IMG/VR virus record: IMGVR_UViG_3300045988_047309
Span: 1-64,000 of that record
DNA from: a virus
Length of the DNA: 64,000 nt
Reading direction: 5' to 3' (one strand)
In this document: positions 1 through 64,000 of the stretch, piece by piece
Layout: each line of letters begins with the position of its first letter
Numbering within the stretch: position 1 is the first letter of the stretch
The notes under the pieces: generated by a model
Database searches by the model: none
Told to the model about the DNA's origin: nothing
What the model saw: only the letters and a program-made list of their open reading frames with translations
Position numbers and translations under genes: made by a program

Positions 1-203
1 CGCTGCAAAAAGTCCATTATATACTTTTATTATTTATAAGTTGCTGATAATCAGTCAACTTTGATTTATCTAATTAGTAACGAGTAACAAAATAGCAACT
101 TTAAAATGTTAATCTTTGCAAACCAGTTTGCTATGCTTGATACAAAGATATAAATTATACTTTGTTCACAATCAATCCGCAAAAAGACTTTAACTTAGAT
201 TAA

Positions 204-249
204 CACTAATACCTATTATATATCCATTGTATAGCCACTAATACCTATT
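204..249 (+). repeat. two perfect 14-nt direct repeats CACTAATACCTATT (204-217 and 236-249)
   Basis: Read directly. 32-nt period, upstream of the promoter at 284-314. Confidence 0.8.
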
Positions 250-283
250 TTCGATTTCCCTTACATTCAACACTTTTTTGCAT

Positions 284-314
284 TTTGTAGTTTCAGAAAT
301 TGCTTCTATCTTTG
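284..314 (+). promoter_or_regulatory. Bacteroidetes-type promoter: -33 TTTG (284-287), -7 TATCTTTG (307-314)
   Basis: 19-nt spacer. Matches the TTTG / TAnnTTTG consensus known for Bacteroides housekeeping promoters. Confidence 0.5.
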
Positions 315-380
315 CATTGTCATAGTTGCGATTGACATACACAGAACTTACCTCCTTCAGGCTTTAAGCCTACGAGATAT

Positions 381-427
381 GGAATCCCTTGGTTAGCGCA
401 ACATGACCTCGGGATTCCTCTTTTTTT
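381..427 (+). terminator. intrinsic terminator-like hairpin plus T7 run
   Basis: GGAATCCC (381-388) pairs with GGGATTCC (411-418) and is followed by TTTTTTT (421-427). It lies about 105 nt downstream of the promoter. Confidence 0.55.
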
Positions 428-771
428 ATCCCAGGTTTTTGACGAGACATACGAGGTTCAATCCGTGCAGTCCTCTTCGGATTTATCGACCGATATATAA
501 AAATGCTCAGTCTAATAGAATATATCCATGTAGGTAAACCCTGCTCTGTCCCATCCATTGACAACAGGTACCCATCTGCCGAAAGGCACTACCCCTACAT
601 AGATGAACCAAACAAAGTGGGTAACTTTGTTCTATGTAGGCTTTAGTAAGGAATAATCTACTGCTTATAGTAGTTGATAATTAAATAAAGATTTTCCTTG
701 CTGCTGCCCTCTCCCTTAGGGGATGGGTAAAGAATGGATAGTACATATTGTTGAACTAAAAATTAAATAAA

Positions 772-1374
772 ATGGCAGTAGTAAACGTAGATTTGTCTGA
801 GTATGATGCTATACGTAAGCGCAACTCGGAATTAGAGGAGCAAGTAAAGGAACTCAAAAAGTTGAATGATTCCTTGAAGCAGGGTGCAAAGGTAATTATT
901 CGTAAAGAGACGGTTGTAGAGCGTGAGGTTGACATTCCTTCTTATAGCCATTTGACAGGGCTGCCAACTTACAAACGATCAACGCATAGAGATAGAGTCG
1001 AGTCTTCTGAGTCCTATGTTAACTTCGAGGATGTCCGCTTTAAAGTCGAACAGACTATGCAAGATGAGATTAATCGTAGCATCCATAATAGAGACTGCGA
1101 AAGACAATCTTATGCTGATGCAAAAAGTAAACTCGATAATGAGTATAACTTGAAGAAAGCTGACCTCGAAAAGGAGTACAAAGATAAGACAGAGGACTTA
1201 GAAAGGAAAAATCATCGCAAGGAGTGTGATTTTGAAGCTGAAAAACTGCGCATTTTGAATCTACTTCCTAAAATCAACAAACTGGCAACAGAGTTGCATG
1301 ATGATTTAGTTAAGCGATTCTTTATGCCAAAGCATGCTGTAGAGTTAGCGGAATCTATCATAAATATAACCTAA
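772..1374 (+). CDS. hypothetical coiled-coil protein (200 aa)
   Basis: Clean ATG ORF with charged heptad-like composition. No catalytic motif seen. Confidence 0.6.
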   Translation: MAVVNVDLSEYDAIRKRNSELEEQVKELKKLNDSLKQGAKVIIRKETVVEREVDIPSYSHLTGLPTYKRSTHRDRVESSESYVNFEDVRFKVEQTMQDEINRSIHNRDCERQSYADAKSKLDNEYNLKKADLEKEYKDKTEDLERKNHRKECDFEAEKLRILNLLPKINKLATELHDDLVKRFFMPKHAVELAESIINIT

Positions 1375-1459
1375 AAGTAGGCTTATGAAGATAGAAGTTC
1401 ATAAGTGGTCGCTCATAGTGAGTCTTTCCAATTTGGAAATAATTGGAAAGAAATGGGAC

Positions 1460-1490
1460 AAAAAATAGGGAGTGCTCACGCATTCCCTAT
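1460..1490 (-). terminator. hairpin ATAGGGA/TCCCTAT with T5 on the minus strand
   Basis: 7-bp stem at 1465-1471 / 1484-1490. The A5 on the plus side gives a T-run for the leftward gene 1543..1851. Confidence 0.5.
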
Positions 1491-1542
1491 CTCCTTAATA
1501 ACAACCTTTTAACCTATAAACCAAAAACCTATACTTATAACA

Positions 1543-1851
1543 CTAACCTTCTTCCTCTGACATTTGTCTCAACTTCTCTGTGAGGGTATTGTGAACCTCA
1601 CGCTTATCGTCAAGAGTGACAGTCTGTAGCTTAGGGCAGTTGAACTCCAATATCTTGATGAATGATGTGACTTTATCCTTCGGTTCACATTTATTCCAAG
1701 CAACCAGGAAGTCGTCCCAAGCCTCTCGTGTAAAGGCAGCACACAGCTCACGAAACTCCTTCGTGATAGGAGACTCGTAGCCTTTCTGTTTCCCTCCAGT
1801 CTTTGCCCGACCTTTCTCGAACTGACCTTTAGTATTTCTGTCTGCTGCCAT
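1543..1851 (-). CDS. small basic protein (102 aa), possibly DUF5681-like
   Basis: N-terminal KGQFEKGRAKTGGKQKG resembles the Gly/Lys-rich N-terminus of that family. Weak. Confidence 0.5.
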   Translation of the reverse strand: MAADRNTKGQFEKGRAKTGGKQKGYESPITKEFRELCAAFTREAWDDFLVAWNKCEPKDKVTSFIKILEFNCPKLQTVTLDDKREVHNTLTEKLRQMSEEEG

Positions 1852-1938
1852 TTTTTTAACTATTTGACTGCAAAGTTAGCTATGTCTTGACACTTAGAAA
1901 CCTTATCCATTAACTTTGTGAAATTGCAGACACCTTAA

Positions 1939-1981
1939 TTAATAGATAAGATTGCTATTATATAAGGTGTGATTATCTTTG
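1939..1981 (+). promoter_or_regulatory. late-type promoter with a degenerate upstream box
   Basis: TTAATAGATAA (1939-1949), exactly 24 nt, then TATCTTTG (1974-1981). The ATG at 2012 follows. Confidence 0.5.
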
Positions 1982-2011
1982 TATCATTATTAATAATTTA
2001 TAATTTCATAT

Positions 2012-2653
2012 ATGATAGGTGCATTAATAGGTGCTGGACTTAGTATTGCAAGCAGTATCGCTGGTGGTATAGCTAACCGCAAGGCGAGACGTAAGCAGGA
2101 ACAGATGTTGGCCCAGCAACAGAGAGAAAATCAGGCATGGTATGACAGGAAATATAACGAGGACCCTACCAAACGTGCCGACACGGTAAGATTGCTCACT
2201 CAGATGCAGGAGCAGATTAAGAACAGAAACAGAGCAGCTAAGGGCAGAGAGGCCGTAATGGGCGGAACGGAAGACTCCACTACTGCGGTGAAGGAGGCGA
2301 ACAACAAGACTCTTGCTGATACAACCTCTCAGATAGTCGCTGCTAACGAAGCTCGTAAGGATGCTATCGAGCAGCAGTATCAGCAGAATAAGCGTTCTAT
2401 TCAGGGACAGCAAATGCAGATGGAAGCCGAGAAGTCGGCTGATACAGCCAATGTCGTAGCAGGAGTGGCTGGTACAGCCGCTAATATCGCTACAACACTT
2501 GATGCTGGTACGGGTGGATCAAAGAAGGCTCAGAATATGAATGCGACTCAGCAGTTGAATGGCATTGCAAAGAATCCTGACGATGTTCTTGGCTTGAAGG
2601 CGAAGACTATTGGCCTACCGTCTGAGGACGATCTGAAAAAAATAAAAGCATAG
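2012..2653 (+). CDS. virion-type protein with N-terminal Gly-zipper hydrophobic helix and a Gln-rich body (213 aa)
   Basis: N-terminus MIGALIGAGLSIASSIAGGIA. First gene behind the late-type promoter. Ends TAG-CCT-ATG in frame with the next ORF. Confidence 0.6.
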   Translation: MIGALIGAGLSIASSIAGGIANRKARRKQEQMLAQQQRENQAWYDRKYNEDPTKRADTVRLLTQMQEQIKNRNRAAKGREAVMGGTEDSTTAVKEANNKTLADTTSQIVAANEARKDAIEQQYQQNKRSIQGQQMQMEAEKSADTANVVAGVAGTAANIATTLDAGTGGSKKAQNMNATQQLNGIAKNPDDVLGLKAKTIGLPSEDDLKKIKA

Positions 2654-2656
2654 CCT

Positions 2657-3793
2657 ATGAAAGCATCAGACATGTTACAACAAAATAACGGCTTGAAGAC
2701 TACACAGAGTGTACTCAACAAGCAGCAGAGTGGGGTGGATGTGGCTCAAAAGGTGGCACAGACTCAGGCTCCAGTATTCACACAGCAGCAACTTGATGCG
2801 GCTGGCAAGAAGATTGACCAGATAAACGCTGCCACTCCCACCGATGGGGCTATGAAGGCAGCTAAGGCTAAGACTATCGCCACACAACAGGCCATCGCCA
2901 ATGGGGTGGACGTGAATCAGGGTGTCCCAAGCGATGAGGAAGATAAACCATCTGTCCCTATTGTCAAGAAGGAGGAGCCGAAACATCAGGCTAAGCAGTT
3001 ATCTTATGCGGATATGTATAAGATGCTGAATCCTGAGCAAGAGGAGACGGCAGAACAGAAGGAGAGAAGGGAGAAGAAGGAACGCACAAAGGCTCGTATC
3101 GCTGCAATCGGTGACGGTCTGCGTGCGCTCAGTAATATCTACTTCGCTACTAAGGGTGCCAAGGTGGTACACAATCCTGAGTCGGATATGACTAAGGTGG
3201 TGAATAAGCGCAAGGAGTACATGGATGCTCAGAGAGAAAGAAATCAGGCGGCATGGCTGGCTGGTTATCAAAGGGCGATGGCTCTTGATGAGGAAGCCCG
3301 AAAGAACGACCTGACTCTTGCGGAGCAAATCAGGTATCACGATATGATGAATGAAAACAATAAGACAAAGGCTGACCAAGGACAGCAGAGAATTGATATT
3401 AACAAAATGCGTATTACCAATCAGCAGGAATACAATCAGGCAAGGCTTGAGCTGGATAGACTTAGGATGGAAGATAAGATTACTCAAAGCGAGAAGGAAC
3501 TTGCTATCAAATACCTGAATGCACGAGCTAAACAAATCGCTCCAAACAGGTCTGGAGGTGGTCGTGGCAGTTCTTCTAAAGAAGACTGGGACGCTGAATA
3601 TCTCAAACTGAATGGAAAGTATCCTTCTGAGGTAGCAAATGCTAATCAAACCGTAGCAAAGGGAGGTATCAAACCAAATACTGCTGCTGGACGAAAGCAA
3701 GTTGTGAAGATAGTCAGAAAGAAGATTGCTCATAAGGGTGGCGGTACTTCTTCTAAAAGAAGTGCTAAAAGTAAATTTTCAATTCATCATTAA
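2657..3793 (+). CDS. Gln/Lys-rich low-complexity protein (378 aa), probable internal virion protein
   Basis: Composition and position directly upstream of the giant ORF. Ends KSKFSIHH. Confidence 0.55.
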   Translation: MKASDMLQQNNGLKTTQSVLNKQQSGVDVAQKVAQTQAPVFTQQQLDAAGKKIDQINAATPTDGAMKAAKAKTIATQQAIANGVDVNQGVPSDEEDKPSVPIVKKEEPKHQAKQLSYADMYKMLNPEQEETAEQKERREKKERTKARIAAIGDGLRALSNIYFATKGAKVVHNPESDMTKVVNKRKEYMDAQRERNQAAWLAGYQRAMALDEEARKNDLTLAEQIRYHDMMNENNKTKADQGQQRIDINKMRITNQQEYNQARLELDRLRMEDKITQSEKELAIKYLNARAKQIAPNRSGGGRGSSSKEDWDAEYLKLNGKYPSEVANANQTVAKGGIKPNTAAGRKQVVKIVRKKIAHKGGGTSSKRSAKSKFSIHH

Positions 3794-3804
3794 AAAGAAA
3801 CAAT

Positions 3805-6800
3805 ATGCCAATAAATAGTAAGGTTAAGAGACTGTATGATGCCTTGAAGGCTGATGGTGGTGATGTTGGTACACCAGAAGAATTTAACTCTTGGTTCTTT
3901 AAGCCTGGCAAGGAAGGTTACAAAAACAGAAAATCCGTATATGATACCTTCAAGGCTGATGGGGCTGATGTAGGGAAAAACTATGAGGAGTTCGGTAAAT
4001 GGCTTGGCCTTCATGCTGTTTATCCTACCGTAAACAAGTATCACCAGCAGATGCTGAACTCTGTTGACCCAAACAAGAGCAGGGCATCTGAACTTACTCA
4101 TAGAGCGGTTAGTCAGGCAAAAAGAGGAATGAATAATGTCCGTAAGCCTGTCCGTGGTGCTGTAGTCAACAAGCAAGGTAAAAAGGTGAGTGAATTTGAT
4201 ATTACTCCTGCCAAGACCGTAGAAGACCTTGATAGAGAGTATGCTCAGGAGACAACAAAGAACTGGGAGAATGAACTGCATGATCAGATGGCTGATGCCG
4301 ACAAGGATGCAGCAAAGATTAGCGATATGTTCAAGTCCTTCATCGGTTCTATGGATGAGGTCGGTAGCGTGTGGGGTAATATGACAAGAGGTGGCGGTAT
4401 TGCAGGTACTCCTCATAGTGTTACTACCAACAATGGTCTCATGAAGAATACTGAAGCTCGCCAACTTCTTATTGCTGGTGACTACAATCGTAAGAGAAGA
4501 GAACTCTTACAGTTGGAGCAGGATTCAAGAAATGGTGCTTTCTTTGACAATCATTCTTTTTTTAGAGGAATGTATGATGCTGCCAAAGACACTGGTTTCC
4601 TGACAGGTGGGGCTTTTAACCTTATCAGTGGTTTCACCATGCTTAAAACCAAGCAGGACTTGGATAATGGTGTCCATACGAAAGCTGGAGATATGCTGAT
4701 GCAGCAAGCGGTAAAGAATAGTAATGCACAGAGTCAGTATGGTGACAATCAGGGATGGATGTACACTGGTGGTGTTATCACTACCAATATGGCTCCTTTT
4801 ATAGTGCAGATTGCCAGTGCAGGATTCTCCAAGGGTTTGAGTACTTCAATCGGCAAGGTTGTGCAGGGCGCAGCTTCCAAGGTGGCACTGGGTACAATGA
4901 AAAAGGCGGCAGGATTTGCAAGTGCAGATTTGGCTAAGAACATCGGTAAGGTAACTGGTCTTACTACCAAGGCTTTCGGCAAGGCTATCCAGTATGGAAT
5001 CGTGGGTGCAGCCCAAGCTAATACAGTTGGTCTTGGAAATGTTGCTAACGATGTGATTAACCGCTATACGGGTCAGGTCTATCAGGATGAGCAGGGTAAC
5101 TACAAGTTCGGCACATTTGATAGTGATGGTAAACTTGTGCATGAAGGCGGTGAAGACTTCCTTACTGCCTTCGTAAAGGGTGATGCGGCTCAGACCATTG
5201 AGTTTGCTACTGAGTTGGCTGGCGGTGGCATTGATGCTGTGGGTACTGCCCTGAAGAACTTCGTTACCAAAGGTGGCAAGAAAATTATCAACAAGTACAA
5301 CATGGAGAATGTCTCCAAGGTGATAGACTTCTTGCTTAATAATAAAGTGTCAAAGAATGTAAGATATTTGAAGGCTGGTGCTGACAGAACACTTGGTAAG
5401 GTTGAAGTGAATAGTATTGTCGGTGAGTCTCTGGAGGAAGAGTTGGGTATCATCGCCAATACGGTCTTTACTGGTGATAACAAAATCTCAGACTTGTGGG
5501 ATGAAAAGCAGCAGTCACAGATATGGGGCGGTATGCTCTTGTCTATCGGATTGATGAAGGGTGTTGTTGCTCCTTTCCATGCTTATAATGCCAAGCAGTA
5601 TTATTCCTATAAGCATAAGCTAAACAAGGCTGATGTGAACTTGTCTCAGTTGCTCGGTAAAGAGAAGTGGGAAGAACTCCGTAATCAGATTGATGCTACA
5701 ACAAACGAGGATATGCCTGAAATGGTAAACAGAATCAATCGTGATGTTGCTCTTGGTAAGAACAGACAGCCAGTGCGTGAGTATATTCAGAACTTGCTCA
5801 TCATGCGTGGTTATGACATTGGTAATATGCTTGCAGCAAAGAAGGCAGTTGAAGATAAGGGTGAAGGTGTCTCCGTGAAGAATATGGAGAAGAATCAGGC
5901 ATATCAGCAGGGTCGTGATGCTTACGGCTATGATACACATGAGATTCAGTTAGACCAAGAAGACAAACAAAAGTCTCTTGCTCAACTTCTCGGTATATCA
6001 GAGCAGCAGTTGGCATCCATGAGTGATGAGGAGCTTGAATCATTCTCTGGTCGTGATGATAATATTGATAGGGCTATTTATGACTACCAGTTGTCGAGTG
6101 CTCGCTATGAAGGTGTTGTTGATAACGCAAGAGACCAGATAGACTTGGAGGTTCAGAGAGCAGCACAGGCGGTTGATATGTACACAGACAAGTCTCGTAA
6201 TACTATCCGAAACGCTACCATCAAAGCATCAGGCGGCTTGGAAGACTATGGCGTGTATATTATCAGCGGTAATATTGCTACTCATGATGATGGCTCCATT
6301 GATGTAAGCAATAGCGATGATATGATTCTGTATTATGACCCAACTACCAATACTGTTGAGCACGCTGATGCCATGATGTTTGCTGAACTGGGTAGTGAGG
6401 AGAATGCTGATGAAGTGAGAAGTCAGGCTATGGCTGATGCCAAGGAGAAGGCTATCAAAGAAACTACTGGTATCATTGATGGTGTTGTTGAGGTAGGTAC
6501 TCAGTTCAAGACCGTTGGTGCAGATGGAACAGAACATACTTATGAAGTACTCGCTGATAATGGTGATGGTACTGCCATGATTACTATTGATGGCAACATT
6601 CCAACAGAACTTGTCAAGGGTGAGAATGTAAATATTCCAGTCTCGTTTGAAGAGTTGCAGAAGATGAAGGATGAGTCTGACCAGCAGAGATTGCAAGCGG
6701 CAAAGGCTCAGCGTGAACAGGTGGAGAAGGAGCGTGCTGAGCAACAGATGCAAGCACAGACTACACAAGCAGAGAATCCAACTCAGGAAGATAATATCCA

Positions 6801-9800
6801 GTCAACACCTATCGAAGATAACATAGACTACTCTGATATAATCAGAGAGGATGGTAAGGTTCAGATGGTAGATGTTTCTGATAAGGATGGAAATAATCTG
6901 TTCCCTGATGCTAAAGATGTTTTCTATATCCAAGGAAACAAGATGAGAACCAAGTTTGTTTATATTGATGCAAATGGAGAGTTGAAGACTCAGAGTTTCC
7001 CTACTGGATTGGTTAAGATAAAGACAAGGGGTGAAGTATCTGTTGATGATTACAAGAAGTATCGCAATACGTTACTCTCTGCTGAATCTTCTGCCATACC
7101 TGAATCCTCAATGATAGAGGATAATAGTGGCACAATAGAGGCTAATAGAGGTGGAATAGAGGTTGAAGATAACACTCAGCCTTTATCGGAAGCTGATGCT
7201 GACAATGTAATCGCCCAGATGGAATCAAGTGCAGAGACCGCTCCTGATTTGGAACTTACACCAGACAACTGGACAGCAGAGTTTGGTGAAGATGGAATCT
7301 TGTCTACTCCTATAGGTGATGTGAAGATGGGAGAGAATCAGGTGGCTAAGTTGTTTGAGAAAGGTCGTTCCAAGGAGTTTGGTATGATTAAGCCAACGCT
7401 TACGAATCCTGATGTGATAATCGAGGTTCCTTCTCATTCTGCTGATGGCAATGAGGAGCGTTCATCATCTTATCTGTTTATCAAGACTTTCTTGGGTAAG
7501 AATGGCAAAAAGGTGTACTATTTCAAGTCTGTAACCATCAAGAAGGATGGTCTTGAAATCAGCATTAGCAGTAACTATGACAGAGCAAAGAGAGTAAAGG
7601 AGGCATTAATGAAAGGGAAGTTGCTATATCGTAAGAACGATGGCGCACAGACCGAGCAGAACCAGCCTTCTACTTCTGTGGCAACTTCCCAAGAGGATGC
7701 TGCTGGCTCTTCTGAAAGCAAATTTACAAACATTTCTGCAAACGACAATGAAAATAATGAAAGTTTAACATTTGAAGATGGTACTCCTATCCCAGTTGAT
7801 GAGAGTGGTGAGACTGACCTTAGTCAGACTGATGCTGCTCATGCTGCTGAGTGGTATGACAATAACCTCGGTGAGGATGCAGATGATTGGCTGGATGGAG
7901 AAATCAAGAAGGCTAAGAAAGTATTGGAGCAAGCAAAGAATAAGAAGTTGGCTGGCACTAAACCTTCTGAGTTGGTTGCAAGCAAGAAGGAGAAGGAAGC
8001 TGCAATAGCTGATGCCCAAGCACATTATGACTCTGCAATCTCTATCCGTGATTCGTTGAAGGAAAGAAGAATTGCCAAGGAAGAGAATACTGCTGAGGGC
8101 AGAAAGAGTCTCATTGAGAAGGCAAGAAGAAAGTTCACTCGATTGAAGAACAGCGAAGAATGGAGTGAGCGGACTGGTGACTTGTGGAATGAGACGGTTG
8201 GCAAGTTGCTACATCGTCTGTATGATGCTACAGGAATTGATGTTTTCGATGATACTCCTAATACTGTCTATGAGTATGTTGCTGAAAATGTCGGTCCGTA
8301 TAGCTTGAATTATGAAGGCAACGATAATTCGAAGGGAGTACAGCAGGAGACAGGTTTGTCTCGTTCTGACTTCGCCAAGTTAGGATGGCTCGCTGCCGAA
8401 GGCAAGGGTATGACTATTGATGCCAAAGTACACAGACTTTGGGAGAATAGGCCATCCAACTTGGAGAGTGCGGACACGCAGGAGATAAGAAACGCCTTGA
8501 TCAGTCTTATTACAAGCGGTCAGACCGCATTCCAGGCGAGAGATTATATCCTGAATCAGCGTATCGAACTTGCAGAGAGTGCGCTGGAGGAGCAACTGAG
8601 ACAGGAAGAAGATGCGGCCGAAGCTCAGAAGGCTAAGGAGGAGGAAGAAAAGAAAAAGGCTGAGCTGGAGAAGAAAGCAGAGGAGGAGAAGACGAATGAG
8701 AACAGAAATACTCCTGAACTTTCCCATGAACAACAAAAAGCTATGGAAGAGGGCGAGAAATTAGGTTTTCCTGCTGTTGACAAGGAAGGCGAACCTATCA
8801 ATCAGAATGTCATAGAACTTGCTAACTGGGCAAAGGAACAAGGCTTAGAGATAGACCCTACATCTAAGTCGAATAGCTACGCTGATTTGTACGTGATGTG
8901 TAAGGAAGGCTTCGGTGTCAGTACGTTGGTTCCTGATGTTGGCGAGGATATTAATCAGGTATTCTATTTCCCTGACAACGTACAAGGTGAGCAATTAGCT
9001 AAACTGCAAGAGGAATTTAATGTAGGTCGTGACCTTAAACACTCTGCTGATATGAATAGCGAACTAACAGAAGGTGTTATGTTCTATGATGGAGATACAG
9101 CGAGAGAGTTCAGAGATTTTGTTAATGAGAAGGTAAATGAGGAGAGCAAGACTATTGAAGTTCCTGAGGATGCAACGGATGATGCTCCTTTGGGTGAGCA
9201 ACTTGATGAATCCGACCTTCCTTTCTCTGCTAAGGATAACGGCCAACAACAGACAACATCTGAGCGTGCTGCTGACGTAGAGAAGAACAAGGTGGATGAT
9301 ATGAAGGTCGTTGACAACATCGTGGGGCAGAAGACTCGCAAGGCTTTCGATAGGTTAGCTAAGATGATGGGTGCCAACATTCAGTGGCAGTACTCAGACA
9401 AGTTGGGTAACGGCTGGATTCAGGAGACTACGGATGCCGATGGCAACGTGCATCGTACTATCTTCATCACTCTTGACTCTTCTATCACGGAAGGTGCTCA
9501 GTTTATCTTCGGCCACGAAATGACTCACCAAATCAAGAACCTGAACCCTGCTGCATACGATGAGTTGACTCAGCTTGTTCTTGATACCTATGGCTCTGAT
9601 GCCTTCGACAAGGCGGTAGATGAGACCATGCAGAGATATTCTGATGCAGGATTCTCTGGACGTGATAGAGATTACTATGCTGAGGAGGTTGTTGCTGATG
9701 CGGTAGGCGAAATGATTCGTGACCTCAACTTGGCTCACACTCTCGCTATGAAGATGTCTCATCCTCTGCTCGCTGCTATACATGAGATATTGCAGAAGAT

Positions 9801-12800
9801 TAAGTTGGCGTTCTATGGCACTGAGTATAGCGATGCGACCAAGAATATCATCCGCTCCATCGAACAAGCCTATGTGAAGACTGCAAAGGGTCTGGTGGAG
9901 AACTCTGATACTGGCGAAGATGTTTCATTCTCTCTCCGTCAAAAGCCTGAGCCTAAGAAGAAGGGTGTTGGCTACAAGGTGTTCGTATTGAAGGATGGCA
10001 AACTCTATCCGCCAATGGTAGCGAACCCTGATGGTGCTGCTACTCCAGTAGGTGTATGGCTTGATGCTGATGCTGCTCCTATTGCAGGAGAAAGCAAGAC
10101 TGGCAGACCTCAAGTTAAGCAGGGCGGTAAGGGAACACAAGGCGGTAGCGGTAAGTTAGCCTATAGACCAGGATGGCATCTTGGTGTGGTTCCTTACGCT
10201 ATCCAGTTTAACCGCAAGGATGCTGAGGGAAACAAGACTCTCTTCCCTAAGAACTTTGTCTTCGCTGAGGTGGAGTATGCTGCTGATGTAGATTATCAGG
10301 ATGAAGCTCGCCAAGAGGGTATCAATCCTTCGGGCAAGTATCAGCATTCTCTCGCTGGCTTGAAACATCTGCCAACTGATGGATATTATATGTATCGTAC
10401 CAACCCGAACCCTGAGACTGATCCTTGGGTGATTACTGGTGCGATGAAGGTGAACCGTATCTTGACCAGAGCAGAGCAAGCAGACTTGGTAATCAAGGCT
10501 GGACGTGAACCTCAGCAGATTCAGGAGGGTGATATTGTTACTGATGATGTTGTGAACAGCATCAATCAGGAGATAGCTGATGCTCCTAAGTTCTCGTTGA
10601 AGGTATATCATGGCAGCGGTGCTGACTTCACAGAGTTTGACTTCGACCACATGGGCGAGGGTGCTGGCTCCCAAGTATTCGGTTGGGGCGGCTATGTTAC
10701 TTCATCAAAGAAGATTGGTAAGAGCTATGCGAATCTTGTAGATGCTAACGCTCCTTATCAAGATGTAGAATATGTTGGTAATAACGCTCATGAATATACT
10801 GATATAGTTGCTGGCTTGTTTAATGGTGGTCAGAGAGATTATGATGATGTTAAGGAGTTCTTGCAGAATGGCTATAATTCCGACAAGGATAATGCTCGGA
10901 AGAAACAGATGTTGGAATGGTTTGAAAGTACAAAACCATCTGATTGGAAGTCTGTTAATGATGGAAAACGTAACCTCTATGAAGTGGATATTCCTGATGA
11001 CAATGGCAGCAACTATCTGGATTGGGAAAATCCTTTGAATGAGGAACAGATAAATGCTATTCGTGATGCTTTGGCTAAGAATGGTGTTGATGTTTCATCT
11101 TGGGAAAATAGAGGTTTCAAACTGGATTTGCCTTTTAAAGATGTATATGCAGCAGTTCTTCCAATGATGATGCGTTGTGAGCCAAAGGAAGTAAGCAAGT
11201 TCCTCTCTTCTCTTGGTTTTACTGGCATTAAATATCCTGCTGGTACTATCCAAGGTGGCGCAGAGGAAGGCGATACCAACTATGTTATTTTCAAGCCTGA
11301 GGATATGAAAATTACTCAGCATACCAAGTTCTCTCTCCGTTTGAAGGCTGCTATTGAGGAAACAGAAACCAATCCATCTGACGCACAGAAGGAGAGTGGC
11401 AACTACAAGAAGGGACACATCAAGTTCGGTGGCTACGATTACACAATAGAAAATCCAAAGGGTTCAACTCGTTCAGGCAAGGATGCCGATGGCAAAGAGT
11501 GGAAAATAACCATGCACGATACCTATGGCTATATCCGTGGTAAGTTCGGTAAGGATGGCGACCATCTGGATATGTTCATCAACGACAAGGCAGACCTTGA
11601 TAATTGGAATGGTGATGTGTTTGTCGTTGACCAAGTGAATCCTGATGGCTCATTTGACGAACACAAGGTGATGTACGGATATGACTCTATGGATGATGCA
11701 GAAAAGGCTTATCTCGCCAACTATAGCGATGGTTGGCAGGGTCTTGGAAATATTACTGGAGCAAGTAAGGATGAGTTCGATAAGTGGCTTGATACGAGCA
11801 ATCGTAAGCTAAAGCCGTTTGCTGACTATGCAAAGGTGAAGTTTTCTCATGCGCAGTCTGTTTCTAAACCTCGTTACTCGTTGAAGGACATAAAGCCTAT
11901 TGGTGTTGGTGCTTTTGGAAATATATACAATCAGTTCCGTGGCAAATCTAAAGCAGCTATAGAGTTCTTGAAGAAACTTGGTAGCGGTGAGGCAACTGCT
12001 GCTTTACATCATCATACTATTGGTGATATATCTTTGGTATGGGGAGATAAAAAGGCTGGTCTTGATAAGATTCTAAGAAAGCATCCTGAGGTTGTTGATA
12101 ATTTGCAGTCTATCATAGATAGTATGGAGGTTGTTCAAGAAAGCGATAATCGTGTCAAGTTGGAATCGCCTACACACTTTGCTGTAGTAAGTAAGGAGTA
12201 TAAGGGCGAACCAAGAGAACAATGGTTATTGACTGCATACGAAAAAAGAGAATCCTTGGAAAATGACAAGAGTATGGACACTGCCACTTCTTCGTTGGGA
12301 GGTGACACAGCTCTCTCCCAATCCAAGGGTTCTGCTGCAAAGATAGACAATTCTTCTGAAACAGCCAAGGAAAATGGCGAAAAGTTTTCATTGAAGGATG
12401 AGAAGACTCTTGCAGGAGTTCATAACATTACAGAGGAGAAGCTGAGAAAGGCTATCAAGCAGGGTGGTCTTGCCAATCCGTCTGTGGCAGTTATTGATTC
12501 CAGTAAGCAGAACCATGAGGACTATGGTGACATTTCTCTGATATTGCCTTCTGAAAAGGTGGCCAAGAGAACTGGAAAGAACGCTGGCACTTGGCAGGGC
12601 GATGCTTGGACGCCTACCTATCCGCAAGTAGAGAGACAGATGAGCAATAATGGGGCTGCAAAAGCATCTAAGGATGTTAGTTCTGTCCCTGGCGATATGT
12701 ATAACGAGGTAAGAAGAGGACTTGACCGATGGCTGGATGGTGGAGAAGGAAACTCTGCTATGGCTTATATTTTCCTTCACGAAAAGGGTGTGGCACCTGA

Positions 12801-15800
12801 ACCGAAGAAGATTCAGCATAAGTTTAGTGATGACGTATATAACGAGTTGAAGTCTATTACTGCTGGAGACTTCAATATCTATGGTATCGGAAAGGCTGAT
12901 GCCCAGAAAGTATTGGGTATGTACATTGATGCCAAGTTTGATGGCGATAAGGATTTGTATGAGGAGAAGACCAAGGCTTGGTTGGAAAGAAACAAGTCTA
13001 TCGTTGATGCTGGTAATAAGGGTGGAATGAGATATACCATTGCCAAAGAGAATGTTGAACTATACGATGAATATGGTTTCAACTATAAGAGTGTGCAGAC
13101 TTTCGTCCGTGATGTAGAGTATGACCATCGCAAGACAGGTGTTGACATGAATGCCACGCTTAATGATGTTGAAGACTACATTAAGACCAATAACCTGACG
13201 GATGAATTCAATACTTGGCTGGAAGGTAAAGAAAAGGAGTATGGTATTAAGGAGGTAATCTTTGATGGCTTCACTCCAAGCGGCAATCGTAGATATGTAC
13301 CAAACACCTTGGAGAATGTTTCCAAGATAATGAAGAAACAAGGCAGAAATGGTGCAACTGGAATATCGGTATCTTTCCAAAACTTCGCTGCAAGTTTGAT
13401 GCCTTCTTATGGAACATTGAAGGATATTCGCTCCAAGAAAGGCTTGTTGACTTCTGATCATGAGGATTTAGATAAGTTCAACGAAAAGTGGTCTAAAGTA
13501 TTCTTTGAACTTGGCATGAAGTGCCAGCCTGATGCAACTGGAACTTTTGATGATTATGGTTTGGCAAGGCTCTCTGAGGCGGCAAAGACAAGTGATCCAC
13601 AAGCCTATTTGAAGAAGGAGTACAATGTGGACTTCTCAGATGGGGATACGAAACGTTTGAAGGAAATGGTTAAGGCTATCAAGGAAGAGTCCCCAGCCAT
13701 GTACTTTGAAACAAAGTTTGAACGTCCTGTTGGCTTTAACGAGTTCTCTTCTGCTGTGGTCCCAACAACGGCAAGTGACGAGGTTAAGCAGGCTTTGCAG
13801 AATGCTGGTGTTCAGATTTACGAGTACGATAAGGAGAAGGAAGGAGACCGCAGTCGTGCCTTCAATGAAGCTATCAACGGTAGTGACAATATTCGTTTCT
13901 CTCTGAAATCAATGATGGAGAAACCTGAGGGATGGAAACAAGCCAACAAGAAGGCTATACATATTGCAGAAGCTATAGAGCGTGACCCTAAGTTCTCCTT
14001 GAAGAACCTTGATGGCACTCTCATTAAGGCAGGAACCTATTTCAGTGGTGGTGGTCTTGTTGAGGAAGGCTTGAAGGGTATCATCGACCCAGTGGTGGCA
14101 GTGGAGTATGACGAGAAGATAAGCGGTGTATATCGCAATAACTTCGGGCAGCACATCGTTACTGCTGATGTTCGTGATGTTGACCCTAAGGAGTTGGTGA
14201 AGCAGATAGATGGCGAGGTGGAGTACTTCCATGCCAGCCCAGTCTGCAAGAACTACTCTCAGGCGAAGAGTAACCATGCAGAGGTGGAACTTGACAAGGA
14301 GACTGCTGCAAGTACTGCCGAGTTTATCAATGCTATTAAGCCAAAGGTGGTGACCATTGAAAACGTGAAGGGATATAAGGATTCGGAAGCGATGAAGATT
14401 ATCACGGATGCCCTGGATGCCAACGGTTATACTTGGGATGCAGATGTGTATAATGCTGCTGACTATGGCGGCTACACCAACCGAGAGAGGTTGATTGTCC
14501 GTGCGGTTCGTGATGGTAAACTCCCTGAAAAGCCAAAGAAGATGGCACACAAGAGCGGATGGTATGAAGCTGTGGCTGATATTATCCCGACCCTGACCGA
14601 GAAGAAGAATGGTGTGGCTCCTTGGATGGATATTCGCTTGAAGGCTGATGGTATTGACTGGAGAAACATTGACAAGCCATTGTATGTGATGGGTAGTGCT
14701 TATGCTGATGGCAAGATTCCTCATGCTTTTGCTGACGAACTCCTGCCAACACTCAGAACCAAGAGTGGTGATGTGATTGTTATGCCTGATGGCAAGGTAT
14801 ATCGTGCTATGGGCAGAGTGCTCGCAAGAGTATCAGGAGTGAGCGATGATTACAAGATGCCATTCTCCGAGAACCTGAGCCATACCATCATCGGTAATGG
14901 AATACCTACCCAGTTGACGGAACATGTGATTGCTCCTCTTTTGCAGAACACCTTGCGCCCAACTACTCCTGATGATGGTAATACCAAGTTCTCTCTCCGT
15001 GGCTCCACACCTTACGACAAGCAGATGGAAGAGTGGATGGAGAAGAACCATTTAGAAAAGGGTGCTGTTCCTATGGAAAAACCTGTCATGAAGGAAGGTG
15101 AGAACATTTTTGATTATGCCAACAGAATGGTAGAGTGGACTCGCAATCAGAACTTGTGGAAGACCGCTCCTAAGCAGACTGGATTCCAAGATGCACTCGA
15201 CAAGTGGAAGGCTGACAATGGTCTTTCTCCTGATGCTTATCCACCTGTCCGTCCTCATCGTGAAAACTATTCAACAGAAATCGGTTATACAGAAGACTTG
15301 GAGGAGTACAACAAGAAGAAAGAACTCTGGAAGTCTGCTCCAAAGCCAAAGGACTTTGATTTGTCCGTTGACTTGGAGGATATGAACAAGCAGCTTCGTA
15401 ATATCAGAAGAGCGGTTCTGAATCAGAAGAACTATGACCAGAGAACGGTTAAGGCGGTATCTGACCTTGTAAGAAAGATGCTCAACATTGGATGGGGTGA
15501 CGGATTGAGCAGGGGTAAGGTAGGCAACCTTCTCTCTGCTGCCAAGAATGCCACTGGAGCCAATGACGTGAAGAAGTATCTCGACAAGGCTATGGGAATC
15601 CTTGCTGAAAACTATCTCAACCGTCTCTCTACTGCCTACGACAACCTTATCAATACCAGGGGTGCAAGGGCAGACCAGAGCGGTGTGATTAAGATGGGTT
15701 CTCTTGATGCCAAGGGTCAGGCTTTCATGAGCGAGTATAAGAAGGCTATCAATATGGATGATAGCTCTCTGAATACCTATATAGCAAACATTGAGGAAGA

Positions 15801-18800
15801 TTCTGCCAAGAATGAAGATAATGTGGAAATGAATGACTACAGACTGGCTGGTATTCAAGCTGCCATCATGTATAAGCAGCAGATTGGCGGCAATGATGCC
15901 GATATTTCCGAGTTGAAGAGACAGATTGGTGAGTTGAAGAATAAGAAGGATGCTACCAAGGAAGACAAGGATTTGTTGAAGTCCTTGGAAAAGAAACTCT
16001 TTGAGAATAAGTTTGACCGCATCACCATGTACGAGAATCTTCTGAATAATATTCAGAGAATGGTGAAGGAGAGTAAGGGTAGGGCAAAGGAGTTCCGAGA
16101 GGAGATTACTGAGCACAAGAATGAAATCCTGCATCGTGCCAACTTGGATTTGGAAGGTGTGGATTCTGCCTATTATGATACCACAACTGCCAAGAAGAAG
16201 TTTGTGAATAATCCTATTCTCCGTTTCGTCATGTCTTCAACATACACATTTGAGCAGTTCTTGAAGTTCTTTGGCAGACATCATGCAAATGGTGAAGGCT
16301 ATCTCTACAACTACTTTATGTCTGAATGGCAGGATGCAGCAGACGAACAGCAGTTGTATAATGAAATGAACCGCAATGCCCTTGATGAGAAGACCAAGGA
16401 GTTGTTCGGCAAGAAGAACTTCACAAAACTGGTAGGTATTGATGGCAAGGGTATGAAGGAAATGGACGTTGAGGTTACTGACTACTCCAACAAGGAGACT
16501 GGTAAGCGAACCATCCATCTGAAACAAGGTCAGATGCTCTATATCTATCTGGTCAATAAGGAGACTGATGGAGAAATGAAACTCCGTGCTATGGGTATCA
16601 CAGAGGAAAAAGTGGCTGAAATCGAGGAAAATCTTGACCCAAGAGTGAAGGCTATTGGTGAGTGGTTGCAGGATGAATATCTTCCTGAATGTCAGAGAAG
16701 ATACCAAGCTACCCATACCAAGTACTTCGGTGCTCCTATGAAGGAGGTGGAGAACTATTTCCCTCTTGCCATCAATAACCGGGCAAGAAATATCAGGGAA
16801 GATTTGAATCAAGATACTGATGCAATAAGTCGATTGGCTGGTACTTCTACTGGTGCTATTATTACACGAAGGGTGAACGTAATTCCTCTTGATATAGAGA
16901 ATGCCGATGCTTTTGCGGTTGCCTTCAACCATCTGGATGAAATGGAAGAGTGGTCTGCTTACTTGCCATTTATACAAGATGTCAACACCTTACTCTCTTC
17001 TACTCATTTCAGAAATCAGGTAATGAACATGTCTTCTGCTGCCTACGGAAGTGGTAAAACCTTATGGGAGGAGTTTAAGAAAGTGGCTCAGATTGCTGCT
17101 GGAACATACAAGCCAAAGGTTGACAATGGTATGATGGATAGCAAGATTGCTGCTGTTGTCGGTGGTATTGCTACCGCAAAGATTTCAGGTCGTTTGTGGA
17201 CTGCCTTTAAACAAACTCAGTCTGCAACCACGTTCCTTACTGAATGTGACCCAGCTAGATTCTTGTGGTATGGTGTTAACCCATACGGCTCATGGCATTG
17301 GGCTTATGATAACCTTCCATTGTTCCGTAAGCGTGTAGAGCAGTTGACTGCTGGTGATGTAAAGGTAAGACAATTCTTGGATGAGTTAGAGAAATACCAT
17401 GACTGGACAAAGACTATTGCAAAGGTTGGTATGTCTCCTAATATACTTGTTGACTCTGTAACTTGTGCGGTTGGTGCTCGTTCCGTTTATGAGACTGAAT
17501 TGAATAAACTGACCAAGTTGGGCTATTCAAAAGATAAGGCAGAGGAGAAGGCTATACAAAAGGCATCGCTTTCATACAATAAGACTCAGCAATCGTCTGA
17601 GGGTGCTTTCTTATCTCCAATGCAGGTTGATAGAACATACGTATCTGCTGCTTTGTCGCTCTATAAAAATGCTAACTATGCTTATGGTAGAAAGAAGATT
17701 GAAGCAATTAGAGGTATAGCCAAGACGTATAGATTCTGGGGTGAACATAAAAATGCCATGATTGGTTCAATGACAAGACAGATTATGGATGAGGATGGTC
17801 TTGATGAAAATGTTGCTAATGCTATCGCAAAAAGAGCATATACAAGAACATTTTGGTATAATATAGGTACGCTCCTGAATTACATGACTATCGTTCCGAT
17901 TTCTTGGGCTGCATACAAGGTGCTTCTATATCTCCTGAATGGTGATGATGATGACAAGAAAAAGAAGATGATTGAGGAAGCGTGCTTAAAAGGATTTGCT
18001 ACCACAACATTTGATGATTATGTGATTCCGTTTGCTTCAAATGTCCTGAATGCAGGATTGAACATAGAAGATGGCAAGATAGGTTTTGATACTGATGTTT
18101 TCAAGTATCAGAATTTATATATCAACCCAGCTACATCTGACTTGTCGAATATCTATTCTATGATAGGTAATCAGAAATGGTGGTCTGCTGGCAACAAATT
18201 CGGTATGCTTGGCATTCAGATGCTCGTAGGATTCAATCCTGAGACCATAGGAGCACTCTATCAGGCTTACGATGAGTTTGATAAGGATAGCGGTAATATG
18301 CCATTGGAGATTAAACTTGCCGTATTGAAGTCTATAAGTGCCCCTGAGGAGAGTATAAGAGGTCTCTATATGGATGAACTCGGTCTTGATAATGAGGATA
18401 GAACCAAGGTTCCATTGTCGGTACTGGAGCAGAGATATGCCGAGAGACAGATTAATCGTGACAACCTTCTGTCTCAGATTGCCATGCCGAAGGAAACTTT
18501 TGATGGCTATGTTGAAAAGTACAAAAAGTCTTTCGAGAAGAAGATTCAGGATAAGATGGATAAGATGGATGCTTACGACCAGAGGAAGTTTGATGCTATC
18601 TTTGATACTACTACAGACCCTGCATTGAAGGGTATGATGGAAAAGAAACGTACCAAGGATGCCAATGCTGCTGCTGACGAGCAGATAGCAAAGGAAGGTC
18701 TGAATCAAGAGAAGAAGGGTAAGGAGCCTAGCGAAGAAGCTTACGATGCAGTAAAGATGTCTATTGATGTGGCGGAAGATAATGCTATCAGTACCTACAA

Positions 18801-19065
18801 TAAGGTGCTCAACAAGCGATACGCTGCCCTGAATGATGAGTACAACAATCAGACAGATGCAATGAAGTACATCTTTATGAGTAAGCATCCAAACTTCAAG
18901 GCATACAAGGATTTGGAATCTGAATATACCACGTATGGCAAGAAGATGAAGGAGTTGAAGGAAAAACTGGTTTCTGCTGACGGATATGATGCCAAGCAGA
19001 CAATCCTGAAACAGATACGTGCCGAAAGAGAGAAGTTCAGTGAACTGCAATCCAAGGTAAGATAA
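3805..19065 (+). CDS. giant polyvalent protein (5,086 aa)
   Basis: Single uninterrupted ORF. Contains an HEMTH zincin motif, a DGDHLD pyrophosphatase-like motif and C5-MTase motifs I/IV/VI/VIII/X. A recurrent KFSL[KR] linker separates the modules. The C-terminal ~1,350 aa carry a hydrophobic helix. Confidence 0.9.
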   Translation: MPINSKVKRLYDALKADGGDVGTPEEFNSWFFKPGKEGYKNRKSVYDTFKADGADVGKNYEEFGKWLGLHAVYPTVNKYHQQMLNSVDPNKSRASELTHRAVSQAKRGMNNVRKPVRGAVVNKQGKKVSEFDITPAKTVEDLDREYAQETTKNWENELHDQMADADKDAAKISDMFKSFIGSMDEVGSVWGNMTRGGGIAGTPHSVTTNNGLMKNTEARQLLIAGDYNRKRRELLQLEQDSRNGAFFDNHSFFRGMYDAAKDTGFLTGGAFNLISGFTMLKTKQDLDNGVHTKAGDMLMQQAVKNSNAQSQYGDNQGWMYTGGVITTNMAPFIVQIASAGFSKGLSTSIGKVVQGAASKVALGTMKKAAGFASADLAKNIGKVTGLTTKAFGKAIQYGIVGAAQANTVGLGNVANDVINRYTGQVYQDEQGNYKFGTFDSDGKLVHEGGEDFLTAFVKGDAAQTIEFATELAGGGIDAVGTALKNFVTKGGKKIINKYNMENVSKVIDFLLNNKVSKNVRYLKAGADRTLGKVEVNSIVGESLEEELGIIANTVFTGDNKISDLWDEKQQSQIWGGMLLSIGLMKGVVAPFHAYNAKQYYSYKHKLNKADVNLSQLLGKEKWEELRNQIDATTNEDMPEMVNRINRDVALGKNRQPVREYIQNLLIMRGYDIGNMLAAKKAVEDKGEGVSVKNMEKNQAYQQGRDAYGYDTHEIQLDQEDKQKSLAQLLGISEQQLASMSDEELESFSGRDDNIDRAIYDYQLSSARYEGVVDNARDQIDLEVQRAAQAVDMYTDKSRNTIRNATIKASGGLEDYGVYIISGNIATHDDGSIDVSNSDDMILYYDPTTNTVEHADAMMFAELGSEENADEVRSQAMADAKEKAIKETTGIIDGVVEVGTQFKTVGADGTEHTYEVLADNGDGTAMITIDGNIPTELVKGENVNIPVSFEELQKMKDESDQQRLQAAKAQREQVEKERAEQQMQAQTTQAENPTQEDNIQSTPIEDNIDYSDIIREDGKVQMVDVSDKDGNNLFPDAKDVFYIQGNKMRTKFVYIDANGELKTQSFPTGLVKIKTRGEVSVDDYKKYRNTLLSAESSAIPESSMIEDNSGTIEANRGGIEVEDNTQPLSEADADNVIAQMESSAETAPDLELTPDNWTAEFGEDGILSTPIGDVKMGENQVAKLFEKGRSKEFGMIKPTLTNPDVIIEVPSHSADGNEERSSSYLFIKTFLGKNGKKVYYFKSVTIKKDGLEISISSNYDRAKRVKEALMKGKLLYRKNDGAQTEQNQPSTSVATSQEDAAGSSESKFTNISANDNENNESLTFEDGTPIPVDESGETDLSQTDAAHAAEWYDNNLGEDADDWLDGEIKKAKKVLEQAKNKKLAGTKPSELVASKKEKEAAIADAQAHYDSAISIRDSLKERRIAKEENTAEGRKSLIEKARRKFTRLKNSEEWSERTGDLWNETVGKLLHRLYDATGIDVFDDTPNTVYEYVAENVGPYSLNYEGNDNSKGVQQETGLSRSDFAKLGWLAAEGKGMTIDAKVHRLWENRPSNLESADTQEIRNALISLITSGQTAFQARDYILNQRIELAESALEEQLRQEEDAAEAQKAKEEEEKKKAELEKKAEEEKTNENRNTPELSHEQQKAMEEGEKLGFPAVDKEGEPINQNVIELANWAKEQGLEIDPTSKSNSYADLYVMCKEGFGVSTLVPDVGEDINQVFYFPDNVQGEQLAKLQEEFNVGRDLKHSADMNSELTEGVMFYDGDTAREFRDFVNEKVNEESKTIEVPEDATDDAPLGEQLDESDLPFSAKDNGQQQTTSERAADVEKNKVDDMKVVDNIVGQKTRKAFDRLAKMMGANIQWQYSDKLGNGWIQETTDADGNVHRTIFITLDSSITEGAQFIFGHEMTHQIKNLNPAAYDELTQLVLDTYGSDAFDKAVDETMQRYSDAGFSGRDRDYYAEEVVADAVGEMIRDLNLAHTLAMKMSHPLLAAIHEILQKIKLAFYGTEYSDATKNIIRSIEQAYVKTAKGLVENSDTGEDVSFSLRQKPEPKKKGVGYKVFVLKDGKLYPPMVANPDGAATPVGVWLDADAAPIAGESKTGRPQVKQGGKGTQGGSGKLAYRPGWHLGVVPYAIQFNRKDAEGNKTLFPKNFVFAEVEYAADVDYQDEARQEGINPSGKYQHSLAGLKHLPTDGYYMYRTNPNPETDPWVITGAMKVNRILTRAEQADLVIKAGREPQQIQEGDIVTDDVVNSINQEIADAPKFSLKVYHGSGADFTEFDFDHMGEGAGSQVFGWGGYVTSSKKIGKSYANLVDANAPYQDVEYVGNNAHEYTDIVAGLFNGGQRDYDDVKEFLQNGYNSDKDNARKKQMLEWFESTKPSDWKSVNDGKRNLYEVDIPDDNGSNYLDWENPLNEEQINAIRDALAKNGVDVSSWENRGFKLDLPFKDVYAAVLPMMMRCEPKEVSKFLSSLGFTGIKYPAGTIQGGAEEGDTNYVIFKPEDMKITQHTKFSLRLKAAIEETETNPSDAQKESGNYKKGHIKFGGYDYTIENPKGSTRSGKDADGKEWKITMHDTYGYIRGKFGKDGDHLDMFINDKADLDNWNGDVFVVDQVNPDGSFDEHKVMYGYDSMDDAEKAYLANYSDGWQGLGNITGASKDEFDKWLDTSNRKLKPFADYAKVKFSHAQSVSKPRYSLKDIKPIGVGAFGNIYNQFRGKSKAAIEFLKKLGSGEATAALHHHTIGDISLVWGDKKAGLDKILRKHPEVVDNLQSIIDSMEVVQESDNRVKLESPTHFAVVSKEYKGEPREQWLLTAYEKRESLENDKSMDTATSSLGGDTALSQSKGSAAKIDNSSETAKENGEKFSLKDEKTLAGVHNITEEKLRKAIKQGGLANPSVAVIDSSKQNHEDYGDISLILPSEKVAKRTGKNAGTWQGDAWTPTYPQVERQMSNNGAAKASKDVSSVPGDMYNEVRRGLDRWLDGGEGNSAMAYIFLHEKGVAPEPKKIQHKFSDDVYNELKSITAGDFNIYGIGKADAQKVLGMYIDAKFDGDKDLYEEKTKAWLERNKSIVDAGNKGGMRYTIAKENVELYDEYGFNYKSVQTFVRDVEYDHRKTGVDMNATLNDVEDYIKTNNLTDEFNTWLEGKEKEYGIKEVIFDGFTPSGNRRYVPNTLENVSKIMKKQGRNGATGISVSFQNFAASLMPSYGTLKDIRSKKGLLTSDHEDLDKFNEKWSKVFFELGMKCQPDATGTFDDYGLARLSEAAKTSDPQAYLKKEYNVDFSDGDTKRLKEMVKAIKEESPAMYFETKFERPVGFNEFSSAVVPTTASDEVKQALQNAGVQIYEYDKEKEGDRSRAFNEAINGSDNIRFSLKSMMEKPEGWKQANKKAIHIAEAIERDPKFSLKNLDGTLIKAGTYFSGGGLVEEGLKGIIDPVVAVEYDEKISGVYRNNFGQHIVTADVRDVDPKELVKQIDGEVEYFHASPVCKNYSQAKSNHAEVELDKETAASTAEFINAIKPKVVTIENVKGYKDSEAMKIITDALDANGYTWDADVYNAADYGGYTNRERLIVRAVRDGKLPEKPKKMAHKSGWYEAVADIIPTLTEKKNGVAPWMDIRLKADGIDWRNIDKPLYVMGSAYADGKIPHAFADELLPTLRTKSGDVIVMPDGKVYRAMGRVLARVSGVSDDYKMPFSENLSHTIIGNGIPTQLTEHVIAPLLQNTLRPTTPDDGNTKFSLRGSTPYDKQMEEWMEKNHLEKGAVPMEKPVMKEGENIFDYANRMVEWTRNQNLWKTAPKQTGFQDALDKWKADNGLSPDAYPPVRPHRENYSTEIGYTEDLEEYNKKKELWKSAPKPKDFDLSVDLEDMNKQLRNIRRAVLNQKNYDQRTVKAVSDLVRKMLNIGWGDGLSRGKVGNLLSAAKNATGANDVKKYLDKAMGILAENYLNRLSTAYDNLINTRGARADQSGVIKMGSLDAKGQAFMSEYKKAINMDDSSLNTYIANIEEDSAKNEDNVEMNDYRLAGIQAAIMYKQQIGGNDADISELKRQIGELKNKKDATKEDKDLLKSLEKKLFENKFDRITMYENLLNNIQRMVKESKGRAKEFREEITEHKNEILHRANLDLEGVDSAYYDTTTAKKKFVNNPILRFVMSSTYTFEQFLKFFGRHHANGEGYLYNYFMSEWQDAADEQQLYNEMNRNALDEKTKELFGKKNFTKLVGIDGKGMKEMDVEVTDYSNKETGKRTIHLKQGQMLYIYLVNKETDGEMKLRAMGITEEKVAEIEENLDPRVKAIGEWLQDEYLPECQRRYQATHTKYFGAPMKEVENYFPLAINNRARNIREDLNQDTDAISRLAGTSTGAIITRRVNVIPLDIENADAFAVAFNHLDEMEEWSAYLPFIQDVNTLLSSTHFRNQVMNMSSAAYGSGKTLWEEFKKVAQIAAGTYKPKVDNGMMDSKIAAVVGGIATAKISGRLWTAFKQTQSATTFLTECDPARFLWYGVNPYGSWHWAYDNLPLFRKRVEQLTAGDVKVRQFLDELEKYHDWTKTIAKVGMSPNILVDSVTCAVGARSVYETELNKLTKLGYSKDKAEEKAIQKASLSYNKTQQSSEGAFLSPMQVDRTYVSAALSLYKNANYAYGRKKIEAIRGIAKTYRFWGEHKNAMIGSMTRQIMDEDGLDENVANAIAKRAYTRTFWYNIGTLLNYMTIVPISWAAYKVLLYLLNGDDDDKKKKMIEEACLKGFATTTFDDYVIPFASNVLNAGLNIEDGKIGFDTDVFKYQNLYINPATSDLSNIYSMIGNQKWWSAGNKFGMLGIQMLVGFNPETIGALYQAYDEFDKDSGNMPLEIKLAVLKSISAPEESIRGLYMDELGLDNEDRTKVPLSVLEQRYAERQINRDNLLSQIAMPKETFDGYVEKYKKSFEKKIQDKMDKMDAYDQRKFDAIFDTTTDPALKGMMEKKRTKDANAAADEQIAKEGLNQEKKGKEPSEEAYDAVKMSIDVAEDNAISTYNKVLNKRYAALNDEYNNQTDAMKYIFMSKHPNFKAYKDLESEYTTYGKKMKELKEKLVSADGYDAKQTILKQIRAEREKFSELQSKVR
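9235..9927 (+). other. zincin-like metallopeptidase module of the giant protein
   Basis: FIFGHEMTHQ (HEMTH at 9514-9528) with downstream EEVVADAVGE. Bounded by PFSAK and SFSLR linkers. Confidence 0.7.
11341..11874 (+). other. inorganic-pyrophosphatase-like module of the giant protein
   Basis: YTIENPKGS...YGYIRGKFGKDGDHLDMFI...DEHKVMYGY. DGDHLD (11554-11571) fits the PPase D-x-D-x-x-D signature apart from His at position 4. Confidence 0.6.
11887..12384 (+). other. small module, tentatively a Barnase/EndoU/RelE-like nuclease domain as found in polyvalent proteins
   Basis: GDISLVWGDKKAGLDKILRKHPEV...FAVVSKEY...WLLTAYEK pattern. This is recollection of the family only and needs a profile search. 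Confidence 0.3.
14005..14988 (+). other. DNA (cytosine-5) methyltransferase module of the giant protein
   Basis: YFSGGG (motif I, 14038-14055), HASPVCKNYS (motif IV, Cys codon at 14245), TIENVKG (VI), TNRERLIV (VIII), IGNGIP (X). Confidence 0.8.
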
Positions 19066-19075
19066 AACAAAAAAG

Positions 19076-19107
19076 GGGAGTAAGCGCAATGCCTACTCCC
19101 TTTTTTT
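19076..19107. terminator. bidirectional intrinsic terminator
   Basis: Stem 19076-19085 / 19091-19100 with one mismatch. A-run upstream and T7 (19101-19107) downstream. Sits between the giant ORF stop and the end of the minus-strand ORF. Confidence 0.75.
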
Positions 19108-19108
19108 C

Positions 19109-19522
19109 TTACTTGTCTTCATCTTCTCCCCAACCTTCTGGGAAGGTAACTTCAACATTTGGTTTTAGAACCTCGAAGGCTCTTCTTAACTCCAGCATTA
19201 CCTCGATGGCTCTCCGAACCGTAGGGTAGTCTGTCCAACTTTGCAGGGGAGTAACGGCTAACTATATGGCTGCATCGTTAATCTCGTTGCACACTTCGTC
19301 AACGTCTCCAAATGTTGACTCTACCATCTTCCAAAGAAGATTTAAATCCTTTTTCTGTTCCATATTGTGGTAGAAACTATAAAGGGACAGACTTACCTTT
19401 TGTTCAACGCACTCTACCACAACATGCGCCCATGCACCATTACAGTACACGGAAAGGAGTCTGCCCCTAATATCCTATGCCTAGACAGCAGTTTGAACGT
19501 CTGCCATCATCAGCGATTCCAT
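19109..19522 (-). pseudogene. TAG-interrupted ORF (pseudogene or amber-readthrough gene, ~137 codons)
   Basis: One frame is open from ATG 19520-19522 to TAA 19109-19111 except for three TAG codons (19481-83, 19475-77, 19262-64). It ends exactly at the terminator. Confidence 0.4.
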
Positions 19523-19616
19523 ACAAATTACATTTTACTTTGTGGTAGAAAATGCTTTTTATTTTGAACGAAGCAAAAGTACTCATAAAATCTCAAAGTG
19601 CCAAACATCGTAATAA

Positions 19617-19637
19617 GTTTAACACTAGTTTAACACT
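19617..19637 (+). repeat. tandem direct repeat GTTTAACACT x2
   Basis: Copies at 19617-19626 and 19628-19637. TTAACACT also occurs at 200-207. Confidence 0.7.
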
Positions 19638-19915
19638 CGTGGCTAACCAGAAGGCGAAGACTGAGAAGTAATACATATATGCTATCCCTGAAGGTTCTTG
19701 GCTTTCGGGGGATATTTGCTTTCATTCTGAAAATTTTCGTTTCTTTAATTTGGATAAAACTTTCAATCTGTTAGTATTTGCAAAGTTTAATATTTAAAGT
19801 TTTATATAAATCAATATATTCCATTCCTTTTTATTAGATTTGCCAAATCTAAGAACGTTCATAAATTCTATAATTTAATAATTCTCAATCAAAAATAAAC
19901 TAAAAATGAAGGCTT

Positions 19916-20392
19916 ATGAAACAAGATGATGATGACCAACGGGTCAGAAAATTGATAGGAGAGATAACTAAACTTCTCCCTGAACGCAGTAAAATAAAAA
20001 CAGATTTACTTTACTTTAAGTATGCACCAATCTTGGTCATGCTTATCAGATGGTATGGTATATCTCAATTCTATGACAACAATATGGAGATTACACTATG
20101 GTACGAAGAGAACGAAGAACCCGTCTGGTTCTTCTATTTCATCACTTATATCCTTTACCCTATTTCCCTTTGGAAAGGGCAGGTGTTACACAGATTGTGT
20201 GTAGAATGGCGAATACCTATCTTGTATATTGCAGGAGTCAATGTGATACACATCATGTTCGGTTCTATTGTTGTCACAAACGATATGTATTATTGTGATA
20301 TGTTCCTGATTACACTCATTCTAATTCTATATGCTTATGTCGCAATTAGTAAATTACAGAATCATAGAGGCAGGACTTCGTGTTCTTGCTGA
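19916..20392 (+). CDS. multi-pass membrane protein (158 aa)
   Basis: Several hydrophobic helices in an AT-rich island between structural operons. Confidence 0.5.
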   Translation: MKQDDDDQRVRKLIGEITKLLPERSKIKTDLLYFKYAPILVMLIRWYGISQFYDNNMEITLWYEENEEPVWFFYFITYILYPISLWKGQVLHRLCVEWRIPILYIAGVNVIHIMFGSIVVTNDMYYCDMFLITLILILYAYVAISKLQNHRGRTSCSC

Positions 20393-20708
20393 TAAAGCGC
20401 ATGAATCAGCAGTAGCGCAAGAAGAAGGCAAACCAATACCTTGTGGTCTGTCAGAAGGGGACTTGGAACTGGTAGCACTCCTTACTGCCATGATGAATGA
20501 TACGCAAGCCAATAAGGGTTGGTGTGCCCACGAAATGGGTAAGTCTATCTCGTCATTCGAGAAGTATGTTCACGATGGCAAGATACCAGAAGGCATCCAT
20601 GACCAGTTCGGGCATGAGAAAAAATGGAATAAATCCCTTATCCGATTCTTTGCTAATAAGAAGGCTTTCTTCCGTAAGCAAGCAAAGAAGTATGGCATAA
20701 ATATTTAG
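20331..20708 (+). CDS. small HTH-like protein, start uncertain
   Basis: GWCAHEMGKSISSFEKYVHDGKIPEG resembles a helix-turn-helix. The annotated start overlaps the previous ORF, so an internal Met near 20491 is possible. Confidence 0.4.
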   Translation: MLMSQLVNYRIIEAGLRVLADKAHESAVAQEEGKPIPCGLSEGDLELVALLTAMMNDTQANKGWCAHEMGKSISSFEKYVHDGKIPEGIHDQFGHEKKWNKSLIRFFANKKAFFRKQAKKYGINI

Positions 20709-20913
20709 GAATAGCTAAACTGATATATAGGAGAAACTAAATAGCCTCTCCTAAACTCTTATGACCTTTTCCGTAATCACAAATCGCTGCTATTCAAATA
20801 CTTAAACAACCTTTTACGAGTTTATCTATCTCTATCCATATTATTCGTATCTTTGTGCTCGTAACGTTACGTAGTATTAATCAATTAATGTTTAACAAAA
20901 GATTCAGGATAAT

Positions 20914-21849
20914 ATGGAAAGTAAAACGTATGTATTCGGAAATGAAGGCTCCACATCTAACAATGGGATGCTCGGTCTTCTTGCACCTCTGCTCCAGAAG
21001 CAGGGTATTGATCCAAATGTCCTCCTTGCCATGAAGGGAAACAATGGTTTCGGTGGCGAAGGTGGATGGTTCATGTGGGTAATCTTCCTTTTCTTCCTCA
21101 TGGGCTGGGGAGGCGGCTGGGGAGGTTTCGGCAATAACGGTCGTGGTGGTCTCGCCAACGAGATTAACAATGACTATGGTCGTGGTCTCCTGATGGATGC
21201 CATCGGTGGCAACCGCAATGCACTCAGCAATTTGGCTACCCAGTTGAACTGCACCGAAGGTCAGATTCAGAGTGCTATTTCTGCCCTGACCTCTCAGGTT
21301 CAGAATGTAGGTAATCAGGTAGGTATGAGCGGTATGCAGACTATCAATGCCTTGCAGCAGGGTAATATGCAGATTGCTCAGCAGATTGCAAACTGCTGCT
21401 GCGAGAACCGCTTGGCTATCTGTCAGCAGACTGGAACCTTGCAGAATGCCATCAACAGCGTGGCAGTAGGTCAGGAGCGTACAGCTTCCTCTCTCGCTTA
21501 TGCTACTCAGCAGCAGACTTGTGACTTGCACAACGCTATCAAGGAAAGCACTCAGACTATCGTTGATGGTCAGAAGCAAGCCGAGATGCGTGAGATGCAG
21601 AACAAGATTGACTCTCTGCGTGAGGAGAACAGCACCTTCAAGTCTTCTGCAATGACCTCTCAGATTGTAGGTCAGGCGGTGGCTCCTATCAATGCGGTAT
21701 TGGCTGGTTTGCAGAACGAGGTGGCTGGTATCAAGTGTAAGTTGCCTGAGACCGTGACTACTCCTTACAGTCCATTTACTGCGGTTCCTAACTGCGTGGC
21801 TTATCAGTATGGTTTGAACGCTGCTAACAATGCAGGGTTCTGGGGTTAA
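20914..21849 (+). CDS. Gly/Trp-rich membrane-anchored, Gln-rich protein (311 aa)
   Basis: GFGGEGGWFMWVIFLFFLMGWGGGWGGFGNNGRGG, then a Gln/Asn-rich repeat-like body containing a CCC triplet. Confidence 0.6.
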   Translation: MESKTYVFGNEGSTSNNGMLGLLAPLLQKQGIDPNVLLAMKGNNGFGGEGGWFMWVIFLFFLMGWGGGWGGFGNNGRGGLANEINNDYGRGLLMDAIGGNRNALSNLATQLNCTEGQIQSAISALTSQVQNVGNQVGMSGMQTINALQQGNMQIAQQIANCCCENRLAICQQTGTLQNAINSVAVGQERTASSLAYATQQQTCDLHNAIKESTQTIVDGQKQAEMREMQNKIDSLREENSTFKSSAMTSQIVGQAVAPINAVLAGLQNEVAGIKCKLPETVTTPYSPFTAVPNCVAYQYGLNAANNAGFWG

Positions 21850-21866
21850 TTGGAAAGGAGGCTGCT

Positions 21867-22211
21867 ATGCTTTGGTTAAGACCATTTACATGGGTGAATC
21901 GTAACGGCTCGGCGGCTATCGCTTCTACTGGTGTAAAGGTGAATACTACCGATGTGGTGTTCACCTTCAAAAACCACGCTTTCGTGAATGCCAACTACAG
22001 GGGTACGATTTTCGTAAACCTGATGCAGGCTATTCCGACTGGAACGACTGGTACGCTGCCTATCCTTTTCGAAACCAACGGAGCGACACAAGCTGTGAGC
22101 AAGTTCAATGGCGCACCATTGACGGTTGCAGATGTGCCTGGTACTGGAGTAGTTCAACTCTGGTTTGAGAGAGACACTAACACCCTTCAACTTATGACGG
22201 GTATTGTTTAA
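21867..22211 (+). CDS. hypothetical structural-module protein (114 aa)
   Basis: Tight spacing after 20914..21849. Beta-rich composition. Confidence 0.5.
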   Translation: MLWLRPFTWVNRNGSAAIASTGVKVNTTDVVFTFKNHAFVNANYRGTIFVNLMQAIPTGTTGTLPILFETNGATQAVSKFNGAPLTVADVPGTGVVQLWFERDTNTLQLMTGIV

Positions 22212-22238
22212 CAAGAATAGATAATAGGAGATTACATT

Positions 22239-22739
22239 ATGTTTCAAGGTTTAAGAACTAATTCCTTATTTTATGTTCTCGACAAGGGCGAAAACCCGAA
22301 TTTACGAATCGGTCAGGTGGTTTCGGTAAGCAATCCTCAGACGAAATACCCTACCTTTAACAACGGCTTTACTCCTCAGCCTATGGAGACTGTGGTTGAT
22401 GTGAAGGTGAAGCTGGGTGACGAGGAAGTGGATTTCAAGCAATTGCCAGCAAACGGACAGATAGCCAACGACAAGAATCTTGTGGTTAGCGACAATAAGG
22501 ATGCCATGAGTGCAGAGGTGGATACTATGCTGAGACAATCCAAGGCGATACTGGAGAGCGTAGATTACAACAAGAGGGTAGTAGAATCTTGTGAAGGAAT
22601 GCTACAGCAACTCAACCCACAGATAGCCAAGGAGAAGGAACAGACCGAGAAAATCAACAAACTGGAAGGTAAGGTTTCAGGCATTGAGGGCAAGATTGAC
22701 AAGATGATGGGATGGCTCCAGCAGACCATGAGCAAGTAA
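22239..22739 (+). CDS. hypothetical protein with C-terminal coiled coil (166 aa)
   Basis: ORF structure and operon context. Confidence 0.5.
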   Translation: MFQGLRTNSLFYVLDKGENPNLRIGQVVSVSNPQTKYPTFNNGFTPQPMETVVDVKVKLGDEEVDFKQLPANGQIANDKNLVVSDNKDAMSAEVDTMLRQSKAILESVDYNKRVVESCEGMLQQLNPQIAKEKEQTEKINKLEGKVSGIEGKIDKMMGWLQQTMSK

Positions 22740-22770
22740 TCTCCTACCTATCTATTCATTTTAATATCTT

Positions 22771-23058
22771 ATGATTATGGTAATGATTGAGATTACAGAA
22801 GATAAGTTCGATGATTTGTATGACAACATCGAGTCTATGCTTGGTTTTGGCAGCAAGGCTATGTCTTGTCTGAAAAAGATGAAGCAGGAGCGTATGGGTG
22901 AACGTATGCCTGATTATCGTGACGATTGGAGAAGAGAACGTGAGGAGCGTGAAGAGCGTGAGAACAGACGTAGATTCAATAACGTCAACGATGATTGGAA
23001 CTACCCGAACCGCTATGGTGAAAGAGGTGGTGGCGGCTACAATGGTGGCGGTCGCTAA
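22771..23058 (+). CDS. Arg/Glu-rich protein with Gly-rich tail (95 aa)
   Basis: RREREEREERENRRR...GGGGYNGGGR. Confidence 0.45.
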   Translation: MIMVMIEITEDKFDDLYDNIESMLGFGSKAMSCLKKMKQERMGERMPDYRDDWRREREEREERENRRRFNNVNDDWNYPNRYGERGGGGYNGGGR

Positions 23059-23125
23059 TGTTTAACTTGGGAGTTTTGGTAGTGACATTTATGTCGGAAC
23101 CAGACTCCCTTTAATATTCAGCAAT

Positions 23126-23554
23126 ATGGGAAAATGCAGAATGCCATTGGATATGTATGACATTAAGCCTGAGGGAATGGTTTCTTATCTCAGATACAAT
23201 GGCTATCATTTCAGCAAGAAGATGTGCGAGTGGGCGGTAAGCCTGATGTATAAGTACGACCCTTCCTCCAAGCGTGATGTAAGTATCTCGTTTTGGGATA
23301 AGGAGAAGGTGGATGCCTTGTTGCTTGGTCAGGGAGTAGAGGTGAAGAATAAGATAGGCTACGACCATGTATATGTGGCGAATATGGCGAGGGCAGACTT
23401 CTACAAGTCTTCCATCAAGGATGAGGAGCAGTTAGCTCAGTTTATCAAGGATATGGTTGATGATGCCGACCAGAAGGACGGTTTTATCTTTAACAGATTC
23501 TATGCCGACTGCTGCCATAACGGTGTACCTATTCCATGGGAAGATGTACTATGA
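23126..23554 (+). CDS. hypothetical protein (142 aa)
   Basis: Clean ORF whose stop overlaps the next start (ATGA). Confidence 0.5.
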   Translation: MGKCRMPLDMYDIKPEGMVSYLRYNGYHFSKKMCEWAVSLMYKYDPSSKRDVSISFWDKEKVDALLLGQGVEVKNKIGYDHVYVANMARADFYKSSIKDEEQLAQFIKDMVDDADQKDGFIFNRFYADCCHNGVPIPWEDVL

Positions 23555-23934
23555 TCAGGAGAGCAATACAACTTCCGAAGTACGATTGGAGCATAGTATG
23601 TTTCATAGGTTATCAGCCAGATGATGCCGATGAGATATGCCATGCTCTTTCTGATATAGGCTGCAACGGAAATCCGCTATCAGAAGCATACGAGCATCTG
23701 TCTTTATCGAGTGGAGATAGGGGACTTACCTATTCCAATCTATCAGGAAGAAGGAGTGTGCTTGCCATTGGGAAATGTGAAGCTGATAGCAGCATCATCA
23801 ATACTATCGGGCATGAGCTTCTTCATGTGGTAGCACATATCTGTGAGCAGGATGGGATAGATATGATGAGCGAGGAGCCGTGTTATATCATGGGCAGCCT
23901 TTGCGAGCAGTTCTTCCAGGCAGTGCAACAATAA
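23551..23934 (+). CDS. small HExxH protein, putative minimal zincin-like metallopeptidase (127 aa)
   Basis: INTIGHELLHVVAH motif. Start chosen at the ATGA overlap with the upstream stop. Confidence 0.45.
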   Translation: MIRRAIQLPKYDWSIVCFIGYQPDDADEICHALSDIGCNGNPLSEAYEHLSLSSGDRGLTYSNLSGRRSVLAIGKCEADSSIINTIGHELLHVVAHICEQDGIDMMSEEPCYIMGSLCEQFFQAVQQ

Positions 23935-23935
23935 A

Positions 23936-23967
23936 AAAGATAGGTAAAATTTAATCTACCTATCTTT
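23936..23967. terminator. bidirectional terminator hairpin
   Basis: AAAGATAGGTA (23936-46) pairs with TACCTATCTTT (23957-67). Flanked by A-run and T-run between convergent genes. Confidence 0.7.
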
Positions 23968-23989
23968 TTGTCTGTAAAGCGGTTTACTA

Positions 23990-24211
23990 TTATTGCCACA
24001 ACAAAATATGAAAAACAGAACCTACTATTATCACAAAAGAGTATCTAATAATATCTTCCCACTCAAACTTTGCCAAGTGATAGTGTTTGTACTGGTAATA
24101 TTCCCTTACCACCATGATAGGCAAGGCAAGCAAACCTACCAATATACTGACAAGTAGCCAACAAGCAAGGCCAATCCAGTCTCGCTTGTTTAATTTTAAC
24201 ACATTCTTCAT
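23990..24211 (-). CDS. small membrane protein
   Basis: Two hydrophobic helices. Start chosen to minimise overlap with the upstream gene. Confidence 0.45.
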   Translation of the reverse strand: MKNVLKLNKRDWIGLACWLLVSILVGLLALPIMVVREYYQYKHYHLAKFEWEDIIRYSFVIIVGSVFHILLWQ

Positions 24212-24735
24212 AACGCACATGCCCAATAAGTAATATACACGTCAAGAAATCCTGCTACCTCTGCCATGTACCAGACAGGCTTACACTCGCCATCATCTTC
24301 CGAATAGCCCACAAGCAACAGATAGATAAATGCAAGAATCGCTGTAGGCACCCAGCACACAGACAGACACCAGCCAACGCACCCTGCCGCAGCTACAATA
24401 GCCCCTCCTTTATGAATAGGGTAGGCATCGGCATCAAGATAATTTGGTGCAGCACCAACGAACATCAGTCCTCCACAGCCGATAAAGGCGAGGCATTGAA
24501 CACCCTTGCCTGTGTCGAGCAAAGGAATGAGCATCGATATTGCACACGTAACCATAACGGCCGTGAATACCCATCCATAGTTCCGCTTGCGCTTATCGCC
24601 AATTACCTCGCTGCCCGTGCAATCCTGTAGCTGGTAATACACGTCACTCACCATTGCAGGAACACCAAACCTCATTGCTGCAAGAAGCAGAAACCCTCCA
24701 AGTAAGAGGAAAGAAATAACACTCAGTATATACAT
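24208..24735 (-). CDS. multi-pass membrane protein (175 aa)
   Basis: About five hydrophobic helices. Distal end of the tail-fibre operon. Confidence 0.5.
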   Translation of the reverse strand: MYILSVISFLLLGGFLLLAAMRFGVPAMVSDVYYQLQDCTGSEVIGDKRKRNYGWVFTAVMVTCAISMLIPLLDTGKGVQCLAFIGCGGLMFVGAAPNYLDADAYPIHKGGAIVAAAGCVGWCLSVCWVPTAILAFIYLLLVGYSEDDGECKPVWYMAEVAGFLDVYITYWACAL

Positions 24736-24793
24736 AGTCTTATTATTTTAGTTGTTAAACTACTATCATTTTGCTGACATCGGCAATATGATC

Positions 24794-25312
24794 CTACACA
24801 CTCATCTCAAGCATCTTCGGGTAGCCTTTCTTGTAATCGTAAGCCTCTACCTCCTCAATGGTTGTCAGCTCACTTACAACCGCCTTGTGGCTTGCCGTAA
24901 CGTTAAAGCACTCCAGGGCGTACATCTCAAGCACTGAGAGCAACTGAATAGCCTTGTCACAATCCACCACCAGTTTGATGCCTTTAAGCCACAGAGTTGT
25001 CGTTTGCTGTCCTGCCGCCTTGGCGATAGTGGTGGAGTTCATCAATCCCACACGAGTCGCCTTGTCAAGCCAAACAAGTAGTCCGTTCAGTATAAAGCCG
25101 TTCACCGATGATGAGGTATCGTAGGCTGTAATTTCAGCTATCTTCTCGACCTTTGCCTGTTCAAGCTTCTCTGACTCCGTAGGTACAGGCTCTTGATATT
25201 CCTTGTAGCCTGCCTGTCGCAGCATATCCTCTGTTGGGTTACACACCACGCATCCGTTTAACTCTATGGTGTCGGATGCAAAGACACCATTCTTAATCCA
25301 TTTCTTTGTCAT
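24794..25312 (-). CDS. DUF4376-like tail-fibre-associated protein
   Basis: EKIAEITAYDTSSSVNGF...WLDKATRVGL...LEMYALECFNVT...EEVEAYDYKKGYP matches the pattern I recall for DUF4376. Confidence 0.6.
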   Translation of the reverse strand: MTKKWIKNGVFASDTIELNGCVVCNPTEDMLRQAGYKEYQEPVPTESEKLEQAKVEKIAEITAYDTSSSVNGFILNGLLVWLDKATRVGLMNSTTIAKAAGQQTTTLWLKGIKLVVDCDKAIQLLSVLEMYALECFNVTASHKAVVSELTTIEEVEAYDYKKGYPKMLEMSV

Positions 25313-25341
25313 ACTTTATTTAATTCATTATTTAATTGTTA

Positions 25342-25950
25342 TTAACTTTTTGTAAATTCTATTTCATTAGAACTTGTATAGAACTTATTCTCAACTTTGT
25401 CTAATAGCCCTATCTTACCGTCGCTTCTGCGGCGAACAGGAATAAAGTCTCTAAGAAGCTTATTACCATTATAGATTCTTACATAGTAAACAAAGCCATA
25501 ACAAAACTTTTCATATAAGAAGAACAACTTTATCGTTCTGTTAGTAAAATAACTCTTTCTTCCTGCCTTAGGTGAAATAAGGTAATTATCATCCAATTTA
25601 GCCCAAAATTCATTTTCTCCGATTCCGTTTTGAAACTTGTATTCATGTGGCTCTGTTAGCAGCGTCTTGTAAAGATTGATATTTTCGTAAACAGCACCGC
25701 AACCTTGAATAAAAGTATTAGTTGTTTCGCTTCCATTTTTTCCACTATAAAATCTATCTTTATCTCCAGTAGCCAAACTACTTGACATAAAACGGAATGA
25801 CCAAGGCACAAAAGAAGGAGCCGAGAATTTAATATGAAAGATATAATTTCCTTCAGGGAAACCAGTATCAACATATCCACCATTAGTATATAAGCAATCC
25901 AAAATTTCATATTTTGTTTTGAATAACAGTTTTCTTCTTAAAGTTCTCAT
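25342..25950 (-). CDS. AT-rich distal tail-fibre / receptor-binding candidate (202 aa)
   Basis: ATGA overlap with the tail-fibre gene. The C-terminal ...LLRDFIPVRR..GKIGLLDKVENKFYTS motif is common in gut-phage fibre tips. Confidence 0.45.
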   Translation of the reverse strand: MRTLRRKLLFKTKYEILDCLYTNGGYVDTGFPEGNYIFHIKFSAPSFVPWSFRFMSSSLATGDKDRFYSGKNGSETTNTFIQGCGAVYENINLYKTLLTEPHEYKFQNGIGENEFWAKLDDNYLISPKAGRKSYFTNRTIKLFFLYEKFCYGFVYYVRIYNGNKLLRDFIPVRRRSDGKIGLLDKVENKFYTSSNEIEFTKS

Positions 25951-27368
25951 ACACTTTCCTCCTCTGTATTAAGTCTCCACTCTTGACAAAGGCCATAGTA
26001 CTTGCCACCTGTATATCTGATATTAAATTCGTAATGGGTATTTACATTTACGTTTGGCGTTTCTCCCCAAATTACGTTTGATGGAAAAGTTATCGTTGGT
26101 GCAGTAACTCCTGTGTCAAAGCTACCTTGATACTCGTTGGTTATTGTAGTATCTGTTGGTGGTGTTAATGCAAGAGTGAGAGATTCTCCAATAGCTATAT
26201 TATAAACCTTATTTGGTTCAAGTGTAACAGTATCACCACTTACGGGAACTTCTATGTTAGGTAACTTAACTAAATCGGTATATTTATTAACCTCTACCAT
26301 AGCTACTTCCTTGCAGCTTTCTACTACTTTGTCCTGCAAAGTTTTTAGCTGCTCTGGGGTAAAGTCGTCATAGGTAAAAGCGTCTCCCTTATCACCAATA
26401 TCTCCCTTTTCGCCTTTTATATTCTTAAAGTTGAAAGAAAGTTTTTGCTTGTTGTTTTCTACAGATTGATTTATCTCTACAGAAGGAGTTCCTACAGCAT
26501 TATCTACACTTCCCTCAGCAGTAATATTGAGGTCTAAAGTTTTCTTAACTCCTGTTCTGTCTGTTACCTCAAAGATATTTCCTTCCGTGATAGTTGCATT
26601 GACTTTCTCTGCGCCAGTAGTAGCTTTATTAGTATTATCGGCAGCGGTATTAGCAGCGTTGATGGATGCAGTAAGGGCATTGAGGTCTATCTTGTCAAGT
26701 TTACCCTTGTCGGAAGGTGACATAAAGCCAGCACTACCAGGAGATATAAAAGGCTTGCTTTTTTCGCTGTCACTTAACTCGGAGTTAGAACGTGATGTGT
26801 TTGTTGGTGCTGTGGCTTTAGGGACAACAAGATATTGGTGTGAACCATCGGCAAACTCAATTCTGATAGCTGTTTCAGATGGTGTGTCATCATCGCCATT
26901 CCATGCATCATCCCAAACTGGATCGTAAAATTTCAACTTAGCCACAGCCCCAGCCTTTTTGACATACTCTTGAAGGTCGAAGGTAGGAACGAAGTCACCA
27001 AGTTTCTCCCATTTTGTTGCATCAACATCTCCAGCTAAATCGCCTGCGTCTGTCAGGTCACCTGTGTAGATGTATTCTGCGTATTTATTGTTATCGCCAT
27101 CCTTGTTGCCCTTGAGGATATAGATATGTTTTTTGATGTTGCGAATATCAGTAGGGAGTTCTGTTACAACCTCAAAGAAGGTGGTGTCAAGGTTGCCCAA
27201 CTGAGAGAGAGGGACATTACCGCCAGCATCAAGCGAGGCAATACCATTCGCTTTGCCTTTTGTGTTTGTAATTCCTTCCGCTGCTGCGTTTATCTTATCT
27301 CTGATACCAGAAAGAACCAATGCAAGTCCCTCTGCGTCAAGATAACTGTTATATGTTTCGTTACTCAT
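25947..27368 (-). CDS. tail fibre protein (473 aa)
   Basis: GIASLDAGGNVPLSQLG motif typical of phage fibres. Short collagen-like GEKGDIGDKGDA segment. Confidence 0.7.
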   Translation of the reverse strand: MSNETYNSYLDAEGLALVLSGIRDKINAAAEGITNTKGKANGIASLDAGGNVPLSQLGNLDTTFFEVVTELPTDIRNIKKHIYILKGNKDGDNNKYAEYIYTGDLTDAGDLAGDVDATKWEKLGDFVPTFDLQEYVKKAGAVAKLKFYDPVWDDAWNGDDDTPSETAIRIEFADGSHQYLVVPKATAPTNTSRSNSELSDSEKSKPFISPGSAGFMSPSDKGKLDKIDLNALTASINAANTAADNTNKATTGAEKVNATITEGNIFEVTDRTGVKKTLDLNITAEGSVDNAVGTPSVEINQSVENNKQKLSFNFKNIKGEKGDIGDKGDAFTYDDFTPEQLKTLQDKVVESCKEVAMVEVNKYTDLVKLPNIEVPVSGDTVTLEPNKVYNIAIGESLTLALTPPTDTTITNEYQGSFDTGVTAPTITFPSNVIWGETPNVNVNTHYEFNIRYTGGKYYGLCQEWRLNTEEESV

Positions 27369-27385
27369 ATTTATAGCTATTTAAA

Positions 27386-27925
27386 TTAACCAAATGCTAC
27401 TAAAAAACACTGCTGAATTTCACCGCTATTCAAAGGCTTGGCTACTCCTCCATTGTTATTAAGGAGACCAAGATTTGAACGGTCGTGGGTTTTGAAGCCT
27501 GCTGCCTCTACATTACCATAGAAAGAAGTGTCTCTCCAAATAGTTACCCATTGGGGAACAGATACACCTTGATCTTCGTCGTCATTAGCACCTATTGTAA
27601 CTTCAGCATTTCTTAGATTAATAAAAACAGGAGAACTACTGTTTGACTCAATACTATTGACTCTATCTATACTATTACCACCCATATCAAGAGTATTCTT
27701 CATGCTGTTGCCTCCATCCAGCCTGAGATATTCGTTTTTGAGTTTATCCCAAACAGCCTGAGCAATCTGCTCAATCTCTATCTTATCCGTGGTATTCACC
27801 TTTCCATCAAGGGACTCTTTGATGGATTTACCAGTCTCTTCGTCCTTGATATACCTCGAATATGTCAGAGTCTCGTCTTTGCGTCCGCTAACAAGGATGC
27901 TGTTGTACTTTTTACTTTCTGCCAT
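27386..27925 (-). CDS. tail fibre / adaptor protein
   Basis: YLRLDGGNSMKNTLDMGGNSIDRV motif typical of fibre proteins. Start taken at MAESKK next to the upstream stop. Confidence 0.55.
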   Translation of the reverse strand: MAESKKYNSILVSGRKDETLTYSRYIKDEETGKSIKESLDGKVNTTDKIEIEQIAQAVWDKLKNEYLRLDGGNSMKNTLDMGGNSIDRVNSIESNSSSPVFINLRNAEVTIGANDDEDQGVSVPQWVTIWRDTSFYGNVEAAGFKTHDRSNLGLLNNNGGVAKPLNSGEIQQCFLVAFG

Positions 27926-27926
27926 A

Positions 27927-28901
27927 TTATTCTTTAAGTTTAATTTGATATTCATTATCATCACCAGCTACCAGTTCGTCTGACCAGTAGTAGTAGAGGT
28001 CTCCCAATTTGGTGGTATTCAAAGAAGCCTCAAAACCACATTGGCTAAAGACAAGTGGCTGTCGGCTTGCGAACCAGATGTATGGTTTTTCTTCCGTTGT
28101 TGCGATGGTTAGAGTCTGTCCGACAAGTGTACCTTCGTACATTGTGAGGTCTGACATGTTCAACTCGCCCATATTCTTGGCTGCTGATGCGCCATAATAG
28201 CTTGCCTTTACAGTTCCGCTTGCCGTGATGGTAACATAACCCGATACGGCAGGAATGAATACCTTATGAGTCGTACTATTGTAATATTCAACAGTAACGT
28301 CCTTTCCGTCCATAATAATCTTCACCTGACCGATACTAAAACCTTCGATTGGTAGGAACTCAGCCTCCAACTTCTTGCCGTTTTTGACAGTTCCGTTGAT
28401 CACAAAATTCTCCTGATTTTCCACCATTTGAGTTTCGTCATTGATGGTGTAGCTGAACTTAGCGTTATCAACGATGAACGATACCGGGCAAGTTGACTGA
28501 TTGCTGGTCACGATGTAGTAACGAAGATTGAATAAGCCAGTATGCTCACCTTCTGTAACACCGATAGGAACATTGCTCATAGAGTTGTGCTCAACGATTC
28601 TCAGAAGGTTGCGCTCAATGCTGACCATTTCGCTACCATCATACTTCCATGACACCCTGACGTTGTAATTACCGCAATCAAGGGAAGAAGGAATGTCGCA
28701 TATCAGTACATTCCCTTGGATTCCTGCCACTTGTACTGGAATGGAAATCGTATCGCAGCAAAAACCCGACAACTCAACCCTGATGTCGGTAGCCAGACTC
28801 ATATCAAAGTCAACGAGTCGCTGGAACTCTTTCGATACGTCCATCTTCCGCACCAAGATGTGCAGTTTAAAACTATTACCTTTAACTATTTTATAAATCA
28901 T
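27927..28901 (-). CDS. structural protein (324 aa), Ig-like beta-rich
   Basis: First gene behind late-type promoter 28926-28968. Confidence 0.5.
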   Translation of the reverse strand: MIYKIVKGNSFKLHILVRKMDVSKEFQRLVDFDMSLATDIRVELSGFCCDTISIPVQVAGIQGNVLICDIPSSLDCGNYNVRVSWKYDGSEMVSIERNLLRIVEHNSMSNVPIGVTEGEHTGLFNLRYYIVTSNQSTCPVSFIVDNAKFSYTINDETQMVENQENFVINGTVKNGKKLEAEFLPIEGFSIGQVKIIMDGKDVTVEYYNSTTHKVFIPAVSGYVTITASGTVKASYYGASAAKNMGELNMSDLTMYEGTLVGQTLTIATTEEKPYIWFASRQPLVFSQCGFEASLNTTKLGDLYYYWSDELVAGDDNEYQIKLKE

Positions 28902-28925
28902 ATACGTATATTATTAATATATAAG

Positions 28926-28968
28926 CAAAGATAGGCAGAATTCAATCTACCTATCTCTTATCCGTTAA
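28926..28968 (-). promoter_or_regulatory. late-type promoter TTAACGGATAA-N24-TATCTTTG (minus strand)
   Basis: The plus strand shows CAAAGATA at 28926-33 and TTATCCGTTAA at 28958-68, with an exact 24-nt gap. Confidence 0.6.
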
Positions 28969-28973
28969 CCTTA

Positions 28974-29279
28974 CTAAATCAAGCCTTTCCATCTGAGGAA
29001 CTTGCGCTTGCGGCTCTCCTTACCCTTCTTGCTCTTGCAGTTGGTGTGATAGACACAATCTCGGAACAGGTCCCTGACCATCATGTCGTTGTCAACCAGT
29101 TTTGTTCTCTTGAACGTCTCGAAGAGAGAGCGGTTCATGATCATCAGATTACCCTTCTGCGTAGGAAGAACATAGAAGATTTCGCCATTGTTCTTCTTGG
29201 ATGCGTAGTCAGCCTTAGCCGTAGCTTGGCGGTACATGATTTCGCACTTGATGCGCTTGAAAATCTTTGTTACTTTCAT
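28974..29279 (-). CDS. hypothetical basic protein (101 aa)
   Basis: Last gene of the terminase operon. Confidence 0.5.
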   Translation of the reverse strand: MKVTKIFKRIKCEIMYRQATAKADYASKKNNGEIFYVLPTQKGNLMIMNRSLFETFKRTKLVDNDMMVRDLFRDCVYHTNCKSKKGKESRKRKFLRWKGLI

Positions 29280-29304
29280 AATCGTAATTATTAATTGTTT
29301 GAAA

Positions 29305-31449
29305 CTATATGATGGTCGCTGCCGAAACAGAAACCTTTCTTGTCATTACTCTTGCCTTATACTCTATCATCTTAGGCATTTCCATTTCATTGAAACAGAT
29401 GTGGAGTCCGATGGCCCTCGTCATGAGCAAATCATCGTGCTTACCGTCTGCCGCCTCATACACCGTTCCATTCTTCTCGTAGGTGAGATATTCATCCAGG
29501 CATCTATCGTCACGCTCCACATAGAGTTGTTCACGGATAACCTGAACCAACACGGAGATAACCATTGGCTTGGTTGCCACATTGGTATGGAATCCGTACT
29601 TCACTGGAACCTTATTCTTGATGTCCGACTCGCTCTGCTTGCGAGCATAGAGGTTGTCATATACACCCTTGATTTGATTCAGGATGAACTCAGACTGGTC
29701 GCCACCTTCCAAGATATGCTCCTTGTCTTTCGTCTCCAAGGTGTTGGACTCAATGACCAAAAGAGCATCGTTGTAGTATTTGGCTATCTGAGCCGCCTTC
29801 CACGCCAGCAAGTCCATATCAATGTGGCCATACCATTGCGCTACCACATACGGCTTGCCGCCTTCCATCATCCAATAGCGGTCGAATACACAGATAACAG
29901 ACCAGTCGGCATTCTTGCTACGTCCACCAATATCCACAACAACCAGATAGCGGTTGATCACCTTGCAATCATCAAAGGTTTCAGGTTTGCTCCATATCCA
30001 CAACTGACCCTGCTTATCCTCACAGAATCGGACATTCTGCATACACTTCTTACCCTTATATCCGTCACCATAAACATCACCGATGAACTTAGGCGCACGG
30101 CATCCCTTGCGGAACTTGTCAACCTTGTCTTCGGCAAACACCTTGGCACCTGAATGTTTGAATGCCTCAATATCATCAGTAGGGTAGCCAGCAGCCATAT
30201 CGGCATGGTCGGTGAACTTCTTACGCTCGGCAATATACCAGTTGATGGCTTCGAGAGGAGCACCCAGCGTCCACAGCTTCCAAAGATAGGTGCCAGGCTC
30301 TTCTCGGTCGGACATCGTGTTGGTATTATTGCGGTTCTCGTATAGCCACTTAGCAAACTCCGTCTTCTGTTTCTTGCTCTCAAATTCAAGATGATACATA
30401 TCGTATATCTCGTACCAGGGAACAAAGAATGGCTCAAACTGAGACTCACCCTTGACTGCTGCAAGCCACTCCTTGTGGAAGAAGTTGCCAGTACCATTGG
30501 CGGTGGATTCATAGGCAATCATCGTGTATGGTCGGTACAAGATACCATTGGTAGCATTCTGCACCACCTCCTCAGGGGATTTACCATCCGTCTTTTTCCA
30601 CAAACCCACCTCGGAAAGGTGAACCAAGTTGTAGTCTTCACCATTGGCAGACAGCGGTCGTTCCATGGAACCCACCTTGATCTTGCAGAATCGCTGAGGA
30701 ACCTTCTTAACATTGCCCGATGTTCCCACACCCACAAACTTCGGCTCGTTCTCAGAGAACGCCTCACCCATATCGTAGAGGAACTTGGTAGGGAAGTTTT
30801 TCAGAGCTTCCTCGAACATACCACGGATAGTTTCAGCCGTGTCCTTGACCTGAGCCACGATGAGCGAGTTGAGGCCCTTCTGCCACATGAGTTGCAGCCA
30901 GAGGAAGTACATCTGAATAACCGTAGAGCCACCCCACTGTCTTGCTTTCAGCAGGATAAGACGGATAGGTCGATTCTTCTTTCTTCGTTCCTCCAGCCAT
31001 CTGAGCAATCTTCGCTGCGGTCTTCTGAGCACAAAACGGAAGGGGAGACCTCCACCTTTTGGTTTGATATAGATAAACGTGGCAAAGAAGAAGAAAGGGT
31101 CATGTTTCATCCTGATGCGAGTAAACTGCTCCACCAGTTGCTCCATTTCTTCCTCTATATTGTATGGCTCGTCTATATCCTTATGTAGTTCCTCAATTAC
31201 CGCCTTGCAGCTACCGAACTCGATGAGCATCTTAACGAGCGGAATCTTCTTCATCGAGACAGGAAGCTGTTGGCATTGAATCGGGAAATCAGGAAGAACA
31301 AGCGCAAATCGCTTGTCTCCACAACCTTCACCCTTGATGGGATTGAATGGTGTGTTGATTTTCTTTATTCGTTTCTCGTTCTCTTTCAGGATGCTCAATA
31401 CGTGTTTATCGAGTGCATCAGTCAGTTTTGCGGTTACTTGTCTTGGCAT
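29305..31449 (-). CDS. terL: terminase large subunit
   Basis: KARQWGGST Walker-A-like motif, LVHLSEVGLW Walker-B/coupling region, and nuclease-domain motifs VVVDIGGRSKNADWSV and GKHDDLLMTRA. Confidence 0.85.
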   Translation of the reverse strand: MPRQVTAKLTDALDKHVLSILKENEKRIKKINTPFNPIKGEGCGDKRFALVLPDFPIQCQQLPVSMKKIPLVKMLIEFGSCKAVIEELHKDIDEPYNIEEEMEQLVEQFTRIRMKHDPFFFFATFIYIKPKGGGLPFRFVLRRPQRRLLRWLEERRKKNRPIRLILLKARQWGGSTVIQMYFLWLQLMWQKGLNSLIVAQVKDTAETIRGMFEEALKNFPTKFLYDMGEAFSENEPKFVGVGTSGNVKKVPQRFCKIKVGSMERPLSANGEDYNLVHLSEVGLWKKTDGKSPEEVVQNATNGILYRPYTMIAYESTANGTGNFFHKEWLAAVKGESQFEPFFVPWYEIYDMYHLEFESKKQKTEFAKWLYENRNNTNTMSDREEPGTYLWKLWTLGAPLEAINWYIAERKKFTDHADMAAGYPTDDIEAFKHSGAKVFAEDKVDKFRKGCRAPKFIGDVYGDGYKGKKCMQNVRFCEDKQGQLWIWSKPETFDDCKVINRYLVVVDIGGRSKNADWSVICVFDRYWMMEGGKPYVVAQWYGHIDMDLLAWKAAQIAKYYNDALLVIESNTLETKDKEHILEGGDQSEFILNQIKGVYDNLYARKQSESDIKNKVPVKYGFHTNVATKPMVISVLVQVIREQLYVERDDRCLDEYLTYEKNGTVYEAADGKHDDLLMTRAIGLHICFNEMEMPKMIEYKARVMTRKVSVSAATII

Positions 31450-31913
31450 AGCGGTGCATTAAGATAACCCCACAACAGACCAAGTACATAGCAATAGATG
31501 TGGACTCCAACTGCCATGCAAGGGAAGAAGATTCCAACACAGATATATAGGAGAATGGTGAGATTGTATCTTACCTTATTCTCCACGTATGGGGCGATAA
31601 AGCCCATGTAAGCATAGATAAAGCCGCTGAGACCGATGATTGGTGCGGAAGATGCAAAAGGATAGCTTACGGCTATGAGATAGAATGCCAACATGTGTCC
31701 GATGCCACAAGGGATAGCTCGGTAACATTGGTGAAAGACGTAAAGGTTGACGGCTGCATGAAAGATGTTCTGATGGTAGAAAGGGTAGCTTAGTCGGTTC
31801 TGAATAGAACAACCATCAAAGAGACCCATGCCTTCATATCCTATGAGTGTGATACATGATATTATAACGTACCCTGTATAAAGTGCAATTTTCTCTGGCG
31901 AAGTTCGTAGCAT
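31434..31913 (-). CDS. minimal rhomboid-family intramembrane serine protease (159 aa)
   Basis: HQNIFHAAVN (H-x4-H-x3-N), GLSGFIYAYMGF (GxSG) and GVHIYCYVLG align with E. coli GlpG HFSLMHILFN, GLSGVVYALMGY and GAHIAGLAVG. Six hydrophobic helices. Confidence 0.8.
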   Translation of the reverse strand: MLRTSPEKIALYTGYVIISCITLIGYEGMGLFDGCSIQNRLSYPFYHQNIFHAAVNLYVFHQCYRAIPCGIGHMLAFYLIAVSYPFASSAPIIGLSGFIYAYMGFIAPYVENKVRYNLTILLYICVGIFFPCMAVGVHIYCYVLGLLWGYLNAPLCQDK

Positions 31914-32317
31914 CTCTTCTTCTCCTCCTTTCTCACCCGATGAAGTATGACGTGCATGGATTTAGGAGTGAGATAGAAACTCGGTGCTTCCTGATTGCAC
32001 ACATGCCATATTACATCCATCTTTGTGAGAGAAGGATGCTCCTTAGAATAAATCTTGTATCTACGGAAAATCTCCTGAAACATCTCTCTTTTCTGAGAGT
32101 TCATGTTGCTGATGGACTTACCGTTGAGCATATTGAGAATAACGTTGTATGCCCGATCTACCGATACCCAAAAGCGTTTGCTCGGAGATTGCAACAGTCT
32201 TCGCTCAATCTCCAAGAGGCCGATATTGTCTCTTACCGATATAACTTCCTTGTAAGCCCTCAATATGTCAGCATCACGTTCCTTAGTAAAGTCACATCGT
32301 GAGCCTTTATGTTTCAT
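31862..32317 (-). CDS. hypothetical protein, possible small terminase by position only
   Basis: First gene of the operon containing terL. Start taken at MKHKGSR, 11 nt from the -7 box. Confidence 0.35.
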   Translation of the reverse strand: MKHKGSRCDFTKERDADILRAYKEVISVRDNIGLLEIERRLLQSPSKRFWVSVDRAYNVILNMLNGKSISNMNSQKREMFQEIFRRYKIYSKEHPSLTKMDVIWHVCNQEAPSFYLTPKSMHVILHRVRKEEKKRCYELRQRKLHFIQGTL

Positions 32318-32328
32318 CGTATATGATG

Positions 32329-32372
32329 CAAAGATACAAAAATGTATTGAAATAACCAAATTAATCGGATAT
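32329..32372 (-). promoter_or_regulatory. promoter of the packaging operon with a variant upstream box
   Basis: -7 TATCTTTG (plus strand CAAAGATA, 32329-36), exactly 24 nt, then TTAATCGGATAT (32361-72). This is the box in inverted orientation with one extra nucleotide. Confidence 0.45.
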
Positions 32373-32384
32373 GATTAAGTATAG

Positions 32385-32427
32385 TTAACGGATAAGATTA
32401 ATAATAATCTGAAAAGCGTTACTTTTG
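32385..32427 (+). promoter_or_regulatory. late-type promoter TTAACGGATAA-N24-TACTTTTG
   Basis: Box at 32385-95 and -7 at 32420-27, upstream of the scaffold/capsid/portal operon. Confidence 0.6.
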
Positions 32428-32458
32428 GACGTTGATTTATAAATTTATACATATATAT

Positions 32459-33274
32459 ATGAACGAAAATGTAAATACAGAGCAGAATGCTGGTGCTGCA
32501 AAACAGCAAGACACCAAGACCAAGAAGGACTTGGCTTTGGAGCGTTTGAAGGTTAGGCATCCTGACACCGAGTATGCAGACGATGAGTCTATCTACGGAG
32601 CTATCAATGACGATTACGATGCCGACCAGAAGGCCTTGCAGGGTTACAAGGATAATGAGAAGGCGATGGGCGAGTGGCTTGGCAGCGACCCTGAGGCAGC
32701 CGCCTTCCTTCAAGCGATGAAGGCAGGCAAGAGTCCTTACGCAGAGTTGATTCGCACGCATGGCGAGGATGCCATAGACTACTATTCGGACCCAGACAAT
32801 GCAGACGAGATTGCAGCGGCTCAGTCGGAGTTCCTGAAGAATGCCGCCAACGGCAAGAAGTTGCAGGAGGAGTACGACAAGAACATGCCATCCAGCTATG
32901 AAGTCTTTGACAAACTGGAAGAGAAGTATGGCGAGGAAGCGGTAAACGAAGCTATCGACCAATGTTTCCAGACTATGCGCAATGTGGTGACAGGTAAGTT
33001 TACAGAGGAGATGATTACTGCATTCATCAAGGCAAAGAACCACGATACCGATGTGGCCGATGCCGCTCACGAAGGCGAGGTTCGTGGCAAGAACAGCAAG
33101 CACGTCAAGAACTTGGAGCTTCGCAAGAAGGGCGATGGCACTGCCGAACTTGATTCTGCCAATGCAGAGACCAAGCCAACGGATAACCAGCCAGACCTTG
33201 GTGCGCTTGATAGGGCATCACGCAGAGGAAACATTTGGCAGCGTGGGCACGAGAAAAGAACACGTATTCGATAA
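32459..33274 (+). CDS. scaffolding protein candidate
   Basis: Acidic helical protein directly upstream of the capsid gene. ATG at 32459 (the track start at 32432 is TTG). Basic C-terminus NIWQRGHEKRTRIR. Confidence 0.55.
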   Translation: MNENVNTEQNAGAAKQQDTKTKKDLALERLKVRHPDTEYADDESIYGAINDDYDADQKALQGYKDNEKAMGEWLGSDPEAAAFLQAMKAGKSPYAELIRTHGEDAIDYYSDPDNADEIAAAQSEFLKNAANGKKLQEEYDKNMPSSYEVFDKLEEKYGEEAVNEAIDQCFQTMRNVVTGKFTEEMITAFIKAKNHDTDVADAAHEGEVRGKNSKHVKNLELRKKGDGTAELDSANAETKPTDNQPDLGALDRASRRGNIWQRGHEKRTRIR

Positions 33275-33326
33275 TGCGATAAGATAAAAAGACAATTTAT
33301 ATGTTTAATTAATATTCAGAATAACA

Positions 33327-34868
33327 ATGAAGAAAAGTACATTTAATCGGCTGCTTTCCATTTTTCTGATGGTAATGGCGGTTATTTTTGGAGTGAATGG
33401 TCAGGTCGTTATGGCTGAGGCGGTTCTGCCTGATGGCGGTACGACCGAGGGTGGACATGCCGCTGAGGCTGGCGGTGCTACTGCTGCCGAAGAAGCTGGC
33501 AATGGCGGTGCGGCTCGTCAGGATGACGGTATAGCAACCGAAGGCAAAGGTCGTGAACACTTCAATGAGAACGGCACGGAGTTCTACGAGAACGACATCA
33601 ACGACAAGATTACGAAGATTCGTCCGATGGCCACTCCTGTTGACCAGATTTCACGTTATGCGACAACCAAGTCAGCCAGTTCGTTCGTAGTAGAATACTG
33701 GAGTATCGGTACACGTCCTATCAAGACCACCGTGAAGGAAACAACCGTAGAGAGTACAGGCACCTCTATGGTGTTGAAGGTTGAGGACCCAGAAATGTTT
33801 ACACTGGATGATACCATCCGAGTGGTAGGTGTGAAGGCAATTACCAACTACAAGAACCAGGCTTACGCAGACCTTACCGATGAGCCAACTCCAGATTTGG
33901 AACTCTGTGTGTGCGGTAAGGATAATGAGGGTTATCCTATCGTGTATGCAGTAAATGGTAAGTTGGTTAATAAGCAGCCTATTGGTATTCCTGCACTACA
34001 GAAGGGACAGAAGCTCATCCGTATGGCGAAGAGTTGCGGTGAGTTGGACGTACAGACAGGTCGTTTCAACAACCTTCCTGCTTCTGAGATTCAGTACTGC
34101 CAGAACTTCATGATTCAGATTGAAGAGAGTACCTTCAATAAGATTGCCGCTAAGCGAGTGGATTGGGACTTCTCAGACATCGAGGAAGACAGCATCTATG
34201 ACATGCGTCTTGCGATGGAGGGCACTTATCTCTTTGGCGATATGGGCTGTATCAAACATACCACCAAGAACAACTCAGCCCAGTGGTTTACCAAGGGTAT
34301 CTGGTGGATGGCTGGCAAGGACATCGAGGTAGGCCATGTTGCTACAGCCGATGACATGAAGAAGGGCTACAACAAGAATGAGCGAGTGATTACCGACTTG
34401 GAGTTGGTTGACATTTCCAAGGACTTGTTTGTGGGTACAGGTATCGGCAACAAGCGCAAGGTGATTATCGCAGGTTCAGGCTTCGTGAGCGCATTCAGTA
34501 AGATTGATTCTGACAAGTTCCGTCTGAAAGACACCGTAGAGGTTTGGGACCTGAAGTTCAAGAGTTGGGAGACCGACTTCGGTGAGGTGCTGATGATTCA
34601 CTCAGAGCTGTTCGACCTCTTTGATATGAGCGACTGCGGCTTTGCCATTGACCCAGAGTTCCTGGTTAAGCGAGTACACCTGTCTTGGACTCGTAACGTA
34701 CTCGACCTGAAGAAGGCTGGCATCCGTAACACCGATGCAGTAGTCATCCAGGAGGTTGCCTGTCTCTACTTGAAGTACCCTAAGGCACACGCTCGTATGC
34801 GCCTTGCTGCCGTGTCTGCCGCAGAAGGTACATCTGACACTGGTGAGAACAAGGACACCAATGTCTAA
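33327..34868 (+). CDS. major capsid protein, start uncertain
   Basis: ENDINDKITKIRPMATPVDQISRY and overall pattern typical of HK97-fold capsid proteins of Bacteroidetes phages. Strong terminator follows. The N-terminus has a hydrophobic segment. Confidence 0.7.
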   Translation: MKKSTFNRLLSIFLMVMAVIFGVNGQVVMAEAVLPDGGTTEGGHAAEAGGATAAEEAGNGGAARQDDGIATEGKGREHFNENGTEFYENDINDKITKIRPMATPVDQISRYATTKSASSFVVEYWSIGTRPIKTTVKETTVESTGTSMVLKVEDPEMFTLDDTIRVVGVKAITNYKNQAYADLTDEPTPDLELCVCGKDNEGYPIVYAVNGKLVNKQPIGIPALQKGQKLIRMAKSCGELDVQTGRFNNLPASEIQYCQNFMIQIEESTFNKIAAKRVDWDFSDIEEDSIYDMRLAMEGTYLFGDMGCIKHTTKNNSAQWFTKGIWWMAGKDIEVGHVATADDMKKGYNKNERVITDLELVDISKDLFVGTGIGNKRKVIIAGSGFVSAFSKIDSDKFRLKDTVEVWDLKFKSWETDFGEVLMIHSELFDLFDMSDCGFAIDPEFLVKRVHLSWTRNVLDLKKAGIRNTDAVVIQEVACLYLKYPKAHARMRLAAVSAAEGTSDTGENKDTNV

Positions 34869-34904
34869 AAGCAAGTAGATTTACAGATAGTCATTAAATA
34901 GTGA

Positions 34905-34936
34905 GGGGTGTGGGCACTTGCCCCATCCCTTTTTTT
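34905..34936 (+). terminator. strong intrinsic terminator after the capsid gene
   Basis: GC-rich hairpin at 34905-34929 followed by T7 (34930-34936). Confidence 0.8.
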
Positions 34937-34964
34937 AGTAACACATATATAATAAGATATAATC

Positions 34965-35372
34965 ATGTTTAAGAAATATCAAGCAGGTACAGATTTAGCA
35001 TTTAGTGTCATGGTAGGCGATGAGAGAATGCGTATTATTTTCGAGGGCAAGACCATGGGCTGTAGTGTCTATATGACAAGAGACCCAAAGGTACAGAAGG
35101 CCATTGAGTCCCACTATTGGTACAAAGACAAATTCTTCTTGGTAGAGAGTGTTGACGAGAAGAAGGAAGCCGCAGAGGCCAAGAAGAAGGCCGATGCCAA
35201 GGCCAAGAAGAAAATGGCTGACGAGAAGAAGACTCACGTAGTGACAGACGTTGAGGATGCCAAGGACTATTTAGCTGAGACCTTTGGAGTGAGCCGTTCA
35301 AAGATGAAGACCAAGGAAGACATCTTGGCCATCGCCAAGGAAAAGGGTGTTGAATTAGAAGGACTGGAGTAA
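34965..35372 (+). CDS. head-module protein (135 aa) with Lys/Ala-rich linker
   Basis: Position after the capsid gene. TAATG overlap with the next gene. Confidence 0.5.
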   Translation: MFKKYQAGTDLAFSVMVGDERMRIIFEGKTMGCSVYMTRDPKVQKAIESHYWYKDKFFLVESVDEKKEAAEAKKKADAKAKKKMADEKKTHVVTDVEDAKDYLAETFGVSRSKMKTKEDILAIAKEKGVELEGLE

Positions 35373-36028
35373 TGAGAACGTATGCTGTATCTGAACTGGT
35401 GAAAGAAGTAAAGGTACTCCTTGACAGGAACCAGGAGTCCGCTGGACTGCTGACTCCTGGCGATACCGATACGCTATCACAGGGCGAGTTGATTCAGAGT
35501 AAGATAGTAGATGCAGCAAGAATCATATTGATGGATGCTCCTGCCTTCATGCTGGACGGAAAGGACTACAATGGGCTGAATACATCTTGGGCAGAATCAG
35601 ATGGTGCTTATGTAGGAACCACCCATCTACCTTCCGACATGATCAGACTCCTTAACGTGAAGGCCAGTGACTGGAACCGCTCGGCAGAGATCATCACAGA
35701 GGAGGATGATGCCTACAAGGTACAGTGTAGCCGATTCGGAGTAAGAGGAAACCCAGAGCGACCTGTCGCTGCACTCATCCATAGAAGTGGCGAGCGACTC
35801 TTGGAGCTATTCACAAGCAAGAGCAATACCGCCACCGTGTCGCTCACCTATGTCGGTATGCCTTCTATCAGTGAAGGCAATATCGATTTGCCCGAAACAT
35901 TGAAGGACTCCATCATATATATGGCTGGCTATCTTACTTGCATCAGTCTTGGCGATACCGACACCGCAAGCGGATTTCTCGGAGTGGCCAGAAAACTGGC
36001 GCATATTGTTGAACCTACGACATCATAA
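35372..36028 (+). CDS. head-module protein (218 aa), possible connector/completion protein
   Basis: Position between capsid and portal only. Confidence 0.45.
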   Translation: MRTYAVSELVKEVKVLLDRNQESAGLLTPGDTDTLSQGELIQSKIVDAARIILMDAPAFMLDGKDYNGLNTSWAESDGAYVGTTHLPSDMIRLLNVKASDWNRSAEIITEEDDAYKVQCSRFGVRGNPERPVAALIHRSGERLLELFTSKSNTATVSLTYVGMPSISEGNIDLPETLKDSIIYMAGYLTCISLGDTDTASGFLGVARKLAHIVEPTTS

Positions 36029-36031
36029 ATT

Positions 36032-38068
36032 ATGGCAAAGAAGAAAGAAGAAACCAAACTGCTATCATTGAGCAGGGTGCTTGACAAGGAAGAACTGGAT
36101 AGCGTGAAAGCATCCAAGAGCCGATTTGACAAGCCATACGAGCGTGCCTTCTCTATCTTGCTGGAGGCCCAACGATACTACAACAACATGGATAACTTCC
36201 GAAAGCGAAGACTGAGAAACAAGCGATACTGCTATGGAGACCAGTGGGGCGATACCATTACGTTTAAAAACAAGTGTGGCTTCAAAAAACGTATCAAGGA
36301 GGAAGACTATATCCGTGAGCAGGGCAGTGAGCCGTTGAAGAGTAACCTTATCAGAAGATTGGTGAAAAACGTGCTGGGAGTATATCGCTCACAGAGCAAG
36401 GAGCCAACCTGTAACGCAAGAGATAAGGACGAGAAGCGATATGGCGAGACCATGAGCGTGGTGCTGCAATGCAACCGACAACTGAACAGAGAGTCGGAGC
36501 TGGATGCCCGAACCATGGAAGAGTTCCTGATAAGCGGTGCCGCTATCTATAAGAAAAAATACGGATGGCGAAGAGGCAGGTTGGATTGCTGGACGGACTA
36601 CGTGAACCCAAACAATTTCTTCATAGACAACAATATGAGGGATTTCCGTGGATGGGACGTAAGCTGTTTGGGCGAGGTACACGACATCACCATCGGCAAT
36701 GTGCTGAGAGAGTTTGCCAAGTCTCCTGCTGAGGCTCGTAAGTTGAAGGAGATATATCGGTTGGCGGCTAACCGTGATTTCGTGATTGCAGACTGCACCC
36801 AGCGATTCGGAGAGTTCGACCCCAAGACCATCGACTTTATGAATCCTGCCAACCCATCTCTTTGTCGAGTGATTGAGGTGTGGCGCAAGGAAAGCAAGCC
36901 CAGATACCGATGCCACGACTACAACAATGGCGATGATTTCAAGATAGACATTGAAGACAAGGCCGACATTGTAGATGCCGAGAATAGAGATAGATTACGT
37001 AGAGGTCTGGCCGCTGGCATGCAGGAGGAGGATATTCCTCTGATTGATGACGAGTGGTTTATGGACGATTACTGGCATTTCTACTACCTTTCCCCATTCG
37101 GTGATATACTGAGAGAGGGTGAGACCCCTTATGCACACGGCGAGCATCCTTACTGCTTTAAGTTCTATCCATTCATTGACGGAGAGATTCACAGCTTCGT
37201 GGAAGATGTGATTGACCAGCAGAGATACGTGAACCGACTTATCACGATGTACGACTTCATTATGAGGGCGAGTGCAAAGGGTGTGCTGCTCTGTCCTGAT
37301 GACTGCCTCCCTGATGATATGAGTTGGGATGATTTCTGCGATGAGTGGAGTAGATTTAACGGAGTAGTGAGGTACAAGCCCAACACAAGCGGTCAGGTTC
37401 CTCAGCAAGTGGCGAACAACTCTACGAACATAGGCATCGGTGATTTGCTCAGTTATCAGTTGAAGTTCTTTGAGGATATATCAGGAGTGACAGGAGCGTT
37501 GCAAGGAAAGCAAGGAGCATCGGGAACGAGCGGTTCGCTCTATGCCCAGCAGACACAGAACGCCACCATGTCGCTGCTTGATATTTTGGAGAGTTTCAGT
37601 CAGTTTGTCATTGACGGTGCGTACAAGACAGTGAAGAACATGCAGCAGTACTATGACGTGGCCCGCAATTTCAATATCGTTGGCAGGGCAGGGCAGATAG
37701 TGCGCTACGATCCTAAGAAGATACGAGACGTGGAGTTTGACATCAATATCACGGAAAGCACGGCTACACCCGTATATAGACAGATGGCCAACGAGTTCCT
37801 TATGACCTTGTGGCAGAATCAGGCTATCACGTTGGAGCAGTTGTTGCAAGTAGGAGACTTCCCATTTGGCGAGGAGCTGTTGCAATCGGTAGCATCCAAC
37901 CAGCAAGCCATTCAGAATGGCGAGACCCCACAAGGATTCTCTCCTCAGTTGCAAGCACAAGTGGCTCAGGCATCACAGAGCAATCCGAAGGCCCAGGCGA
38001 TGCTACAGCAGATGATGAGTGGTCAGGGAGTGAGTCCTGACGGACAGACCCCACCGCTTGCAGCTTAA
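36032..38068 (+). CDS. portal protein candidate (678 aa)
   Basis: Size, head-module position and Gln-rich C-terminal tail. No catalytic motif is expected for a portal. Confidence 0.6.
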   Translation: MAKKKEETKLLSLSRVLDKEELDSVKASKSRFDKPYERAFSILLEAQRYYNNMDNFRKRRLRNKRYCYGDQWGDTITFKNKCGFKKRIKEEDYIREQGSEPLKSNLIRRLVKNVLGVYRSQSKEPTCNARDKDEKRYGETMSVVLQCNRQLNRESELDARTMEEFLISGAAIYKKKYGWRRGRLDCWTDYVNPNNFFIDNNMRDFRGWDVSCLGEVHDITIGNVLREFAKSPAEARKLKEIYRLAANRDFVIADCTQRFGEFDPKTIDFMNPANPSLCRVIEVWRKESKPRYRCHDYNNGDDFKIDIEDKADIVDAENRDRLRRGLAAGMQEEDIPLIDDEWFMDDYWHFYYLSPFGDILREGETPYAHGEHPYCFKFYPFIDGEIHSFVEDVIDQQRYVNRLITMYDFIMRASAKGVLLCPDDCLPDDMSWDDFCDEWSRFNGVVRYKPNTSGQVPQQVANNSTNIGIGDLLSYQLKFFEDISGVTGALQGKQGASGTSGSLYAQQTQNATMSLLDILESFSQFVIDGAYKTVKNMQQYYDVARNFNIVGRAGQIVRYDPKKIRDVEFDINITESTATPVYRQMANEFLMTLWQNQAITLEQLLQVGDFPFGEELLQSVASNQQAIQNGETPQGFSPQLQAQVAQASQSNPKAQAMLQQMMSGQGVSPDGQTPPLAA

Positions 38069-38096
38069 TTCAGTTATTCATTAAATAGATAATAGT

Positions 38097-38318
38097 ATGA
38101 TAGCAGACAAACCAAGCGACAATGAGTGGTATGGCAACGGAAACCCCGATACCAGCCAAGGCAGCAACCCCAATAACGGAATAGCTACGGAGACCCAAGG
38201 CAGGGAAGCTAAGCCCGAACTTTACGAGAATGATGTATTCGGCAAGGTGTCGAAACGTAAGAAGAACGACATCTGGGCGAGGGGCAAAGAGAAACGAACC
38301 AGATTTAAGGACGAATAA
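38097..38318 (+). CDS. 73-aa protein sharing motifs with the capsid N-terminus and the scaffold C-terminus
   Basis: GIATETQGRE..LYENDV matches capsid GIATEGKGRE..FYENDI. DIWARGKEKRTRF matches scaffold NIWQRGHEKRTRI. Confidence 0.6.
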   Translation: MIADKPSDNEWYGNGNPDTSQGSNPNNGIATETQGREAKPELYENDVFGKVSKRKKNDIWARGKEKRTRFKDE

Positions 38319-38451
38319 AGAAAGGAGGTGTTTTTATCGTAACTGTATTTGTCTGACACTCAGATAGCTACAGAGATATTTATGAGTTTATGGTGCTGTG
38401 TTAAAGATATTCCTATCTTTGCAGCATCATAAACTTTTAAATTTAACAGGT

Positions 38452-38937
38452 ATGAATTTCGTAGAGTTTGTCGAAAAGTATCAACAGGATATGACTCCTG
38501 AACAGATGTTGAGTATAGCCAAGGCTATCGGTAAGTATCTCTCGTGCAAGTTGAGCGATGCAGAGGTGCATCATCTATGTGCGATGGTGCATGGCGTATT
38601 GAGTGAAGAACATTTTGACAAGTACTTTGCCGATGATGCTATCAGTAAGATGTGGTATGAGGATGCAGACGGAACCAGGCACACGGCACCTTTCTTTACG
38701 GACGAAGAGATAAAGGAGGTCTTCGATGAACACAAGGATGACATATCAGACTATACCATCCATGACTTGGCAGTAACCATGAATTTGCTGAGGAGCGACC
38801 ATCATGTTCTGCTGGAGCGGTACAGTGAGGATGCAGAGGAGTTGAAAGAAATGGTGGTGTTGATGGCAATAGAATACCTCCAAGACCCTGACTGTCTGTA
38901 CCCAACGAGCAAGATATGGCACAACATTAACGGATAA
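38452..38937 (+). CDS. hypothetical acidic protein
   Basis: ATG at 38452 lies downstream of a TATCTTTG box at 38414-38421. The stop is embedded in the next late box. Confidence 0.5.
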   Translation: MNFVEFVEKYQQDMTPEQMLSIAKAIGKYLSCKLSDAEVHHLCAMVHGVLSEEHFDKYFADDAISKMWYEDADGTRHTAPFFTDEEIKEVFDEHKDDISDYTIHDLAVTMNLLRSDHHVLLERYSEDAEELKEMVVLMAIEYLQDPDCLYPTSKIWHNING

Positions 38938-38969
38938 GATGATGAATTGGAAGACATAACTTATCTTTG
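38927..38969 (+). promoter_or_regulatory. late-type promoter TTAACGGATAA-N24-TATCTTTG
   Basis: Box at 38927-37 and -7 at 38962-69, upstream of the lysis cassette. Confidence 0.6.
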
Positions 38970-39000
38970 CGTATTATTAATATTTTATAAAAGATAAGTT

Positions 39001-39264
39001 ATGACTCCAAATGTACGTGAAGGATTGCAATATGGTGCAGCTATAGGAATGCTTTTGAGCGGTGTTGTGCTCACCTTCCTATCGTTCTTTCTCAACAATT
39101 ATGTAGTGTCGGAAGGCGTGCTGTGGTACGTCAGCCAGACACTGGTTTACTCAGGAGCGATATTCGGAGTAAACGTTTATTTCAAGACCAAGTTGGGCAA
39201 CTTTGAGAGCAAAGTAAAAGGAGAACTTGCAAGTATGATAAAACAAGTGAAGGAGGGTAAGTAA
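39001..39264 (+). CDS. holin candidate (87 aa, two hydrophobic helices, charged C-terminus)
   Basis: Topology, and position immediately upstream of the endolysin with a TAATG overlap. Confidence 0.6.
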   Translation: MTPNVREGLQYGAAIGMLLSGVVLTFLSFFLNNYVVSEGVLWYVSQTLVYSGAIFGVNVYFKTKLGNFESKVKGELASMIKQVKEGK

Positions 39265-39812
39265 TGAAGGTAACAAGAGAACAGGTTTTGGCTATCATGC
39301 CGAATGCAAAGGACAGGGTGGATGCTTTTCTTCCCTATATCAATGGTTATGCAGAGGTTTTTCATATTGATACTGCCCAGCGAATGGCCCACTTCCTGGC
39401 TCAGATAGCACATGAGAGTGGCGAACTGAGATACACCAAGGAACTCGGCAACAAAAACTACTTTCACAAGTATGATGTCGGGAAGTTGAAGAACATGCTC
39501 GGGAACCTGAAAGATGGAGACGGTTACAAGTATCGTGGTAGAGGATTGATTCAGATCACAGGCAGAGCCAACTATCAGGCTTTTCAGAACAGCAAGTATT
39601 GCTCTGACGATATTATGGAAAACCCCAAGCTGTTAGAGCTTCCCCTATTGGCAACCAAGAGTGCGATGTGGTGGTGGTGGAAACACGGTCTGAACAAACT
39701 GGCTGACAGTGATTGTATTGTGGCTATCACCAAGACTATCAATGGAGGGACCAACGGATTGGAATCAAGACGAAAGTTCCTTGCAAGAGCAAAGAAAGTT
39801 TTCAAAGTTTAG
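39264..39812 (+). CDS. endolysin, glycoside hydrolase family 19 (chitinase-like) type
   Basis: AHFLAQIAHESGELRYTKE, YRGRGLIQITGRANY and INGGTNGLESRR motifs. Confidence 0.85.
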   Translation: MKVTREQVLAIMPNAKDRVDAFLPYINGYAEVFHIDTAQRMAHFLAQIAHESGELRYTKELGNKNYFHKYDVGKLKNMLGNLKDGDGYKYRGRGLIQITGRANYQAFQNSKYCSDDIMENPKLLELPLLATKSAMWWWWKHGLNKLADSDCIVAITKTINGGTNGLESRRKFLARAKKVFKV

Positions 39813-39815
39813 CCT

Positions 39816-40274
39816 ATGAAGACAAAGTGGTATGATTGGCAAGTAGCACCCTGCGTGATAAGCCTCTTGTTGGCGGTGTTTCTTCTGTCGGGATGCAAAA
39901 CGAAGTACATTCCGATAGAAAAAGTTGTATATCAGAATGCGATAAAGCACGATACGCTGCATACTTCTGACAGCGTTTTCGTGCGTGATTCTGTATATCT
40001 CAGGCAAAAGGGAGATACGTGTTATCTTGACCGATGGCATGAGAAAACCGTCTTTAAGAATGTGTATATAGTAAAGGTGGATTCCTTCATGAAAAGAGAT
40101 TCCATCCCAGTGCCCTATCCAGTAGAAAAGCAACTCTCCAAATGGGAGCAGATTCAGTTGAAGTATGCAGTGTGGTCGTTTGGCGCACTCTGCATGCTGC
40201 TTATCATATTAGGTTATAAACTCTATAAAAAGATAAAGAATGGCAGATTTCACATTAACAATCAAGAAAAATGA
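39816..40274 (+). CDS. unimolecular-spanin-like protein (lipobox plus C-terminal TM)
   Basis: LLAVFLLSGC lipoprotein signal at the N-terminus and AVWSFGALCMLLIILGYKLY helix at the C-terminus. Follows the endolysin. Confidence 0.55.
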   Translation: MKTKWYDWQVAPCVISLLLAVFLLSGCKTKYIPIEKVVYQNAIKHDTLHTSDSVFVRDSVYLRQKGDTCYLDRWHEKTVFKNVYIVKVDSFMKRDSIPVPYPVEKQLSKWEQIQLKYAVWSFGALCMLLIILGYKLYKKIKNGRFHINNQEK

Positions 40275-40698
40275 CATCTATGAAGAGGTGGAGAAGACCA
40301 CTGCCTACATAGGTAAGAAGGCAACCGTAGAGGATGGCAAATCGGCTTTTGATCAGATATTCGTAACGGAAGCAGACTTGGCAATGATAGAGCGGTTCTT
40401 CAACGAGTCGTTGGATGCGCTAAGAAATGTTCTGAAACGATTTATCTCAGGAGGCTCAGGAGTAGACGGGACCATCAACTGGGAACTTGAGATGCCCAGC
40501 AGATTCGATGGCAACCTACTCGATTCCATCAATTCGTCAGCCAACTCGTTCTTGGTAAACAGTATTATCGGGAAATGGTGCGAGATAGTCGCAAACGAAA
40601 AGGCAAAAGAGTATGCGGATAACGCTGCTGCATTATTGCTCGACATCAAGGATAAAGCGTTCTACAAAAAGAAACCGGCACGAACAAAAATATCATAG
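40240..40698 (+). CDS. structural paralog 1 of 3 (152 aa)
   Basis: Shares the C-terminal ..N..I..W..I.. pattern with the next two ORFs. Confidence 0.5.
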   Translation: MADFTLTIKKNDIYEEVEKTTAYIGKKATVEDGKSAFDQIFVTEADLAMIERFFNESLDALRNVLKRFISGGSGVDGTINWELEMPSRFDGNLLDSINSSANSFLVNSIIGKWCEIVANEKAKEYADNAAALLLDIKDKAFYKKKPARTKIS

Positions 40699-40699
40699 T

Positions 40700-41203
40700 A
40701 TGGCAAGAAAGAGTTTAACGATTACGTTGTATATGAGTGAACTCATTTACGACTTTCAGAATAAGGCGTTCCTTACAGGACGCAGTAGAAGAGCTGCCAG
40801 TATGGATGCAGAGGCGGCAAGTAATATCCAGGCGAGCGATGATGACGAAGACAAGAATCAGGCATTGCGTAGCATTCAGAATGCGTACAGTCAACTGCTT
40901 GTGGAGTTGAGTGAGTCAGTTCAAACAGACACAGGTACCACTGCGTCTAACGAGTTGATAAGTGGCGATACCAATATCACCATCAACCTCTCCCTTCCAT
41001 CAAACTATCCACTCGCCTTGAAGGATGCGCTTACCAGTTCCATCCATGACTACATTATCAACAAAGCCTTGATGGACTGGTTTATCATTACCAATCCTAA
41101 CGAGTCGAAGACTTATTCAGAACTGTCGATAGCTGCTATCAAGAATCTGCATGAGACCTTTAACAGACGTGAGAGACCCAGCAGGACAGCTCCCAACGAA
41201 TAA
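40700..41203 (+). CDS. structural paralog 2 of 3
   Basis: SIHDYIINKALMDWFIITNP. Start at MARKSL, 2 nt after the upstream TAG. Confidence 0.5.
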   Translation: MARKSLTITLYMSELIYDFQNKAFLTGRSRRAASMDAEAASNIQASDDDEDKNQALRSIQNAYSQLLVELSESVQTDTGTTASNELISGDTNITINLSLPSNYPLALKDALTSSIHDYIINKALMDWFIITNPNESKTYSELSIAAIKNLHETFNRRERPSRTAPNE

Positions 41204-41217
41204 GGAAGGAGGTCATC

Positions 41218-41772
41218 ATGAAAGAATGCAGAGTATGCAACCTTGGGTACAAGGTGATGATAGAGCTTCAGAAGAAGGAGTTGATTTTTGACATCAAGAA
41301 TACGGCTGCCGTTTACGCTGATTCCATCTCCAGTTCTGTAGAAGATTCCCATTCTATCCACAACATCTACGATGTGGGCGAGGATGGCAACAGAGATAAG
41401 TTGGCAAGGATTCTTGATTCAGCAGTAGAAGACTGCAACGAAATGCTTTTCAGATATACCAAGATGGAAATGCTTGGTGGCGGTTTCGATTCCAATGAGT
41501 GGGAAGAATGTATAGGTTCGCCTACAAACGAGGAAGAAGCATACTATTTGGCGATGAGAATACCGCAGGGTTTCTCTAAGACGAGCGTACATACCATGAC
41601 GGTATATATCCATGACTACATAGTCAATCAATGCCTATACGAGTGGTTGACGATTGTTTATCCCGATGGTGCTGACAGATTCCTGGCACTTGCCGAGGAG
41701 AAGAAACAGAAGATCAAGAGCGCAAGCAATCGGTCGGCTGGCAGGGCAAGAATTACTTTGCATCCATTTTAA
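41218..41772 (+). CDS. structural paralog 3 of 3
   Basis: YIHDYIVNQCLYEWLTIVYP parallels paralog 2. Confidence 0.5.
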   Translation: MKECRVCNLGYKVMIELQKKELIFDIKNTAAVYADSISSSVEDSHSIHNIYDVGEDGNRDKLARILDSAVEDCNEMLFRYTKMEMLGGGFDSNEWEECIGSPTNEEEAYYLAMRIPQGFSKTSVHTMTVYIHDYIVNQCLYEWLTIVYPDGADRFLALAEEKKQKIKSASNRSAGRARITLHPF

Positions 41773-41793
41773 GATTTTTGATTAAGATAAAGC

Positions 41794-41826
41794 AAGGGTA
41801 GCTATCCATCACGGACTGCTACCCTT
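41794..41826. terminator. bidirectional hairpin between convergent operons
   Basis: AAGGGTAGC (41794-802) pairs with GCTACCCTT (41818-826). Confidence 0.6.
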
Positions 41827-41858
41827 TATCTATAAACATAGTGAAAAAAGAAAATTAC

Positions 41859-44780
41859 TTATCTAAGTTTGTTCTGTAATCTCTCCTGAAACGCAGTTGA
41901 CAAACCGCTTATAGATTCGTTGGGGGCAAGTTTGCCAATGAGCGCAATCCTGAAATATTTGTACGGAGAACCTACAAGGCTTCTGAGAAATATATTAACA
42001 GAAGAACTAATGTAATACCAATTAACAAGGTCGTTACTCCCGAACAGAACCATTCCACATTTCCCTGCCTGGACGCTGCTGAAATATCCTCTTGTGATGC
42101 AATCGAACATAGTCTTATAGACATCTTGCCCAAGCGTTAAAGGACGGCTGCAAAGAAAGAACGGAACACTTTCCGATGGTTCATTCACGTACACATTAAG
42201 GATTTTTCCTGCTTTGTCTGTAGCGTATGCCTCAGGATATATATTCACTCGCTTGTTGAAGACATTGTGCATGGTACCCCACATCTTGCTTTTCAAAGAG
42301 TAGACGTAAGCATAAGTGTAGTACGGATTGAAGACGATGATGCGGCTATCGTAATAGTCGTAAATCATATCTGCCTTTTCGAGATACTTACGGAAACGGA
42401 TATACTTCACGTCTGACTCGGGAATTTTACCTGTCGCAAGGAGTTTATTCGGATAGGTCTTATCCTTTGTTGAATGAGAATAAATGGATAGAAAATCGAA
42501 AGGATAATCATCCAGTGCGTCTGTTATACATACAGACTCTCTTCCCTGCTGCATCATGATGCCTCTTTCGGTAGGATAGAGGACTGCATCATCTATCTGC
42601 AAAATGCCTTTAGGGTTGGAGCAGACATCTCTATTGGATGGCTGTCGGGCAATATAGGTTCCTTCTTCGCCCAGCATCAGTACCCAAACACCTTCATCTG
42701 TAAAAGCGTAAAGTGGAGCTTCGCCAAACTGACCTTCGCTGATTGGTCGGGTGTTGGCGGCAAGAGCAAAGATAGCAGAAGAACCTACCTGAACACTATT
42801 CTTGGCAGGGAAAATTAGAGGATTCTCAGCTTCGCTGACCTTGATTAGAGAATGGTTGCTTGATGTAGTGTATTCTTTCTCTACTTTTTTATAATTGTCT
42901 GTAAACTCGGATTGGGAACTATCCTCAAAGACATTCGTTTTCGTATTTCGTACATTGCTCCACTTCTTTATGGTTGTCGTAACACTTCCTGTCGTATATG
43001 TGTAGTCTTGTAATTTATAATAATAGCGAGACATGAAAATTGGCAAGTTTTCATCATCAGGGAGTATAAAAGTCTTGTCGGTAGGCTCTGATTTGTTAGA
43101 ATTTGTTGGTTCGTCCACTCTTCCTCCAAATCCGTCCTCATAATCTGAGCCGTTTCCACGTACAGCCTCAGTTCTTCTGTTTCCACCAAGATTAACATAG
43201 TACGACATCCCCATTGTATCAGATTGGTGTAATGTCATTGTTTTCTTGAAGTAAGTATTGTCAAATGTATTGTGGAGGAACAAAGTCATCTTTGTAGCGT
43301 TACTGTCTGGATATGCTATGATAGGCGGTAACGGATATTGGAGTTTTGTTTTTTCATATATAACCTTATCTGTTCCGTTGACTGATATTGTTACTGCAAT
43401 CACAGCTTCACACATCATGCCTTTGTCGCCATTTAAATCAAGACGGTTGTTTAGATACATTTCATATTTATCTGAAAGGTTTTCTCGGAGATTTGTGTTG
43501 ATCGCAAATTTCTCTTCTACAAATGTAGAAAAAGCGTTTTTGGTAGTAGCTTTCACATTGCCAATATGTAGCCTGTTATTATAGGTATATGCAACCTTTC
43601 CTCCAAATGTTTTCTTTTTGAAGTCTGCCAATGATAGACTTTGATTAGTCTCCATAACTCTTTTGAGTTTCACAGGCTTACCGAAATCGTTGGTGTCAAT
43701 GCTTACGCTAAGGAAGAAAGACATATTATCTATTGTATTATATACCTTTTTTTGTGGCATGAAGTCCATGGCGAAACTATATACATCTTTCTCCGCCTTA
43801 GGTCCATGTAAGAAATTAGATGCGTTGTTTATCGTATGAAAAGATTCCTCAGTATTAAGAAATGATTCTGGTGTTGATAAGAAAACATCAGCTCCGATTA
43901 TTAAATCCTTTAGTTCCTCTGGAATATTGGTACTAATGGTAATTTTATGTTTGTGAGCGTTAAAGTAAGTTTTAATTTTCTTTGTTGAGTCCCTCCAAAG
44001 GAATTTGTTTGATATAAATCTTGGTGACAGAACAAATGGAGAACTGATGTTTCTATATGTCCCATCGTACATTTTTAAGGCTACAACTCCAAGCGACAAG
44101 TATTTGAATGTATATTGGTCTATCTCTTCAATTCGCTTGTTGATAATAGCGTCAATTCCTGAGAATACAATCTGCGACGCTGACGGATTCTTTGCAGTAC
44201 CGCTGGTGTTTACAAAATGTCCGTTGTCTTTCCATATTGCATCCCAGTCTTGCGTAAAGTCGCATATTACACTATAGTAGTCTTGAATAACATACGTCCC
44301 TGATTCTATGGATTTTTGATCCGTGATAGTAATGTCATATTGGAACAGAGAATCATCAAAAATATTATATTCTACGTTTTTCCAGTATGCGTATTTAGTA
44401 GAGTTGTCTCCTACAAAGCATAAGATATTCCCTATAGCAGTAACAGAGTTAACCTTGAAATCCCCCAGGTCTAACTTGTGCTTGGTCCCATCTCCTCCCT
44501 TTTCTGTCCAGTACCAGGAATAAGGCGAACCATTAGTACAATTCACGATGTAGTGTGAGTGGTTTTCGTTTTCATGCTCTGCCTTATGTACGTACCTGAT
44601 AGAGCAAGTGCTATTAGGCAGCGTGATGTTCTGCTCGGCCACTACAGGCTGGTGGATAGGGTGGAGTGCCCCATCCTCGTTGATGAGGTTGAGGCAGGTA
44701 GCCAACTCGCCATCCTGACAATTATAGTCGGATGGAGAGTTGGTGAGTCCTTTGAATATTACATCTTGTCTTGTCGCCAT
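41859..44780 (-). CDS. large structural protein (973 aa), tail / receptor-binding candidate
   Basis: Size and late-operon context only. Confidence 0.4.
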   Translation of the reverse strand: MATRQDVIFKGLTNSPSDYNCQDGELATCLNLINEDGALHPIHQPVVAEQNITLPNSTCSIRYVHKAEHENENHSHYIVNCTNGSPYSWYWTEKGGDGTKHKLDLGDFKVNSVTAIGNILCFVGDNSTKYAYWKNVEYNIFDDSLFQYDITITDQKSIESGTYVIQDYYSVICDFTQDWDAIWKDNGHFVNTSGTAKNPSASQIVFSGIDAIINKRIEEIDQYTFKYLSLGVVALKMYDGTYRNISSPFVLSPRFISNKFLWRDSTKKIKTYFNAHKHKITISTNIPEELKDLIIGADVFLSTPESFLNTEESFHTINNASNFLHGPKAEKDVYSFAMDFMPQKKVYNTIDNMSFFLSVSIDTNDFGKPVKLKRVMETNQSLSLADFKKKTFGGKVAYTYNNRLHIGNVKATTKNAFSTFVEEKFAINTNLRENLSDKYEMYLNNRLDLNGDKGMMCEAVIAVTISVNGTDKVIYEKTKLQYPLPPIIAYPDSNATKMTLFLHNTFDNTYFKKTMTLHQSDTMGMSYYVNLGGNRRTEAVRGNGSDYEDGFGGRVDEPTNSNKSEPTDKTFILPDDENLPIFMSRYYYKLQDYTYTTGSVTTTIKKWSNVRNTKTNVFEDSSQSEFTDNYKKVEKEYTTSSNHSLIKVSEAENPLIFPAKNSVQVGSSAIFALAANTRPISEGQFGEAPLYAFTDEGVWVLMLGEEGTYIARQPSNRDVCSNPKGILQIDDAVLYPTERGIMMQQGRESVCITDALDDYPFDFLSIYSHSTKDKTYPNKLLATGKIPESDVKYIRFRKYLEKADMIYDYYDSRIIVFNPYYTYAYVYSLKSKMWGTMHNVFNKRVNIYPEAYATDKAGKILNVYVNEPSESVPFFLCSRPLTLGQDVYKTMFDCITRGYFSSVQAGKCGMVLFGSNDLVNWYYISSSVNIFLRSLVGSPYKYFRIALIGKLAPNESISGLSTAFQERLQNKLR

Positions 44781-45202
44781 GTGCTCGAATTTAAGTTTGG
44801 TCGCATGATTTCGTAGTATGGCTCACCTTTGCCTGACTTGCGTGGGATGCAAGTAAGGCGAACCATTCTGTTGAGCGGAAGATTGTACTCGTCCAGGATG
44901 GCGGTGACGGAAGGACGGTCACTTCGGAACCCCACCTTCTTATGCTCCTGATTGAATTGAAGCTGAGTGAAGGCGGTGTTTGCCTTGCAAAGTTCTTCCC
45001 AGTCCTCACGCATACAGAATCCGTATGTTCCTCTGTATGATAACCTGAACACGAAGACGGAGTGATCTGTACGCTCCTTCTGTATGATATGCCTGTATAC
45101 ACCCTTAGAGAGTGTGACAGAGTTTGCTCTTCCGTCCAGTATCACAAAGTAGTTGTGATACCTGAACCCTAAGACTTTAACTATTAAATGCTTGAATTTC
45201 AT
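44759..45202 (-). CDS. hypothetical protein (147 aa), first gene of a late operon
   Basis: The ATG lies 5 nt from the -7 box, so the mRNA is probably leaderless. Confidence 0.5.
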   Translation of the reverse strand: MKFKHLIVKVLGFRYHNYFVILDGRANSVTLSKGVYRHIIQKERTDHSVFVFRLSYRGTYGFCMREDWEELCKANTAFTQLQFNQEHKKVGFRSDRPSVTAILDEYNLPLNRMVRLTCIPRKSGKGEPYYEIMRPNLNSSTWRQDKM

Positions 45203-45206
45203 AGCG

Positions 45207-45249
45207 CAAATATAATAAGTAAATTGATAAGATATTTATTATCCGTTAA
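45207..45249 (-). promoter_or_regulatory. late-type promoter TTAACGGATAA-N24-TATATTTG (minus strand)
   Basis: The plus strand shows CAAATATA at 45207-14 and TTATCCGTTAA at 45239-49, with an exact 24-nt gap. Confidence 0.6.
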
Positions 45250-45263
45250 CTTTATATCCGACA

Positions 45264-45560
45264 CTACTTGTTGGCCAGTTCCTTCGCCTCTTCAAGTGAA
45301 ATAGGCTTTCCGCTAAGAGGAATGCGGAAGTCGAACTTGGAACGGAAAGAGTAGTAGCCTACGAAATCGAAGCTCTGTTTCATGCGCTCGTCTGTGGTGA
45401 TATACTTCTTATAAGCCTCCACTTCCTTTTTAGAGCGATAGATGGTAGAGTTGACGAAATAGGAACAGGTTCCCTTGTTTGCGATAACTGCAATAAAGAA
45501 CTGTTTGCCAAGGAACTTTTCCTTGATACGTTGGATAATTGAGATTTTCTTTGTATTCAT
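45264..45560 (-). CDS. hypothetical protein (98 aa)
   Basis: Clean ORF at the distal end of the early array. Confidence 0.5.
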   Translation of the reverse strand: MNTKKISIIQRIKEKFLGKQFFIAVIANKGTCSYFVNSTIYRSKKEVEAYKKYITTDERMKQSFDFVGYYSFRSKFDFRIPLSGKPISLEEAKELANK

Positions 45561-45603
45561 ATTAAATTAGATTGATTGTTATGATGAATGCAGACAGGCT
45601 TCA

Positions 45604-45795
45604 CTATTCTATAGCGCAAGACACGATGCAATCTTCTGTGTTGATGCCACGATAGTATTCACATCGCTGGCAAGCAAGGCTGCCAACCATCAGGACCTCA
45701 TTGGTGTATCTGCCATGCATACCGAATGGGCATGGAGTGGTGTACTCGAAGTGGCCACCTACAAATTCGTTGAGATTATATTTTGGATATTTCAT
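45604..45795 (-). CDS. small Cys-rich protein (63 aa)
   Basis: CPFG...CQRCEYY...C..C pattern. ATGA overlap with the upstream gene. Confidence 0.45.
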   Translation of the reverse strand: MKYPKYNLNEFVGGHFEYTTPCPFGMHGRYTNEVLMVGSLACQRCEYYRGINTEDCIVSCAIE

Positions 45796-46352
45796 TTGGT
45801 TGTTTTGTCTATATACACTAATCTATGGTATTTAAATGTCCCAGCCAAGCTAAAGCCGCACGATTTTGGCTCAGGGCAGAATCCTCTGTAAACGCATTGA
45901 GGAACACAAGCGGATGCAAGATAAGGCTCTATTTGAGCCAACTCGTCAATCACCTTATACCATATCTCTCTTGTTTCCTTGGATGCCTTATTGCATAGTC
46001 TCAGCTTCGAGATATTGATAATCTCCTGAGCGTTGAGAGATAGCTGCAAGTTGACCAAATCATCCTGCCGCATATCGTGGCGAGATACCTTGGAACCAGT
46101 AATATCTGGTCTTGATGTAGAAACGAATGGTTGGGCATGAACGTGGCGTACAAAGTGATTGCTCACCCAGTATGGTATGCCATACATCTTAATATCAAAC
46201 TCCAATTCTCTGAGCGGTGAATGCTCGCTGAGAATCATTTGTTTCTTGAACTCATCGCTTGGCTCATGTCCTAACGATTTCTTGCCTTGCGTGAACCGAG
46301 CAGCATCAACGACACGCTGCCAGTCGGTTACTTTTGTGATTTCTATTTTCAT
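45792..46352 (-). CDS. ThyX-like (flavin-dependent thymidylate synthase fold) protein, compact and divergent
   Basis: EHSPLRELEFDIKMYGIPYWVSNHFVRHVHAQPFVSTSR aligns with ThyX [35 protein letters not shown]. The RHR triad reads RHV here. Confidence 0.55.
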   Translation of the reverse strand: MKIEITKVTDWQRVVDAARFTQGKKSLGHEPSDEFKKQMILSEHSPLRELEFDIKMYGIPYWVSNHFVRHVHAQPFVSTSRPDITGSKVSRHDMRQDDLVNLQLSLNAQEIINISKLRLCNKASKETREIWYKVIDELAQIEPYLASACVPQCVYRGFCPEPKSCGFSLAGTFKYHRLVYIDKTTK

Positions 46353-46419
46353 AGGCTACTTCTTCATATCGAATTTATTTACTTAATATAGTCAGTCGTG
46401 ATGACTTGTTGGGTGTCTT

Positions 46420-46812
46420 TTATAAATGACCATCACAAACAAAGAAATGAGTATTATCGGGGAGATTTTCAAAGTACGTTTTAATGTCACTTTCTGCCTC
46501 AAACTCCCACTTTAAGTTGTGTTCTGGAGTCTCATCTCTGATGTCATAGCATTCATAATATTGCCTCTTTCTAACTATTTTGTCATATAATTCCATATCA
46601 TCCTTAGTAAACTCACAATCCTCTTGTTCTGGATATAAAGATTCAGGATGATGTGGGAGGTTTCCTAAAAGTTCTTTTTTCGTATATACTGTAAGGTAAT
46701 CATACGAAAATGCTATTTCGGAAGGTGATTCACATAATAAATCTGGGCAGTCCTCAAAAATGTGGAACATATTCTCTATTGTTCCAACGAATAAAACTCT
46801 ACAATGTGACAT
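46420..46812 (-). CDS. hypothetical early protein (130 aa)
   Basis: Tightly packed minus-strand array. Confidence 0.5.
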   Translation of the reverse strand: MSHCRVLFVGTIENMFHIFEDCPDLLCESPSEIAFSYDYLTVYTKKELLGNLPHHPESLYPEQEDCEFTKDDMELYDKIVRKRQYYECYDIRDETPEHNLKWEFEAESDIKTYFENLPDNTHFFVCDGHL

Positions 46813-46814
46813 CG

Positions 46815-47177
46815 CTATTCTTCTTGAAGTTCTACATCATCACCAAGAACATCATTGATTTTCTTTTTGATAAACTCATCAGAAGTACTCTCCTTTATCA
46901 GAGCATCAATGTTTGGTAACTCTGCATCAACTTTGTCTTCTTGCATTTTTGAGGTAAGCATACCAATTACTAATTTCGCCCAAGGACTATTAGCTATATC
47001 TGTTAACGAATCCTTTTGAAGATCATAGGCTTTCTTCAACTCTCCGTTATCACGGAAATATCTGAGTACTTCCGTCAATGCAGCAACAAAGTTTTTGTCT
47101 GCCATCTGTTCACCCTTTGCTTCTTCCAGTTTAATCATTAGGAAGAGTAAAGATGAATGTAAATCTGTTTTGTTCAT
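46815..47177 (-). CDS. hypothetical early protein (120 aa)
   Basis: 2-nt gap to its neighbour. Confidence 0.5.
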   Translation of the reverse strand: MNKTDLHSSLLFLMIKLEEAKGEQMADKNFVAALTEVLRYFRDNGELKKAYDLQKDSLTDIANSPWAKLVIGMLTSKMQEDKVDAELPNIDALIKESTSDEFIKKKINDVLGDDVELQEE

Positions 47178-47186
47178 AAGCTATAA

Positions 47187-47387
47187 TTATTTAAGTTCTA
47201 CTGGCTCATCGTTCCAGGATAATTCTCTTCCGATGAGCTTTTCAATACTACCTTTAGGAAGTTCTACGTAGTCGTACACTCTATTTTCGTATTCGCAAAA
47301 TGTTGGCGCCCATACACAATGAAATCGTTCTGGCATTGCTTCATAGATGTATTCGTCACCATACCTATTAACTGCTACCCATGCCAT
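47187..47387 (-). CDS. hypothetical early protein (66 aa)
   Basis: Tightly packed array. Confidence 0.45.
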   Translation of the reverse strand: MAWVAVNRYGDEYIYEAMPERFHCVWAPTFCEYENRVYDYVELPKGSIEKLIGRELSWNDEPVELK

Positions 47388-47389
47388 AA

Positions 47390-47761
47390 CTATTCCTCCA
47401 ATTTTAAATCAGTTCCACTATTACGACTTTCCTTTAAGAAGTTATTAACTTCTTCCTTATAGGAGTAACCGCAATCCTTCTGTAGAGCCTTTATCTTCTT
47501 GTAACCGATACCTGCTTCTCGGCAAAGTTCTGCTGCCAAGCTATAGTTTTCGACATAGCCAATAACGTTCTGAATGACCGACCACTGACCTCGCTCGAAG
47601 TCTGTAATGCTATCATCTTTGAAACGACCTAATGCTTTATCGCACAGGCCACACACTCTTGCCATTTCTTTTATAAGCTGTTCAAAGGTGTACTGGCTCC
47701 AGTGATAAGTAAGATAGCTTGCGCTATTCAATGCTTCTTTAACTTTGTTGTCCATAAGCAA
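47390..47761 (-). CDS. hypothetical early protein (123 aa)
   Basis: Tightly packed array. Confidence 0.5.
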   Translation of the reverse strand: MLMDNKVKEALNSASYLTYHWSQYTFEQLIKEMARVCGLCDKALGRFKDDSITDFERGQWSVIQNVIGYVENYSLAAELCREAGIGYKKIKALQKDCGYSYKEEVNNFLKESRNSGTDLKLEE

Positions 47762-47774
47762 TTCCTCTTTGATT

Positions 47775-47918
47775 TTAACCTATGTAATTTTTTATTCTTC
47801 CACACTTTCTGCACTCGTCAAAATTAATTCTACCTAATTCTTTGTGGAAATATTCATGGCGGCAAGTGATATTTTGCTTCAACCATTTCTTTAAGAATAA
47901 TATTATATCTCCAATCAT
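47775..47918 (-). CDS. 47-aa zinc-ribbon-like ORF, below the ORF-track cutoff
   Basis: Translated by hand: MIGDIILFLKKWLKQNITCRHEYFHKELGRINFDECRKCGRIKNYIG. It fills the gap between neighbours (2 nt and 13 nt). Confidence 0.4.
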   Translation of the reverse strand: MIGDIILFLKKWLKQNITCRHEYFHKELGRINFDECRKCGRIKNYIG

Positions 47919-47920
47919 AA

Positions 47921-48292
47921 TTATTTCTCCTTTACTACAAAACCACGTCCAACACGTTTTAACAACTCCAAAAAGATTCTGTGCTCATTATAAACAGGTA
48001 ACCAAGGCTTGCTGTCTTTTTGTCTTTTTACTTTAGATTCACAATGAGAAACGAGGAGATTATACATATCTTGCGATAATCCCTCAATAGGTTCAACCTT
48101 TTTTGTATGCTGTTCTTCCACTTTTGTAAATTCCTTTATGAATGTAGTACACCTTATAGCTTTATTCCTGATTGTAGCTCCTTGGTGTGAAACATTGCCG
48201 CTTGTGAGTTTACTACAGGTATCCTCAATATTTTCAAACCACGATATAAGCATATCTCTAAACTCTTTGTCAATTATATACTCTTGTTTCAT
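47921..48292 (-). CDS. hypothetical early protein (123 aa)
   Basis: Tightly packed array. Confidence 0.5.
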   Translation of the reverse strand: MKQEYIIDKEFRDMLISWFENIEDTCSKLTSGNVSHQGATIRNKAIRCTTFIKEFTKVEEQHTKKVEPIEGLSQDMYNLLVSHCESKVKRQKDSKPWLPVYNEHRIFLELLKRVGRGFVVKEK

Positions 48293-48294
48293 GT

Positions 48295-48690
48295 TTAATC
48301 CTCCTCTAAAATTCCAAAATGAGTGCCATCGGCAAATGTGTAAATATCAAACATGCGCTCAAATAAAACAGAGCCACAACTAAACATAACTCCTTCGTTG
48401 TGTATATAGTTTATTTCGGTTCGCACATTTCGTTCTTTTTCCTTCACCCACCCGAATGGCTGGTGTTTCAGCATCTCTTGCCAACACTCTTCTGCGTCCT
48501 TGAATGGGCGATATTTTAGCTCAGGCTTAGTACGAAAATTGTTTGGTTCTTCTTCTAAAATTCCAATAGGTAAGCCTTCTCTTTCTGTTAGGTCAACCCA
48601 TTCGCCTCTTTCATTTAAGATTTGAATAGTCTTACCATCTGCAAAGGCAGAAATTATACCTATATTCTTTTTAACGTTTTCTCTTTTCAT
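48295..48690 (-). CDS. hypothetical early protein (131 aa)
   Basis: Tightly packed array. Confidence 0.5.
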   Translation of the reverse strand: MKRENVKKNIGIISAFADGKTIQILNERGEWVDLTEREGLPIGILEEEPNNFRTKPELKYRPFKDAEECWQEMLKHQPFGWVKEKERNVRTEINYIHNEGVMFSCGSVLFERMFDIYTFADGTHFGILEED

Positions 48691-48794
48691 TGCTTTTTTG
48701 TTAAATTATTTTTTTTCTTCGTGGTCTTTCGCCCAATCCATAAAAAACTCTCGTAAAAATTTTATAGTATTTTTTGCTTCTTCTCTTGTCATAC

Positions 48795-48998
48795 TCAATC
48801 ATTTTTATATTCTTCCCATCCATTCTCCCATAAGCCACCTGAACGGATAGTCCAAAACTCATGTTGAGGAAGGATAGTTCCTTCTTCATCAACTAACTCC
48901 TTTCCTTTATATCGAACGAACTCACCTTTTGAGAACGAGTTGTGTCTTATCGGCTTTCCTACGCTGATAGCGAAAGCCATTGCTTCTTGCTTTGTCAT
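48795..48998 (-). CDS. hypothetical early protein
   Basis: Start taken at MTKQEAM, directly after the upstream stop. Confidence 0.45.
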   Translation of the reverse strand: MTKQEAMAFAISVGKPIRHNSFSKGEFVRYKGKELVDEEGTILPQHEFWTIRSGGLWENGWEEYKND

Positions 48999-48999
48999 A

Positions 49000-49209
49000 T
49001 CAATCATCCAACTCTTTAAGATAAACATGTACATCTGTAAATGTAAAGTTTGTCAGTTTTTTATATCTATTTACTATATCTTCTACAAGATACCATTTGT
49101 TTTCAATGATAACTTTCTCACCTATACGAGGAATATTATTGTAAGGGCATGTTTCATATTGCAATATGAAATTTTCCTCATCCTCTTTTTTATAAAAGAA
49201 CACATTCAT
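49000..49209 (-). CDS. hypothetical early protein (69 aa)
   Basis: ATGA overlap with the upstream frame. Confidence 0.45.
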   Translation of the reverse strand: MNVFFYKKEDEENFILQYETCPYNNIPRIGEKVIIENKWYLVEDIVNRYKKLTNFTFTDVHVYLKELDD

Positions 49210-49371
49210 AACAATCCATTCAATTTTAAAGTCATTTCCTCAACCAAGTTTTCAACTTCTCCCCAGTCGTGAGGGTCAAATCCTTCATCAAATAAGGCAC
49301 TCTCAGCTATTTTTTTGTATTTTGTTTAAGAGTTTAAGAAAATCTTCTTTGTCTATTTCTACTTTACTCAT
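49206..49371 (-). pseudogene. small ORF frame-disrupted at an A7 tract (plus-strand T7 at 49310-49316)
   Basis: MSKVEIDKEDFLKLLNKIQK then, one frame over, IAESALFDEGFDPHDWGEVENLVEEMTLKLNGLL. Both ends make ATGA overlaps with neighbours. The span is 166 nt (3n+1). Confidence 0.5.
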
Positions 49372-49544
49372 TGCTTATCCTCCTTTGCCTTTAAGTATCT
49401 TCGCTTGAAACTTTTGAACTGTTTGTTTATAGCATAAGCCTCTTCATCAAAGCCTTCATCTAAAGTACCAGACATAGCCATAAGGGATTCTGTTGCTTGA
49501 AAGAAAGCTTCAAAGTCCTTTTCTGTTACATTCATTTTTGCCAT
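49368..49544 (-). CDS. 58-aa ORF, paralog of the frame-disrupted neighbour
   Basis: Hand translation MAKMNVTEKDFEAFFQATESLMAMSGTLDEGFDEEAYAINKQ... shares the DEGFD motif. Confidence 0.45.
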   Translation of the reverse strand: MAKMNVTEKDFEAFFQATESLMAMSGTLDEGFDEEAYAINKQFKSFKRRYLKAKEDKQ

Positions 49545-49592
49545 ATTCTCTTCTTTTTACCCTCTCCCTGTTGCCAAGGAGAGAGTGGTTAG

Positions 49593-50081
49593 TTAATCTT
49601 TTTTCGGCTTAATACCCCATGCAAGGCATCCTAATCTAATATCTGTATCAATGTTTGAGCCATCAAAAACTCTCTCTTCTCCACTAATACATGTTAGGGT
49701 AATACCTATAGGCAATGAAGGGTAGAGATATAGCGGAATCAAACGAAGTCCAAGAGTGTTTCTCTCATTAGCAACCTTCTTATCAAATTCCTCCTTTGTA
49801 AGGTATCCATAGTCTAATTCTGACTGCAAGCAAGAAATTTCTTCCTCAACATCTCCTTCGGATTGCCAACTTCCAAAATGCAAGGCCTTACACTGACTTT
49901 CCGTAAGAGCATTCCAATCAATATCTTTCTTGAACTGTTCTTGAACTTTTTGCCAAGCATCATCGATACTTTCCTTTTTGTATTCTTCGTCCCACTTCTT
50001 ATATACTTGGGTACATGCAATTTGGTTTGCAAGCCATTTCAAAGTATTACTAACTTTGTCTTCTAATGAAATTTGTTCCAT
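49593..50081 (-). CDS. hypothetical early protein (162 aa)
   Basis: Clean ORF. Confidence 0.5.
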   Translation of the reverse strand: MEQISLEDKVSNTLKWLANQIACTQVYKKWDEEYKKESIDDAWQKVQEQFKKDIDWNALTESQCKALHFGSWQSEGDVEEEISCLQSELDYGYLTKEEFDKKVANERNTLGLRLIPLYLYPSLPIGITLTCISGEERVFDGSNIDTDIRLGCLAWGIKPKKD

Positions 50082-50110
50082 ATTACTTATATTTATCCTT
50101 TGCAGGATGG

Positions 50111-50416
50111 TTAGTTGATTTTCTTGATACTATCAATTTCTCCATAGTAAAGTACGAACTCTCTATTAGAGCGAGTACCATCTTTCTTTGCAGGATTGAC
50201 TCTTACCTCAATATCGCCAGTGAAATGGTTTCTATATTTCTCAGGAACAATACTTGCGATCCAGCATACATCACATCGGCTGCAGCTTACTTTGTCTCCA
50301 GCCTTGTATGGAAGACTTTCGATGTAGTCATTCACGCAAGAACAAATCTCATCGTTAGCATCATTGATGATGCTTTGTTGCTTTGCAACCTTTGCTTTTA
50401 ATTCTTCTTTTGTCAT
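50111..50416 (-). CDS. hypothetical early protein (101 aa)
   Basis: Clean ORF. Confidence 0.5.
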   Translation of the reverse strand: MTKEELKAKVAKQQSIINDANDEICSCVNDYIESLPYKAGDKVSCSRCDVCWIASIVPEKYRNHFTGDIEVRVNPAKKDGTRSNREFVLYYGEIDSIKKIN

Positions 50417-50420
50417 ATCA

Positions 50421-50948
50421 TTATATTTTTAAGTTACTATCTATATGCAAAGCATATAATAAATGTTGGAGTTCGTGAACATAGGTAAACTCAAAACGAA
50501 AATCGTGATTACATTCATTTATATAGTTCCAATCTCTAAGATTTTCACATTGACTGATTTGTAAGTCACCATAAGTCATTCTATCAAGCTCGTCCCATTT
50601 ATCATCCAATTCCTTGGAAAACTGATAGCCACGCTCTTCGCTGCCAGCGTAAAACCAGCTTATGGATTTTTCCCACCCATTCTTTTCTAAGATAGCAGGA
50701 ACAAGAGGAATGGGAATAATATCCTTAACCCATGCACCACAATCGCCTAAGAGATAACCTTTATCTCCAAATTTCGCACCTTCGAGGTTATCCAAGCGGA
50801 CAGTACCTTTCAGAACTGTTCCATCGTCTAACTCCAAAGTCTTTGACGTGTCGGAAGCTGCTACTCTGTAAACGACATCTTTTGCAGTACCTAAAGGTAC
50901 TCCGTTTGTCATCACCATATCTCCTGGAATGTATTCTAACTCATTCAT
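50421..50948 (-). CDS. hypothetical early protein (175 aa)
   Basis: Clean ORF. Confidence 0.5.
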   Translation of the reverse strand: MNELEYIPGDMVMTNGVPLGTAKDVVYRVAASDTSKTLELDDGTVLKGTVRLDNLEGAKFGDKGYLLGDCGAWVKDIIPIPLVPAILEKNGWEKSISWFYAGSEERGYQFSKELDDKWDELDRMTYGDLQISQCENLRDWNYINECNHDFRFEFTYVHELQHLLYALHIDSNLKI

Positions 50949-50953
50949 ATGCT

Positions 50954-51208
50954 TTATTTTATTCTTTTAAATCTGATAACAGCCTCTACTTGCTCATATG
51001 TTGTATGTGAAAAGATATAAAAATAGTAGCCTCCTCGACTATGATCAATTCCATCAGAAGCATTAACATCTACATTGTTAAACTTGTAAACAAAAGTTTT
51101 ACCGTCAATAAAGGTTAACTCATACACTCTTGTCTCAGTTTTAATTGGCTCTCTTTTGCATGCCGTAAATTGTAATACAAAGAATATTGCAAAAATTATC
51201 TTTTTCAT
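50954..51208 (-). CDS. small lipoprotein (84 aa)
   Basis: MKKIIFAIFFVLQFTAC signal peptide with a lipobox-like FTAC. Confidence 0.55.
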   Translation of the reverse strand: MKKIIFAIFFVLQFTACKREPIKTETRVYELTFIDGKTFVYKFNNVDVNASDGIDHSRGGYYFYIFSHTTYEQVEAVIRFKRIK

Positions 51209-51220
51209 ACGCTATTTATT

Positions 51221-51418
51221 TTAAACATAACAATCTGCTTCAAAAGGGTTTCCGAACCTGTCACAGATAATAATATCGGCTCGATCATTGTTTACCTCCT
51301 CTCTGATTGCTTCTAATTGCTGAATAATGTTATCAATCGTCTTACCACTATAGTCTATAGCTATCTCTTTCAAAACAGCAATTTTAGCATTAAGCCTTGC
51401 GTATTCTCCTACTGTCAT
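51221..51418 (-). CDS. hypothetical early protein (65 aa)
   Basis: Clean ORF. Confidence 0.45.
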   Translation of the reverse strand: MTVGEYARLNAKIAVLKEIAIDYSGKTIDNIIQQLEAIREEVNNDRADIIICDRFGNPFEADCYV

Positions 51419-51852
51419 TATTCTTCACCTCCTTCCTTTGGTAGTAAATCATCAATATAAAACCAATCCGATGTTCCAAGATTAGAGTTTGCTTTATTCC
51501 ATACTTCCGAAGGATTTTTGGAATACATATCACATGGAGGCGTGTATGTTGTGTAATAAAAAGGATATTTTAGTAATGTATCCTCTTCTGTATCGTATAT
51601 TGCTTTAGCTAATATGGATGCATTTGGTTTTGTTGGAATTTCACTTGCAGGATGCCACAGGTTCTTCAAGAACTCATTGATAGCCCACTTAGCACCGTCC
51701 TTAAATAATTTTGCACCAAATTCTTGACAGAAATGATGTTGACCATCAACCTCTGTGTCTTCATTATAAGACATTATAGGCAAATCTTGTTCATATAAGT
51801 CTGCTGTTTCTCTTGCAGCTTGTTCAAGCTTCTTGTTGTCTATCATAACCAT
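51418..51852 (-). CDS. hypothetical early protein (144 aa)
   Basis: Clean ORF. Confidence 0.5.
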   Translation of the reverse strand: MVMIDNKKLEQAARETADLYEQDLPIMSYNEDTEVDGQHHFCQEFGAKLFKDGAKWAINEFLKNLWHPASEIPTKPNASILAKAIYDTEEDTLLKYPFYYTTYTPPCDMYSKNPSEVWNKANSNLGTSDWFYIDDLLPKEGGEE

Positions 51853-51985
51853 CTAAGTATTTTACACATTATTAAATAAATATTATAAACATAGCGATTG
51901 GACGGATAATTATTACAGAAATCTCCTAAATCATTCGTTCAATCTAAGACCCACTTTGTGTGTAGTAACAACCACAAATCTCTTT

Positions 51986-53002
51986 TCATCCTTTCCACTC
52001 ATCGGTTGTACCCACGAGGAGCTTAGTCTGGTCGTTATAAGGAAGGATAATTAAGTTAACCAAATCTTCATCTTTAGACGCACCCATTGGAATAGCACCA
52101 TACTCATCAACATAAGAAACGAAACTTGCTTGCCATATAGAGCCTTCGCAATTCTGTATCTTCCAAATACATCTGTCGAATGGTTTGAGTTCAACTTTTG
52201 GCTTCAAATCTACTATCTGTTTTTTCTCTGCATCCCAAGCTTTGCCTTTCTCTGCGAGAGCTTCAAAGAGTTGTTTCTGCTCTTCTTCTGTAGATGGACG
52301 AGCTGTACAGAAGTCTTTTTTACAATAACCATCATCATTAACAATAGCTATGTTTCCATCGAGGAAAGCATGACAGTAATACTTTTCGACATCTTTTGCC
52401 CTGAAGATAAAGATAAGATTATTTCCAATTTGAGGCGTAATGGTAATAATATCCCCATCCTTGAACTCAGGATGAGGTTTCTCTACTTCCAAGGTCTCAA
52501 GGTTAAGCTTACCACCTAATCTTTCCTCGATGTTTTTGATATAGGACTGAGCTTCATTATCGTTGGCTTTCTCAAATATAGAAGTAAGCATTTTGGTTTC
52601 TTCTTTACTATAATCTTCTTCGTCACATTCTTTCCAAAGATAATGCTTGCCTTTAAATCTTGTGTAGGTATTATCCTCAAACTTTTCAAAGATAATGTGT
52701 GTGTTATCTTTACAAATCAAGACATCACCTTTCTTTAAATCGAACTTGTGCCAGTCACGCATTTCTTTTGAAGGAAGAAGAGTCTGTAAACCATCAGGAC
52801 ATCCTCTTACTGTACCAAATTCGGAATAACTACGATGGCAAGTAGTATTATTATCGGTCTCATTTGTACACCAAACTACTGTTTCTGTATCTGTAGTGCT
52901 GATTGTATCTAACTCGACATCTACATTATACAGCAAATCATATAACTTAGTTCCTTGCGGTTTATCTTTAAGAATTTCCGCTATGTTAATCTTTGCTTCC
53001 AT
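51986..53002 (-). CDS. hypothetical early protein (338 aa)
   Basis: Longest ORF of the early array. No motif recognised. Confidence 0.55.
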   Translation of the reverse strand: MEAKINIAEILKDKPQGTKLYDLLYNVDVELDTISTTDTETVVWCTNETDNNTTCHRSYSEFGTVRGCPDGLQTLLPSKEMRDWHKFDLKKGDVLICKDNTHIIFEKFEDNTYTRFKGKHYLWKECDEEDYSKEETKMLTSIFEKANDNEAQSYIKNIEERLGGKLNLETLEVEKPHPEFKDGDIITITPQIGNNLIFIFRAKDVEKYYCHAFLDGNIAIVNDDGYCKKDFCTARPSTEEEQKQLFEALAEKGKAWDAEKKQIVDLKPKVELKPFDRCIWKIQNCEGSIWQASFVSYVDEYGAIPMGASKDEDLVNLIILPYNDQTKLLVGTTDEWKG

Positions 53003-53013
53003 ATTATTTTACT

Positions 53014-53214
53014 TTAATTTCTCATTATATGTAACTTAACAACTTTGTTTGCCGTGAGCGGTTGCTGTTTATTGAATTTCTCGATAAGCCTTCGTTCCAT
53101 CTGCTCGGGGAAGATGGGCTTTGTCGGCTTTGGGATGGTGATAGTAGCTTGTGTTTTGCTACCATCACTCAAAGTCATCAAGCATCTTCTTGTGATTTGT
53201 TCTGTTTGAAACAT
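53014..53214 (-). CDS. hypothetical early protein (66 aa)
   Basis: Clean ORF. Confidence 0.45.
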   Translation of the reverse strand: MFQTEQITRRCLMTLSDGSKTQATITIPKPTKPIFPEQMERRLIEKFNKQQPLTANKVVKLHIMRN

Positions 53215-53243
53215 ATTTTATCCTCCTAATATTTCTTTCATAT

Positions 53244-53468
53244 TTACTTTGATTTAATTTTTCTGATAGTGAAGGCACTATCGTTGAGTGTTCTGCACCA
53301 GTCTATCTTGCCTTCTGTGTATAACTCATTCAGGGCTTGCTGTGGCTGGTGGACTCCTCGTTTGATGATTTCGGTGGTAAGAACGTGGCAGGGGACGATG
53401 TTTGCCGCCTTACGCTCGGACTGAATATCAGCGATGATGGCTAAGACTTGTTCTTTCTCGGTCTTCAT
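53244..53468 (-). CDS. hypothetical small protein (74 aa), possibly winged-helix
   Basis: Composition only. Confidence 0.4.
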   Translation of the reverse strand: MKTEKEQVLAIIADIQSERKAANIVPCHVLTTEIIKRGVHQPQQALNELYTEGKIDWCRTLNDSAFTIRKIKSK

Positions 53469-53505
53469 CTGGTGGGAAAGGTAAGAATGATACGTGAGTT
53501 ACTTG

Positions 53506-53793
53506 TTAAAAGAGTGATAGCTGACCCTCCTTGTCGTGATAGTGATTCCCTGATGGGAATATCAGTTCCTCGAACATAGCAGACAGGCAGTTGGTGACTA
53601 TTGAATTTCCTGCCAGGGCATAGAGCTTGCTTTTGCAGATGATGGGTGATCCGTCTTTCTCCTTGCTCAGGAGTTTGTCTATGTCAGCTTCATGTACTCC
53701 CATCAGACGGAAACAATCTCTTGGAGTGTACTTCCTGATGGAGATGGAGTATTTCTTGCCGTTGGGTGCGGTGTGAATGATTTCTTTATTCAT
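53506..53793 (-). CDS. C5-methyltransferase C-terminal fragment (motifs IX and X)
   Basis: IRKYTPRDCFRLMGV (IX) and AGNSIVTNCL (X). Confidence 0.8.
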   Translation of the reverse strand: MNKEIIHTAPNGKKYSISIRKYTPRDCFRLMGVHEADIDKLLSKEKDGSPIICKSKLYALAGNSIVTNCLSAMFEELIFPSGNHYHDKEGQLSLF

Positions 53794-53803
53794 TGTCCAG
53801 TTT

Positions 53804-53989
53804 TCATACCTCTTTAATGATTAATACTAAATTGTCTGTGAAGAAACTTGTGATGGTGTTACTAAGTCCATCGGTACGTGGTGTTCTGTGTTTCATCTTT
53901 GCTTGGAAGCTGCACTTATGAGTGTCGTATGCTTTGCGCATCATCCTTCCTTCGACTGTGCGTTCCTTGTAGAGGATGGCTTTTCTCAT
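53804..53989 (-). CDS. C5-methyltransferase TRD-like mini-ORF C (61 aa)
   Basis: RTVEGRMMRKAYD...PRTDGLSNTITSFFTDNLVLIIKEV. ATGA overlap with ORF B. Confidence 0.6.
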   Translation of the reverse strand: MRKAILYKERTVEGRMMRKAYDTHKCSFQAKMKHRTPRTDGLSNTITSFFTDNLVLIIKEV

Positions 53990-54147
53990 GTCTCTTTAAT
54001 GATTAAGAATAGTGGTATGCAGCCACCCCCATGGCCCATGGCAGAATTAAGGGTAGGAGAGATTCCTTTAGTGGAATAGACCCTGGTATGCTGTTCGATT
54101 CTGCCTTTAATATGGAGGTTTGCCAACTTTATAATTTTGTCACACAT
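53986..54147 (-). CDS. C5-methyltransferase TRD-like mini-ORF B (53 aa)
   Basis: Hand translation MCDKIIKLANLHIKGRIEQHTRVYSTKGISPTLNSAMGHGGGCIPLFLIIKET. TAATG overlap with ORF A. Confidence 0.6.
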   Translation of the reverse strand: MCDKIIKLANLHIKGRIEQHTRVYSTKGISPTLNSAMGHGGGCIPLFLIIKET

Positions 54148-54275
54148 TATATTTCCTTGATGATTAAAACTCCACCTTTCGGATAATGAGCCGTGTCAAT
54201 GAAGTTCATTACACTTGCCTTACCGATACTGGCGGTGACTGCAACTGAGCATCCGTCAGCCGTTTTTGGTATCAC
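54147..54275 (-). CDS. C5-methyltransferase TRD-like mini-ORF A (42 aa, GTG start)
   Basis: Hand translation (M)IPKTADGCSVAVTASIGKASVMNFIDTAHYPKGGVLIIKEI. The GTG overlaps the TAG of the N-terminal fragment (TAGTG). Confidence 0.45.
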   Translation of the reverse strand: MIPKTADGCSVAVTASIGKASVMNFIDTAHYPKGGVLIIKEI

Positions 54276-55018
54276 TATCTTCGGGGGGGGTAGAGTTTTT
54301 GGATTGCTTCATTGATGTCTGCTTTGGAGAGATACTTTTCAAGAAGGGGTTGGGACATGAAATATTCTTGAGATACATTGTCTTCAAGTATGTCCTCAAC
54401 CTTTGTGGTGAGTGGTATCGGTGAAGGAAAATGATACTCAGGGTTCGGGTCCTCGTCTGTTCTTAGAATGGAAAAGACAAATATTCGCTCTCTGTTCTGA
54501 GGAATACCGTAGTCCTTTGCGTTCAAGACCTTATAGAATGACGCATAACCAAAACTCTCCAAATCTTTGAGATATTTGAAAAAGAAGGGCAGCATTTTCT
54601 TGGTGAGCAGTCCTTTGACATTCTCCAACATCACATACTTGGGGTGCTTTGCTTCTATCATACGTCTTTCCTGAAAGATAAGTGACGATCGTGTTCCGCT
54701 GCCTTCCTCTGCGCCTTTCCGCAGTCCTGCCATTGAGAAATCCTGACAGGGTGAAGACCAACTGATGAAATCGAAGTCAGGAACCTCGTTCCAGTCTATC
54801 CTCGTCACATCACCGAAGTTAGGAGCTTCCCATCCGTGAAGCAGCCGATAAGCCTGAATAGCAGATGGCTCTATCTCGGATATGCCCACCACCTTGAAGT
54901 CGAAATCAGGGTGTTTTTCTTTCAGATACTTAAACGAAAGAGACTGACTGCCATATCCTGCGAAAGCCTCGAAGACTCTTAATGGGTTTTGCTGGTTGTA
55001 GTTGCTTGTTGCTATCAT
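54275..55018 (-). CDS. C5-methyltransferase N-terminal catalytic fragment (motifs I-VIII)
   Basis: FAGYGS (I), SPCQDFS (IV), ENVKG (VI), QNRERIF (VIII). The ORF stops 3 codons after a C8 tract. Confidence 0.85.
   Translation of the reverse strand: MIATSNYNQQNPLRVFEAFAGYGSQSLSFKYLKEKHPDFDFKVVGISEIEPSAIQAYRLLHGWEAPNFGDVTRIDWNEVPDFDFISWSSPCQDFSMAGLRKGAEEGSGTRSSLIFQERRMIEAKHPKYVMLENVKGLLTKKMLPFFFKYLKDLESFGYASFYKVLNAKDYGIPQNRERIFVFSILRTDEDPNPEYHFPSPIPLTTKVEDILEDNVSQEYFMSQPLLEKYLSKADINEAIQKLYPPRR
54283..54290. repeat. G8/C8 homopolymer at the 3' end of the methyltransferase N-terminal fragment
   Basis: Read directly. One extra C would fuse the N-terminal fragment to mini-ORF A. Confidence 0.9.
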
Positions 55019-55020
55019 TC

Positions 55021-55560
55021 TTATAACAGATTTGTAGGGATGCCAAGTCGTGCAAAGGTCCCGTTGTCACGATATATCTCCAACTGCGTTTTGCATAAGC
55101 TATCGGGATTCTTTTGCAGAAGCTCCAACATGCCGATAATGCGTTGACGAAGAACGTTGTCCTTTGTTCTTTTAGTATGCAACTCCTGTTCGGCCTTTGT
55201 TTTTGAGATAAGCTGGCTTATCTTAGAAGGGTGCACGTTGGCGGCTACTGGCGGTTCTTTTGCTCCTATAAGTTCGTCCTCCCATCCTCGCTGATTGAGG
55301 AACGTTTGGAAATTCTTGCGATACTGCTTGTCGGGTTGGGAGAGTACATAGAGAGGAATGTACTCTATAGCAGCCTTGCGGTCTTTCTTGCTCATAGAGT
55401 TCCACTTCTTTTCCAACTTAGATTTGCAGCCGACTTTCTTTTCGTAGAGATTCCATGCCCGATCAAAGGTATATTCGTCTTTGACTTCCCTGGGTGGAGA
55501 AGTAACTTTGTAGCCGTTTTCTGTAAGAAATTGTATAGCCTGTCTGATTGCTTCTGTCAT
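55021..55560 (-). CDS. hypothetical replication/recombination-module protein (179 aa)
   Basis: Operon context only. Confidence 0.5.
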   Translation of the reverse strand: MTEAIRQAIQFLTENGYKVTSPPREVKDEYTFDRAWNLYEKKVGCKSKLEKKWNSMSKKDRKAAIEYIPLYVLSQPDKQYRKNFQTFLNQRGWEDELIGAKEPPVAANVHPSKISQLISKTKAEQELHTKRTKDNVLRQRIIGMLELLQKNPDSLCKTQLEIYRDNGTFARLGIPTNLL

Positions 55561-55976
55561 AGTTCACCATTTAGATAATTGTCGATTGCTTGGATAAACT
55601 CGTCTATAGAACGGATGACGATGTACTTTCCTCCGTGCCGCTCCACTTCGCACTGAAACACCTTTTGCTCTGGCTCTTGTCTGCCTTTAGGTGTTTTGTT
55701 TTCGATGCAGAGGAAACCGAATTGAGAGGTGCGCTTTAGGAGCAGCATATCAGCAACTCCTGCCTTCATGCCTTCTTCTTTCAGCCATGCGGCTTGTCGT
55801 GAGGTTCGCTTGCCACCATTCGGAACGGCAAAGAAGACACCTTCAAGGTCAGGATATACCCCACGGATATATCTGACCTCTGCGGCTTGCAAGTTATGCT
55901 CGTCATAAGATGCACGCTTGCGTATCTTCTTGTCTTCCTGTTCTAACCTTGCCTTGATTTCTGCGTATGATGTCAT
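55557..55976 (-). CDS. VRR-NUC domain nuclease
   Basis: FFAVPNGGKRTSRQAAWLKEEGMKAGVADMLLL...FLCIENKTPKGRQEPEQ fits the VRR-NUC PD-(D/E)xK pattern. Confidence 0.7.
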   Translation of the reverse strand: MTSYAEIKARLEQEDKKIRKRASYDEHNLQAAEVRYIRGVYPDLEGVFFAVPNGGKRTSRQAAWLKEEGMKAGVADMLLLKRTSQFGFLCIENKTPKGRQEPEQKVFQCEVERHGGKYIVIRSIDEFIQAIDNYLNGEL

Positions 55977-56734
55977 TACCAGTCAGTTGAGAAAAGGTCG
56001 TTGAGAGATTCTTTACCCATGATACGGATGGCTTCTTTTGTAAGGTCTTCACTCTTGAAGTAAACGCTCGCGTCGTTTATTGCCTGATTATATCGAGTAG
56101 AGAAACTTTCTCCATCCTTAACGATACACCATTTTTTTTCGGGGCTGCGAAAGTCAGGTTTCCATCCTTTGTTGAGATACTTGGCGATGTTCTGCAACTT
56201 ATTAAAAGCGGCCAACCGCTTTGCTTGAGCCGTACTTGTACAGTTGCTTAAATCATTATAAGTAATATACCCTGAAACGTTATTTTCGATTTTTTTATCA
56301 TAAACCCAGTATGTTCTTTTGTGTAAGAACAGTTTCTTGCAAATATCATCATAAGTGATAGGGTTTCCTTCATCATCTTTAGTAGGCTTCTCGTCTCCTT
56401 CAATCTTCTTACGAACCATCAACTTACCATCCTCAGCGAAGAAGAACTGGAGGTTATCAGGTACAGGGTACTCAACTGCCGAACCATCAGCAGGAATACG
56501 CAACTTAGATAAGGTTGCATTGCCGTTGTTGATGTTGTTGATGTCCTTGTTGGTAATTCCTTTAGCATGAATATCAGGAGTCTTTTTTGCTTCTGCCATT
56601 TTCTCAGCAATCATTTCCGTACCCTTGCCAAGTAATGCTCCGAAAAGCATTGATACGAATGGTGATAACTCCGTTTTGTTGTTGTTGCGCTGACGATCAT
56701 GTCTGTTGTTGCGCTTGTTGTTTCTGTGTGTCAT
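55976..56734 (-). CDS. hypothetical protein with Arg/Asn-rich N-terminus
   Basis: Start at MTHRNNK next to the upstream stop. Confidence 0.5.
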   Translation of the reverse strand: MTHRNNKRNNRHDRQRNNNKTELSPFVSMLFGALLGKGTEMIAEKMAEAKKTPDIHAKGITNKDINNINNGNATLSKLRIPADGSAVEYPVPDNLQFFFAEDGKLMVRKKIEGDEKPTKDDEGNPITYDDICKKLFLHKRTYWVYDKKIENNVSGYITYNDLSNCTSTAQAKRLAAFNKLQNIAKYLNKGWKPDFRSPEKKWCIVKDGESFSTRYNQAINDASVYFKSEDLTKEAIRIMGKESLNDLFSTDW

Positions 56735-56735
56735 A

Positions 56736-57173
56736 TCAACTATAATTTTGTAAAATGTTATTAAACTCGTCTTCTGTGACACCATTGGCTACCATGACGG
56801 TAAGGATGGTGTCTAAGACCTTAGAATAAACTTCATTAAAGGCTGGCTCATCCATCTTGGCGAAGGAGATAGACTTGGCCTTCTCCAAGAACTTCTGTCC
56901 GTTCAGGTCGTAGAGCGGTTCGCTGAATCCTGACGTTATCAGAAGCTGTTCACGAAATGTATCTACTGAGCGTAGGTTGGTGCGCTGCTGCTCGGTAAGA
57001 CAATCCCATGCCGCTCTGATAAGAGAGAAAAACTTGCGATGGAACTTCACGTTGCGAGGTCGGACGATGTTCGCCTTGACGATTGTTCCAACCTTTATTT
57101 TTTTCATTTCCTCATAATCATCGTCCGAATATGGACGAAGACCAGTAGATGTTCGTACAAGATGGATTTCCAT
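56736..57173 (-). CDS. DUF1367-family phage protein
   Basis: IHLVRTSTGLRPYS...KVGTIVKANIVRPRNVKFHRKFFSLI matches the PRN..FHRKFFALL signature I recall for DUF1367. Confidence 0.6.
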   Translation of the reverse strand: MEIHLVRTSTGLRPYSDDDYEEMKKIKVGTIVKANIVRPRNVKFHRKFFSLIRAAWDCLTEQQRTNLRSVDTFREQLLITSGFSEPLYDLNGQKFLEKAKSISFAKMDEPAFNEVYSKVLDTILTVMVANGVTEDEFNNILQNYS

Positions 57174-57183
57174 GTCTTATGTA

Positions 57184-57582
57184 TTAACGTTGAGGGAATG
57201 GGATATTCCCTTGCTGTGCCCCTCCATACGAAGGTTGCTGATATGGGGTGTTTTGTGGCTGTTGGGGTGCGCCTATCTGACTCTGAGCAACCTGACCGCT
57301 TGGCCGTTCCACCTTCCAGCAGTCCAGTTGATTGAACCATCTGCCATTGGTGCGAGACTGGTTCGCCTTCAAACCGATATGGGCAGTGATAATCTCTCCT
57401 GCCTGGATATTGAATTGCTGCAACTTGTCCGACCCGAACACCTGAAAGACGGATCGTGAAGGATATTGCTGGTTCAATTCCTCTATTACATACTCGCACG
57501 AACTCCATTGTTGTCCGTTTTGCGAAGTGCCCATTTGCACTTGTCCTACGGCAATAATCTTGCCTGTAAAAGTTACATTCAT
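57184..57582 (-). CDS. DUF3127 OB-fold protein, probable ssDNA-binding protein
   Basis: TGKIIAVGQVQMGTSQNGQQW...YVIEE..QYP..V.F.V.G.K...FNIQ.GE......NGRWFN....WKVER fits the Bacteroidetes DUF3127 pattern. Gln/Pro-rich tail. Confidence 0.7.
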   Translation of the reverse strand: MNVTFTGKIIAVGQVQMGTSQNGQQWSSCEYVIEELNQQYPSRSVFQVFGSDKLQQFNIQAGEIITAHIGLKANQSRTNGRWFNQLDCWKVERPSGQVAQSQIGAPQQPQNTPYQQPSYGGAQQGNIPFPQR

Positions 57583-57590
57583 ATTGTTGC

Positions 57591-58508
57591 TTAATTAAGT
57601 TTGATTCTGATTGACGGTTTGGTTTCTACCTCCTTGAGATAATGCTCGTAGTGGTCTGGCTCTGTATCCTTGAAAAGTTTAGTGTCGAAAGTTTTCTTGG
57701 TGGTAGCTTCCACGTAAGAGTATGTACCGATATTGGTCTTGATAGACTTCTGCTTATTCCCTTCCATCAAGCACATCAGCTGCTCCTTGATAGAATCCTG
57801 ACGAAGTTTCAGTGCATCTATTCGTGCCGTGAGAAGTCTGTACTCCTGCTCCAAGGCTGAGAACTGCTCGGGTACTTCCACCTTGTAATGATAGTCTGCA
57901 TCGTCTGTGAGATAAGCGTAGATTAAGTTCGTTATTGTCTCATCAGATACTCTTGGCAGTGGCTGGAACCTGCTCTTGCCATCCTTGAACCACATGCAGA
58001 CAATCTCCTTCACCTTTAGGTTGGGATTCATCTGCTCGAACCATTTGGCATAGATGGATAACTGGAGAGAAACGTTGTTATAGTGCAGGGTGGAGGTGGT
58101 CTTGTAGTCAACAAGGTAGATATTTCCTTCGTTGTCAGCGAACACACCATCTATGGCCGATGCAAAATACTTGTTATCTGTGACAAGATACTCGCTATCC
58201 ACATGATGCAGTCCGTAAGCATGCAGCATATCGCTGAAGTCACGTATCTCCTGTGTCGGATTCGGATATGCGCTTATGTCCGAATCAAAGATGGTACAGA
58301 ATAGCTCAAAGGAGTTGTGAATCATTCCACCACGTTCGGCAGCCTTAGCCAACACACTGTCTGGTATGTCCTTATATGTATCAGGAAAGGCAAACTTGAT
58401 GAGCGTTCCAGTGATACCTGATAGCTGTTTCTTTCCAAGATGGTAGGTGTGGTTGATCTCATCGAACACCACCTTGCTTTTCTTTAGCTTTATTTCCTTT
58501 GTTTTCAT
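57591..58508 (-). CDS. PD-(D/E)xK (RecB/Cas4-like) exonuclease
   Basis: INHTYH, ERGGMIHNSFE, AIDGV, YLVDYKTT and QLSIYA motifs in canonical order. Confidence 0.7.
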   Translation of the reverse strand: MKTKEIKLKKSKVVFDEINHTYHLGKKQLSGITGTLIKFAFPDTYKDIPDSVLAKAAERGGMIHNSFELFCTIFDSDISAYPNPTQEIRDFSDMLHAYGLHHVDSEYLVTDNKYFASAIDGVFADNEGNIYLVDYKTTSTLHYNNVSLQLSIYAKWFEQMNPNLKVKEIVCMWFKDGKSRFQPLPRVSDETITNLIYAYLTDDADYHYKVEVPEQFSALEQEYRLLTARIDALKLRQDSIKEQLMCLMEGNKQKSIKTNIGTYSYVEATTKKTFDTKLFKDTEPDHYEHYLKEVETKPSIRIKLN

Positions 58509-59113
58509 ATTCCTAATTCCTTTCTCTTAGCAGATAGCGTCTGCATGAATTGTGCGTTGCTCATCAACGGCTTGTAGGTCTGCATTACCCATACAAGGTT
58601 GTCCTTGTTCACGCAGCGTGATACCATCTGTATCGCCTCGTTGATGTCGTTAGGGTGATACTGAGGGTCTGAGGTTGCTGGTACGTTATTGCTGCTTTTT
58701 ACTTTTTGCTGGCTTTGCTGGTCTTTCTGGTTTTCAATATTAGTTGTATCGGAATCTGCATTGTCATCAATAGCAAAAAGACCATTCAGTGCATACTTTC
58801 GTGCATAAGAAGATGCAGCCCCAGTAATCTGGCTCCCATCCATTCCCTTCTTGGTTTCTTCCTCTCTTGCATAACCTGTCGTTATTTCTATTTCGCCTTT
58901 GCTGTTTTTGAGAGTAGCGGTTGCCTTTACATATATGCGATTGCCAACCATTTCTATATCGTCTGTCATAACCAGTGTGCAACCAAGATTGGACATTATC
59001 GGCTTAACCGCTTCTAATATATCCTCAACCTTGCGGTACTTGTAGTTGCCAAAAGCATTGAATTGAGATTTCGGTGCTTTAAGCGTTGACTGAATTGTTA
59101 TAAGTTCTTTCAT
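58505..59113 (-). CDS. ERF-family single-strand annealing protein
   Basis: KAPKSQFNAFGNYKYRKVEDILEAVKP...GAASSYARKYALNGLFAIDDNADSD. Confidence 0.75.
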   Translation of the reverse strand: MKELITIQSTLKAPKSQFNAFGNYKYRKVEDILEAVKPIMSNLGCTLVMTDDIEMVGNRIYVKATATLKNSKGEIEITTGYAREEETKKGMDGSQITGAASSYARKYALNGLFAIDDNADSDTTNIENQKDQQSQQKVKSSNNVPATSDPQYHPNDINEAIQMVSRCVNKDNLVWVMQTYKPLMSNAQFMQTLSAKRKELGI

Positions 59114-59124
59114 ACCTTATTATA

Positions 59125-59466
59125 TTAGTTAGTTACACAGATGTCGCAGTCACACGTCCATCCATTGCACTCCTTGATGAGCTTCTTGATTCGCTTGTTG
59201 TTTGGGTCTGATTCCAACTCACCTTGCAGTCTTTTTTTCAACTCTTTGATGAGGTCTAAAGGTGTCATGTAGTCTTCAATGAGGTCTTGCTTGATGCCTT
59301 CCTCATCATCGGAAGAAGAGGTAACCGTAAACGACTTGTCGAGCGTGAATGATGCCGTAACATCGTAGTCCTGATACTCAGGATATTCAGGCTGATTGTA
59401 AGGTGCGAATGGGTCGTTTGCTGCGCCTGGTGGATAATTTCCACTTGTTGAATTGTTCATAAGCAT
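59125..59466 (-). CDS. hypothetical acidic protein (113 aa) with C-terminal CxC..C
   Basis: First ORF after the terminator at 59490-59523. Confidence 0.5.
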   Translation of the reverse strand: MLMNNSTSGNYPPGAANDPFAPYNQPEYPEYQDYDVTASFTLDKSFTVTSSSDDEEGIKQDLIEDYMTPLDLIKELKKRLQGELESDPNNKRIKKLIKECNGWTCDCDICVTN

Positions 59467-59489
59467 AATATTTTAATTGTTTGGCTTTC

Positions 59490-59523
59490 AAAATAAACCC
59501 CACGATTCTCACGAATGGTGGGG
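59490..59523 (-). terminator. intrinsic terminator closing the tRNA / structured-RNA unit
   Basis: CCCCAC..GTGGGG plus ATTC/GAAT stem (59498-59523). On the minus strand it is followed by TTTATTTT. Confidence 0.65.
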
Positions 59524-59597
59524 GAAAATTTTAAATATTTATAAGTTGAGCGGTCGCTACCGCAAAAATGTAAATGTATAGAAATATGATATATCAG

Positions 59598-59998
59598 CGA
59601 AAAAGGGAGCATGTTCCCAGGCTTTTAATTCCATTCATGCTCCCAAAGACACAAGTCGGGCCACGCTTTCGCCTAAGGACATGTGTCTTTAAGTTCCCTT
59701 CTGCATTCCATTGGAGGCTTAGGACTCCCAGTGCTATGTTTCGTACTGGCTGCATTAGAACTTTATTGTAGTTGTGCGCTCCTGCCATTGTGCTACCTCT
59801 TACAAGGGTCTCGGCATCAGGCCTGCTTCTTCACAAGTGAACTCCAAGACGTTCCCAATTCCACCTGTTGCGGTGTAGGTAATAGTCCTGCCACTTCCTC
59901 GTCTAATCGTATGTTGTGGTTGCATACGCTGCTTTTGACTACGAGTACCTCTCAAGGAAGGTTTATCCTATCCGAAACAATGCCTCGGTATCGGGCTT
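59598..59998 (-). ncRNA. candidate large structured RNA (~400 nt) directly 3' of the tRNA
   Basis: No credible ORF and visibly GC-richer than the flanks. Two abutting perfect 9-bp helices (59605-13/59636-44 and 59645-53/59682-90), further 5-6 bp hairpins, and TTTTT after the last helix. Confidence 0.4.
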
Positions 59999-60077
59999 TG
60001 GGACGCAAGGTGGGACTCGAACCCACGACCTCGAAGGATAGGGAACCTTCTGTTCTACCAACTGAACTACTTGCGTC
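59999..60077 (-). tRNA. non-canonical tRNA: His-like G-1:C73 acceptor, encoded CCA, 8-nt anticodon loop UUCCCUAU
   Basis: Hand fold: G-1, ACGCAAG/CUUGCGU acceptor, canonical D arm (GUUC AGUUGGUA GAAC), anticodon stem GAAGG/CCUUC with an 8-nt loop, 6-nt variable region, T arm GUGGG UUCGAGU CCCAC, then C73 and CCA. Confidence 0.7.
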
Positions 60078-60318
60078 AAAGAACAACTACAAAACAATAC
60101 AGGATATTGTGGTGGGTGGAAGTAGTGAGCTTCAAAAAACCTCCACGGATATGACTGATTAATAACGAACTTGATATATTCCTATGAACTTTTGAGGTTC
60201 ACCCACCTTGTTGTTACTTACCCCATTCTTTGAAGGAGCTGTATATCTCGTTGATCAATACGCAAAGCGTTGCGATTGATAATATTAACATGATTGTCGA
60301 AAACATATTCTAATTTTA

Positions 60319-60633
60319 TTAATGTGTTGAACAATAGGCTGCTGCCTCTGATTCTATCTCTGTCATGCTCTTGGAGCGGTTCTGCATCATCCAGTCCTCT
60401 AACTCGCTCTTCTTGAAGTAGAGTCGATTGACGTTCGGCTTGTAGCAAGGTAGGATATGATTTCTTACGTTCATTCTGACTCCTTCTACAGTCATGCCGA
60501 GTATAAATGCAGCTTCCTTGATGTTGAGCATTGACTTAGCTGCTATCATCGAATACTGCTCGATGCGGTCTAACTGCTCTTTAATCTGTGGGTCTATCAT
60601 ATCAGTTGAATTTGATGGTTTACTGACAGGCAC
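60319..60633 (-). CDS. excisionase-family (MerR-like) HTH protein
   Basis: LNIKEAAFILGMTVEGVRMNVRNHILPCYKPNVNRLYFKKSELEDWM. Confidence 0.65.
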   Translation of the reverse strand: MPVSKPSNSTDMIDPQIKEQLDRIEQYSMIAAKSMLNIKEAAFILGMTVEGVRMNVRNHILPCYKPNVNRLYFKKSELEDWMMQNRSKSMTEIESEAAAYCSTH

Positions 60634-61462
60634 CAGTTGTCTTTGACGACTCTGTTCTACCAGTGCCCTTAACTCTGGGAGTGCATTCCTGCTCTATTAA
60701 GGGGAGAATGCCCTTCGCTTTGAGTGCATCATAAAGGAAGATTCTTCCCTTGGTCGTACACTCGGTGTTATACTTCACATCATGTCTTCCGTCTGAACGG
60801 ATGATGTCAACTGCTCTGCTATGAACGTAGCCGCCAGTAAGGAACTGTCCGTACAATATCCACTGACCTCGAACCTTATGCTGGATTCTCATAGATTCCA
60901 ACTCTTTGTTCATTCTCACCGCACTCATTCCGTAGTCCTGCGCTATCTGAGTGATGGTCATGGTGGCATTGCTTTGCAGGATTTGGTCGTAGTAGCTTAC
61001 CTTAGGAAGCATTTCTGTAATCTTGTTCCCAAGTTCCATGTTCTCCTTGCTGATAGTGAGGATGGTTGCTTGCTGCTGCTTGTTCTCCAAGGCTAACTGC
61101 TGCTTCTCTTCTTCTGCCTTGACCAGAGATTTGAGAGCTTCGAGATAGTTTTGAGGGACGGATGGCTTTTGATGTTGCTCCTCCAGTTCCTTCCATCGTT
61201 TAATCAACTTGGCTCTCGCTTCATCGTTGAACTTGGTGGCGATGTAGAGACACTCTTCCTTGTTGAGGGAGTAGCAAGGTCTATCTTGATTGTTTTCATC
61301 TTTGTAAGACCCGAGGGAAAATTTGCCCTCGGCTACTTTTTCCCAAGCTGGCTCCATCTTTCGGATGGATTTCATCACATCAGCATGACGCTTGCCAGTA
61401 ATCTCTGCAATCTGTAGTGATGTCATTCGCTCACCATCTACAATAGTTGAAATTTCATTCAT
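60620..61462 (-). CDS. antirepressor, Rha N-terminal domain plus KilAC C-terminal domain
   Basis: MTSLQIAEITGKRHADVMKSIRKM (Rha) and ITQIAQDYGMSAVRMNKELE...GQWILYGQFLTGGYV (KilAC). Confidence 0.75.
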   Translation of the reverse strand: MNEISTIVDGERMTSLQIAEITGKRHADVMKSIRKMEPAWEKVAEGKFSLGSYKDENNQDRPCYSLNKEECLYIATKFNDEARAKLIKRWKELEEQHQKPSVPQNYLEALKSLVKAEEEKQQLALENKQQQATILTISKENMELGNKITEMLPKVSYYDQILQSNATMTITQIAQDYGMSAVRMNKELESMRIQHKVRGQWILYGQFLTGGYVHSRAVDIIRSDGRHDVKYNTECTTKGRIFLYDALKAKGILPLIEQECTPRVKGTGRTESSKTTGACQ

Positions 61463-61619
61463 AGGGTTCCTCCGTTTTTAAAATCGGGCGGTAGTGTATG
61501 AAACAGAAAGTGACAAATTTTCATTTTATACATTATTATATCTACCGTTGCCCGATTGTAGTTTTTATTTTGTACCTTTGCGGTTGACAAATTTTTATTT
61601 TAACTTAATTCAATTTCGT

Positions 61620-61823
61620 ATGAAACAGCAAAAAGTAATTATGTTCACCTATCAGACAGATAACTTGGATGAGTTGAACGAAAAGATTAATTCTCGTATT
61701 GACAAACTAAATGCTAACGAATGGAGAGTTGTAAGTATCTCTTCTTGTAATAGCACTATCGTTTCTAATGGTATGACACCATTGAACCAAGTTACAGTCT
61801 TTCTACTTGTGGAAGAATCTTAA
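61620..61823 (+). CDS. hypothetical small protein (67 aa)
   Basis: ATG at 61620 lies downstream of a TACCTTTG box at 61573-61580. Confidence 0.45.
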   Translation: MKQQKVIMFTYQTDNLDELNEKINSRIDKLNANEWRVVSISSCNSTIVSNGMTPLNQVTVFLLVEES

Positions 61824-62060
61824 TAATGTTTCTGCATCTTTTACAGAATATGCTACGTTTATGACTCCGTATTGATTCTTTGTTATCCATCCATATTCGT
61901 TTTCTCGGGATGAACAGATACAGAAGATTCTAAGATTCCATTCCCATATTGGCGACCTGTATATCCATTGAAATATTTCTTCAAAATCTACATGGTTGCC
62001 AATATTCTGATACAACTGATGCCTCAGCCATGTTCTGAATAATCTCTTAATCATATTCAC
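61803..62060 (-). CDS. hypothetical protein (85 aa)
   Basis: Lies downstream of the Cro-like gene on the same strand. Confidence 0.4.
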   Translation of the reverse strand: MNMIKRLFRTWLRHQLYQNIGNHVDFEEIFQWIYRSPIWEWNLRIFCICSSRENEYGWITKNQYGVINVAYSVKDAETLLRFFHK

Positions 62061-62069
62061 CTCCTTCTT

Positions 62070-62267
62070 TTAGTAGAAGAGTACCTTATCGACTACGACT
62101 CCTCCGAACTCCTTCAAGGCATCCTGTCTGATGTATTCGGATTGCTTGCTCTGACTTCTAAACCCTAAAGCGTTGTAAATGGTCTCTCTACTGCAACCAT
62201 ACCGCTCGGCAAGTTTTTTCCGTCCTTCACGCGAAACTTTGATAATTTTTATCTTTTTTGCTTGCAT
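62070..62267 (-). CDS. Cro-like small HTH regulator (65 aa)
   Basis: RKKLAERYGCSRETIYNAL helix-turn-helix. Divergent from the CI-like gene. TACCTTTG -7 box on the minus strand at 62327-62334. Confidence 0.6.
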   Translation of the reverse strand: MQAKKIKIIKVSREGRKKLAERYGCSRETIYNALGFRSQSKQSEYIRQDALKEFGGVVVDKVLFY

Positions 62268-62341
62268 AACTTAATTTTTTGTTGTATTTTTGCTTTTAAT
62301 AATTAAGCACTAATTGATTACGAGTGCAAAGGTATATAATA

Positions 62342-62359
62342 TCTTGCAAAAATGCAAGA
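62342..62359. promoter_or_regulatory. operator palindrome TCTTGCA-AAAA-TGCAAGA
   Basis: 18-mer in the divergent intergenic region. An identical copy sits at 62655-62672. Confidence 0.6.
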
Positions 62360-62374
62360 CTTTTGTCGAAAAAG

Positions 62375-62390
62375 TTGCGCAAATTTGCAA
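62375..62390. promoter_or_regulatory. related operator-like site TTGCGCAAATTTGCAA
   Basis: Contains the perfect 10-nt palindrome GCAAATTTGC and a TTGCAA half-site. Confidence 0.45.
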
Positions 62391-62421
62391 TATTTAATTA
62401 TGGTATAAAAATGTAAAATGT

Positions 62422-62805
62422 ATGGAAGTATCTGTAATTGAACGTATTAACGTTGTTTTAAAGCATTTTTGTAAAACTCCAAATGGCCTTGCAAATATGC
62501 TTGAAATGATTCCGAGTACGGTTAATAGACAATTAAAAGGAGACCAAGCTTTGTCATCTAAGGTGATAGAGGGAGTCCTTTCTGTCTTTCATGACGTTTC
62601 TGCCGAATGGTTATTGCGTGGAAAAGGCGAAATGCTTATTAGTGAACAAATGACTCTTGCAAAAATGCAAGATACTAAAGGAAGAGAATCTGATGTAGTA
62701 GAACATGATTCTGTCTGGAAGGCGAAGTACGAAGCTATTAAGGATTGCTACGATATGTTGGTGTCTAATCTTGGCGGTGTTATGGGTAAGAGAAGTGTAG
62801 GATAA
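62422..62805 (+). CDS. CI-like repressor (HTH, 127 aa)
   Basis: PNGLANMLEMIPSTVNRQLKG...AEWLLRGKGEM is typical of Bacteroidetes phage-repressor HTH proteins. Confidence 0.65.
   Translation: MEVSVIERINVVLKHFCKTPNGLANMLEMIPSTVNRQLKGDQALSSKVIEGVLSVFHDVSAEWLLRGKGEMLISEQMTLAKMQDTKGRESDVVEHDSVWKAKYEAIKDCYDMLVSNLGGVMGKRSVG
62655..62672. promoter_or_regulatory. second copy of the 18-nt operator palindrome, inside the CI-like gene
   Basis: Identical TCTTGCAAAAATGCAAGA, 313 bp from the first copy. Confidence 0.55.
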
Positions 62806-62821
62806 TTAATGTGTGGTAGGT

Positions 62822-64000
62822 ATGAAAAGAGTAATGTTTGTTTTGTCTTTTATGTTAATTAGATTATGTGTTTTTTCACAAACAGTTATAGAAATGACAA
62901 AAGATGGTGGTGTTTTTACGGTTCCGTGTACAGTTAATGGCTATAAAGTTAGTATGATATTTGACACAGGAGCATCCGATGTTAGTCTGTCTTCTAAGGT
63001 TGCGTCTTATATGTTCCGTAATGGATTGTTGCGTGAAACAGACGTTATTGGCGAGGGGTCTTCTACTATTGCGTCTGGTGAAAGTATAGACCATATTGTT
63101 GTTAAAATAAAAAGATTAGAGATAGGTGGTATTAAAATTGATGATGTCGAGGCTGTTATATTGGATAGTCAAAGAGCACCTTTATTGTTAGGTTTGTCTG
63201 CAATTCAGAAAATTGGTAAGGTTGGTATAGATGGGAACAAGCTTATTATAAATAAATCAACGGCAAATTATAGCCCTGAGTATATAGATAAAGTATATGA
63301 AGGTTTAGAATCTAATTTTTCTTCTGGAAGTTATAGTATGATTATTCATCAAATGGAAGATTTTAAATATAAAAACCTTTTAACGGATAAAGGCTACAGA
63401 TACTTAGCAAGATGTTATCTTAGTACACATAAAGATAGAGAGTGTATTGATGTATGTAACGAATGGATTGATGACCCTTATATATATTTGTCAGACGATT
63501 CTTATTTCTATTCATATTATTATCGAATGATAGCCTATGATGGTTTAAAGGATAGAGATAACACGATATTATATTCGGAAAAACTGATAGATTGTATTGA
63601 GCACAAGGGACAATACTTATCTCTTTCCTCTAATTTGTTGAATGAACTTTTGGGAGATGCATATTATATGCAAGGCTTTGCATATTACGACAAAAATGCG
63701 TACACGTTAGCAAATTCTTGTTTCGAGAAAAGTTTGTCTGTATTACAAGATAGATATGGCTTATCCAAAATAGATGTACTTGATGGAAAAGGTCGAGTTA
63801 ACGATACAATAGGAAGTTGTTTTCTTATGATGGCAACTATTTCTCAGAAACGAGGTGATTATAATGGGTATATTTGTAGTTTGGTTTTTGGCGCAATGTC
63901 TGGCAATGATGTAACCATAAATCATTGCCGTTTAAATAACATTGATTATATAACAAAATCAAAAATCTTAAAAAATCAAATACAAAGTTTGGGGATAAAA
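62822..64000 (+). CDS. secreted retropepsin-like aspartic protease with helical-repeat C-terminal region (partial, runs off the window)
   Basis: Hand translation gives 393 codons with no stop. Signal peptide MKRVMFVLSFMLIRLCVFS, then VSMIFDTGASDVSLS (D-T-G-A). The ATG is 16 nt after the CI-like stop. Visibly AT-rich. Confidence 0.7.
   Translation, partial: MKRVMFVLSFMLIRLCVFSQTVIEMTKDGGVFTVPCTVNGYKVSMIFDTGASDVSLSSKVASYMFRNGLLRETDVIGEGSSTIASGESIDHIVVKIKRLEIGGIKIDDVEAVILDSQRAPLLLGLSAIQKIGKVGIDGNKLIINKSTANYSPEYIDKVYEGLESNFSSGSYSMIIHQMEDFKYKNLLTDKGYRYLARCYLSTHKDRECIDVCNEWIDDPYIYLSDDSYFYSYYYRMIAYDGLKDRDNTILYSEKLIDCIEHKGQYLSLSSNLLNELLGDAYYMQGFAYYDKNAYTLANSCFEKSLSVLQDRYGLSKIDVLDGKGRVNDTIGSCFLMMATISQKRGDYNGYICSLVFGAMSGNDVTINHCRLNNIDYITKSKILKNQIQSLGIK

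Follow-up and report, generated by a model that had tools for sequence, protein, structure and literature searches.

By the evidence of its sequence, the open reading frame (ORF) at positions 3805-19065 (+ strand) of the analysed stretch of viral DNA, a window of 64 kb, encodes a phage-type polyvalent protein of a gut Bacteroidales phage. It starts with ATG, continues for 5,086 codons without a stop and occupies 23.8% of the window, which bears out the single uninterrupted ORF described in an earlier, sequence-only reading of this DNA; the predicted product of 5,086 aa has a mass of 569 kDa and a pI of 5.2. Three zones can be distinguished, namely an N-terminal chassis, a central effector string and an all-alpha C-terminal chassis, and the central string comprises, in this order, a PBECR2 RNase, an unnamed module, a gluzincin, the cassette c2, an ART-like cassette, an InPase, PBECR1, PBECR5 and a C5 DNA methyltransferase (C5-MTase). 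Close relatives carry shuffled cassettes. The protein is a further case of an already known class, and what is added here is the hypothesis that it is processed at FSL[K/R] junctions.

Six Pfam families exceed their gathering thresholds in this ORF: PBECR2, ART-PolyVal, InPase, PBECR1, PBECR5 and C5 DNA methylase. Five of the six were defined on polyvalent proteins (Iyer et al. 2017), and the earlier assignment to the polyvalent class in the sense of these authors is confirmed by the six matches. According to Pfam, the polypeptide thus combines at least two unrelated effector or enzymatic domains, and it includes InPase (177 bits) and PBECR2 (37.7 bits), both of phage-only distribution (Iyer et al. 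2017, J Bacteriol 199:e00245-17). Its gene lies in a phage genome near virion and morphogenesis genes, since the window holds genes for TerL, portal, an SU10-type capsid protein and endolysin; a tape-measure or sheath protein was not matched among the ORFs scanned in the window.

Conserved modules at both ends

Residues 1 to about 1030 (3805-6894, + strand) constitute the N-terminal chassis, a helical region defined by a homologue profile that matches aa 5-1033 and finds BKO1-TP3 gp55 at E 1e-248 and BS-TP4 gp3 at E 5e-234. Most of the first 1,800 residues had been regarded as candidate effectors, but much of this stretch is this conserved N-terminal module. It contains a Gly/Ala-rich amphipathic stretch (aa 250-600), the most hydrophobic segment of the giant protein (aa 573-591) and a weak LPD14-like match at aa 469-606 (Pfam, 22.7 bits versus a threshold of 27). 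No sequence relative was found in the PDB, and the AlphaFold2 model is of low confidence (pLDDT 47), too poor for a fold search.

The C-terminal chassis (aa 3729-5086, 1,358 aa; 14989-19062, + strand) is all-alpha and has 149 relatives in IMG/VR. It ends a giant ORF in IMG/VR loci with enough upstream DNA, most of these ORFs exceeding 4,200 aa and overrunning the edge of the locus, and it is present in 52 genomes or MAGs, nearly all of them labelled Bacteroidales. Its AlphaFold2 model is wholly helical (pLDDT 60.7, pTM 0.53) and has no PDB match, by fold or by sequence. Forty-two matches at E <=1e-3 were obtained from BFVD. Most are to the second or third fragment of a long viral protein, two of them carry the annotation 'Structural protein' and come from flavobacterial phages, and the best ejection-like match, 'Protein inside capsid D', reaches E 0.01 with a TM-score of 0.15. 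The module features a conserved hydrophobic helix (aa 4683-4711), a DDDDKKKK cluster and a charged helical tail. The helix, already noticed in the sequence-only reading, is indeed present at 17851-17937, but as the second most hydrophobic 19-mer of the protein (Kyte-Doolittle 1.38) it falls short of the usual transmembrane cut-off of about 1.6, as do the hydrophobic segments of the protein in general. For the coiled-coil tail proposed alongside it, the charged composition of aa 4875-4974 and predicted helices are in agreement, with nothing further in its favour. Both ends of the protein, the initial ~1030 residues as well as the final 1,358, are conserved 'chassis' modules and not effectors.

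The effector string

The first effector is a predicted RNase domain, PBECR2 (aa 1160-1276; 7282-7632, + strand; PF18810, 37.7 bits versus 27.1, E 2.6e-9). It is followed by a nameless conserved module (aa ~1312-1640; 7738-8724, + strand) common to other giant proteins: a representative search matched P0048, P0049, P0053, P0054 and P0073 (query positions 3-336 in the best stretch; the identity, taken over every matched stretch, is 37-55%), and no Pfam family was matched at E up to 1. PBECR2, like the PBECR1 domain at aa 2734-2816, does not appear in the module list of the sequence-only reading. Every motif which that reading quotes can be read in the sequence at the position it gives.

Three stretches had been listed as nameless candidate domains, and only that at 9940-10590 stands as such. 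It corresponds to cassette c2 (aa 2042-2262; 9928-10590, + strand; phrog_30118, PHROG E 5e-33). A representative search with c2, zincin and ART modules as query returned 6,782 matches at E <=1e-3, and the best 150 of these 6,782 are dominated by c2, with 37-95% identity and mostly within proteins of 2,000-7,500 aa. Mean column identity of c2 is 73% among 13 diverse members, none of which has a Pfam match, and no significant PDB match was found; a stand-alone homologue of 171 aa is located on the Selenomonas plasmid pSRC3. By these comparisons c2 is a widespread, highly conserved domain outside Pfam, found in thousands of giant proteins yet without assigned family, structure or function.

The second of the three stretches, 10603-11328, is nameable after all: it belongs to cassette c0 (aa 2263-2508; 10591-11328, + strand), an ART-PolyVal-like putative ADP-ribosyltransferase that matches PF18760 with 39.8 bits versus a threshold of 31.2, the alignment covering only the N-terminal model positions 7-51 of 140. 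A variable insert interrupts the remainder of the ART domain, and the cassette ranges from 185 to 370 aa in relatives.

A likeness to inorganic pyrophosphatase had been suspected and is substantiated by the next cassette, InPase (aa 2509-2690; 11329-11874, + strand), predicted to be a type-I inorganic-pyrophosphatase-like OB-fold (PF18823, 177.6 bits, E 1.4e-52, model positions 1-134 of 135). In addition to this profile membership, the acidic metal-binding residues are found in the motif DGDHLD...DEHK, read from the sequence (YGYIRGKFGKDGDHLDMFI at 11524-11580 and DEHKVMYGY at 11656-11682). An InPase domain also ends the portal protein gp19 of phage Pa193 (sequence of PDB 9b41_L, E 3e-25), where it lies outside the built model, which covers residues 94-528; fusions of InPase to portal proteins have been described (Iyer et al. 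2017).

PBECR1 (aa 2691-2860; 11875-12384, + strand; PF18809, 47 bits, E 3.9e-12) opens with YSLK and is a separate, FSLK-initiated cassette (c21) in relative L015. Cassette c3 (aa 2861-3364; 12385-13896, + strand) includes the third stretch, 12397-13896, in which no motif had been named; it opens with the N-terminal part of PBECR5 (PF18814, 76.5 bits, model positions 12-103 of 239), continues with about 400 unassigned residues, and is 47% identical to BF1-TP2 gp68 aa 1733-2260. The mini-cassette c10 of 32 aa (13897-13992, + strand) stands ahead of the MTase cassette in most relatives having c10.

The last cassette, c4 (aa 3397-3728; 13993-14988, + strand), is a predicted C5 cytosine DNA methyltransferase, as had been read from its motifs FSGGG (14041), SPVCKNYS (14236), ENV (14359), TNRER (14476) and GNGIP (14893). 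PF00145 is matched with 101 bits versus a threshold of 22, TIGR00675 with 70 bits, under its cut-off of 100.65, and the catalytic motifs align to M.HhaI over motifs IV, VI (ENV), VIII (RxR) and X (GN), so that motifs I, IV, VI, VIII and X of the class are found together with profile membership. In motif IV, SPVCKNYS, one residue separates Pro and Cys, and HMMER sets the Cys one column from HhaI C81. Further domains occur in the cassettes of relatives: MuF_C, LPD13, LPD23, LPD3 and full-length ART-PolyVal.

Zincin, junctions and the question of processing

The putative gluzincin-type metallopeptidase domain (aa 1840-2041; 9322-9927, + strand) contains HEMTH at 9514-9528 (aa 1904-1908) and EEVVADAVGE at 9682-9711 (EEVVAD, aa 1960-1965). 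In an alignment of 14 sequences down to 21% identity only H1904, E1905, H1908, E1961 and A1964 are invariant. The proposed zincin signature is thus upheld for HExxH and the downstream Glu, but no curated family accompanies it: Pfam and NCBIfam gave no match, and with the segment of the window itself as query nothing in Pfam attained E 1, PF18818 (MPTase-PolyVal) included. Metallopeptidase matches are weak, namely DUF6782, a putative metallopeptidase, in four of the 14 members (best E 0.006), Peptidase_M13 in one of the 14 (E 0.004), and in the PDB MJ1213 (E 0.15) and endothelin-converting enzyme 1 (E 0.83). The zincin-like MPTase is a common, not obligatory, hub domain in phage-type polyvalent proteins (Iyer et al. 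2017).

Eight junctions of the form [KRS][FY]SL[KR] (9928-14997, + strand; codons starting at 9928, 10591, 11329, 11875, 12385, 13897, 13993 and 14989) are confined to module borders between aa 2042 and 3729, the first directly following the zincin. FSL occurs seven times in the giant protein versus 0.68 expected, a ten-fold excess, and always as [KRS]FSL[KR] at a module border; at aa 2691 the remaining junction reads YSLK. The tetrapeptide is preceded by a basic residue and by linkers of low complexity that are acidic or polar. The motif is kept as a peptide, with 35 different 12-mer DNA spellings among 21 relatives. When these 21 are split at the motif, 31 segment clusters result, roughly two dozen being internal cassettes, and most of the 21 relatives have a cassette order or content of their own. 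The window and relative L008 form a mosaic, and three of its recombination breakpoints, 11333, 12385 and 13984, lie at or no more than 10 nt from the junctions at 11329, 12385 and 13993.

Motif and zincin occur together. All 20 chassis-sharing giants with this zincin family have at least four motifs (observed 6-11), and all 47 without it have at most two. Motif density is 1.46 per 1,000 aa in zincin-positive versus 0.23 in zincin-negative proteins (113 representatives at 50% identity; Mann-Whitney p 1e-11), a co-occurrence that is phylogenetically confounded, with few motifs in the most distant zincin homologues. Our hypothesis is that the zincin of the protein itself cleaves at the [KR][FY]SL[KR] junctions. 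Thermolysin-type gluzincins favour a bulky hydrophobic residue at P1', and the zincin would cut before the aromatic residue of the junctions, freeing each cassette as a separate effector.

In its most far-reaching form, which we consider possible but less likely than not, this hypothesis makes the protein a self-processing 'polyprotein' in which the gluzincin cuts [KR]|[FY]SL[KR] and frees at least eight effectors from a reusable N- and C-terminal delivery chassis, c2 being a new and very widespread effector fold. Cutting would happen in the capsid or after injection, and the released c2, with its extremely conserved surface, would possibly be aimed at a core host machine. A shared cleavage tag would make the cassettes freely exchangeable and would therefore account for the differing arrays in closely related gut phages.

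Alternatively, the protein might be packaged and injected but act as one uncleaved chain, with [FY]SL[KR] as a permissive domain-boundary mark, for instance a short strand, a helix cap or folding punctuation; we consider this possible, though somewhat unlikely. The motif would then be retained because recombinants breaking elsewhere are non-functional, and breakpoints at the motif are predicted equally well. Distant c2 homologues also begin with [FY][SR][ILV]R, and the Pfam alignments of PBECR5 and ART-PolyVal begin only a few residues past the junction, so the motif could be partly an N-terminal domain element. There is also a precedent: according to Iyer et al. (2017) and PMC13434306, the N4 vRNAP, which has an MPTase domain, enters the capsid without processing and functions as a set of loosely linked domains. 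Against an uncleaved chain, the same tetrapeptide heads at least eight unrelated folds as well as the C-terminal chassis, and linkers and a basic residue stand before it. The motif is moreover nearly absent from related giants without this zincin family, and a purely structural boundary element is not expected to track one protease family. Cultured relatives have giant proteins without zincin or motif, and processing is therefore not essential to the class. If the junctions are uncut, what remains is simply a large and well-annotated representative of an established class.

According to a prediction made in 2017, polyvalent proteins are toolkits of several effectors that enter the host by injection and that an embedded metallopeptidase may cut into units (Iyer et al. 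2017). Their cut sites and processing have so far been undefined, and a term search of that paper found no instance of the word 'linker' and, among the passages returned, no junction motif. In the present family the processing hypothesis becomes directly testable, since a short junction peptide in strictly fixed positions is combined with a candidate protease on the same polypeptide and with naturally shuffled variants from gut metagenomes. The family also serves as a natural inventory of the anti-defence modules that can be exchanged among the abundant phages of Bacteroidales.

Gene context and delivery

The giant ORF is the third of three adjacent, co-oriented genes (2012-2653, 2657-3793 and 3805-19065) separated by gaps of 3 and 11 nt. 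The first (2012-2653, + strand) encodes a basic protein of 213 aa (pI 9.6), a candidate T7 gp14-like ejection protein (outer-membrane channel). It matches Pfam T7_gp14 (PF24072) over its full length (1-178 of the 213-aa ORF versus 1-179 of 187 model positions) but weakly, since the 20.7 bits (E 4e-4) fall short of the gathering threshold of 27; two of its three homologues match the same family (best E 6e-5). Its N-terminus is hydrophobic and made of small residues (N-terminal 19-mer, Kyte-Doolittle 1.73); a PDB search with a small profile of this protein found no relative. The second gene (2657-3793, + strand) encodes a basic protein of 378 aa without a match in Pfam, PHROG or NCBIfam, which by its position could be a periplasmic-tunnel analogue. 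Both small ORFs had been described as Gln-rich, and they contain 9.9% (213 aa) and 8.7% (378 aa) Gln.

A Bacteroidetes-type -7 promoter box, TATCTTTG, was read from the sequence at 1974-1981 (+ strand), 31 nt 5' of the operon's first ORF; a canonical TTTG -33 element was sought at 17-23 nt spacing from it and none was found. The octamer has 17 copies in the window versus 3.9 expected, and because it is enriched over the whole window nothing marks 1974-1981 as 'late-type'; the promoter class assigned to it earlier has no basis. Eleven nucleotides past the stop codon, a GC-rich hairpin with flanking T-runs on both strands (19076-19100) is likely a bidirectional terminator closing the operon.

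The same small, medium and giant layout is found in the cultured Bacteroides phages BS-TP4, BKO1-TP3 and BF1-TP2. Homologues of the 213-aa ORF occupy the same position in BKO1-TP3 (51% identity), BF1-TP2 (34%) and BS-TP4, and BKO1-TP3 gp56 and BS-TP4 gp2, both in equivalent position, are homologous to the 378-aa ORF. In complete genomes of isolated phages, uninterrupted homologues of 3,633, 5,391 and 5,553 aa take the position of the giant ORF. PMC12694917 does not include BS-TP4, BKO1-TP3 and BF1-TP2 among the phages with described morphology, and a term search of it found no passage on their giant genes.

Gene context and analogy suggest that the giant protein is probably packaged and injected; further links to the virion are the occurrence of InPase on portal proteins and the annotation of two C-terminal chassis matches as 'Structural protein'. 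The reading that we favour, and hold to be rather probable, sees it as the third member of a three-gene ejection operon in a Bacteroidales phage with an SU10-type capsid, packaged, injected and, by hypothesis, cleaved by its zincin at the junctions. By analogy with T7 gp14/15/16, N4 gp52/51/50 and phi24B gp47, the capsid would contain a few copies, which would leave it before the DNA or together with it. Contact with the envelope channel would be made by the N-terminal chassis, and the effectors of the central string would arrive in the cytoplasm and weaken host defences there through methylation of DNA, cleavage of RNA, ADP-ribosylation and hydrolysis of pyrophosphate or nucleotides.

It is improbable, in our view, that the protein is instead a multi-enzyme made in the infected cell and never packaged, which would methylate progeny DNA and counter defences from within, its place beside morphogenesis genes being incidental. 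The portal gene of the window (36032-38068) is not adjacent to the giant ORF but 17 kb away, and a DNA methyltransferase that modifies progeny DNA would have its use in the cell that makes the phage. However, the triad, including its T7-gp14-like small protein, is conserved and directly adjoins the portal gene in BS-TP4 and BKO1-TP3, the polyvalent protein of phi24B was found in virions (bioRxiv 10.64898/2026.04.10.717836), and a single chain of 569 kDa is hard to justify for purely intracellular enzymes. That the giant ORF is an artefact, either a chimera of the assembly or several genes fused by sequencing errors, is hardly credible: most database homologues do end at contig ends and assemblies often break within the gene, an effect of cassette polymorphism between co-occurring strains, but the isolated phages have uninterrupted homologues, in dozens of IMG/VR contigs the ORF extends for more than 3,300 aa ahead of the C-terminal chassis, and the chance of 5,086 stop-free codons, from base composition, is about 1e-148.

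Comparison with known systems

The triad resembles T7 gp14/gp15/gp16 and the N4 ejection cassette in its three co-oriented genes for a small, a mid-sized and a giant multi-domain member. In N4 these are gp52 (150 aa), gp51 (644 aa) and the vRNAP gp50 (~3,500 aa), which is ejected with gp51 and gp52 (PMC13434306) and, in the classification of Iyer et al. (2017), is itself polyvalent with an MPTase domain. The small member in T7 and N4 is membrane-active, and that of the window shows the weak T7_gp14 similarity. The window has the gene order of T7, from small to giant, whereas N4 has the giant first. Unlike in N4, no RNA polymerase domain was found in the window protein. Neither chassis is detectably similar in sequence to gp15, gp16 or gp50, and the C-terminal chassis shows no fold similarity either; a relationship of the giant to gp16 or vRNAP was not found in the PDB (C-terminal fold and sequence, N-terminal sequence).

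Virion proteomics revealed gp47 (2,811 aa; LPD5, LPD1, LPD38, MuF-C) in the podovirus Stx phage phi24B, and a role in ejection has been proposed for it (bioRxiv 10.64898/2026.04.10.717836). The likeness is one of description, that of a large polyvalent protein proposed to be encapsidated and ejected; the domain set is different, and gp47 has little more than half the length of the window protein.

BS-TP4 gp3, BKO1-TP3 gp55 and BF1-TP2 gp68 hold the same slot after homologous small and medium ORFs. The N-terminal chassis is common to BS-TP4 and BKO1-TP3 and InPase to all three, and BF1-TP2 has the PBECR5 module; all three proteins are without this zincin and without the C-terminal chassis, and have one FSL[KR] each. 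BKO1-TP3 gp55 is annotated 'DarB-like antirestriction'. DarB of phage P1 is a large head-associated anti-restriction protein with a DNA methyltransferase. We reject the window protein as its orthologue: the 'DarB-like' match to phrog_10089 extends over no more than the InPase segment (profile positions 875-1039 of 4,647), and neither the N6-adenine MTase nor the helicase domain of DarB was found by Pfam in the window protein.

With the polyvalent proteins of Iyer et al. (2017) the window protein shares many unrelated enzymatic domains per chain, the Pfam domains that define the class (PBECR1/2/5, ART-PolyVal, InPase and a weak LPD14), a candidate zincin with HExxH and Glu, and a DNA methyltransferase; its gene, like theirs, lies in the context of phage morphogenesis. 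The zincin and c2 of the window fall outside the Pfam models derived from that work. The window protein has about 10-12 modules, near the top of the reported 2-15 domains, and its two chassis flank an exchangeable cassette array with a fixed junction tetrapeptide.

Genome context and gene organization

The window is a tailed-phage genome in which 23.8% of the sequence belongs to one gene. The single uninterrupted ORF described in the sequence-only reading at 3805-19065 (+) was recovered: it comprises 5,086 codons (569 kDa, pI 5.2), and the chance of a stop-free run of this length is about 1e-148, judged from base composition. All motifs quoted in that reading were located in place, and the two small Gln-rich ORFs that it had placed upstream exist as well: ORF213 (2012-2653, 213 aa) and ORF378 (2657-3793, 378 aa), both basic and moderately rich in Gln (9.9% and 8.7%, respectively). 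The gaps within this small/medium/giant triad are only 3 and 11 nt, and a GC-rich hairpin (19076-19100), flanked on each side by T-runs, lies 11 nt past the stop of the giant ORF; short gaps and hairpin together suggest that the three ORFs form one operon. A late-type promoter had been proposed at 1939-1981. The octamer TATCTTTG at 1974-1981 fits the Bacteroidetes -7 consensus TAnnTTTG and is a plausible promoter box, but the label 'late' has to be dropped, since the octamer is enriched four-fold throughout the window (17 copies versus 3.9 expected; sites include 307, 1974, 20848, 28926-, 32329-, 38414, 38962 and 52687-) and carries no mark of late expression. Several copies sit directly 5' of ORF starts. 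Two copies lie within the giant ORF on the same strand (12029 and 18597) and might drive internal transcripts.

The remainder of the window encodes a large terminase (29305-31449, -), an SU10-type major capsid protein (33327-34868), a portal (36032-38068), an endolysin (39264-39812), two tail-fibre-like proteins (24794-25312 and 25947-27368, both -), a RecE-like exonuclease (57591-58508, -) and an Ant/Rha-like regulator (60620-61462, -). Three successive paralogous ORFs of 152, 196 and 184 aa, all matching phrog_19255 or phrog_35482, are found 3' of the endolysin (40240-41772, +). The ORF that leaves the window end (62810-64000, +) bears a retropepsin-like aspartyl protease domain (PF13975, E 2e-15) and a weak, sub-threshold TPR match. 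GC content falls to 0.335 in 62001-64000 and to 0.371 in 1-2000, and 62810-64000 and 1-2000 could represent prophage host flanks or accessory genes. No integrase was found among the window ORFs scanned; BKO1-TP3 and BF1-TP2 possess one.

A near-identity DNA search of GenBank phages with the giant ORF gave no match. By portal protein the closest cultured relatives are BS-TP4 (65% identity), BKO1-TP3 (65%) and BF1-TP2 (46%), three Bacteroides temperate phages (PMC12694917); a term search of that paper returned no passage on the triad genes. The triad is conserved in all three, with small and medium proteins homologous to ORF213 and ORF378 and giant proteins of 5,391 aa (BS-TP4), 5,553 aa (BKO1-TP3) and 3,633 aa (BF1-TP2). 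In GenBank these genes are annotated as 'hypothetical protein', with BKO1-TP3 gp55 as 'DarB-like antirestriction'. The giant-gene lineage is one of Bacteroidales phages, and its cultured members are already present in GenBank.

The portal gene directly follows the giant gene in BS-TP4 and BKO1-TP3. We compared 35372-38068 of the window with BS-TP4 26961-37477 and BKO1-TP3 29213-38713: past the homologue of 35372-36028 both phages have a further giant gene, which encodes about 2,640 aa and is reported to be a DGR target, and after it a reverse transcriptase, and in the window this slot is occupied by the portal gene. The portal has therefore been relocated from beside the polyvalent gene to a distance of 17 kb. 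No reverse transcriptase was found among the window ORFs scanned.

Domain composition of the giant protein

Profile searches assigned PBECR2 (aa 1160-1276, 37.7 bits), ART-PolyVal (aa 2263-2508, 39.8 bits against a threshold of 31.2, with only model positions 7-51 of 140 aligned), InPase (aa 2526-2662, 177.6 bits), PBECR1 (aa 2734-2816, 47 bits), PBECR5 (aa 2865-2957, 76.5 bits) and a C5 DNA methylase (aa 3413-3710, 101 bits), besides a weak LPD14 match (aa 469-606, 22.7 bits, under the threshold of 27). The PBECR1/2/5, ART-PolyVal and InPase domains are those that define the polyvalent-protein class; class membership is consequently firm, and the giant protein is almost certainly, judged from its sequence, the phage polyvalent protein that had been proposed.

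The InPase domain retains the acidic pattern DGDHLD...DEHK and also forms the C-terminus of the Pseudomonas phage Pa193 portal protein (PDB 9b41 sequence, E 3e-25), where it falls outside the built model (residues 94-528); portal fusions of InPase were already noted by Iyer et al. 2017. The methylase alignment to M.HhaI spans motif IV, ENV, RxR and GN. Its motif IV, SPVCKNYS, has one extra residue between Pro and Cys, and HMMER places the Cys one column off C81 of HhaI; the sole match in the NCBIfam scan was dcm, below threshold. A second, stand-alone C5-MTase-like ORF of 247 aa is located at 54275-55018 (-) and matches the N-terminal half of the phrog_116 profile (E 8e-55).

Three modules had been listed as lacking any nameable motif. 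The description stands for 9928-10590 (cassette c2), but 10603-11328 is ART-PolyVal-like and 12397-13896 opens with PBECR5. The only library match of c2 (aa 2042-2262) is phrog_30118, a PHROG of unknown function; none of 13 diverse members matched a Pfam family, NCBIfam likewise lacks it, and its profile found nothing significant in PDB. The best PDB match was ribosomal protein uL15 (E 0.14, non-significant), which the loop GGKGTQGGSG..RPGWHLG..P resembles, and we regard this resemblance as a lead rather than a result. Queried with aa 1310-2509, a set of 1.84 billion representatives gave 6,782 matches at E up to 1e-3, of which the best 150 cover mainly the 220-residue c2 segment (37-95% identity), mostly within proteins of 2,000-7,500 aa; mean column identity among diverse members is 73%. 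Relatives are nearly absent from phage and plasmid collections; a stand-alone homologue of 171 aa is encoded by Selenomonas plasmid pSRC3. By these sequence matches c2 is the most widespread piece of the giant protein, and no other segment is as strong a candidate for a new effector domain.

Two conserved chassis

Most of the first 1,800 aa had likewise been put forward as candidate effectors. This does not hold for the N-terminal part, which is a conserved chassis: a profile of its homologues matches BKO1-TP3 gp55 (E 1e-248) and BS-TP4 gp3 (E 5e-234) over residues 5-1033. The last 1,358 residues (aa 3729-5086) form a separate conserved module, the C-terminal chassis. Both ends of the giant protein are chassis and not effectors. 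The C-terminal chassis has 149 relatives in IMG/VR, where it ends a giant ORF in loci with sufficient upstream DNA, and most of these giant ORFs already exceed 4,200 aa where the locus ends and continue beyond it. It was also located in 52 genomes or MAGs. Almost all bear a Bacteroidales label (Muribaculaceae, Prevotella, Porphyromonadaceae, Bacteroides and Paludibacter among them), and a cultured Prevotellamassilia has one locus in its chromosome. We considered whether it is common to BS-TP4, BKO1-TP3 or BF1-TP2 and rejected this, as its profile has no match there. The hydrophobic helix noted earlier in the last ~1,350 aa is conserved, but its hydrophobicity is merely moderate (Kyte-Doolittle 1.38).

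Structural comparison was attempted for both ends. A PDB sequence search with the N-terminal half gave no match, and PDB searches with the two chassis profiles gave none below E 0.4. AlphaFold2 modelled the N-terminal chassis too poorly for a fold search (pLDDT 47, pTM 0.25); its model of the C-terminal chassis is, with moderate confidence, all-helical (pLDDT 60.7, pTM 0.53). The best Foldseek match of this model in PDB (E 0.34) is meaningless, and BFVD yielded 42 entries at E up to 1e-3, most of which represent the second or third piece of a long viral protein; among the 42, two are annotated 'Structural protein' (flavobacterial phages) and several are named ART-PolyVal, LPD or MuF_C.

Most database homologues of both chassis (protein representatives P0001-P0032, loci L002-L005) are cut at contig ends, with gene starts at contig positions 25-71. 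Metagenome assemblies appear to break systematically inside the giant gene, a pattern in keeping with cassette polymorphism between strains that occur together, and the family is consequently under-represented as full-length sequences.

Junction peptides and cassette exchange

The FSL junctions that had been noticed between modules are real: the protein contains seven FSL[KR] and one YSLK, versus 0.68 FSL expected. Each of the eight falls on a module border in the stretch aa 2042-3729; both chassis are free of them. Sampling of up to 3,333 residues upstream of the C-terminal chassis in 21 close relatives, in which this chassis is 72% identical or more, gave 6-11 motifs per giant ORF. Splitting at the motif yields 31 segment clusters, about two dozen of which are internal cassettes; their order and content vary across most of the 21 genomes, and those missing from the window bear MuF_C, LPD13, LPD23, LPD3 and a full-length ART-PolyVal. 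In the relative L008 the C-terminal chassis matches that of the window at 99% protein identity, yet the cassette array differs. Its DNA forms a mosaic with that of the window, in which blocks of 90-93% identity alternate with unalignable or far more diverged stretches, and three of the breakpoints (11333, 12385, 13984) fall at or within 10 nt of junctions (11329, 12385, 13993). Recombination has thus taken place at the junctions.

A junction acting as a DNA-level recombination site can be rejected: 35 distinct 12-mers encode the tetrapeptide, drawing Ser and Leu each from both of their codon families, so the peptide is what is constrained. Extended to its neighbouring residues, the motif has the consensus [DE][DN]x[KR][FY]S[LIV][RK] in 113 giant representatives, which were clustered at 50% identity. 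An equivalent repeated junction peptide was looked for in the distant clade and in the cultured phages, and none was found there.

The ART-like cassette c0 contains a hypervariable internal insert and ranges from 185 to 370 aa across loci L008-L028. In L025 it has shrunk to a 33-aa remnant (c27) joining the first and last strands (FSLKVYHGSGAEENNTNYVIFKPEDMRITEHTK), which suggests that cassettes decay as well as being exchanged.

The probable zincin and the junctions

The first junction of the window directly follows aa 1840-2041, a segment with HEMTH at aa 1904-1908. The window segment matched no Pfam model, none reaching E 1, and no NCBIfam model. Among 14 aligned homologues from the representative search, with identities as low as 21%, just five columns never vary: H1904, E1905, H1908, E1961 and A1964. 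Apart from a single Ala, they correspond to the HExxH and to the gluzincin helix that bears the third-ligand Glu. Weak matches agree in direction, pointing to a metallopeptidase: DUF6782 (putative metallopeptidase) in four of the 14, Peptidase_M13 in one, and, for the profile against PDB, MJ1213 (E 0.15), which we take to be the minimal gluzincin selecase, and endothelin-converting enzyme 1 (E 0.83). The top PDB matches, designed helical bundles, were dismissed as compositional because they match the helical tail. From motif conservation the segment is very probably a zincin, as yet unassigned to a curated family. Cassettes c17 and c20 in loci L016, L027 and L014 contain another HExxH segment (NLQHEVQHVIQHLEG...GEVEARN) adjoining an LPD23 domain, and these giant proteins would have two zincins each, as do about 8% of MPTase-bearing polyvalent proteins according to Iyer et al. 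2017.

Zincin and junction peptide go together: among 67 giant ORFs with either chassis, all 20 zincin-positive ones have at least four motifs and all 47 zincin-negative ones (BS-TP4, BKO1-TP3 and BF1-TP2 included) at most two. Across the 113 representatives the mean density is 1.46 motifs per 1,000 residues in zincin-positive versus 0.23 in zincin-negative proteins (Mann-Whitney p 1e-11). This pattern is the one expected from protease-site co-evolution, but it is confounded by shared ancestry, and motifs are scarce in the zincin homologues of greatest distance.

Thermolysin-type gluzincins cleave N-terminally to bulky hydrophobic residues, a preference that cleavage at K|FSL would match. In such a mechanism the zincin would cut the junctions and set free, each as an effector of its own, c2, ART, InPase, PBECR1, the PBECR5 module and the MTase. 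We propose cleavage at the junctions tentatively, as somewhat less likely than not; given cleavage, the zincin in cis would quite probably be the cutting enzyme. Autoproteolytic domain release by the MPTase was proposed by Iyer et al. 2017, who defined no sites.

Probable delivery and comparison with known systems

ORF213 matches Pfam T7_gp14 over its full length below threshold (E 4e-4), two of three homologues agree, and its profile has no match in PDB; it may be a T7-gp14-like outer-membrane channel protein. By analogy, the triad would be an ejection cassette similar to T7 gp14/15/16 or N4 gp52/51/50. In N4 the giant member is held in the capsid as beads on a string and enters the cell after the two smaller members (PMC13434306). 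A tape-measure role, which the Gly/Ala-rich helical N-terminus of the giant protein brought into consideration, appears less likely: a short-tailed phage agrees better with the arrangement of the operon, with its T7_gp14-like neighbour and with the failure to detect long-tail genes (no tape-measure or sheath match among the window ORFs scanned). On balance, the analogy favours a giant protein that is packaged and ejected. An ejected polyvalent protein is not a new idea, given the 2,811-aa polyvalent protein found in virions of podovirus phi24B and proposed as an ejection protein (bioRxiv 10.64898/2026.04.10.717836).

No relationship of gp16 or the N4 vRNAP to the giant protein was detected. 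Nor is the giant protein an orthologue of P1 DarB, since the 'DarB-like' PHROG match is confined to the InPase segment. The giant protein is a large member of the known phage polyvalent class. In the literature as far as searched, four features appear to be new: a constant peptide at the junctions, its occurrence together with a single zincin family, an architecture of two chassis whose intervening cassettes are exchanged among closely related phages, and the unnamed c2 domain. Our data thus describe a polyvalent-class member to which a testable mechanistic hypothesis, cleavage at the junctions, is attached.

Follow-up and report, generated by a model that had tools for sequence, protein, structure and literature searches.

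Modular giant proteins and the present locus

Viral polyproteins (potyvirus NIa, picornavirus 3C) and phage head proteins (T4 gp21, phiKZ gp175) carry junctions or sites that follow a consensus specific to their protease, and in the Vibrio MARTX toxins a cysteine protease, activated by inositol hexakisphosphate, cleaves the linkers between domains on the C-terminal side of leucine. MARTX toxins reach 5208 amino acids and hold a central modular effector array between non-cassette N- and C-terminal regions, with an embedded protease and an effector repertoire that varies between strains via recombination; the effectors are freed by cuts between domains (PMC6315884, PMC5218395). Polyvalent proteins, as described by Iyer et al. 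(2017, PMC5512222), are encoded by phages, prophages or conjugative elements and are single polypeptides with 2-15 conflict-related effector domains, including PolyVal, LPD and PBECR domains, among which a zincin-like metallopeptidase domain is frequent, though optional. That paper proposes, independently of our work, that polyvalent proteins are autoprocessed by the zincin, without naming a site, and a text search of it returned no description of a junction motif or cleavage site; it also notes that delivery takes place without cleavage for some metallopeptidase-bearing members, N4 vRNAP and ArdC among them (PMC5512222).

Here, we analyzed a 64-kb window, that is, the whole stretch of 64,000 nucleotides, from a temperate phage of gut Segatella (Prevotella) copri. 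The window also codes for terminase, portal, endolysin, Erf, exonuclease and Ant; the phage has 80 relatives of 60-68 kb in IMG/VR, and a prophage in the chromosome of S. copri HDE04 is 95% identical. By domain content and phage encoding, its giant 5086-aa product is a polyvalent protein in the sense of Iyer et al. (2017): PBECR2, ART-PolyVal, InPase, PBECR1, PBECR5 and DNA_methylase score above the Pfam cut-off and LPD14 below its own, and, as with the family of PMC5512222, the signature domains are gathered in a giant multidomain phage protein, here along with the methylase and a candidate HExxH metallopeptidase. It differs from that description in that a defined pentapeptide stands at every junction and is precisely where cassettes are exchanged.

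The protein resembles MARTX toxins (PMC6315884, PMC5218395) in size, in its central array between non-cassette regions, in its embedded (here candidate) protease and in its strain-variable, recombination-driven effector repertoire. However, MARTX effectors are freed by cutting, whereas here we infer cleavage; the candidate protease is a zincin and the site a fixed pentapeptide; and this is a phage protein directed at bacteria, whereas MARTX toxins are secreted and target eukaryotic cells. The Pfam scan across the giant protein (E ≤ 0.01) returned no cysteine protease domain and no RTX repeats, and the HExxH module is its sole protease-like module. With viral polyproteins and phage head proteins it shares a single short consensus between unrelated units and a (here candidate) protease in the same genome or chain, but their gene order is fixed, whereas the order here varies extremely and the motif also serves as a recombination joint.

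A pentapeptide at every module boundary

The array comprises eight modules (aa 1806-3727), in the order zincin-like, unknown-function, ART-PolyVal, InPase, PBECR1, PBECR5, 27-residue mini-module and Dcm methyltransferase, and is flanked by regions that are motif-free, aa 1-1805 and, beyond the site with which it opens, aa 3728-5086 (Table 1). The tail after the last motif is likewise motif-free in all complete relatives, where it measures about 1195-1473 aa. On our reading, this virion-type polyvalent protein has lineage-specific N- and C-terminal regions, with an array of effector cassettes that can replace one another between them.

Table 1. Coordinates of the giant gene, its modules and junction sites, and the recombination module.
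Feature	Residues	Nucleotides	Strand	Phe/Tyr codon	Remark
Giant polyvalent-protein gene	5086 aa	3805..19065	+		ORF list, translation, Pfam domains
Site 1, PFSAK	1806-1810	9220..9234	+	9223	N-terminal edge of zincin module; weak, degenerate member
Zincin-like module	HEMTH 1903-1907; EE 1960-1961	9235..9924	+		Always first in array
Site 2, SFSLR	2041-2045	9925..9939	+	9928	Junction of zincin and 221-aa module (function unknown)
Site 3, KFSLK	2262-2266	10588..10602	+	10591	Immediately N-terminal to ART-PolyVal/DUF3990 module
Pfam ART-PolyVal	2265-2313
Site 4, KFSLR	2508-2512	11326..11340	+	11329	Precedes InPase module; within 20-nt repeat 11321-11340
Pfam InPase	2526-2662
Relic half-site KFSH	2679-2682	11839..11850	+		7 residues upstream of site 5
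Site 5, RYSLK	2690-2694	11872..11886	+	11875	Precedes PBECR1 module
Pfam PBECR1	2734-2816
Site 6, KFSLK	2860-2864	12382..12396	+	12385	Precedes 504-aa module containing PBECR5
Pfam PBECR5	2865-2957
Site 7, RFSLK	3364-3368	13894..13908	+	13897	Precedes 27-residue mini-module
Site 8, KFSLK	3396-3400	13990..14004	+	13993	Precedes C-5 cytosine DNA methyltransferase module
Pfam DNA_methylase	3413-3710
Site 9, KFSLR	3728-3732	14986..15000	+	14989	Junction of last cassette and C-terminal region; within 20-nt repeat 14981-15000
Recombination module		57591..59113	-		RecE-like exonuclease 57591-58508, Erf-like single-strand annealing protein 58505-59113; PHROG phrog_434, phrog_155

The original prediction listed nine [KRSP][FY]S[LA][KR] peptides in this protein, all at module boundaries and none elsewhere, and a regular-expression search of the translation agrees with it exactly, with nine matches in the product of ORF 3805-19065 and no tenth anywhere in its 5086 residues. 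In 5000 protein shuffles, the loose motif occurred 0.10 times on average and at most twice, and the strict form [KR]FSL[KR], found six times, is expected 0.01 times. A six-frame scan of the whole 64 kb added only six loose matches, none of them in a stop-to-stop frame longer than 70 codons, and no other real ORF of the window has a match. The five Pfam domains of the array, ART-PolyVal, InPase, PBECR1, PBECR5 and DNA_methylase, each fall strictly between consecutive sites, and the motif is present at 9/9 module boundaries. The view of the sites as conserved linkers also holds, given the Pfam boundaries, the junctions of homologues and the low-confidence tails on either side of the zincin model. 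The 20-nt string said to occur twice, ATACCAAGTTCTCTCTCCGT, indeed has identical copies at 11321-11340 and 14981-15000.

At homologous junctions, the motif is intact in 298/309 (site 3), 134/143 (site 4), 131/139 (site 6) and 151/158 cases (site 8), and an [FY]SLR-type motif occurs at 210/212 counterparts of site 2, though that junction is essentially never shuffled. PFSAK lies where it was predicted, but its full membership in the motif does not stand, as diverged homologues read PFEIE, PFKIE or PFLAR. The suggested link to the KSKFSIHH tail of the preceding ORF was dropped: the tail exists, yet in 70 relatives the counterpart ORFs finish with ...GGKKKTGVKW or similar, and we regard the likeness as chance. 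Where the window has KFSH followed by site 5, just one KFSLK stands in relatives (YAKVKFSLKDI vs VSEPRYSLKDI). The mini-module belongs to a family of 53 copies, which the methyltransferase module follows in all proteins but one.

The zincin assignment of the module that heads the array is a candidate one, which rests on invariant HExxH and EE residues (H115/E116/H119/E171/E172, alignment A1, 13 diverse sequences) and on weak fold matches. AF2 models its core as a sheet of three strands, after which comes the HExxH helix, with both flanking sites in tails of pLDDT<50, and its BFVD matches are other polyvalent proteins, plus a weak SprT-like similarity. It matches no Pfam model, not even the polyvalent-protein models with hits elsewhere in the chain; NCBIfam and PDB gave no sequence match either, and a Foldseek search against PDB returned nothing.

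Cassette exchange within the motif

Comparison of about 200 homologues places the break of homology inside the motif. In pairs related only in the left flank, identity holds through residue +3 and is at background level at +4, whereas in pairs related only in the right flank it begins at residue -1; at the nucleotide level, homology switches between +4 and +5 of TTC TCN, i.e., inside the pentapeptide. The pentapeptide is the exact in-frame joint of cassette swaps, with the crossover falling between TTC TC and N. The extent of swapping is large: 121 proteins resolve into 39 module families and 86 architectures, and 81 closely related phages, 94-97% identical across the first two modules, show 64 different orders of modules, with junctions of 90 types. 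The suggestion that the sites could act as recombination joints is thus borne out more strongly than it was put, and aligning homologues, the check proposed for module gain and loss, shows homology between mosaic relatives breaking within the motif. Each cassette boundary reads [polar]-[polar]-x-[K/R]-[F/Y]-S-[L/I]-[K/R], and, when internal anchors are used to place the junctions independently, 84-99% of them have an intact motif in 6/8 cassette families. The RecE-like/Erf-like module is a plausible engine of such short-homology exchange and may have a role in the shuffling.

Peptide-level selection and putative processing

We consider it very unlikely that the motif is a DNA-level scar or microhomology for joining cassettes, its amino acid conservation being a by-product with no role in the protein. 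Such a scar would fit breakpoints inside the motif, exact 18-20-nt repeats at some junction pairs of the window, a phage that encodes Erf and RecE-like proteins, and a codon bias at the sites above the gene's own (TTC 83% vs 62%; serine TCN 94% vs 60%; arginine as CGN vs the gene's preferred AGA). Moreover, 82 pairs of unrelated junctions share at least 20 nt, compared to 2 in a codon-resampled null; this identity exceeds what the peptide requires, so part of the motif conservation stems from descent or gene conversion. However, the bases common to all sites amount only to about TTYTC, and third positions and whole codons are free to vary while the residue class stays constant: K/R interchange swaps AAG and CGT, which differ at all three bases, serine is TCT, TCG, TCC, TCA or AGC, and leucine is TTG, CTC or CTG. 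Leu, Ile and Val alternate at the aliphatic position, hydrophobic residues occupy positions -4 and -3 in only 2% of non-redundant flanks, and perfect motifs persist where the zincin meets module C, a junction with essentially no shuffling, and at the mini-module/methyltransferase junction, which is almost never shuffled. On these grounds, selection maintains the motif as an amino acid sequence, not as DNA, and we are highly confident that every cassette boundary has the peptide, that the peptide is the swap joint and that it is held by selection at the amino acid level. A peptide role could also be one of docking, in which the motif, left uncut within flexible linkers, would bind one common partner, the prime candidate being the sliding clamp via APIM. 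The APIM consensus is [KR]-[FYW]-x-[LIVA]-[KR], also written [KR]-[FYW]-[LIVAST]-[LIVA]-[KR], and 7/9 window sites fit the latter form. RFSLK is identical to a tested APIM peptide that is reported to bind the E. coli beta-clamp and to be toxic on over-expression, KFSLK and KFSLR likewise agree with APIM peptides, and basic residues surround an aromatic-x-aliphatic core in both cases (PMC7261172). The polar linker context beside low-confidence model tails would suit docking, as would one DNA-acting cassette, the cytosine methyltransferase, and three predicted RNases of PBECR families. Yet APIM is a docking site present in a single copy per protein, whereas the motif here occurs 6-14 times, strictly at module boundaries and regardless of the neighbour, including pyrophosphatase-like and RNase-like modules and a 27-residue spacer, and it is missing from the other DNA-acting proteins of the window. 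Clamp binding by APIM peptides is weak, a KD below 50 uM being reported for cell-penetrating versions only, and was studied in E. coli and staphylococci only (PMC7261172). Docking also leaves the exact placement between modules unexplained; we judge it very unlikely.

Cleavage is instead the most economical reading of a peptide constraint at every junction together with the constant first place of a protease-like module in the array. Judged from sequence, the junction peptide is a putative cut site that probably yields separate enzymes; we lean toward cleavage by some protease, and attribute it to the embedded zincin only tentatively. In full-length relatives, the first strong motif comes directly after the zincin. 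All giants with a close zincin (18/18) have at least three strict motifs, at a density of 1.35 per 1000 aa vs 0.013 expected, compared to only 12/76 giants with a distant zincin, and junctions have decayed to RFLR, KFAQG and RFHR in P0098, a relative without this zincin, and to RFRE and RFRS in gp68 of Bacteroides phage BF1-TP2, which has no HExxH at all. The parallel between motif density and zincin relatedness, decay in zincin-less relatives and the invariable first position of the zincin all argue against a second form of the cleavage reading, in which a host protease or another phage protease is the cutter and the zincin is an effector on host targets; nor was a prohead or other protease recognised in a non-exhaustive scan of 30 window ORFs. 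This form is supported by about 45 of the best 120 homologues, which are 5'-truncated arrays that begin inside the zincin, past HExxH, and still carry 5-8 strict motifs each in many architectures; one that we inspected is surrounded by housekeeping genes on the chromosome of a Prevotella. These arrays indicate that, over short times at least, a cis-encoded active zincin is unnecessary for upkeep of the motif. Several motifs are also present in some giants whose zincins are only distantly related, the weak site upstream of the zincin may leave it joined to the N-terminal body, and effector roles for such metallopeptidases are considered by Iyer et al. (PMC5512222). We regard another protease as unlikely, and assign a probability of roughly 0.5 to the whole explanation of a shuffled polyvalent array with a peptide-level joint and cleavage by a protease, most likely the zincin.

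According to this explanation, a site-specific protease, most likely the array-heading zincin-like module, would recognise the peptide and cut there. After packaging or ejection, this protease would cleave every junction, beginning at its own C-terminus, and the modules that resemble ADP-ribosyltransferase, pyrophosphatase and RNase would come free as individual proteins, as would the methyltransferase. Recombination could be driven by the Erf/RecE module and the 12-20 nt of common sequence at many sites. Because each cassette would carry its own copy of the site, recombinants joined at the motif would remain in frame and processable, which would account for the free shuffling of the array. 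Zincin processing of polyvalent proteins had already been proposed by Iyer et al. (PMC5512222); the present analysis adds a defined pentapeptide as the joint at every cassette boundary.

The pentapeptide and the modules it separates

The giant protein belongs to the polyvalent-protein class, since its set of Pfam domains is the domain vocabulary of polyvalent proteins (Iyer et al. 2017, PMC5512222). Nine copies of the motif [KRSP][FY]S[LA][KR] divide aa 1806-3727 into eight modules of 235, 221, 246, 182, 170, 504, 32, and 332 residues, and each Pfam domain of this array lies within a single module. A regular-expression search of the whole giant protein recovered all nine sites of the original prediction at their predicted codons, with none additional, and the 20-mers at 11321-11340 and 14981-15000 are, as it had stated, identical; another junction pair has CCTAAGTTCTC(G/C)TTGAAG in common. 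Shuffling the giant protein 5000 times gave a mean of 0.10 matches (maximum, 2), the strict form [KR]FSL[KR] occurs 6 times against 0.01 expected, and scanning all 64 kb in six frames added only six loose matches, none of them in a stop-to-stop frame longer than 70 codons. These counts leave chance as no explanation for the sites.

Features of the window and, for modules, the anchored junctions of relatives with an intact upstream motif
Feature	Window position (nt)	Strand	Giant protein (aa)	Source or remark	Upstream motif intact
Giant ORF	3805-19065	+		15,261 nt, 5086 aa	
PBECR2			1160-1276	Pfam	
Zincin-like module				core at aa 1835-2025; weak left site	135/161
Module C	9925-10587		2041-2261		210/212
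ART-PolyVal / DUF3990			2265-2313	Pfam	298/309
InPase			2526-2662	Pfam	134/143
InPase/PBECR1 junction	11839-11886		2679-2694		
PBECR1			2734-2816	Pfam	47/99
PBECR5			2865-2957	Pfam	131/139
Mini-module	13909-13989		3369-3395		80/154
C-5 DNA methylase (methyltransferase module)			3413-3710	Pfam	151/158
Three successive ORFs	40240-41772	+		phrog_35482 and phrog_19255 (unknown function)	
Stand-alone DNA methyltransferase	54275-55018	-			
RecE-like exonuclease and Erf-like single-strand annealing protein, adjacent	57591-59113	-		phage recombination module	
Large terminase	elsewhere in window				
Portal	elsewhere in window				
Endolysin	elsewhere in window				
Tail-fibre-like protein	elsewhere in window				
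Ant	elsewhere in window				

Nearly all of the best 120 database homologues carry 4 to 11 sites at module-like spacing, with the consensus [KR]-F-S-L-[KR] between unconserved flanks (230 distinct cores); positions -4 and -3 are hydrophobic in just 2% of the non-redundant left flanks. To escape circularity, junctions were found through internal anchors of each window module. Upstream of PBECR1 and the mini-module, the motif is intact in about half of the anchored junctions, the remaining matches lying inside larger modules where it is not directly upstream. No other recurrent peptide was prominent among the reduced-alphabet 4- and 5-mers of zero-motif giants. Natural gene splits at motifs were not found either: all complete relatives read through to the C-terminal tail of ~1200 aa. 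The suggested connection between the motif and KSKFSIHH, the end of the preceding ORF, did not hold, as this tail is not conserved in relatives and thus gives no support to a vestigial junction. An extra N-terminal motif in two phage relatives (L012 and L073) was considered as a gene fusion and rejected, the match being a loose RFSAR.

Several modules deserve separate mention. Module C is the most constant cassette, present in 80/80 relatives and nearly always in second position, and drew no annotation from Pfam, NCBIfam, or PHROG-type searches. The 27-residue mini-module, with one motif on each side, has conserved counterparts in 53 homologues, and every protein but one has the methyltransferase module next after it; other phages have a 73-residue module in its place. 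At the InPase/PBECR1 junction the window has KFSHAQSVSKPRYSLK, in which a relic half-site stands beside an intact site, as if after junction duplication or imprecise cassette deletion; a lone KFSLK occupies this place in many relatives.

Recombination through the motif

The alternative offered in the original prediction, that the motif is a joint for module shuffling, now has direct sequence support. Cutting 121 proteins at the motif gave 39 module families in 86 different orders, with up to 13 different neighbours for each common module. In 2340 site pairs with only the left flank in common, identity is high as far as residue +3 and falls to background from +4; in 1643 pairs that share the right flank alone, it begins at residue -1. 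The breakpoints recur in the DNA of 80 phage relatives, where left-flank identity runs through nucleotide +4 (TTC TC) and right-flank identity starts from nucleotide 0. Among 81 phages nearly identical in modules D and C, we counted 64 module orders and 90 junction types, and the array always has motif-free sequence on both sides, a long N-terminal region and a C-terminal tail of ~1200-1470 residues.

Both the peptide and the DNA level leave a trace, and selection acts on the peptide. A pure DNA scar of recombination is contradicted by the codons: serine is written TCT, TCG, TCC, TCA, or AGC, the aliphatic position TTG, CTC, CTG, ATC, or GCT, and the basic positions AAG or CGT/CGC, which are unlike at all three bases; moreover, perfect motifs persist where junctions shuffle hardly or not at all (zincin/module C and mini-module/methyltransferase). 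On the side of a DNA trace, the sites draw on a narrower set of codons than the gene does (TTC, 83% versus 62%; serine TCN, 94% versus 60%; arginine almost always CGN, where the gene prefers AGA), and exact runs of at least 14 nt between otherwise unrelated junctions are eight times as frequent as in a codon-resampled null, those of at least 20 nt numbering 82 versus 2. Narrow codon choice and long shared runs fit a history of recurrent exchange through the motif, and the Erf/RecE pair of the phage would be a plausible agent. An RNA-level or frameshift signal was set aside on the codon data alone, because the common nucleotides amount only to ~TTYTC and the codons vary.

The window itself is essentially the whole genome of a temperate Segatella copri phage, given that 80 IMG/VR genomes of 60-68 kb share the first two modules of the array (94-97% identity) and that the complete S. 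copri HDE04 chromosome contains a 95% identical copy, a prophage at about 1.476-1.498 Mb of NZ_CP152346.1. The GenBank phage collection contains no cultured close relative: megablast of the region gave no match, and tblastn with the zincin and module C gave a weak Roseobacter phage match only. The giant protein is a chimera, in that aa 1-1650 and 3733-5086 match, at 80-85% identity, proteins with a zincin only ~40% identical (comparison with P0140, P0141, P0079, and the phage loci L002-L081), and its zincin and module C match, at 94-97% identity, those of 80 phages with unrelated C-terminal regions. The stand-alone methyltransferase gene is a second one besides the Dcm module of the giant protein, and the three successive ORFs, which match the same two PHROG families, look like a tandem paralogue set.

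Possible cleavage by the zincin-like module and competing readings

The five-residue joint is a recombination point and, probably, also a processing site, the processing half being what we infer. Cleavage of the motif by the embedded zincin is plausible and unproven, with a probability that we put at about 0.45. The first module bears HEMTH, and its HExxH and a downstream EE are invariant in 13 sequences down to 41% identity. We keep to the label "zincin-like", since Pfam, NCBIfam, PDB sequences, and the PDB fold library gave no usable match and a BFVD search found likeness to other viral polyvalent proteins and, weakly, to SprT-like zincins. The AlphaFold model (pLDDT 66.6) places a three-stranded sheet before the HExxH helix; Pfam scans of ten short distant homologues matched neighbouring domains only. 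Four zincin variants of ~40% identity (P0023, P0079, P0097, and P0010) have an extra KFSLR within the module, 56 residues ahead of its C-terminal site, where the window reads LAMKMSHPLL.

What points to cleavage is a peptide-level constraint that recurs, in polar context, at each boundary of functionally unrelated modules. Two modelled motif instances both lie in low-confidence AlphaFold tails; a model of aa 2250-2875, spanning four junctions, is uninformative on linkers (mean pLDDT 45.7, InPase domain unmodelled). What points to the zincin is co-occurrence. Three or more strict motifs occur in 18/18 giants (at least 2000 aa) whose zincin is close (E <= 1e-21), where their density is 1.35 per 1000 aa versus 0.013 expected, and in only 12/76 giants whose zincin is distant. 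In a homologue without a zincin of this type (P0098), the homologous junctions have decayed to RFLR, KFAQG, RFHR, and PFADR. The same holds for gp68 of Bacteroides phage BF1-TP2, which has InPase and PBECR5 modules in common with the window protein, no HExxH in 3633 residues, and junctions decayed to RFRE and RFRS. BF1-TP2, at 68 kb similar in size, is a cultured phage of B. fragilis on which we found no paper; gp68 (L092, 8578-19479) is annotated "hypothetical protein". In all full-length relatives the zincin-like module lies directly upstream of the first strong site, and its left site is weak or missing in many, which suggests that the protease stays on the N-terminal body, from where it would cut the downstream sites, its own C-terminus first.

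Against the zincin stand many database proteins (~45 of the 120 best homologues) that start at MSHPLL, within the zincin and past HExxH, and that keep 5-8 strict motifs in more than 20 module orders. The one such array that was traced (P0026; Prevotella metagenome scaffold L001, 9396-17860) sits in a Prevotella chromosome between housekeeping genes, adjoins a Gp49/HTH (HigBA-like) pair, and truly lacks the upstream zincin half as well as an N- or C-terminal body. Cleavage by a protease other than the zincin is compatible with most of the data. Delivery without cleavage also has precedent, some polyvalent proteins with metallopeptidase domains being described as delivered uncut in PMC5512222. 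An uncleaved docking motif, an APIM-like clamp tag carried in the linkers, draws on the fact that the peptide equals the APIM consensus and on a report in which RFSLK itself bound the E. coli beta-clamp and proved toxic on over-expression (PMC7261172), but placement argues against this as the primary role, as the motif stands strictly between all module types, the 27-residue spacer included.

A double use, in which zincin cutting would also equip every freed effector with a terminus that is itself functional (Phe or Leu at the N-terminus, or a clamp-binding tag of the APIM type), we regard as a long shot. In bacteria, ClpS/ClpAP reads Phe or Leu in that position as an N-degron. If the N-degron were true, injected nucleases and ADP-ribosyltransferases would get a short, programmed lifetime compatible with lysogeny; if the clamp tag were, effectors would be brought to the host replisome; and in either case a five-residue "universal adaptor" would make plug-and-play cassettes for recombination, processing, and fate.

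Relation to known systems and meaning for polyvalent proteins

The polyvalent class and its predicted zincin processing were already known (Iyer et al. 2017, PMC5512222, where text searches found no junction motif or cleavage site); the new element is the universal five-residue joint. Our literature search on the pentapeptide and on polyvalent-protein cleavage sites found no earlier description. The nearest functional analogue is the MARTX toxin (PMC6315884, PMC5218395), which is of similar size and likewise has terminal regions around a recombining effector array with an embedded protease (here zincin-like and putative); MARTX, however, uses a cysteine protease and RTX repeats, both absent from the giant protein. 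In phage phi24B, a recent virion proteome shows a 2811-residue polyvalent protein to be packaged, and its ejection has been proposed, in a paper that does not mention processing (bioRxiv 10.64898/2026.04.10.717836).

For annotators, the motif is a cheap rule for dividing giant ORFs into modules, and it already isolates uncharacterised ones such as the conserved 221-residue module C. If the sites are cut, the mini-module would be set free as a short peptide, and confirmed cleavage would turn zincin and pentapeptide into a compact pair of protease and site, perhaps useful as a tool. In experiments, BF1-TP2 gp68 could be a natural negative control. Phages and plasmids are thought to inject polyvalent proteins as weapons that disarm host defences; the cleavage of these proteins into working parts, and its location, have been a matter of prediction since 2017, which a defined junction peptide makes experimentally tractable. 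The motif joint explains how 81 genomes of one lineage, whose host is a dominant human gut bacterium, hold 64 effector line-ups with the reading frame kept.

Follow-up and report, generated by a model that had tools for sequence, protein, structure and literature searches.

In phage Mu, late genes are read from dispersed promoters (Plys, PI, PP and Pmom) without a good -35 element, and at each of them one small phage activator, the late activator C (with Mor as its middle counterpart), has a site centred near -43.5 that abuts the -35 position or overlaps it. The gene for the activator closes the preceding temporal class. Class II activator sites are centred at about -41 to -44, abut the -35 element and keep a fixed helical face. 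In Bacteroidota, the sigma-A promoter reportedly consists of a -33 TTTG and a -7 TAnnTTTG element. These promoters can function with a weak -33 element. How temperate phages of gut Bacteroidales regulate their genes has hardly been explored, and in the literature we found no description of their late promoters or of the box motif reported here.

We analysed a 64-kb stretch of phage DNA, referred to below as the window. The phage belongs to a Bacteroidales phage lineage of temperate podophages with a P22-type portal, and its cultured relatives are temperate. Its host is more likely Prevotella/Segatella than Bacteroides.

The box and its promoters in the window

The initial annotation had described a near-palindromic box ahead of every late operon, at a distance of exactly 24 nt from the -7 element. 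All of its coordinates and sequences were present in the window. The exact box, TTAACGGATAA, occurred five times, at 28958-68 (-), 32385-95 (+), 38927-37 (+), 45239-49 (-) and 63380-90 (+), compared with a mean of 0.00 copies in 100 dinucleotide shuffles. Exactly 24 nt (N24) lay between the box and TAnnTTTG in four exact copies and in two copies with one or two mismatches. One of these two, the degenerate TTAATAGATAA at 1939-49, had been annotated and was found as claimed, with N24 and TATCTTTG; the other, TTAATGGATAA at 1913-1903 (-), had been overlooked. The composite TTAAYGGATAA-N24-TANNTTTG was found five times, with 0 expected. The promoter-linked box was confirmed as a real observation. 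Coordinates, strand and nature of the features are as follows.

1871..1913, minus strand: promoter of a 102-aa gene (1851-1543), variant box TTAATGGATAA + N24 + TAACTTTG
1939..1981, plus strand: promoter of the internal-virion-protein operon, degenerate box TTAATAGATAA + N24 + TATCTTTG
28926..28968, minus strand: promoter of the tail-fibre operon (28901 to 24208), box + N24 + TATCTTTG
32329..32372, minus strand: promoter of the terminase operon, canonical TTTG-N20-TATCTTTG
32385..32427, plus strand: promoter of the scaffold/major capsid/portal operon (32459-38068), TTAACGGATAA + N24 + TACTTTTG
38927..38969, plus strand: promoter of the lysis cassette, box + N24 + TATCTTTG
38955..39003, plus strand: perfect 14-bp inverted repeat, CATAACTTATCTTT ... 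AAAGATAAGTTATG, linking the lysis promoter's -7 element with the start codon of the first gene in the lysis cassette
45207..45249, minus strand: promoter of the 147-aa and 973-aa genes, box + N24 + TATATTTG
63380..63390, plus strand: exact 11-mer within a retropepsin-like ORF, no TAnnTTTG at N24

In support of the initial annotation, the genes behind the box were virion and lysis genes, with products that included scaffold, capsid and portal proteins, tail fibres, internal virion proteins of the T7 gp14-like type and an endolysin. In the capsid operon, the portal matched phrog_156 and the capsid was homologous to that of phage BKO1-TP3. The lysis cassette comprised an 87-aa holin-like gene at 39001, an endolysin gene at 39264-39812 (phrog_181) and further genes downstream. 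Tail-fibre PHROG matches were located at 25947-27368 and 24794-25312, and the internal-virion operon encoded a T7 gp14-like protein (2012-2653), a 378-aa protein and a 5086-aa giant protein. Judged by gene function, the box promoters would be late promoters.

The promoter of the 102-aa gene diverged from the 1939 box promoter. At the 147-aa gene, the box started 15 nt past the stop codon of a 98-aa gene, and TTTG and ATG were separated by 4 nt, so that the mRNA is probably leaderless. At the lysis cassette, the last TAA of the box doubled as the stop codon of the preceding gene. The inverted repeat downstream showed compensatory variants in relatives, and the corresponding hairpin makes sense only if transcription begins between its two arms. 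Because the phage is temperate, the lysis promoters must be conditionally active.

The claim that the box precedes every late operon was too strong. The 24-nt spacing held at the six virion/lysis promoters, but not for the terminase operon, whose promoter is canonical. The terminase-side TATCTTTG does have an inverted variant at a distance of 24 nt, as annotated (TTAATCGGATAT, 32361-72), but this variant was not conserved: all 30 sequence variants of this site in relatives had unrelated 11-mers there. The inverted box ATATCCGATTAA at N24 was therefore rejected, and the terminase promoter was treated as ordinary and box-less. The promoters at 307, 20848 and 38414 had correctly been annotated as having no box. 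TTTG was found at N19-20 before the -7 element in the box-less promoters at 307 and 32336.

At all six box sites of the window the -7 element was of the host type, TAnnTTTG, and none of the six spacers contained a TTTG 19-21 nt upstream of it. Being without a -33 element, these promoters look activation-dependent; since a weak -33 element can suffice, the box could also merely boost promoters that are already active.

The exact copy at 63380-90 is probably an orphan. The ORF holding it had no homologue in the related phage loci, and gave one partial match, in a Muribaculaceae MAG contig (L132).

Conservation and geometry in related phages

Megablast with a 12-kb query found nothing among 50,697 phage records. 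The relatives were reached through the capsid protein only; 84 loci, 967 kb in total, were fetched by protein homology. A motif scan of these related phages showed that the box recurs, with TAnnTTTG at exactly N24 after 84 of the 85 exact copies. When up to two mismatches were allowed, 190 boxes had the element at N24, and none at N22, 23, 25 or 26. The orientation of the box relative to the -7 element was always the same, both in the relatives and at the window promoters, and the distance from box centre to -7 centre was 33.5 bp in every case.

The sequence of the 24-nt spacer varied freely among the relatives. The footprint drawn from 33 non-redundant promoters was near-invariant at the box and at the -7 element; the spacer columns carried ~0-0.5 bits and showed no -33 TTTG. 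In prophage relatives from Bacteroidales genomes of 56-65% GC, the AT-rich box was exact and the spacers were GC-rich. The rigid spacing, and a position just upstream of the usual -33 site, bore out the proposal of a promoter-linked, lineage-specific cis element.

The single promoters were conserved as well. Orthologues of the capsid-operon promoter kept the box and the -7 element and differed in their spacers. At the 147-aa gene, the box or a close variant (TTAACGGATAA, TTAATAGATAA, TTAACAGATAA or TCAACGGATAA) was present in all 74 relatives with sufficient upstream sequence. The site orthologous to the 1939 box had TAAACGGATAA or TTAACGGATAA, and relatives carried an exact box at the site of the 102-aa gene (the MAADRNTKGQFEKG gene). 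One type B locus (L327) had no box promoter within the 19 kb of it that were covered, and was set aside as uninformative.

Two box variants were found in the relatives, TTAAYRGATAA and AAAAGWTAA, both at N24. Cultured Bacteroides relatives had AAAAGWTAA. In the TTAAYRGATAA group the consensus spanned 11 bp, with purines on the flanks. The description of the box as near-palindromic is literally correct, TTAACGGATAA being self-complementary at 8 of 11 positions, but the relevance of the palindrome was not supported, as the box always has one orientation and its variants in relatives are non-palindromic. The idea of a palindromic dimer site was rejected because of this fixed orientation and the asymmetric variants (TAAACGGATAA, AAAAGWTAA).

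An A was enriched 8 nt past TTTG (7 intervening nt) in 26 of the 33 promoters, which fits a start site, as would be expected. The box would then lie ~40-50 nt upstream of the putative start, in the geometry of a class II activator site; the fixed 33.5-bp distance, with no other spacing observed, is consistent with this. As to the initial proposal of an activator or alternative sigma-factor site near -42, the simplest interpretation is an activator site with its centre between about -42 and -45, whereas the sigma alternative is disfavoured by the host-type -7 element and the gene content described below.

Activation would also be favoured over repression. If the box were an operator at which a phage repressor holds the late promoters off until it is inactivated, a temperate phage would have the silent late genes that it needs in lysogens, and the conserved site is of protein size. 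But it lies ~45 nt upstream of the start and overlaps neither the start nor the -7 element, and repression needs neither single-nucleotide spacing nor a fixed orientation. The -33-less promoters, moreover, look dependent on activation. The immunity region (62070-62805), with a Cro-like and an XRE-like gene (the latter at 62422-62805), had TTGCA-type palindromes and no box; on account of these different palindromes the idea of a CI operator was dropped. Negative control is very improbable.

The genome collection was scanned as well. Homologues of the structural genes of this phage were carried by all two-copy loci, and by 19 loci overall. The other matches were scattered over unrelated phyla at about chance frequency. 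Bacteroidota matches outside prophage-like loci were not above the ~10-30 expected by chance (our estimate) and often lay within ORFs. Three environmental Bacteroidota matches shared TTAACGGATAACAG and were judged compatible with chance. As the matches were mostly at chance level in unrelated phyla, apart from those in prophages, the idea of a host regulon was abandoned. The exact composite was also present at one host tRNA promoter, in Prevotella falsenii and an uncultured Prevotella; this was the single unexplained case in the host scan.

These results bear on whether the box might be read by the host, as an UP-like element or the site of a host factor that strengthens the promoters, with timing set elsewhere, for example by read-through, antitermination or a translational hairpin. 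Such a reading would explain why the box is exact across phages with candidate regulators of 50-60% identity and hosts of 40-65% GC, and why its type follows the host group. At about -48 to -38 (E. coli numbering) the box occupies the place of a proximal UP subsite, the Bacteroides phage variant is A-rich, and the Prevotella tRNA promoter would be a host instance. However, an A-tract UP element would not have a CGG at its centre as the box does, all multi-copy loci belonged to phages, the matches elsewhere in Bacteroidota were no more frequent than expected by chance, and a lysogen would be killed by virion and lysis promoters that were strong at all times. We regard a host-read element as quite unlikely.

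Candidate regulators in the early region

Two small genes precede the 147-aa gene promoter.

45264..45560, minus strand: 98-aa basic protein, pI 9.8 (phrog_30965), last gene of the leftward early operon
45604..45795, minus strand: 63-aa Cys-rich protein, directly upstream of the 98-aa gene

A gene of the 98-aa family was the last early gene in every genome examined, and the start of the first box promoter ranged from 4 nt ahead of the end of this gene's stop codon to 230 nt past it. The 98-aa protein was 90-98% identical in close relatives, at least as conserved as its neighbours, and distant homologues were located at the same position in the cultured phages BKO1-TP3 (gp31) and BS-TP4 (hhalign E 1.6e-5). 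The family, PHROG 30965, comprised basic proteins of ~70-100 aa in 137 clusters at 50% identity.

Two subfamilies differed in their best-conserved segment, YFVNSTIYRS or QEICSYIFAT, and this division coincided with the box variants TTAAYRGATAA and AAAAGWTAA. The association consists of one split between two clades that apparently also differ in host (Prevotella and other Bacteroidales versus Bacteroides), so the box variants would track any lineage-linked protein, or a host factor, just as well. The 63-aa protein was found only in the TTAAYRGATAA phages, always directly upstream of the 98-aa gene. It is probably zinc-binding and is a possible partner of the 98-aa protein; it had no Pfam match and no detected similarity to Ogr. 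The 147-aa protein, the product of the first gene behind a box promoter, was also conserved.

Known domains gave little guidance. Pfam assigned no family to 29 members of the 98-aa family, and sequence and profile searches of the PDB returned nothing significant. The best profile match was a LuxR-type HTH at residues 28-55 (E=1.2, non-significant), and in a profile-profile comparison with LuxR sequences (hhalign) this resemblance had a probability of 2%. AlphaFold models of the 98-aa and 147-aa proteins (pLDDT 47 and 44) were too poor for a fold search. Longer members of the 98-aa family had no informative Pfam domain as a fusion partner, and a TrmO match in one of them was discounted as an apparent gene-call artefact. 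In the whole set of ~75 ORFs searched against Pfam or PHROG, including every early ORF of at least 45 aa, there was no sigma, Mor/C, Ogr, Q, ArpU/RinA or MotA domain. No AsiA homologue was detected among them. The domains that were found belonged to an ERF recombinase, nucleases, a methylase, DUFs and a Rha/ANT antirepressor.

The position, conservation and subfamily pattern suggest the 98-aa protein as the best, though unproven, candidate for a box-dependent regulator; the 147-aa or the 63-aa protein may be alternative candidates.

Sigma replacement or appropriation is another possible reading. The box would then be a '-35-type' element for a phage sigma-like protein, or for host sigma-A with a remodelled region 4 (compare T4 AsiA/MotA), with the 63-aa and 98-aa proteins acting as the pair. 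The box indeed takes the place of the missing -33 element, with the rigid spacing of a bipartite promoter; two small conserved, uncharacterised proteins are encoded side by side before the first box promoter, and residues 28-55 of one bear a weak, non-significant likeness to HTHs of the LuxR/sigma-region-4 type. This likeness is statistically empty, however, and Sigma70_r2, r3 and r4 domains were absent from the ~75 ORFs, unlike what a phage alternative-sigma regulon would show. The -7 element matches the host consensus unchanged, which means that host sigma region 2 remains in use. The box is situated upstream of the usual -33 site, not on it, while the MotA box is at -30. Sigma replacement or appropriation is unlikely.

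Proposed role of the box and comparison with known systems

We put a probability of roughly 60% on the reading that the box is the upstream recognition element of dedicated late promoters and is read by an early phage activator. A phage protein from the long early operon would bind the box in a single orientation, directly upstream of the usual sigma region 4 contact and ~33 bp from the -7 centre. Once bound, it would replace the missing upstream contact and recruit or stabilise the RNA polymerase holoenzyme of the host, much as class II activators do. The six virion and lysis units would fire together, after early expression only, and would be silent in the lysogen. The binder would most likely be the 98-aa protein, possibly together with the 63-aa Cys-rich protein.

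A broader proposal is tentative and on the whole somewhat doubtful. PHROG 30965 could be a new class of phage transcription factors that retarget the Bacteroidota sigma-A holoenzyme to -33-less promoters via a box at a fixed 24 nt, its subfamilies having co-evolved with the two box variants and perhaps being paired with the 63-aa zinc protein in Prevotella-type phages. The switch would be coupled to a hairpin that occludes the start codon and restricts translation of the lysis genes to the transcript begun at the box promoter. No late-gene switch of Bacteroidales phages would have been defined before it.

The box is a genuine promoter element, probably a late one, of a known general kind, and apparently had not been described before. 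With such a signature, late units could be annotated from sequence in hundreds of metagenomic phage genomes, and the cultured phages BKO1-TP3 and BS-TP4 gain a concrete candidate for their late switch. For Bacteroides and Prevotella, which offer synthetic biology few regulated parts, it could also yield an orthogonal activator/promoter pair. More generally, the unusual Bacteroidota promoter architecture would be reprogrammable without sigma replacement.

The candidate gene at the very end of the early operon, directly before a late promoter, resembles lambda Q and P22 gp23. Q systems have a single late promoter, a Q-binding element and a promoter-proximal pause, whereas six independent -33-less promoters with an upstream box point to control of initiation. 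P2 Ogr and P4 Delta are small proteins that serve at least four late promoters through a conserved upstream site, and a small Cys-rich protein, that of 63 aa, is encoded next to the first box promoter here. The Ogr site is a TGT-N12-ACA dyad near -55, from which Ogr contacts the alpha subunit; upstream of the box no such conserved dyad was found, columns -15 to -1 of the 33 promoters being uninformative.

As in T4 middle promoters, a host -10-type element is kept, a phage box stands in place of the -35 element, and two small proteins could cooperate. The MotA box, however, lies at -30, on the -35 position, and tolerates a spacing change of +/-1, while the box described here is one turn further upstream with invariant spacing, and neither MotA nor AsiA homologues were detected. 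Compared with the canonical Bacteroidota sigma-A promoter, the -7 element is the same, and the box at N24 stands instead of TTTG at N19-21.

Mu C and Mor are HTH dimers that bind dyad sites, whereas the box has a single orientation and non-palindromic variants; the ~75 ORFs of this phage include no Mor/C-family domain, and its core promoter is of the Bacteroidota TAnnTTTG type. The likeness to Mu C lies in the arrangement: six promoters without a -33 element, a box at ~33 bp from the core element's centre, and at the end of the early operon a gene that is a candidate for the activator.

Phage genome and its box promoters

The window (64 kb, GC content 42%) is a near-complete genome of a temperate, podovirus-like Bacteroidales phage. 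Among its products are a large terminase, a P22-type portal, scaffold and capsid proteins, a GH19-type endolysin and tail-fibre-like proteins; a T7 gp14-like internal virion protein precedes a giant protein of 5086 aa. A Rha/ANT antirepressor is encoded near a Cro-like/XRE-like gene pair. No close DNA match was found among deposited phages. Judged by the capsid protein, its closest relatives in culture are temperate phages of Bacteroides: BKO1-TP3 and BS-TP4, with 59% identity, and BF1-TP2, with 42%. The paper describing these phages contains neither the word "promoter" nor "late gene" (PMC12694917). For the window's own subgroup, Prevotella/Segatella is the host indicated by the names attached to close homologues and to genome matches. 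A phage-borne tRNA (60002-60076, minus strand; Rfam 53 bits) is given by ARAGORN an 8-nt anticodon loop and a four-base anticodon, "ccct", with the amino acid unassigned.

The initial annotation had placed an 11-base box, TTAACGGATAA, 24 nt (N24) upstream of the -7 element (TAnnTTTG) of every late operon. All its sequences and coordinates were confirmed. The window holds five copies of TTAACGGATAA (0.00 expected) and five of the composite TTAAYGGATAA-N24-TANNTTTG (0 expected), and the N24 spacing is also kept by a two-mismatch box at 1939. Back to back with the latter lies a site overlooked before, TTAATGGATAA at 1913-1903 (minus strand) + N24 + TAACTTTG, which precedes a 102-aa gene. This gives six box promoters.

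Box promoters and orienting features of the window
62070-62805: Cro-like and XRE-like gene pair
~62334 to 45264, leftward: long early operon (ERF recombinase, nucleases, C5 methylase)
Box promoter: 102-aa gene
Box promoter: internal-virion/giant-protein operon
Box promoter: tail-fibre operon
Box promoter: scaffold-capsid-portal operon
Box promoter: lysis cassette
Box promoter: 147-aa/973-aa pair

The remaining exact copy, the fifth, is at 63380 within a retropepsin-like ORF; it has no -7 element at N24 and was treated as an orphan. The related phage loci contain no homologue of this ORF, whose sole match is partial and lies in a Muribaculaceae MAG contig (L132).

The ATG of the 147-aa gene (45202-45214, minus strand) stands 1-5 nt past the promoter TTTG, as it does in the related loci L324-L326 and L329-L333; a box-initiated mRNA would be leaderless or nearly so. 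In Bacteroides-type relatives, an AbrB/MazE/SpoVT-like gene lies between the 147-aa homologue and a ~900-aa protein (gp33 of BKO1-TP3, at 16635-16997 in L121; L327 and L331 have equivalents). A separate gene of this kind is missing at that place in the window, whose 973-aa protein is longer.

Conservation of the box and its spacing

A pattern scan of IMG/VR returned at least 120 matching loci, those listed being mostly contigs of 35-68 kb from the same phage group, and several of them having two or three copies. Among these listed matches, orthologous promoters carry the composite, with box and -7 element fixed and the 24-nt spacers varying. Since these loci had been chosen by the pattern itself, an independent set of 84 loci (967 kb) was fetched via homologues of the 147-aa and 98-aa proteins. 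There, TAnnTTTG follows at exactly N24 after 84 of 85 exact boxes, in agreement with the fixed distance proposed initially. Across the window and the 120 pattern-selected IMG/VR loci, boxes at N24 with 0, 1 and 2 mismatches numbered 140, 46 and 4, and none with up to two mismatches occurred at N22, 23, 25 or 26.

After collapsing to 33 non-redundant promoters, box columns carried 1.5-2 bits and spacer columns ~0-0.5 bits. A purine is favoured just 5' of the box and two purines just 3' of it; the TTTG expected at -33 is absent from these promoters. An A is enriched 8 nt past TTTG (7 intervening nt; 26/33 promoters), which fits a start site and would place the box ~40-50 nt upstream of it.

The window's group tolerates the variants TAAACGGATAA (39 sites), TTAATGGATAA, TTAATAGATAA and TTAACAGATAA. 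The exact box is absent from the cultured Bacteroides phages, in which, at the same N24, the scaffold and lysis-region operons are preceded by (G)TAAAAAGATAA and the portal gene by GTAAATAGTTAA. Other Bacteroides-type genomes have GTAAAAGATAA, TAACAAGATAA, TCAAAAGTTAA, GCTAAAGTTAA or TAAAAAGATAA. Compared together, these variants leave G(A/T)TAA at N24 as the family-wide core, with a 5' half that reads TTAAYR in one of the two clades; in the second it is A-rich.

In a species-level genome collection, some tens of composites would be expected by chance (our estimate, from 17 fixed bases and 596 Gb). Most matches were single, in unrelated phyla and without phage genes nearby, and the few non-phage Bacteroidota matches, often intragenic, are consistent with chance level. 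By contrast, homologues of the phage's structural genes are present at every two-copy locus, and at 19 loci in total. Several of the 19 lie in Bacteroidales/Prevotellaceae genomes with a GC content of 56-65%; there the box, AT-rich as it is, and the -7 element remain exact between GC-rich spacers, a strong sign of selection on the box. One exception among the non-phage matches is an exact TTAACGGATAA-N24-TAATTTTG 15 nt upstream of a host tRNA gene in Prevotella falsenii and an uncultured Prevotella (L194, 5902-6033; L191, 262-393), surrounded by ordinary host genes (coaBC-like, recN-like). It may be chance or a hint of a host factor reading the box. Overall, we put the probability that the box is a functional promoter-linked element at about 0.9.

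Terminase and lysis promoters

The terminase operon had been assigned an inverted, one-nucleotide-longer box. This copy is present in the window, but 30 sequence variants of the intergenic region in relatives have, on the terminase side, unrelated 11-mers at N24 (GTCTAATCGGA, CGTTATTCTAA, TATATGAATAA and others), and the terminase promoter of the window's subgroup is an ordinary TTTG-N20-TATCTTTG. We therefore do not count the terminase operon among the box operons. The near-palindromic character noted for the box stands as a description of its sequence but is unsupported as a functional feature, the inverted copy being unconserved.

The spacing between the divergent terminase and scaffold promoters differs by 9 bp between subgroups. 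Relative to the inferred start site of terminase transcription, the scaffold box is ~69 nt upstream in the window subgroup and ~60 nt upstream in the main subgroup (window 32329-32395 and relatives). As the difference is about one helical turn, a box-bound protein might, speculatively, also act on the terminase promoter from a class I-like position. Two box-less promoters (20818-20855 and 38384-38421, both plus strand) share GAGTTTAT-N22-TATCTTTG and may form a second promoter class; one drives a DUF7841-like gene.

At the lysis cassette, a perfect 14-bp inverted repeat pairs the -7 element (38955-38968) with the ATG that opens the first lysis gene (38990-39003, plus strand). Relatives keep the pairing by compensatory changes (AACTTATC/GATAAGTT, ATCTTATC/GATAAGAT, GACTTATC/GATAAGTC, CCTTATC/GATAAGG). 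As judged from the sequence, a read-through transcript would occlude the start codon in a hairpin, and a transcript from the box promoter would lack the 5' arm and leave it free. T4 lysozyme mRNA follows the same logic, which is sensible here only if initiation occurs just downstream of the -7 element.

The lysis box also encodes the final N-G-stop of the upstream gene. In L263 (5745-5990), as in most IMG/VR relatives, a further Cys-rich gene of ~80 aa (GQRFGRL...SCGC motif) lies between the 98-aa gene and the box, which itself supplies its last codons (V-N-G-stop). In the tail-fibre box promoter (28927-28958, minus strand), the spacer and the -7 element form a 13-bp stem, after which comes a T-rich run. 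This looks like a terminator that serves the terminase operon upstream and overlaps the next promoter; the spacers of relatives show similar pairing.

Candidate regulator and proposed mode of action

The sequences show this anatomy and its conservation; from these we infer promoter activity at the box sites, its timing, the direction of control and which protein exerts it. Host sigma-A holoenzyme would read the -7 element, and a phage protein on the box, on a fixed helix face just upstream, would replace the missing -33 contact, so that six virion and lysis units might fire together after expression of the early operon. Repression or constitutive strength fits less well, because the phage is temperate and its lysis promoters cannot be always on. 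The immunity region, moreover, has no box but different, TTGCA-type palindromes: TTGCAAAAATGCAA and TTGCGCAAATTTGCAA, between the Cro-like and XRE-like genes (62267-62422), are probable operators unrelated to the box. Activation is also favoured by a spacing exact to the nucleotide and an unchanging orientation, both typical where a bound protein has to contact RNA polymerase. A phage activator or alternative sigma factor had been suggested initially; position and spacing are activator-like, but no sigma factor was detected among the ~75 ORFs scanned, nor was Mor/C, Ogr, Q or another known late regulator. On balance, we lean towards a site for a phage-encoded activator.

A tentative candidate, rather less probable than the activator itself, is the 98-aa protein (gene at 45264-45560, minus strand). 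In all 74 close relatives whose upstream sequence was long enough, the early genes end with those for a 63-aa Cys-rich protein and this basic protein (pI 9.8), directly followed by the box promoter of the 147-aa gene. It is 90-98% identical in close relatives, at least as conserved as its neighbours. Its unannotated family (PHROG 30965; profile search: 406 clusters at 90% identity, 137 at 50%) consists nearly entirely of stand-alone proteins of 60-110 aa and includes gp31 of BKO1-TP3 and gp29 of BS-TP4, whose genes occupy the equivalent place in their genomes (hhalign E 1.6e-5). Family members also led to eleven more distant genomes, in each of which this gene again closes the early set. A box promoter follows in ten, starting between 4 nt before the stop-codon end and 230 nt past it; the eleventh (L327) has none within the 19 kb examined.

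Two subfamilies differ in their best-conserved internal segment (KGTxxYFVNSTIYRS vs KGTTKQEICSYIFAT), and the split coincides with the two box types. Such a pattern would be expected of a specificity-determining region but is only suggestive, since there is one split and the two clades also differ in host. No DNA-binding domain was detected in the 98-aa protein, residues 28-55 resemble a LuxR/sigma-region-4-type helix-turn-helix non-significantly, and structure predictions around the 98-aa and 147-aa proteins were of unusable quality. The 63-aa protein, conserved in the TTAAYRGATAA clade only, and the 147-aa protein, which is basic, first behind the junction promoter and 36% identical in Bacteroides phages, remain as alternative regulators or partners of the 98-aa candidate.

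We found nothing relevant in the literature on the box motif or on late promoters of Bacteroides phages. The box is genuine and strongly conserved, and appears to be an undescribed late-promoter element of a widespread gut Bacteroidales phage group, with a plausible but unproven new regulator family attached. It does not belong to the Mu, P2, T4 or lambda families: none of their defining proteins was detected in the scanned ORFs, the site lacks dyad symmetry, and it is placed differently from the MotA box. Its design is nonetheless familiar. In E. coli-style geometry, box and core-element centres are 33.5 bp apart, the distance of CRP/FNR class II sites and the Mu C site. The box system resembles the late regulons of Mu (C protein) and P2 (Ogr), each with several promoters, more than it does T4 MotA/AsiA, with its differently positioned box, or lambda Q.
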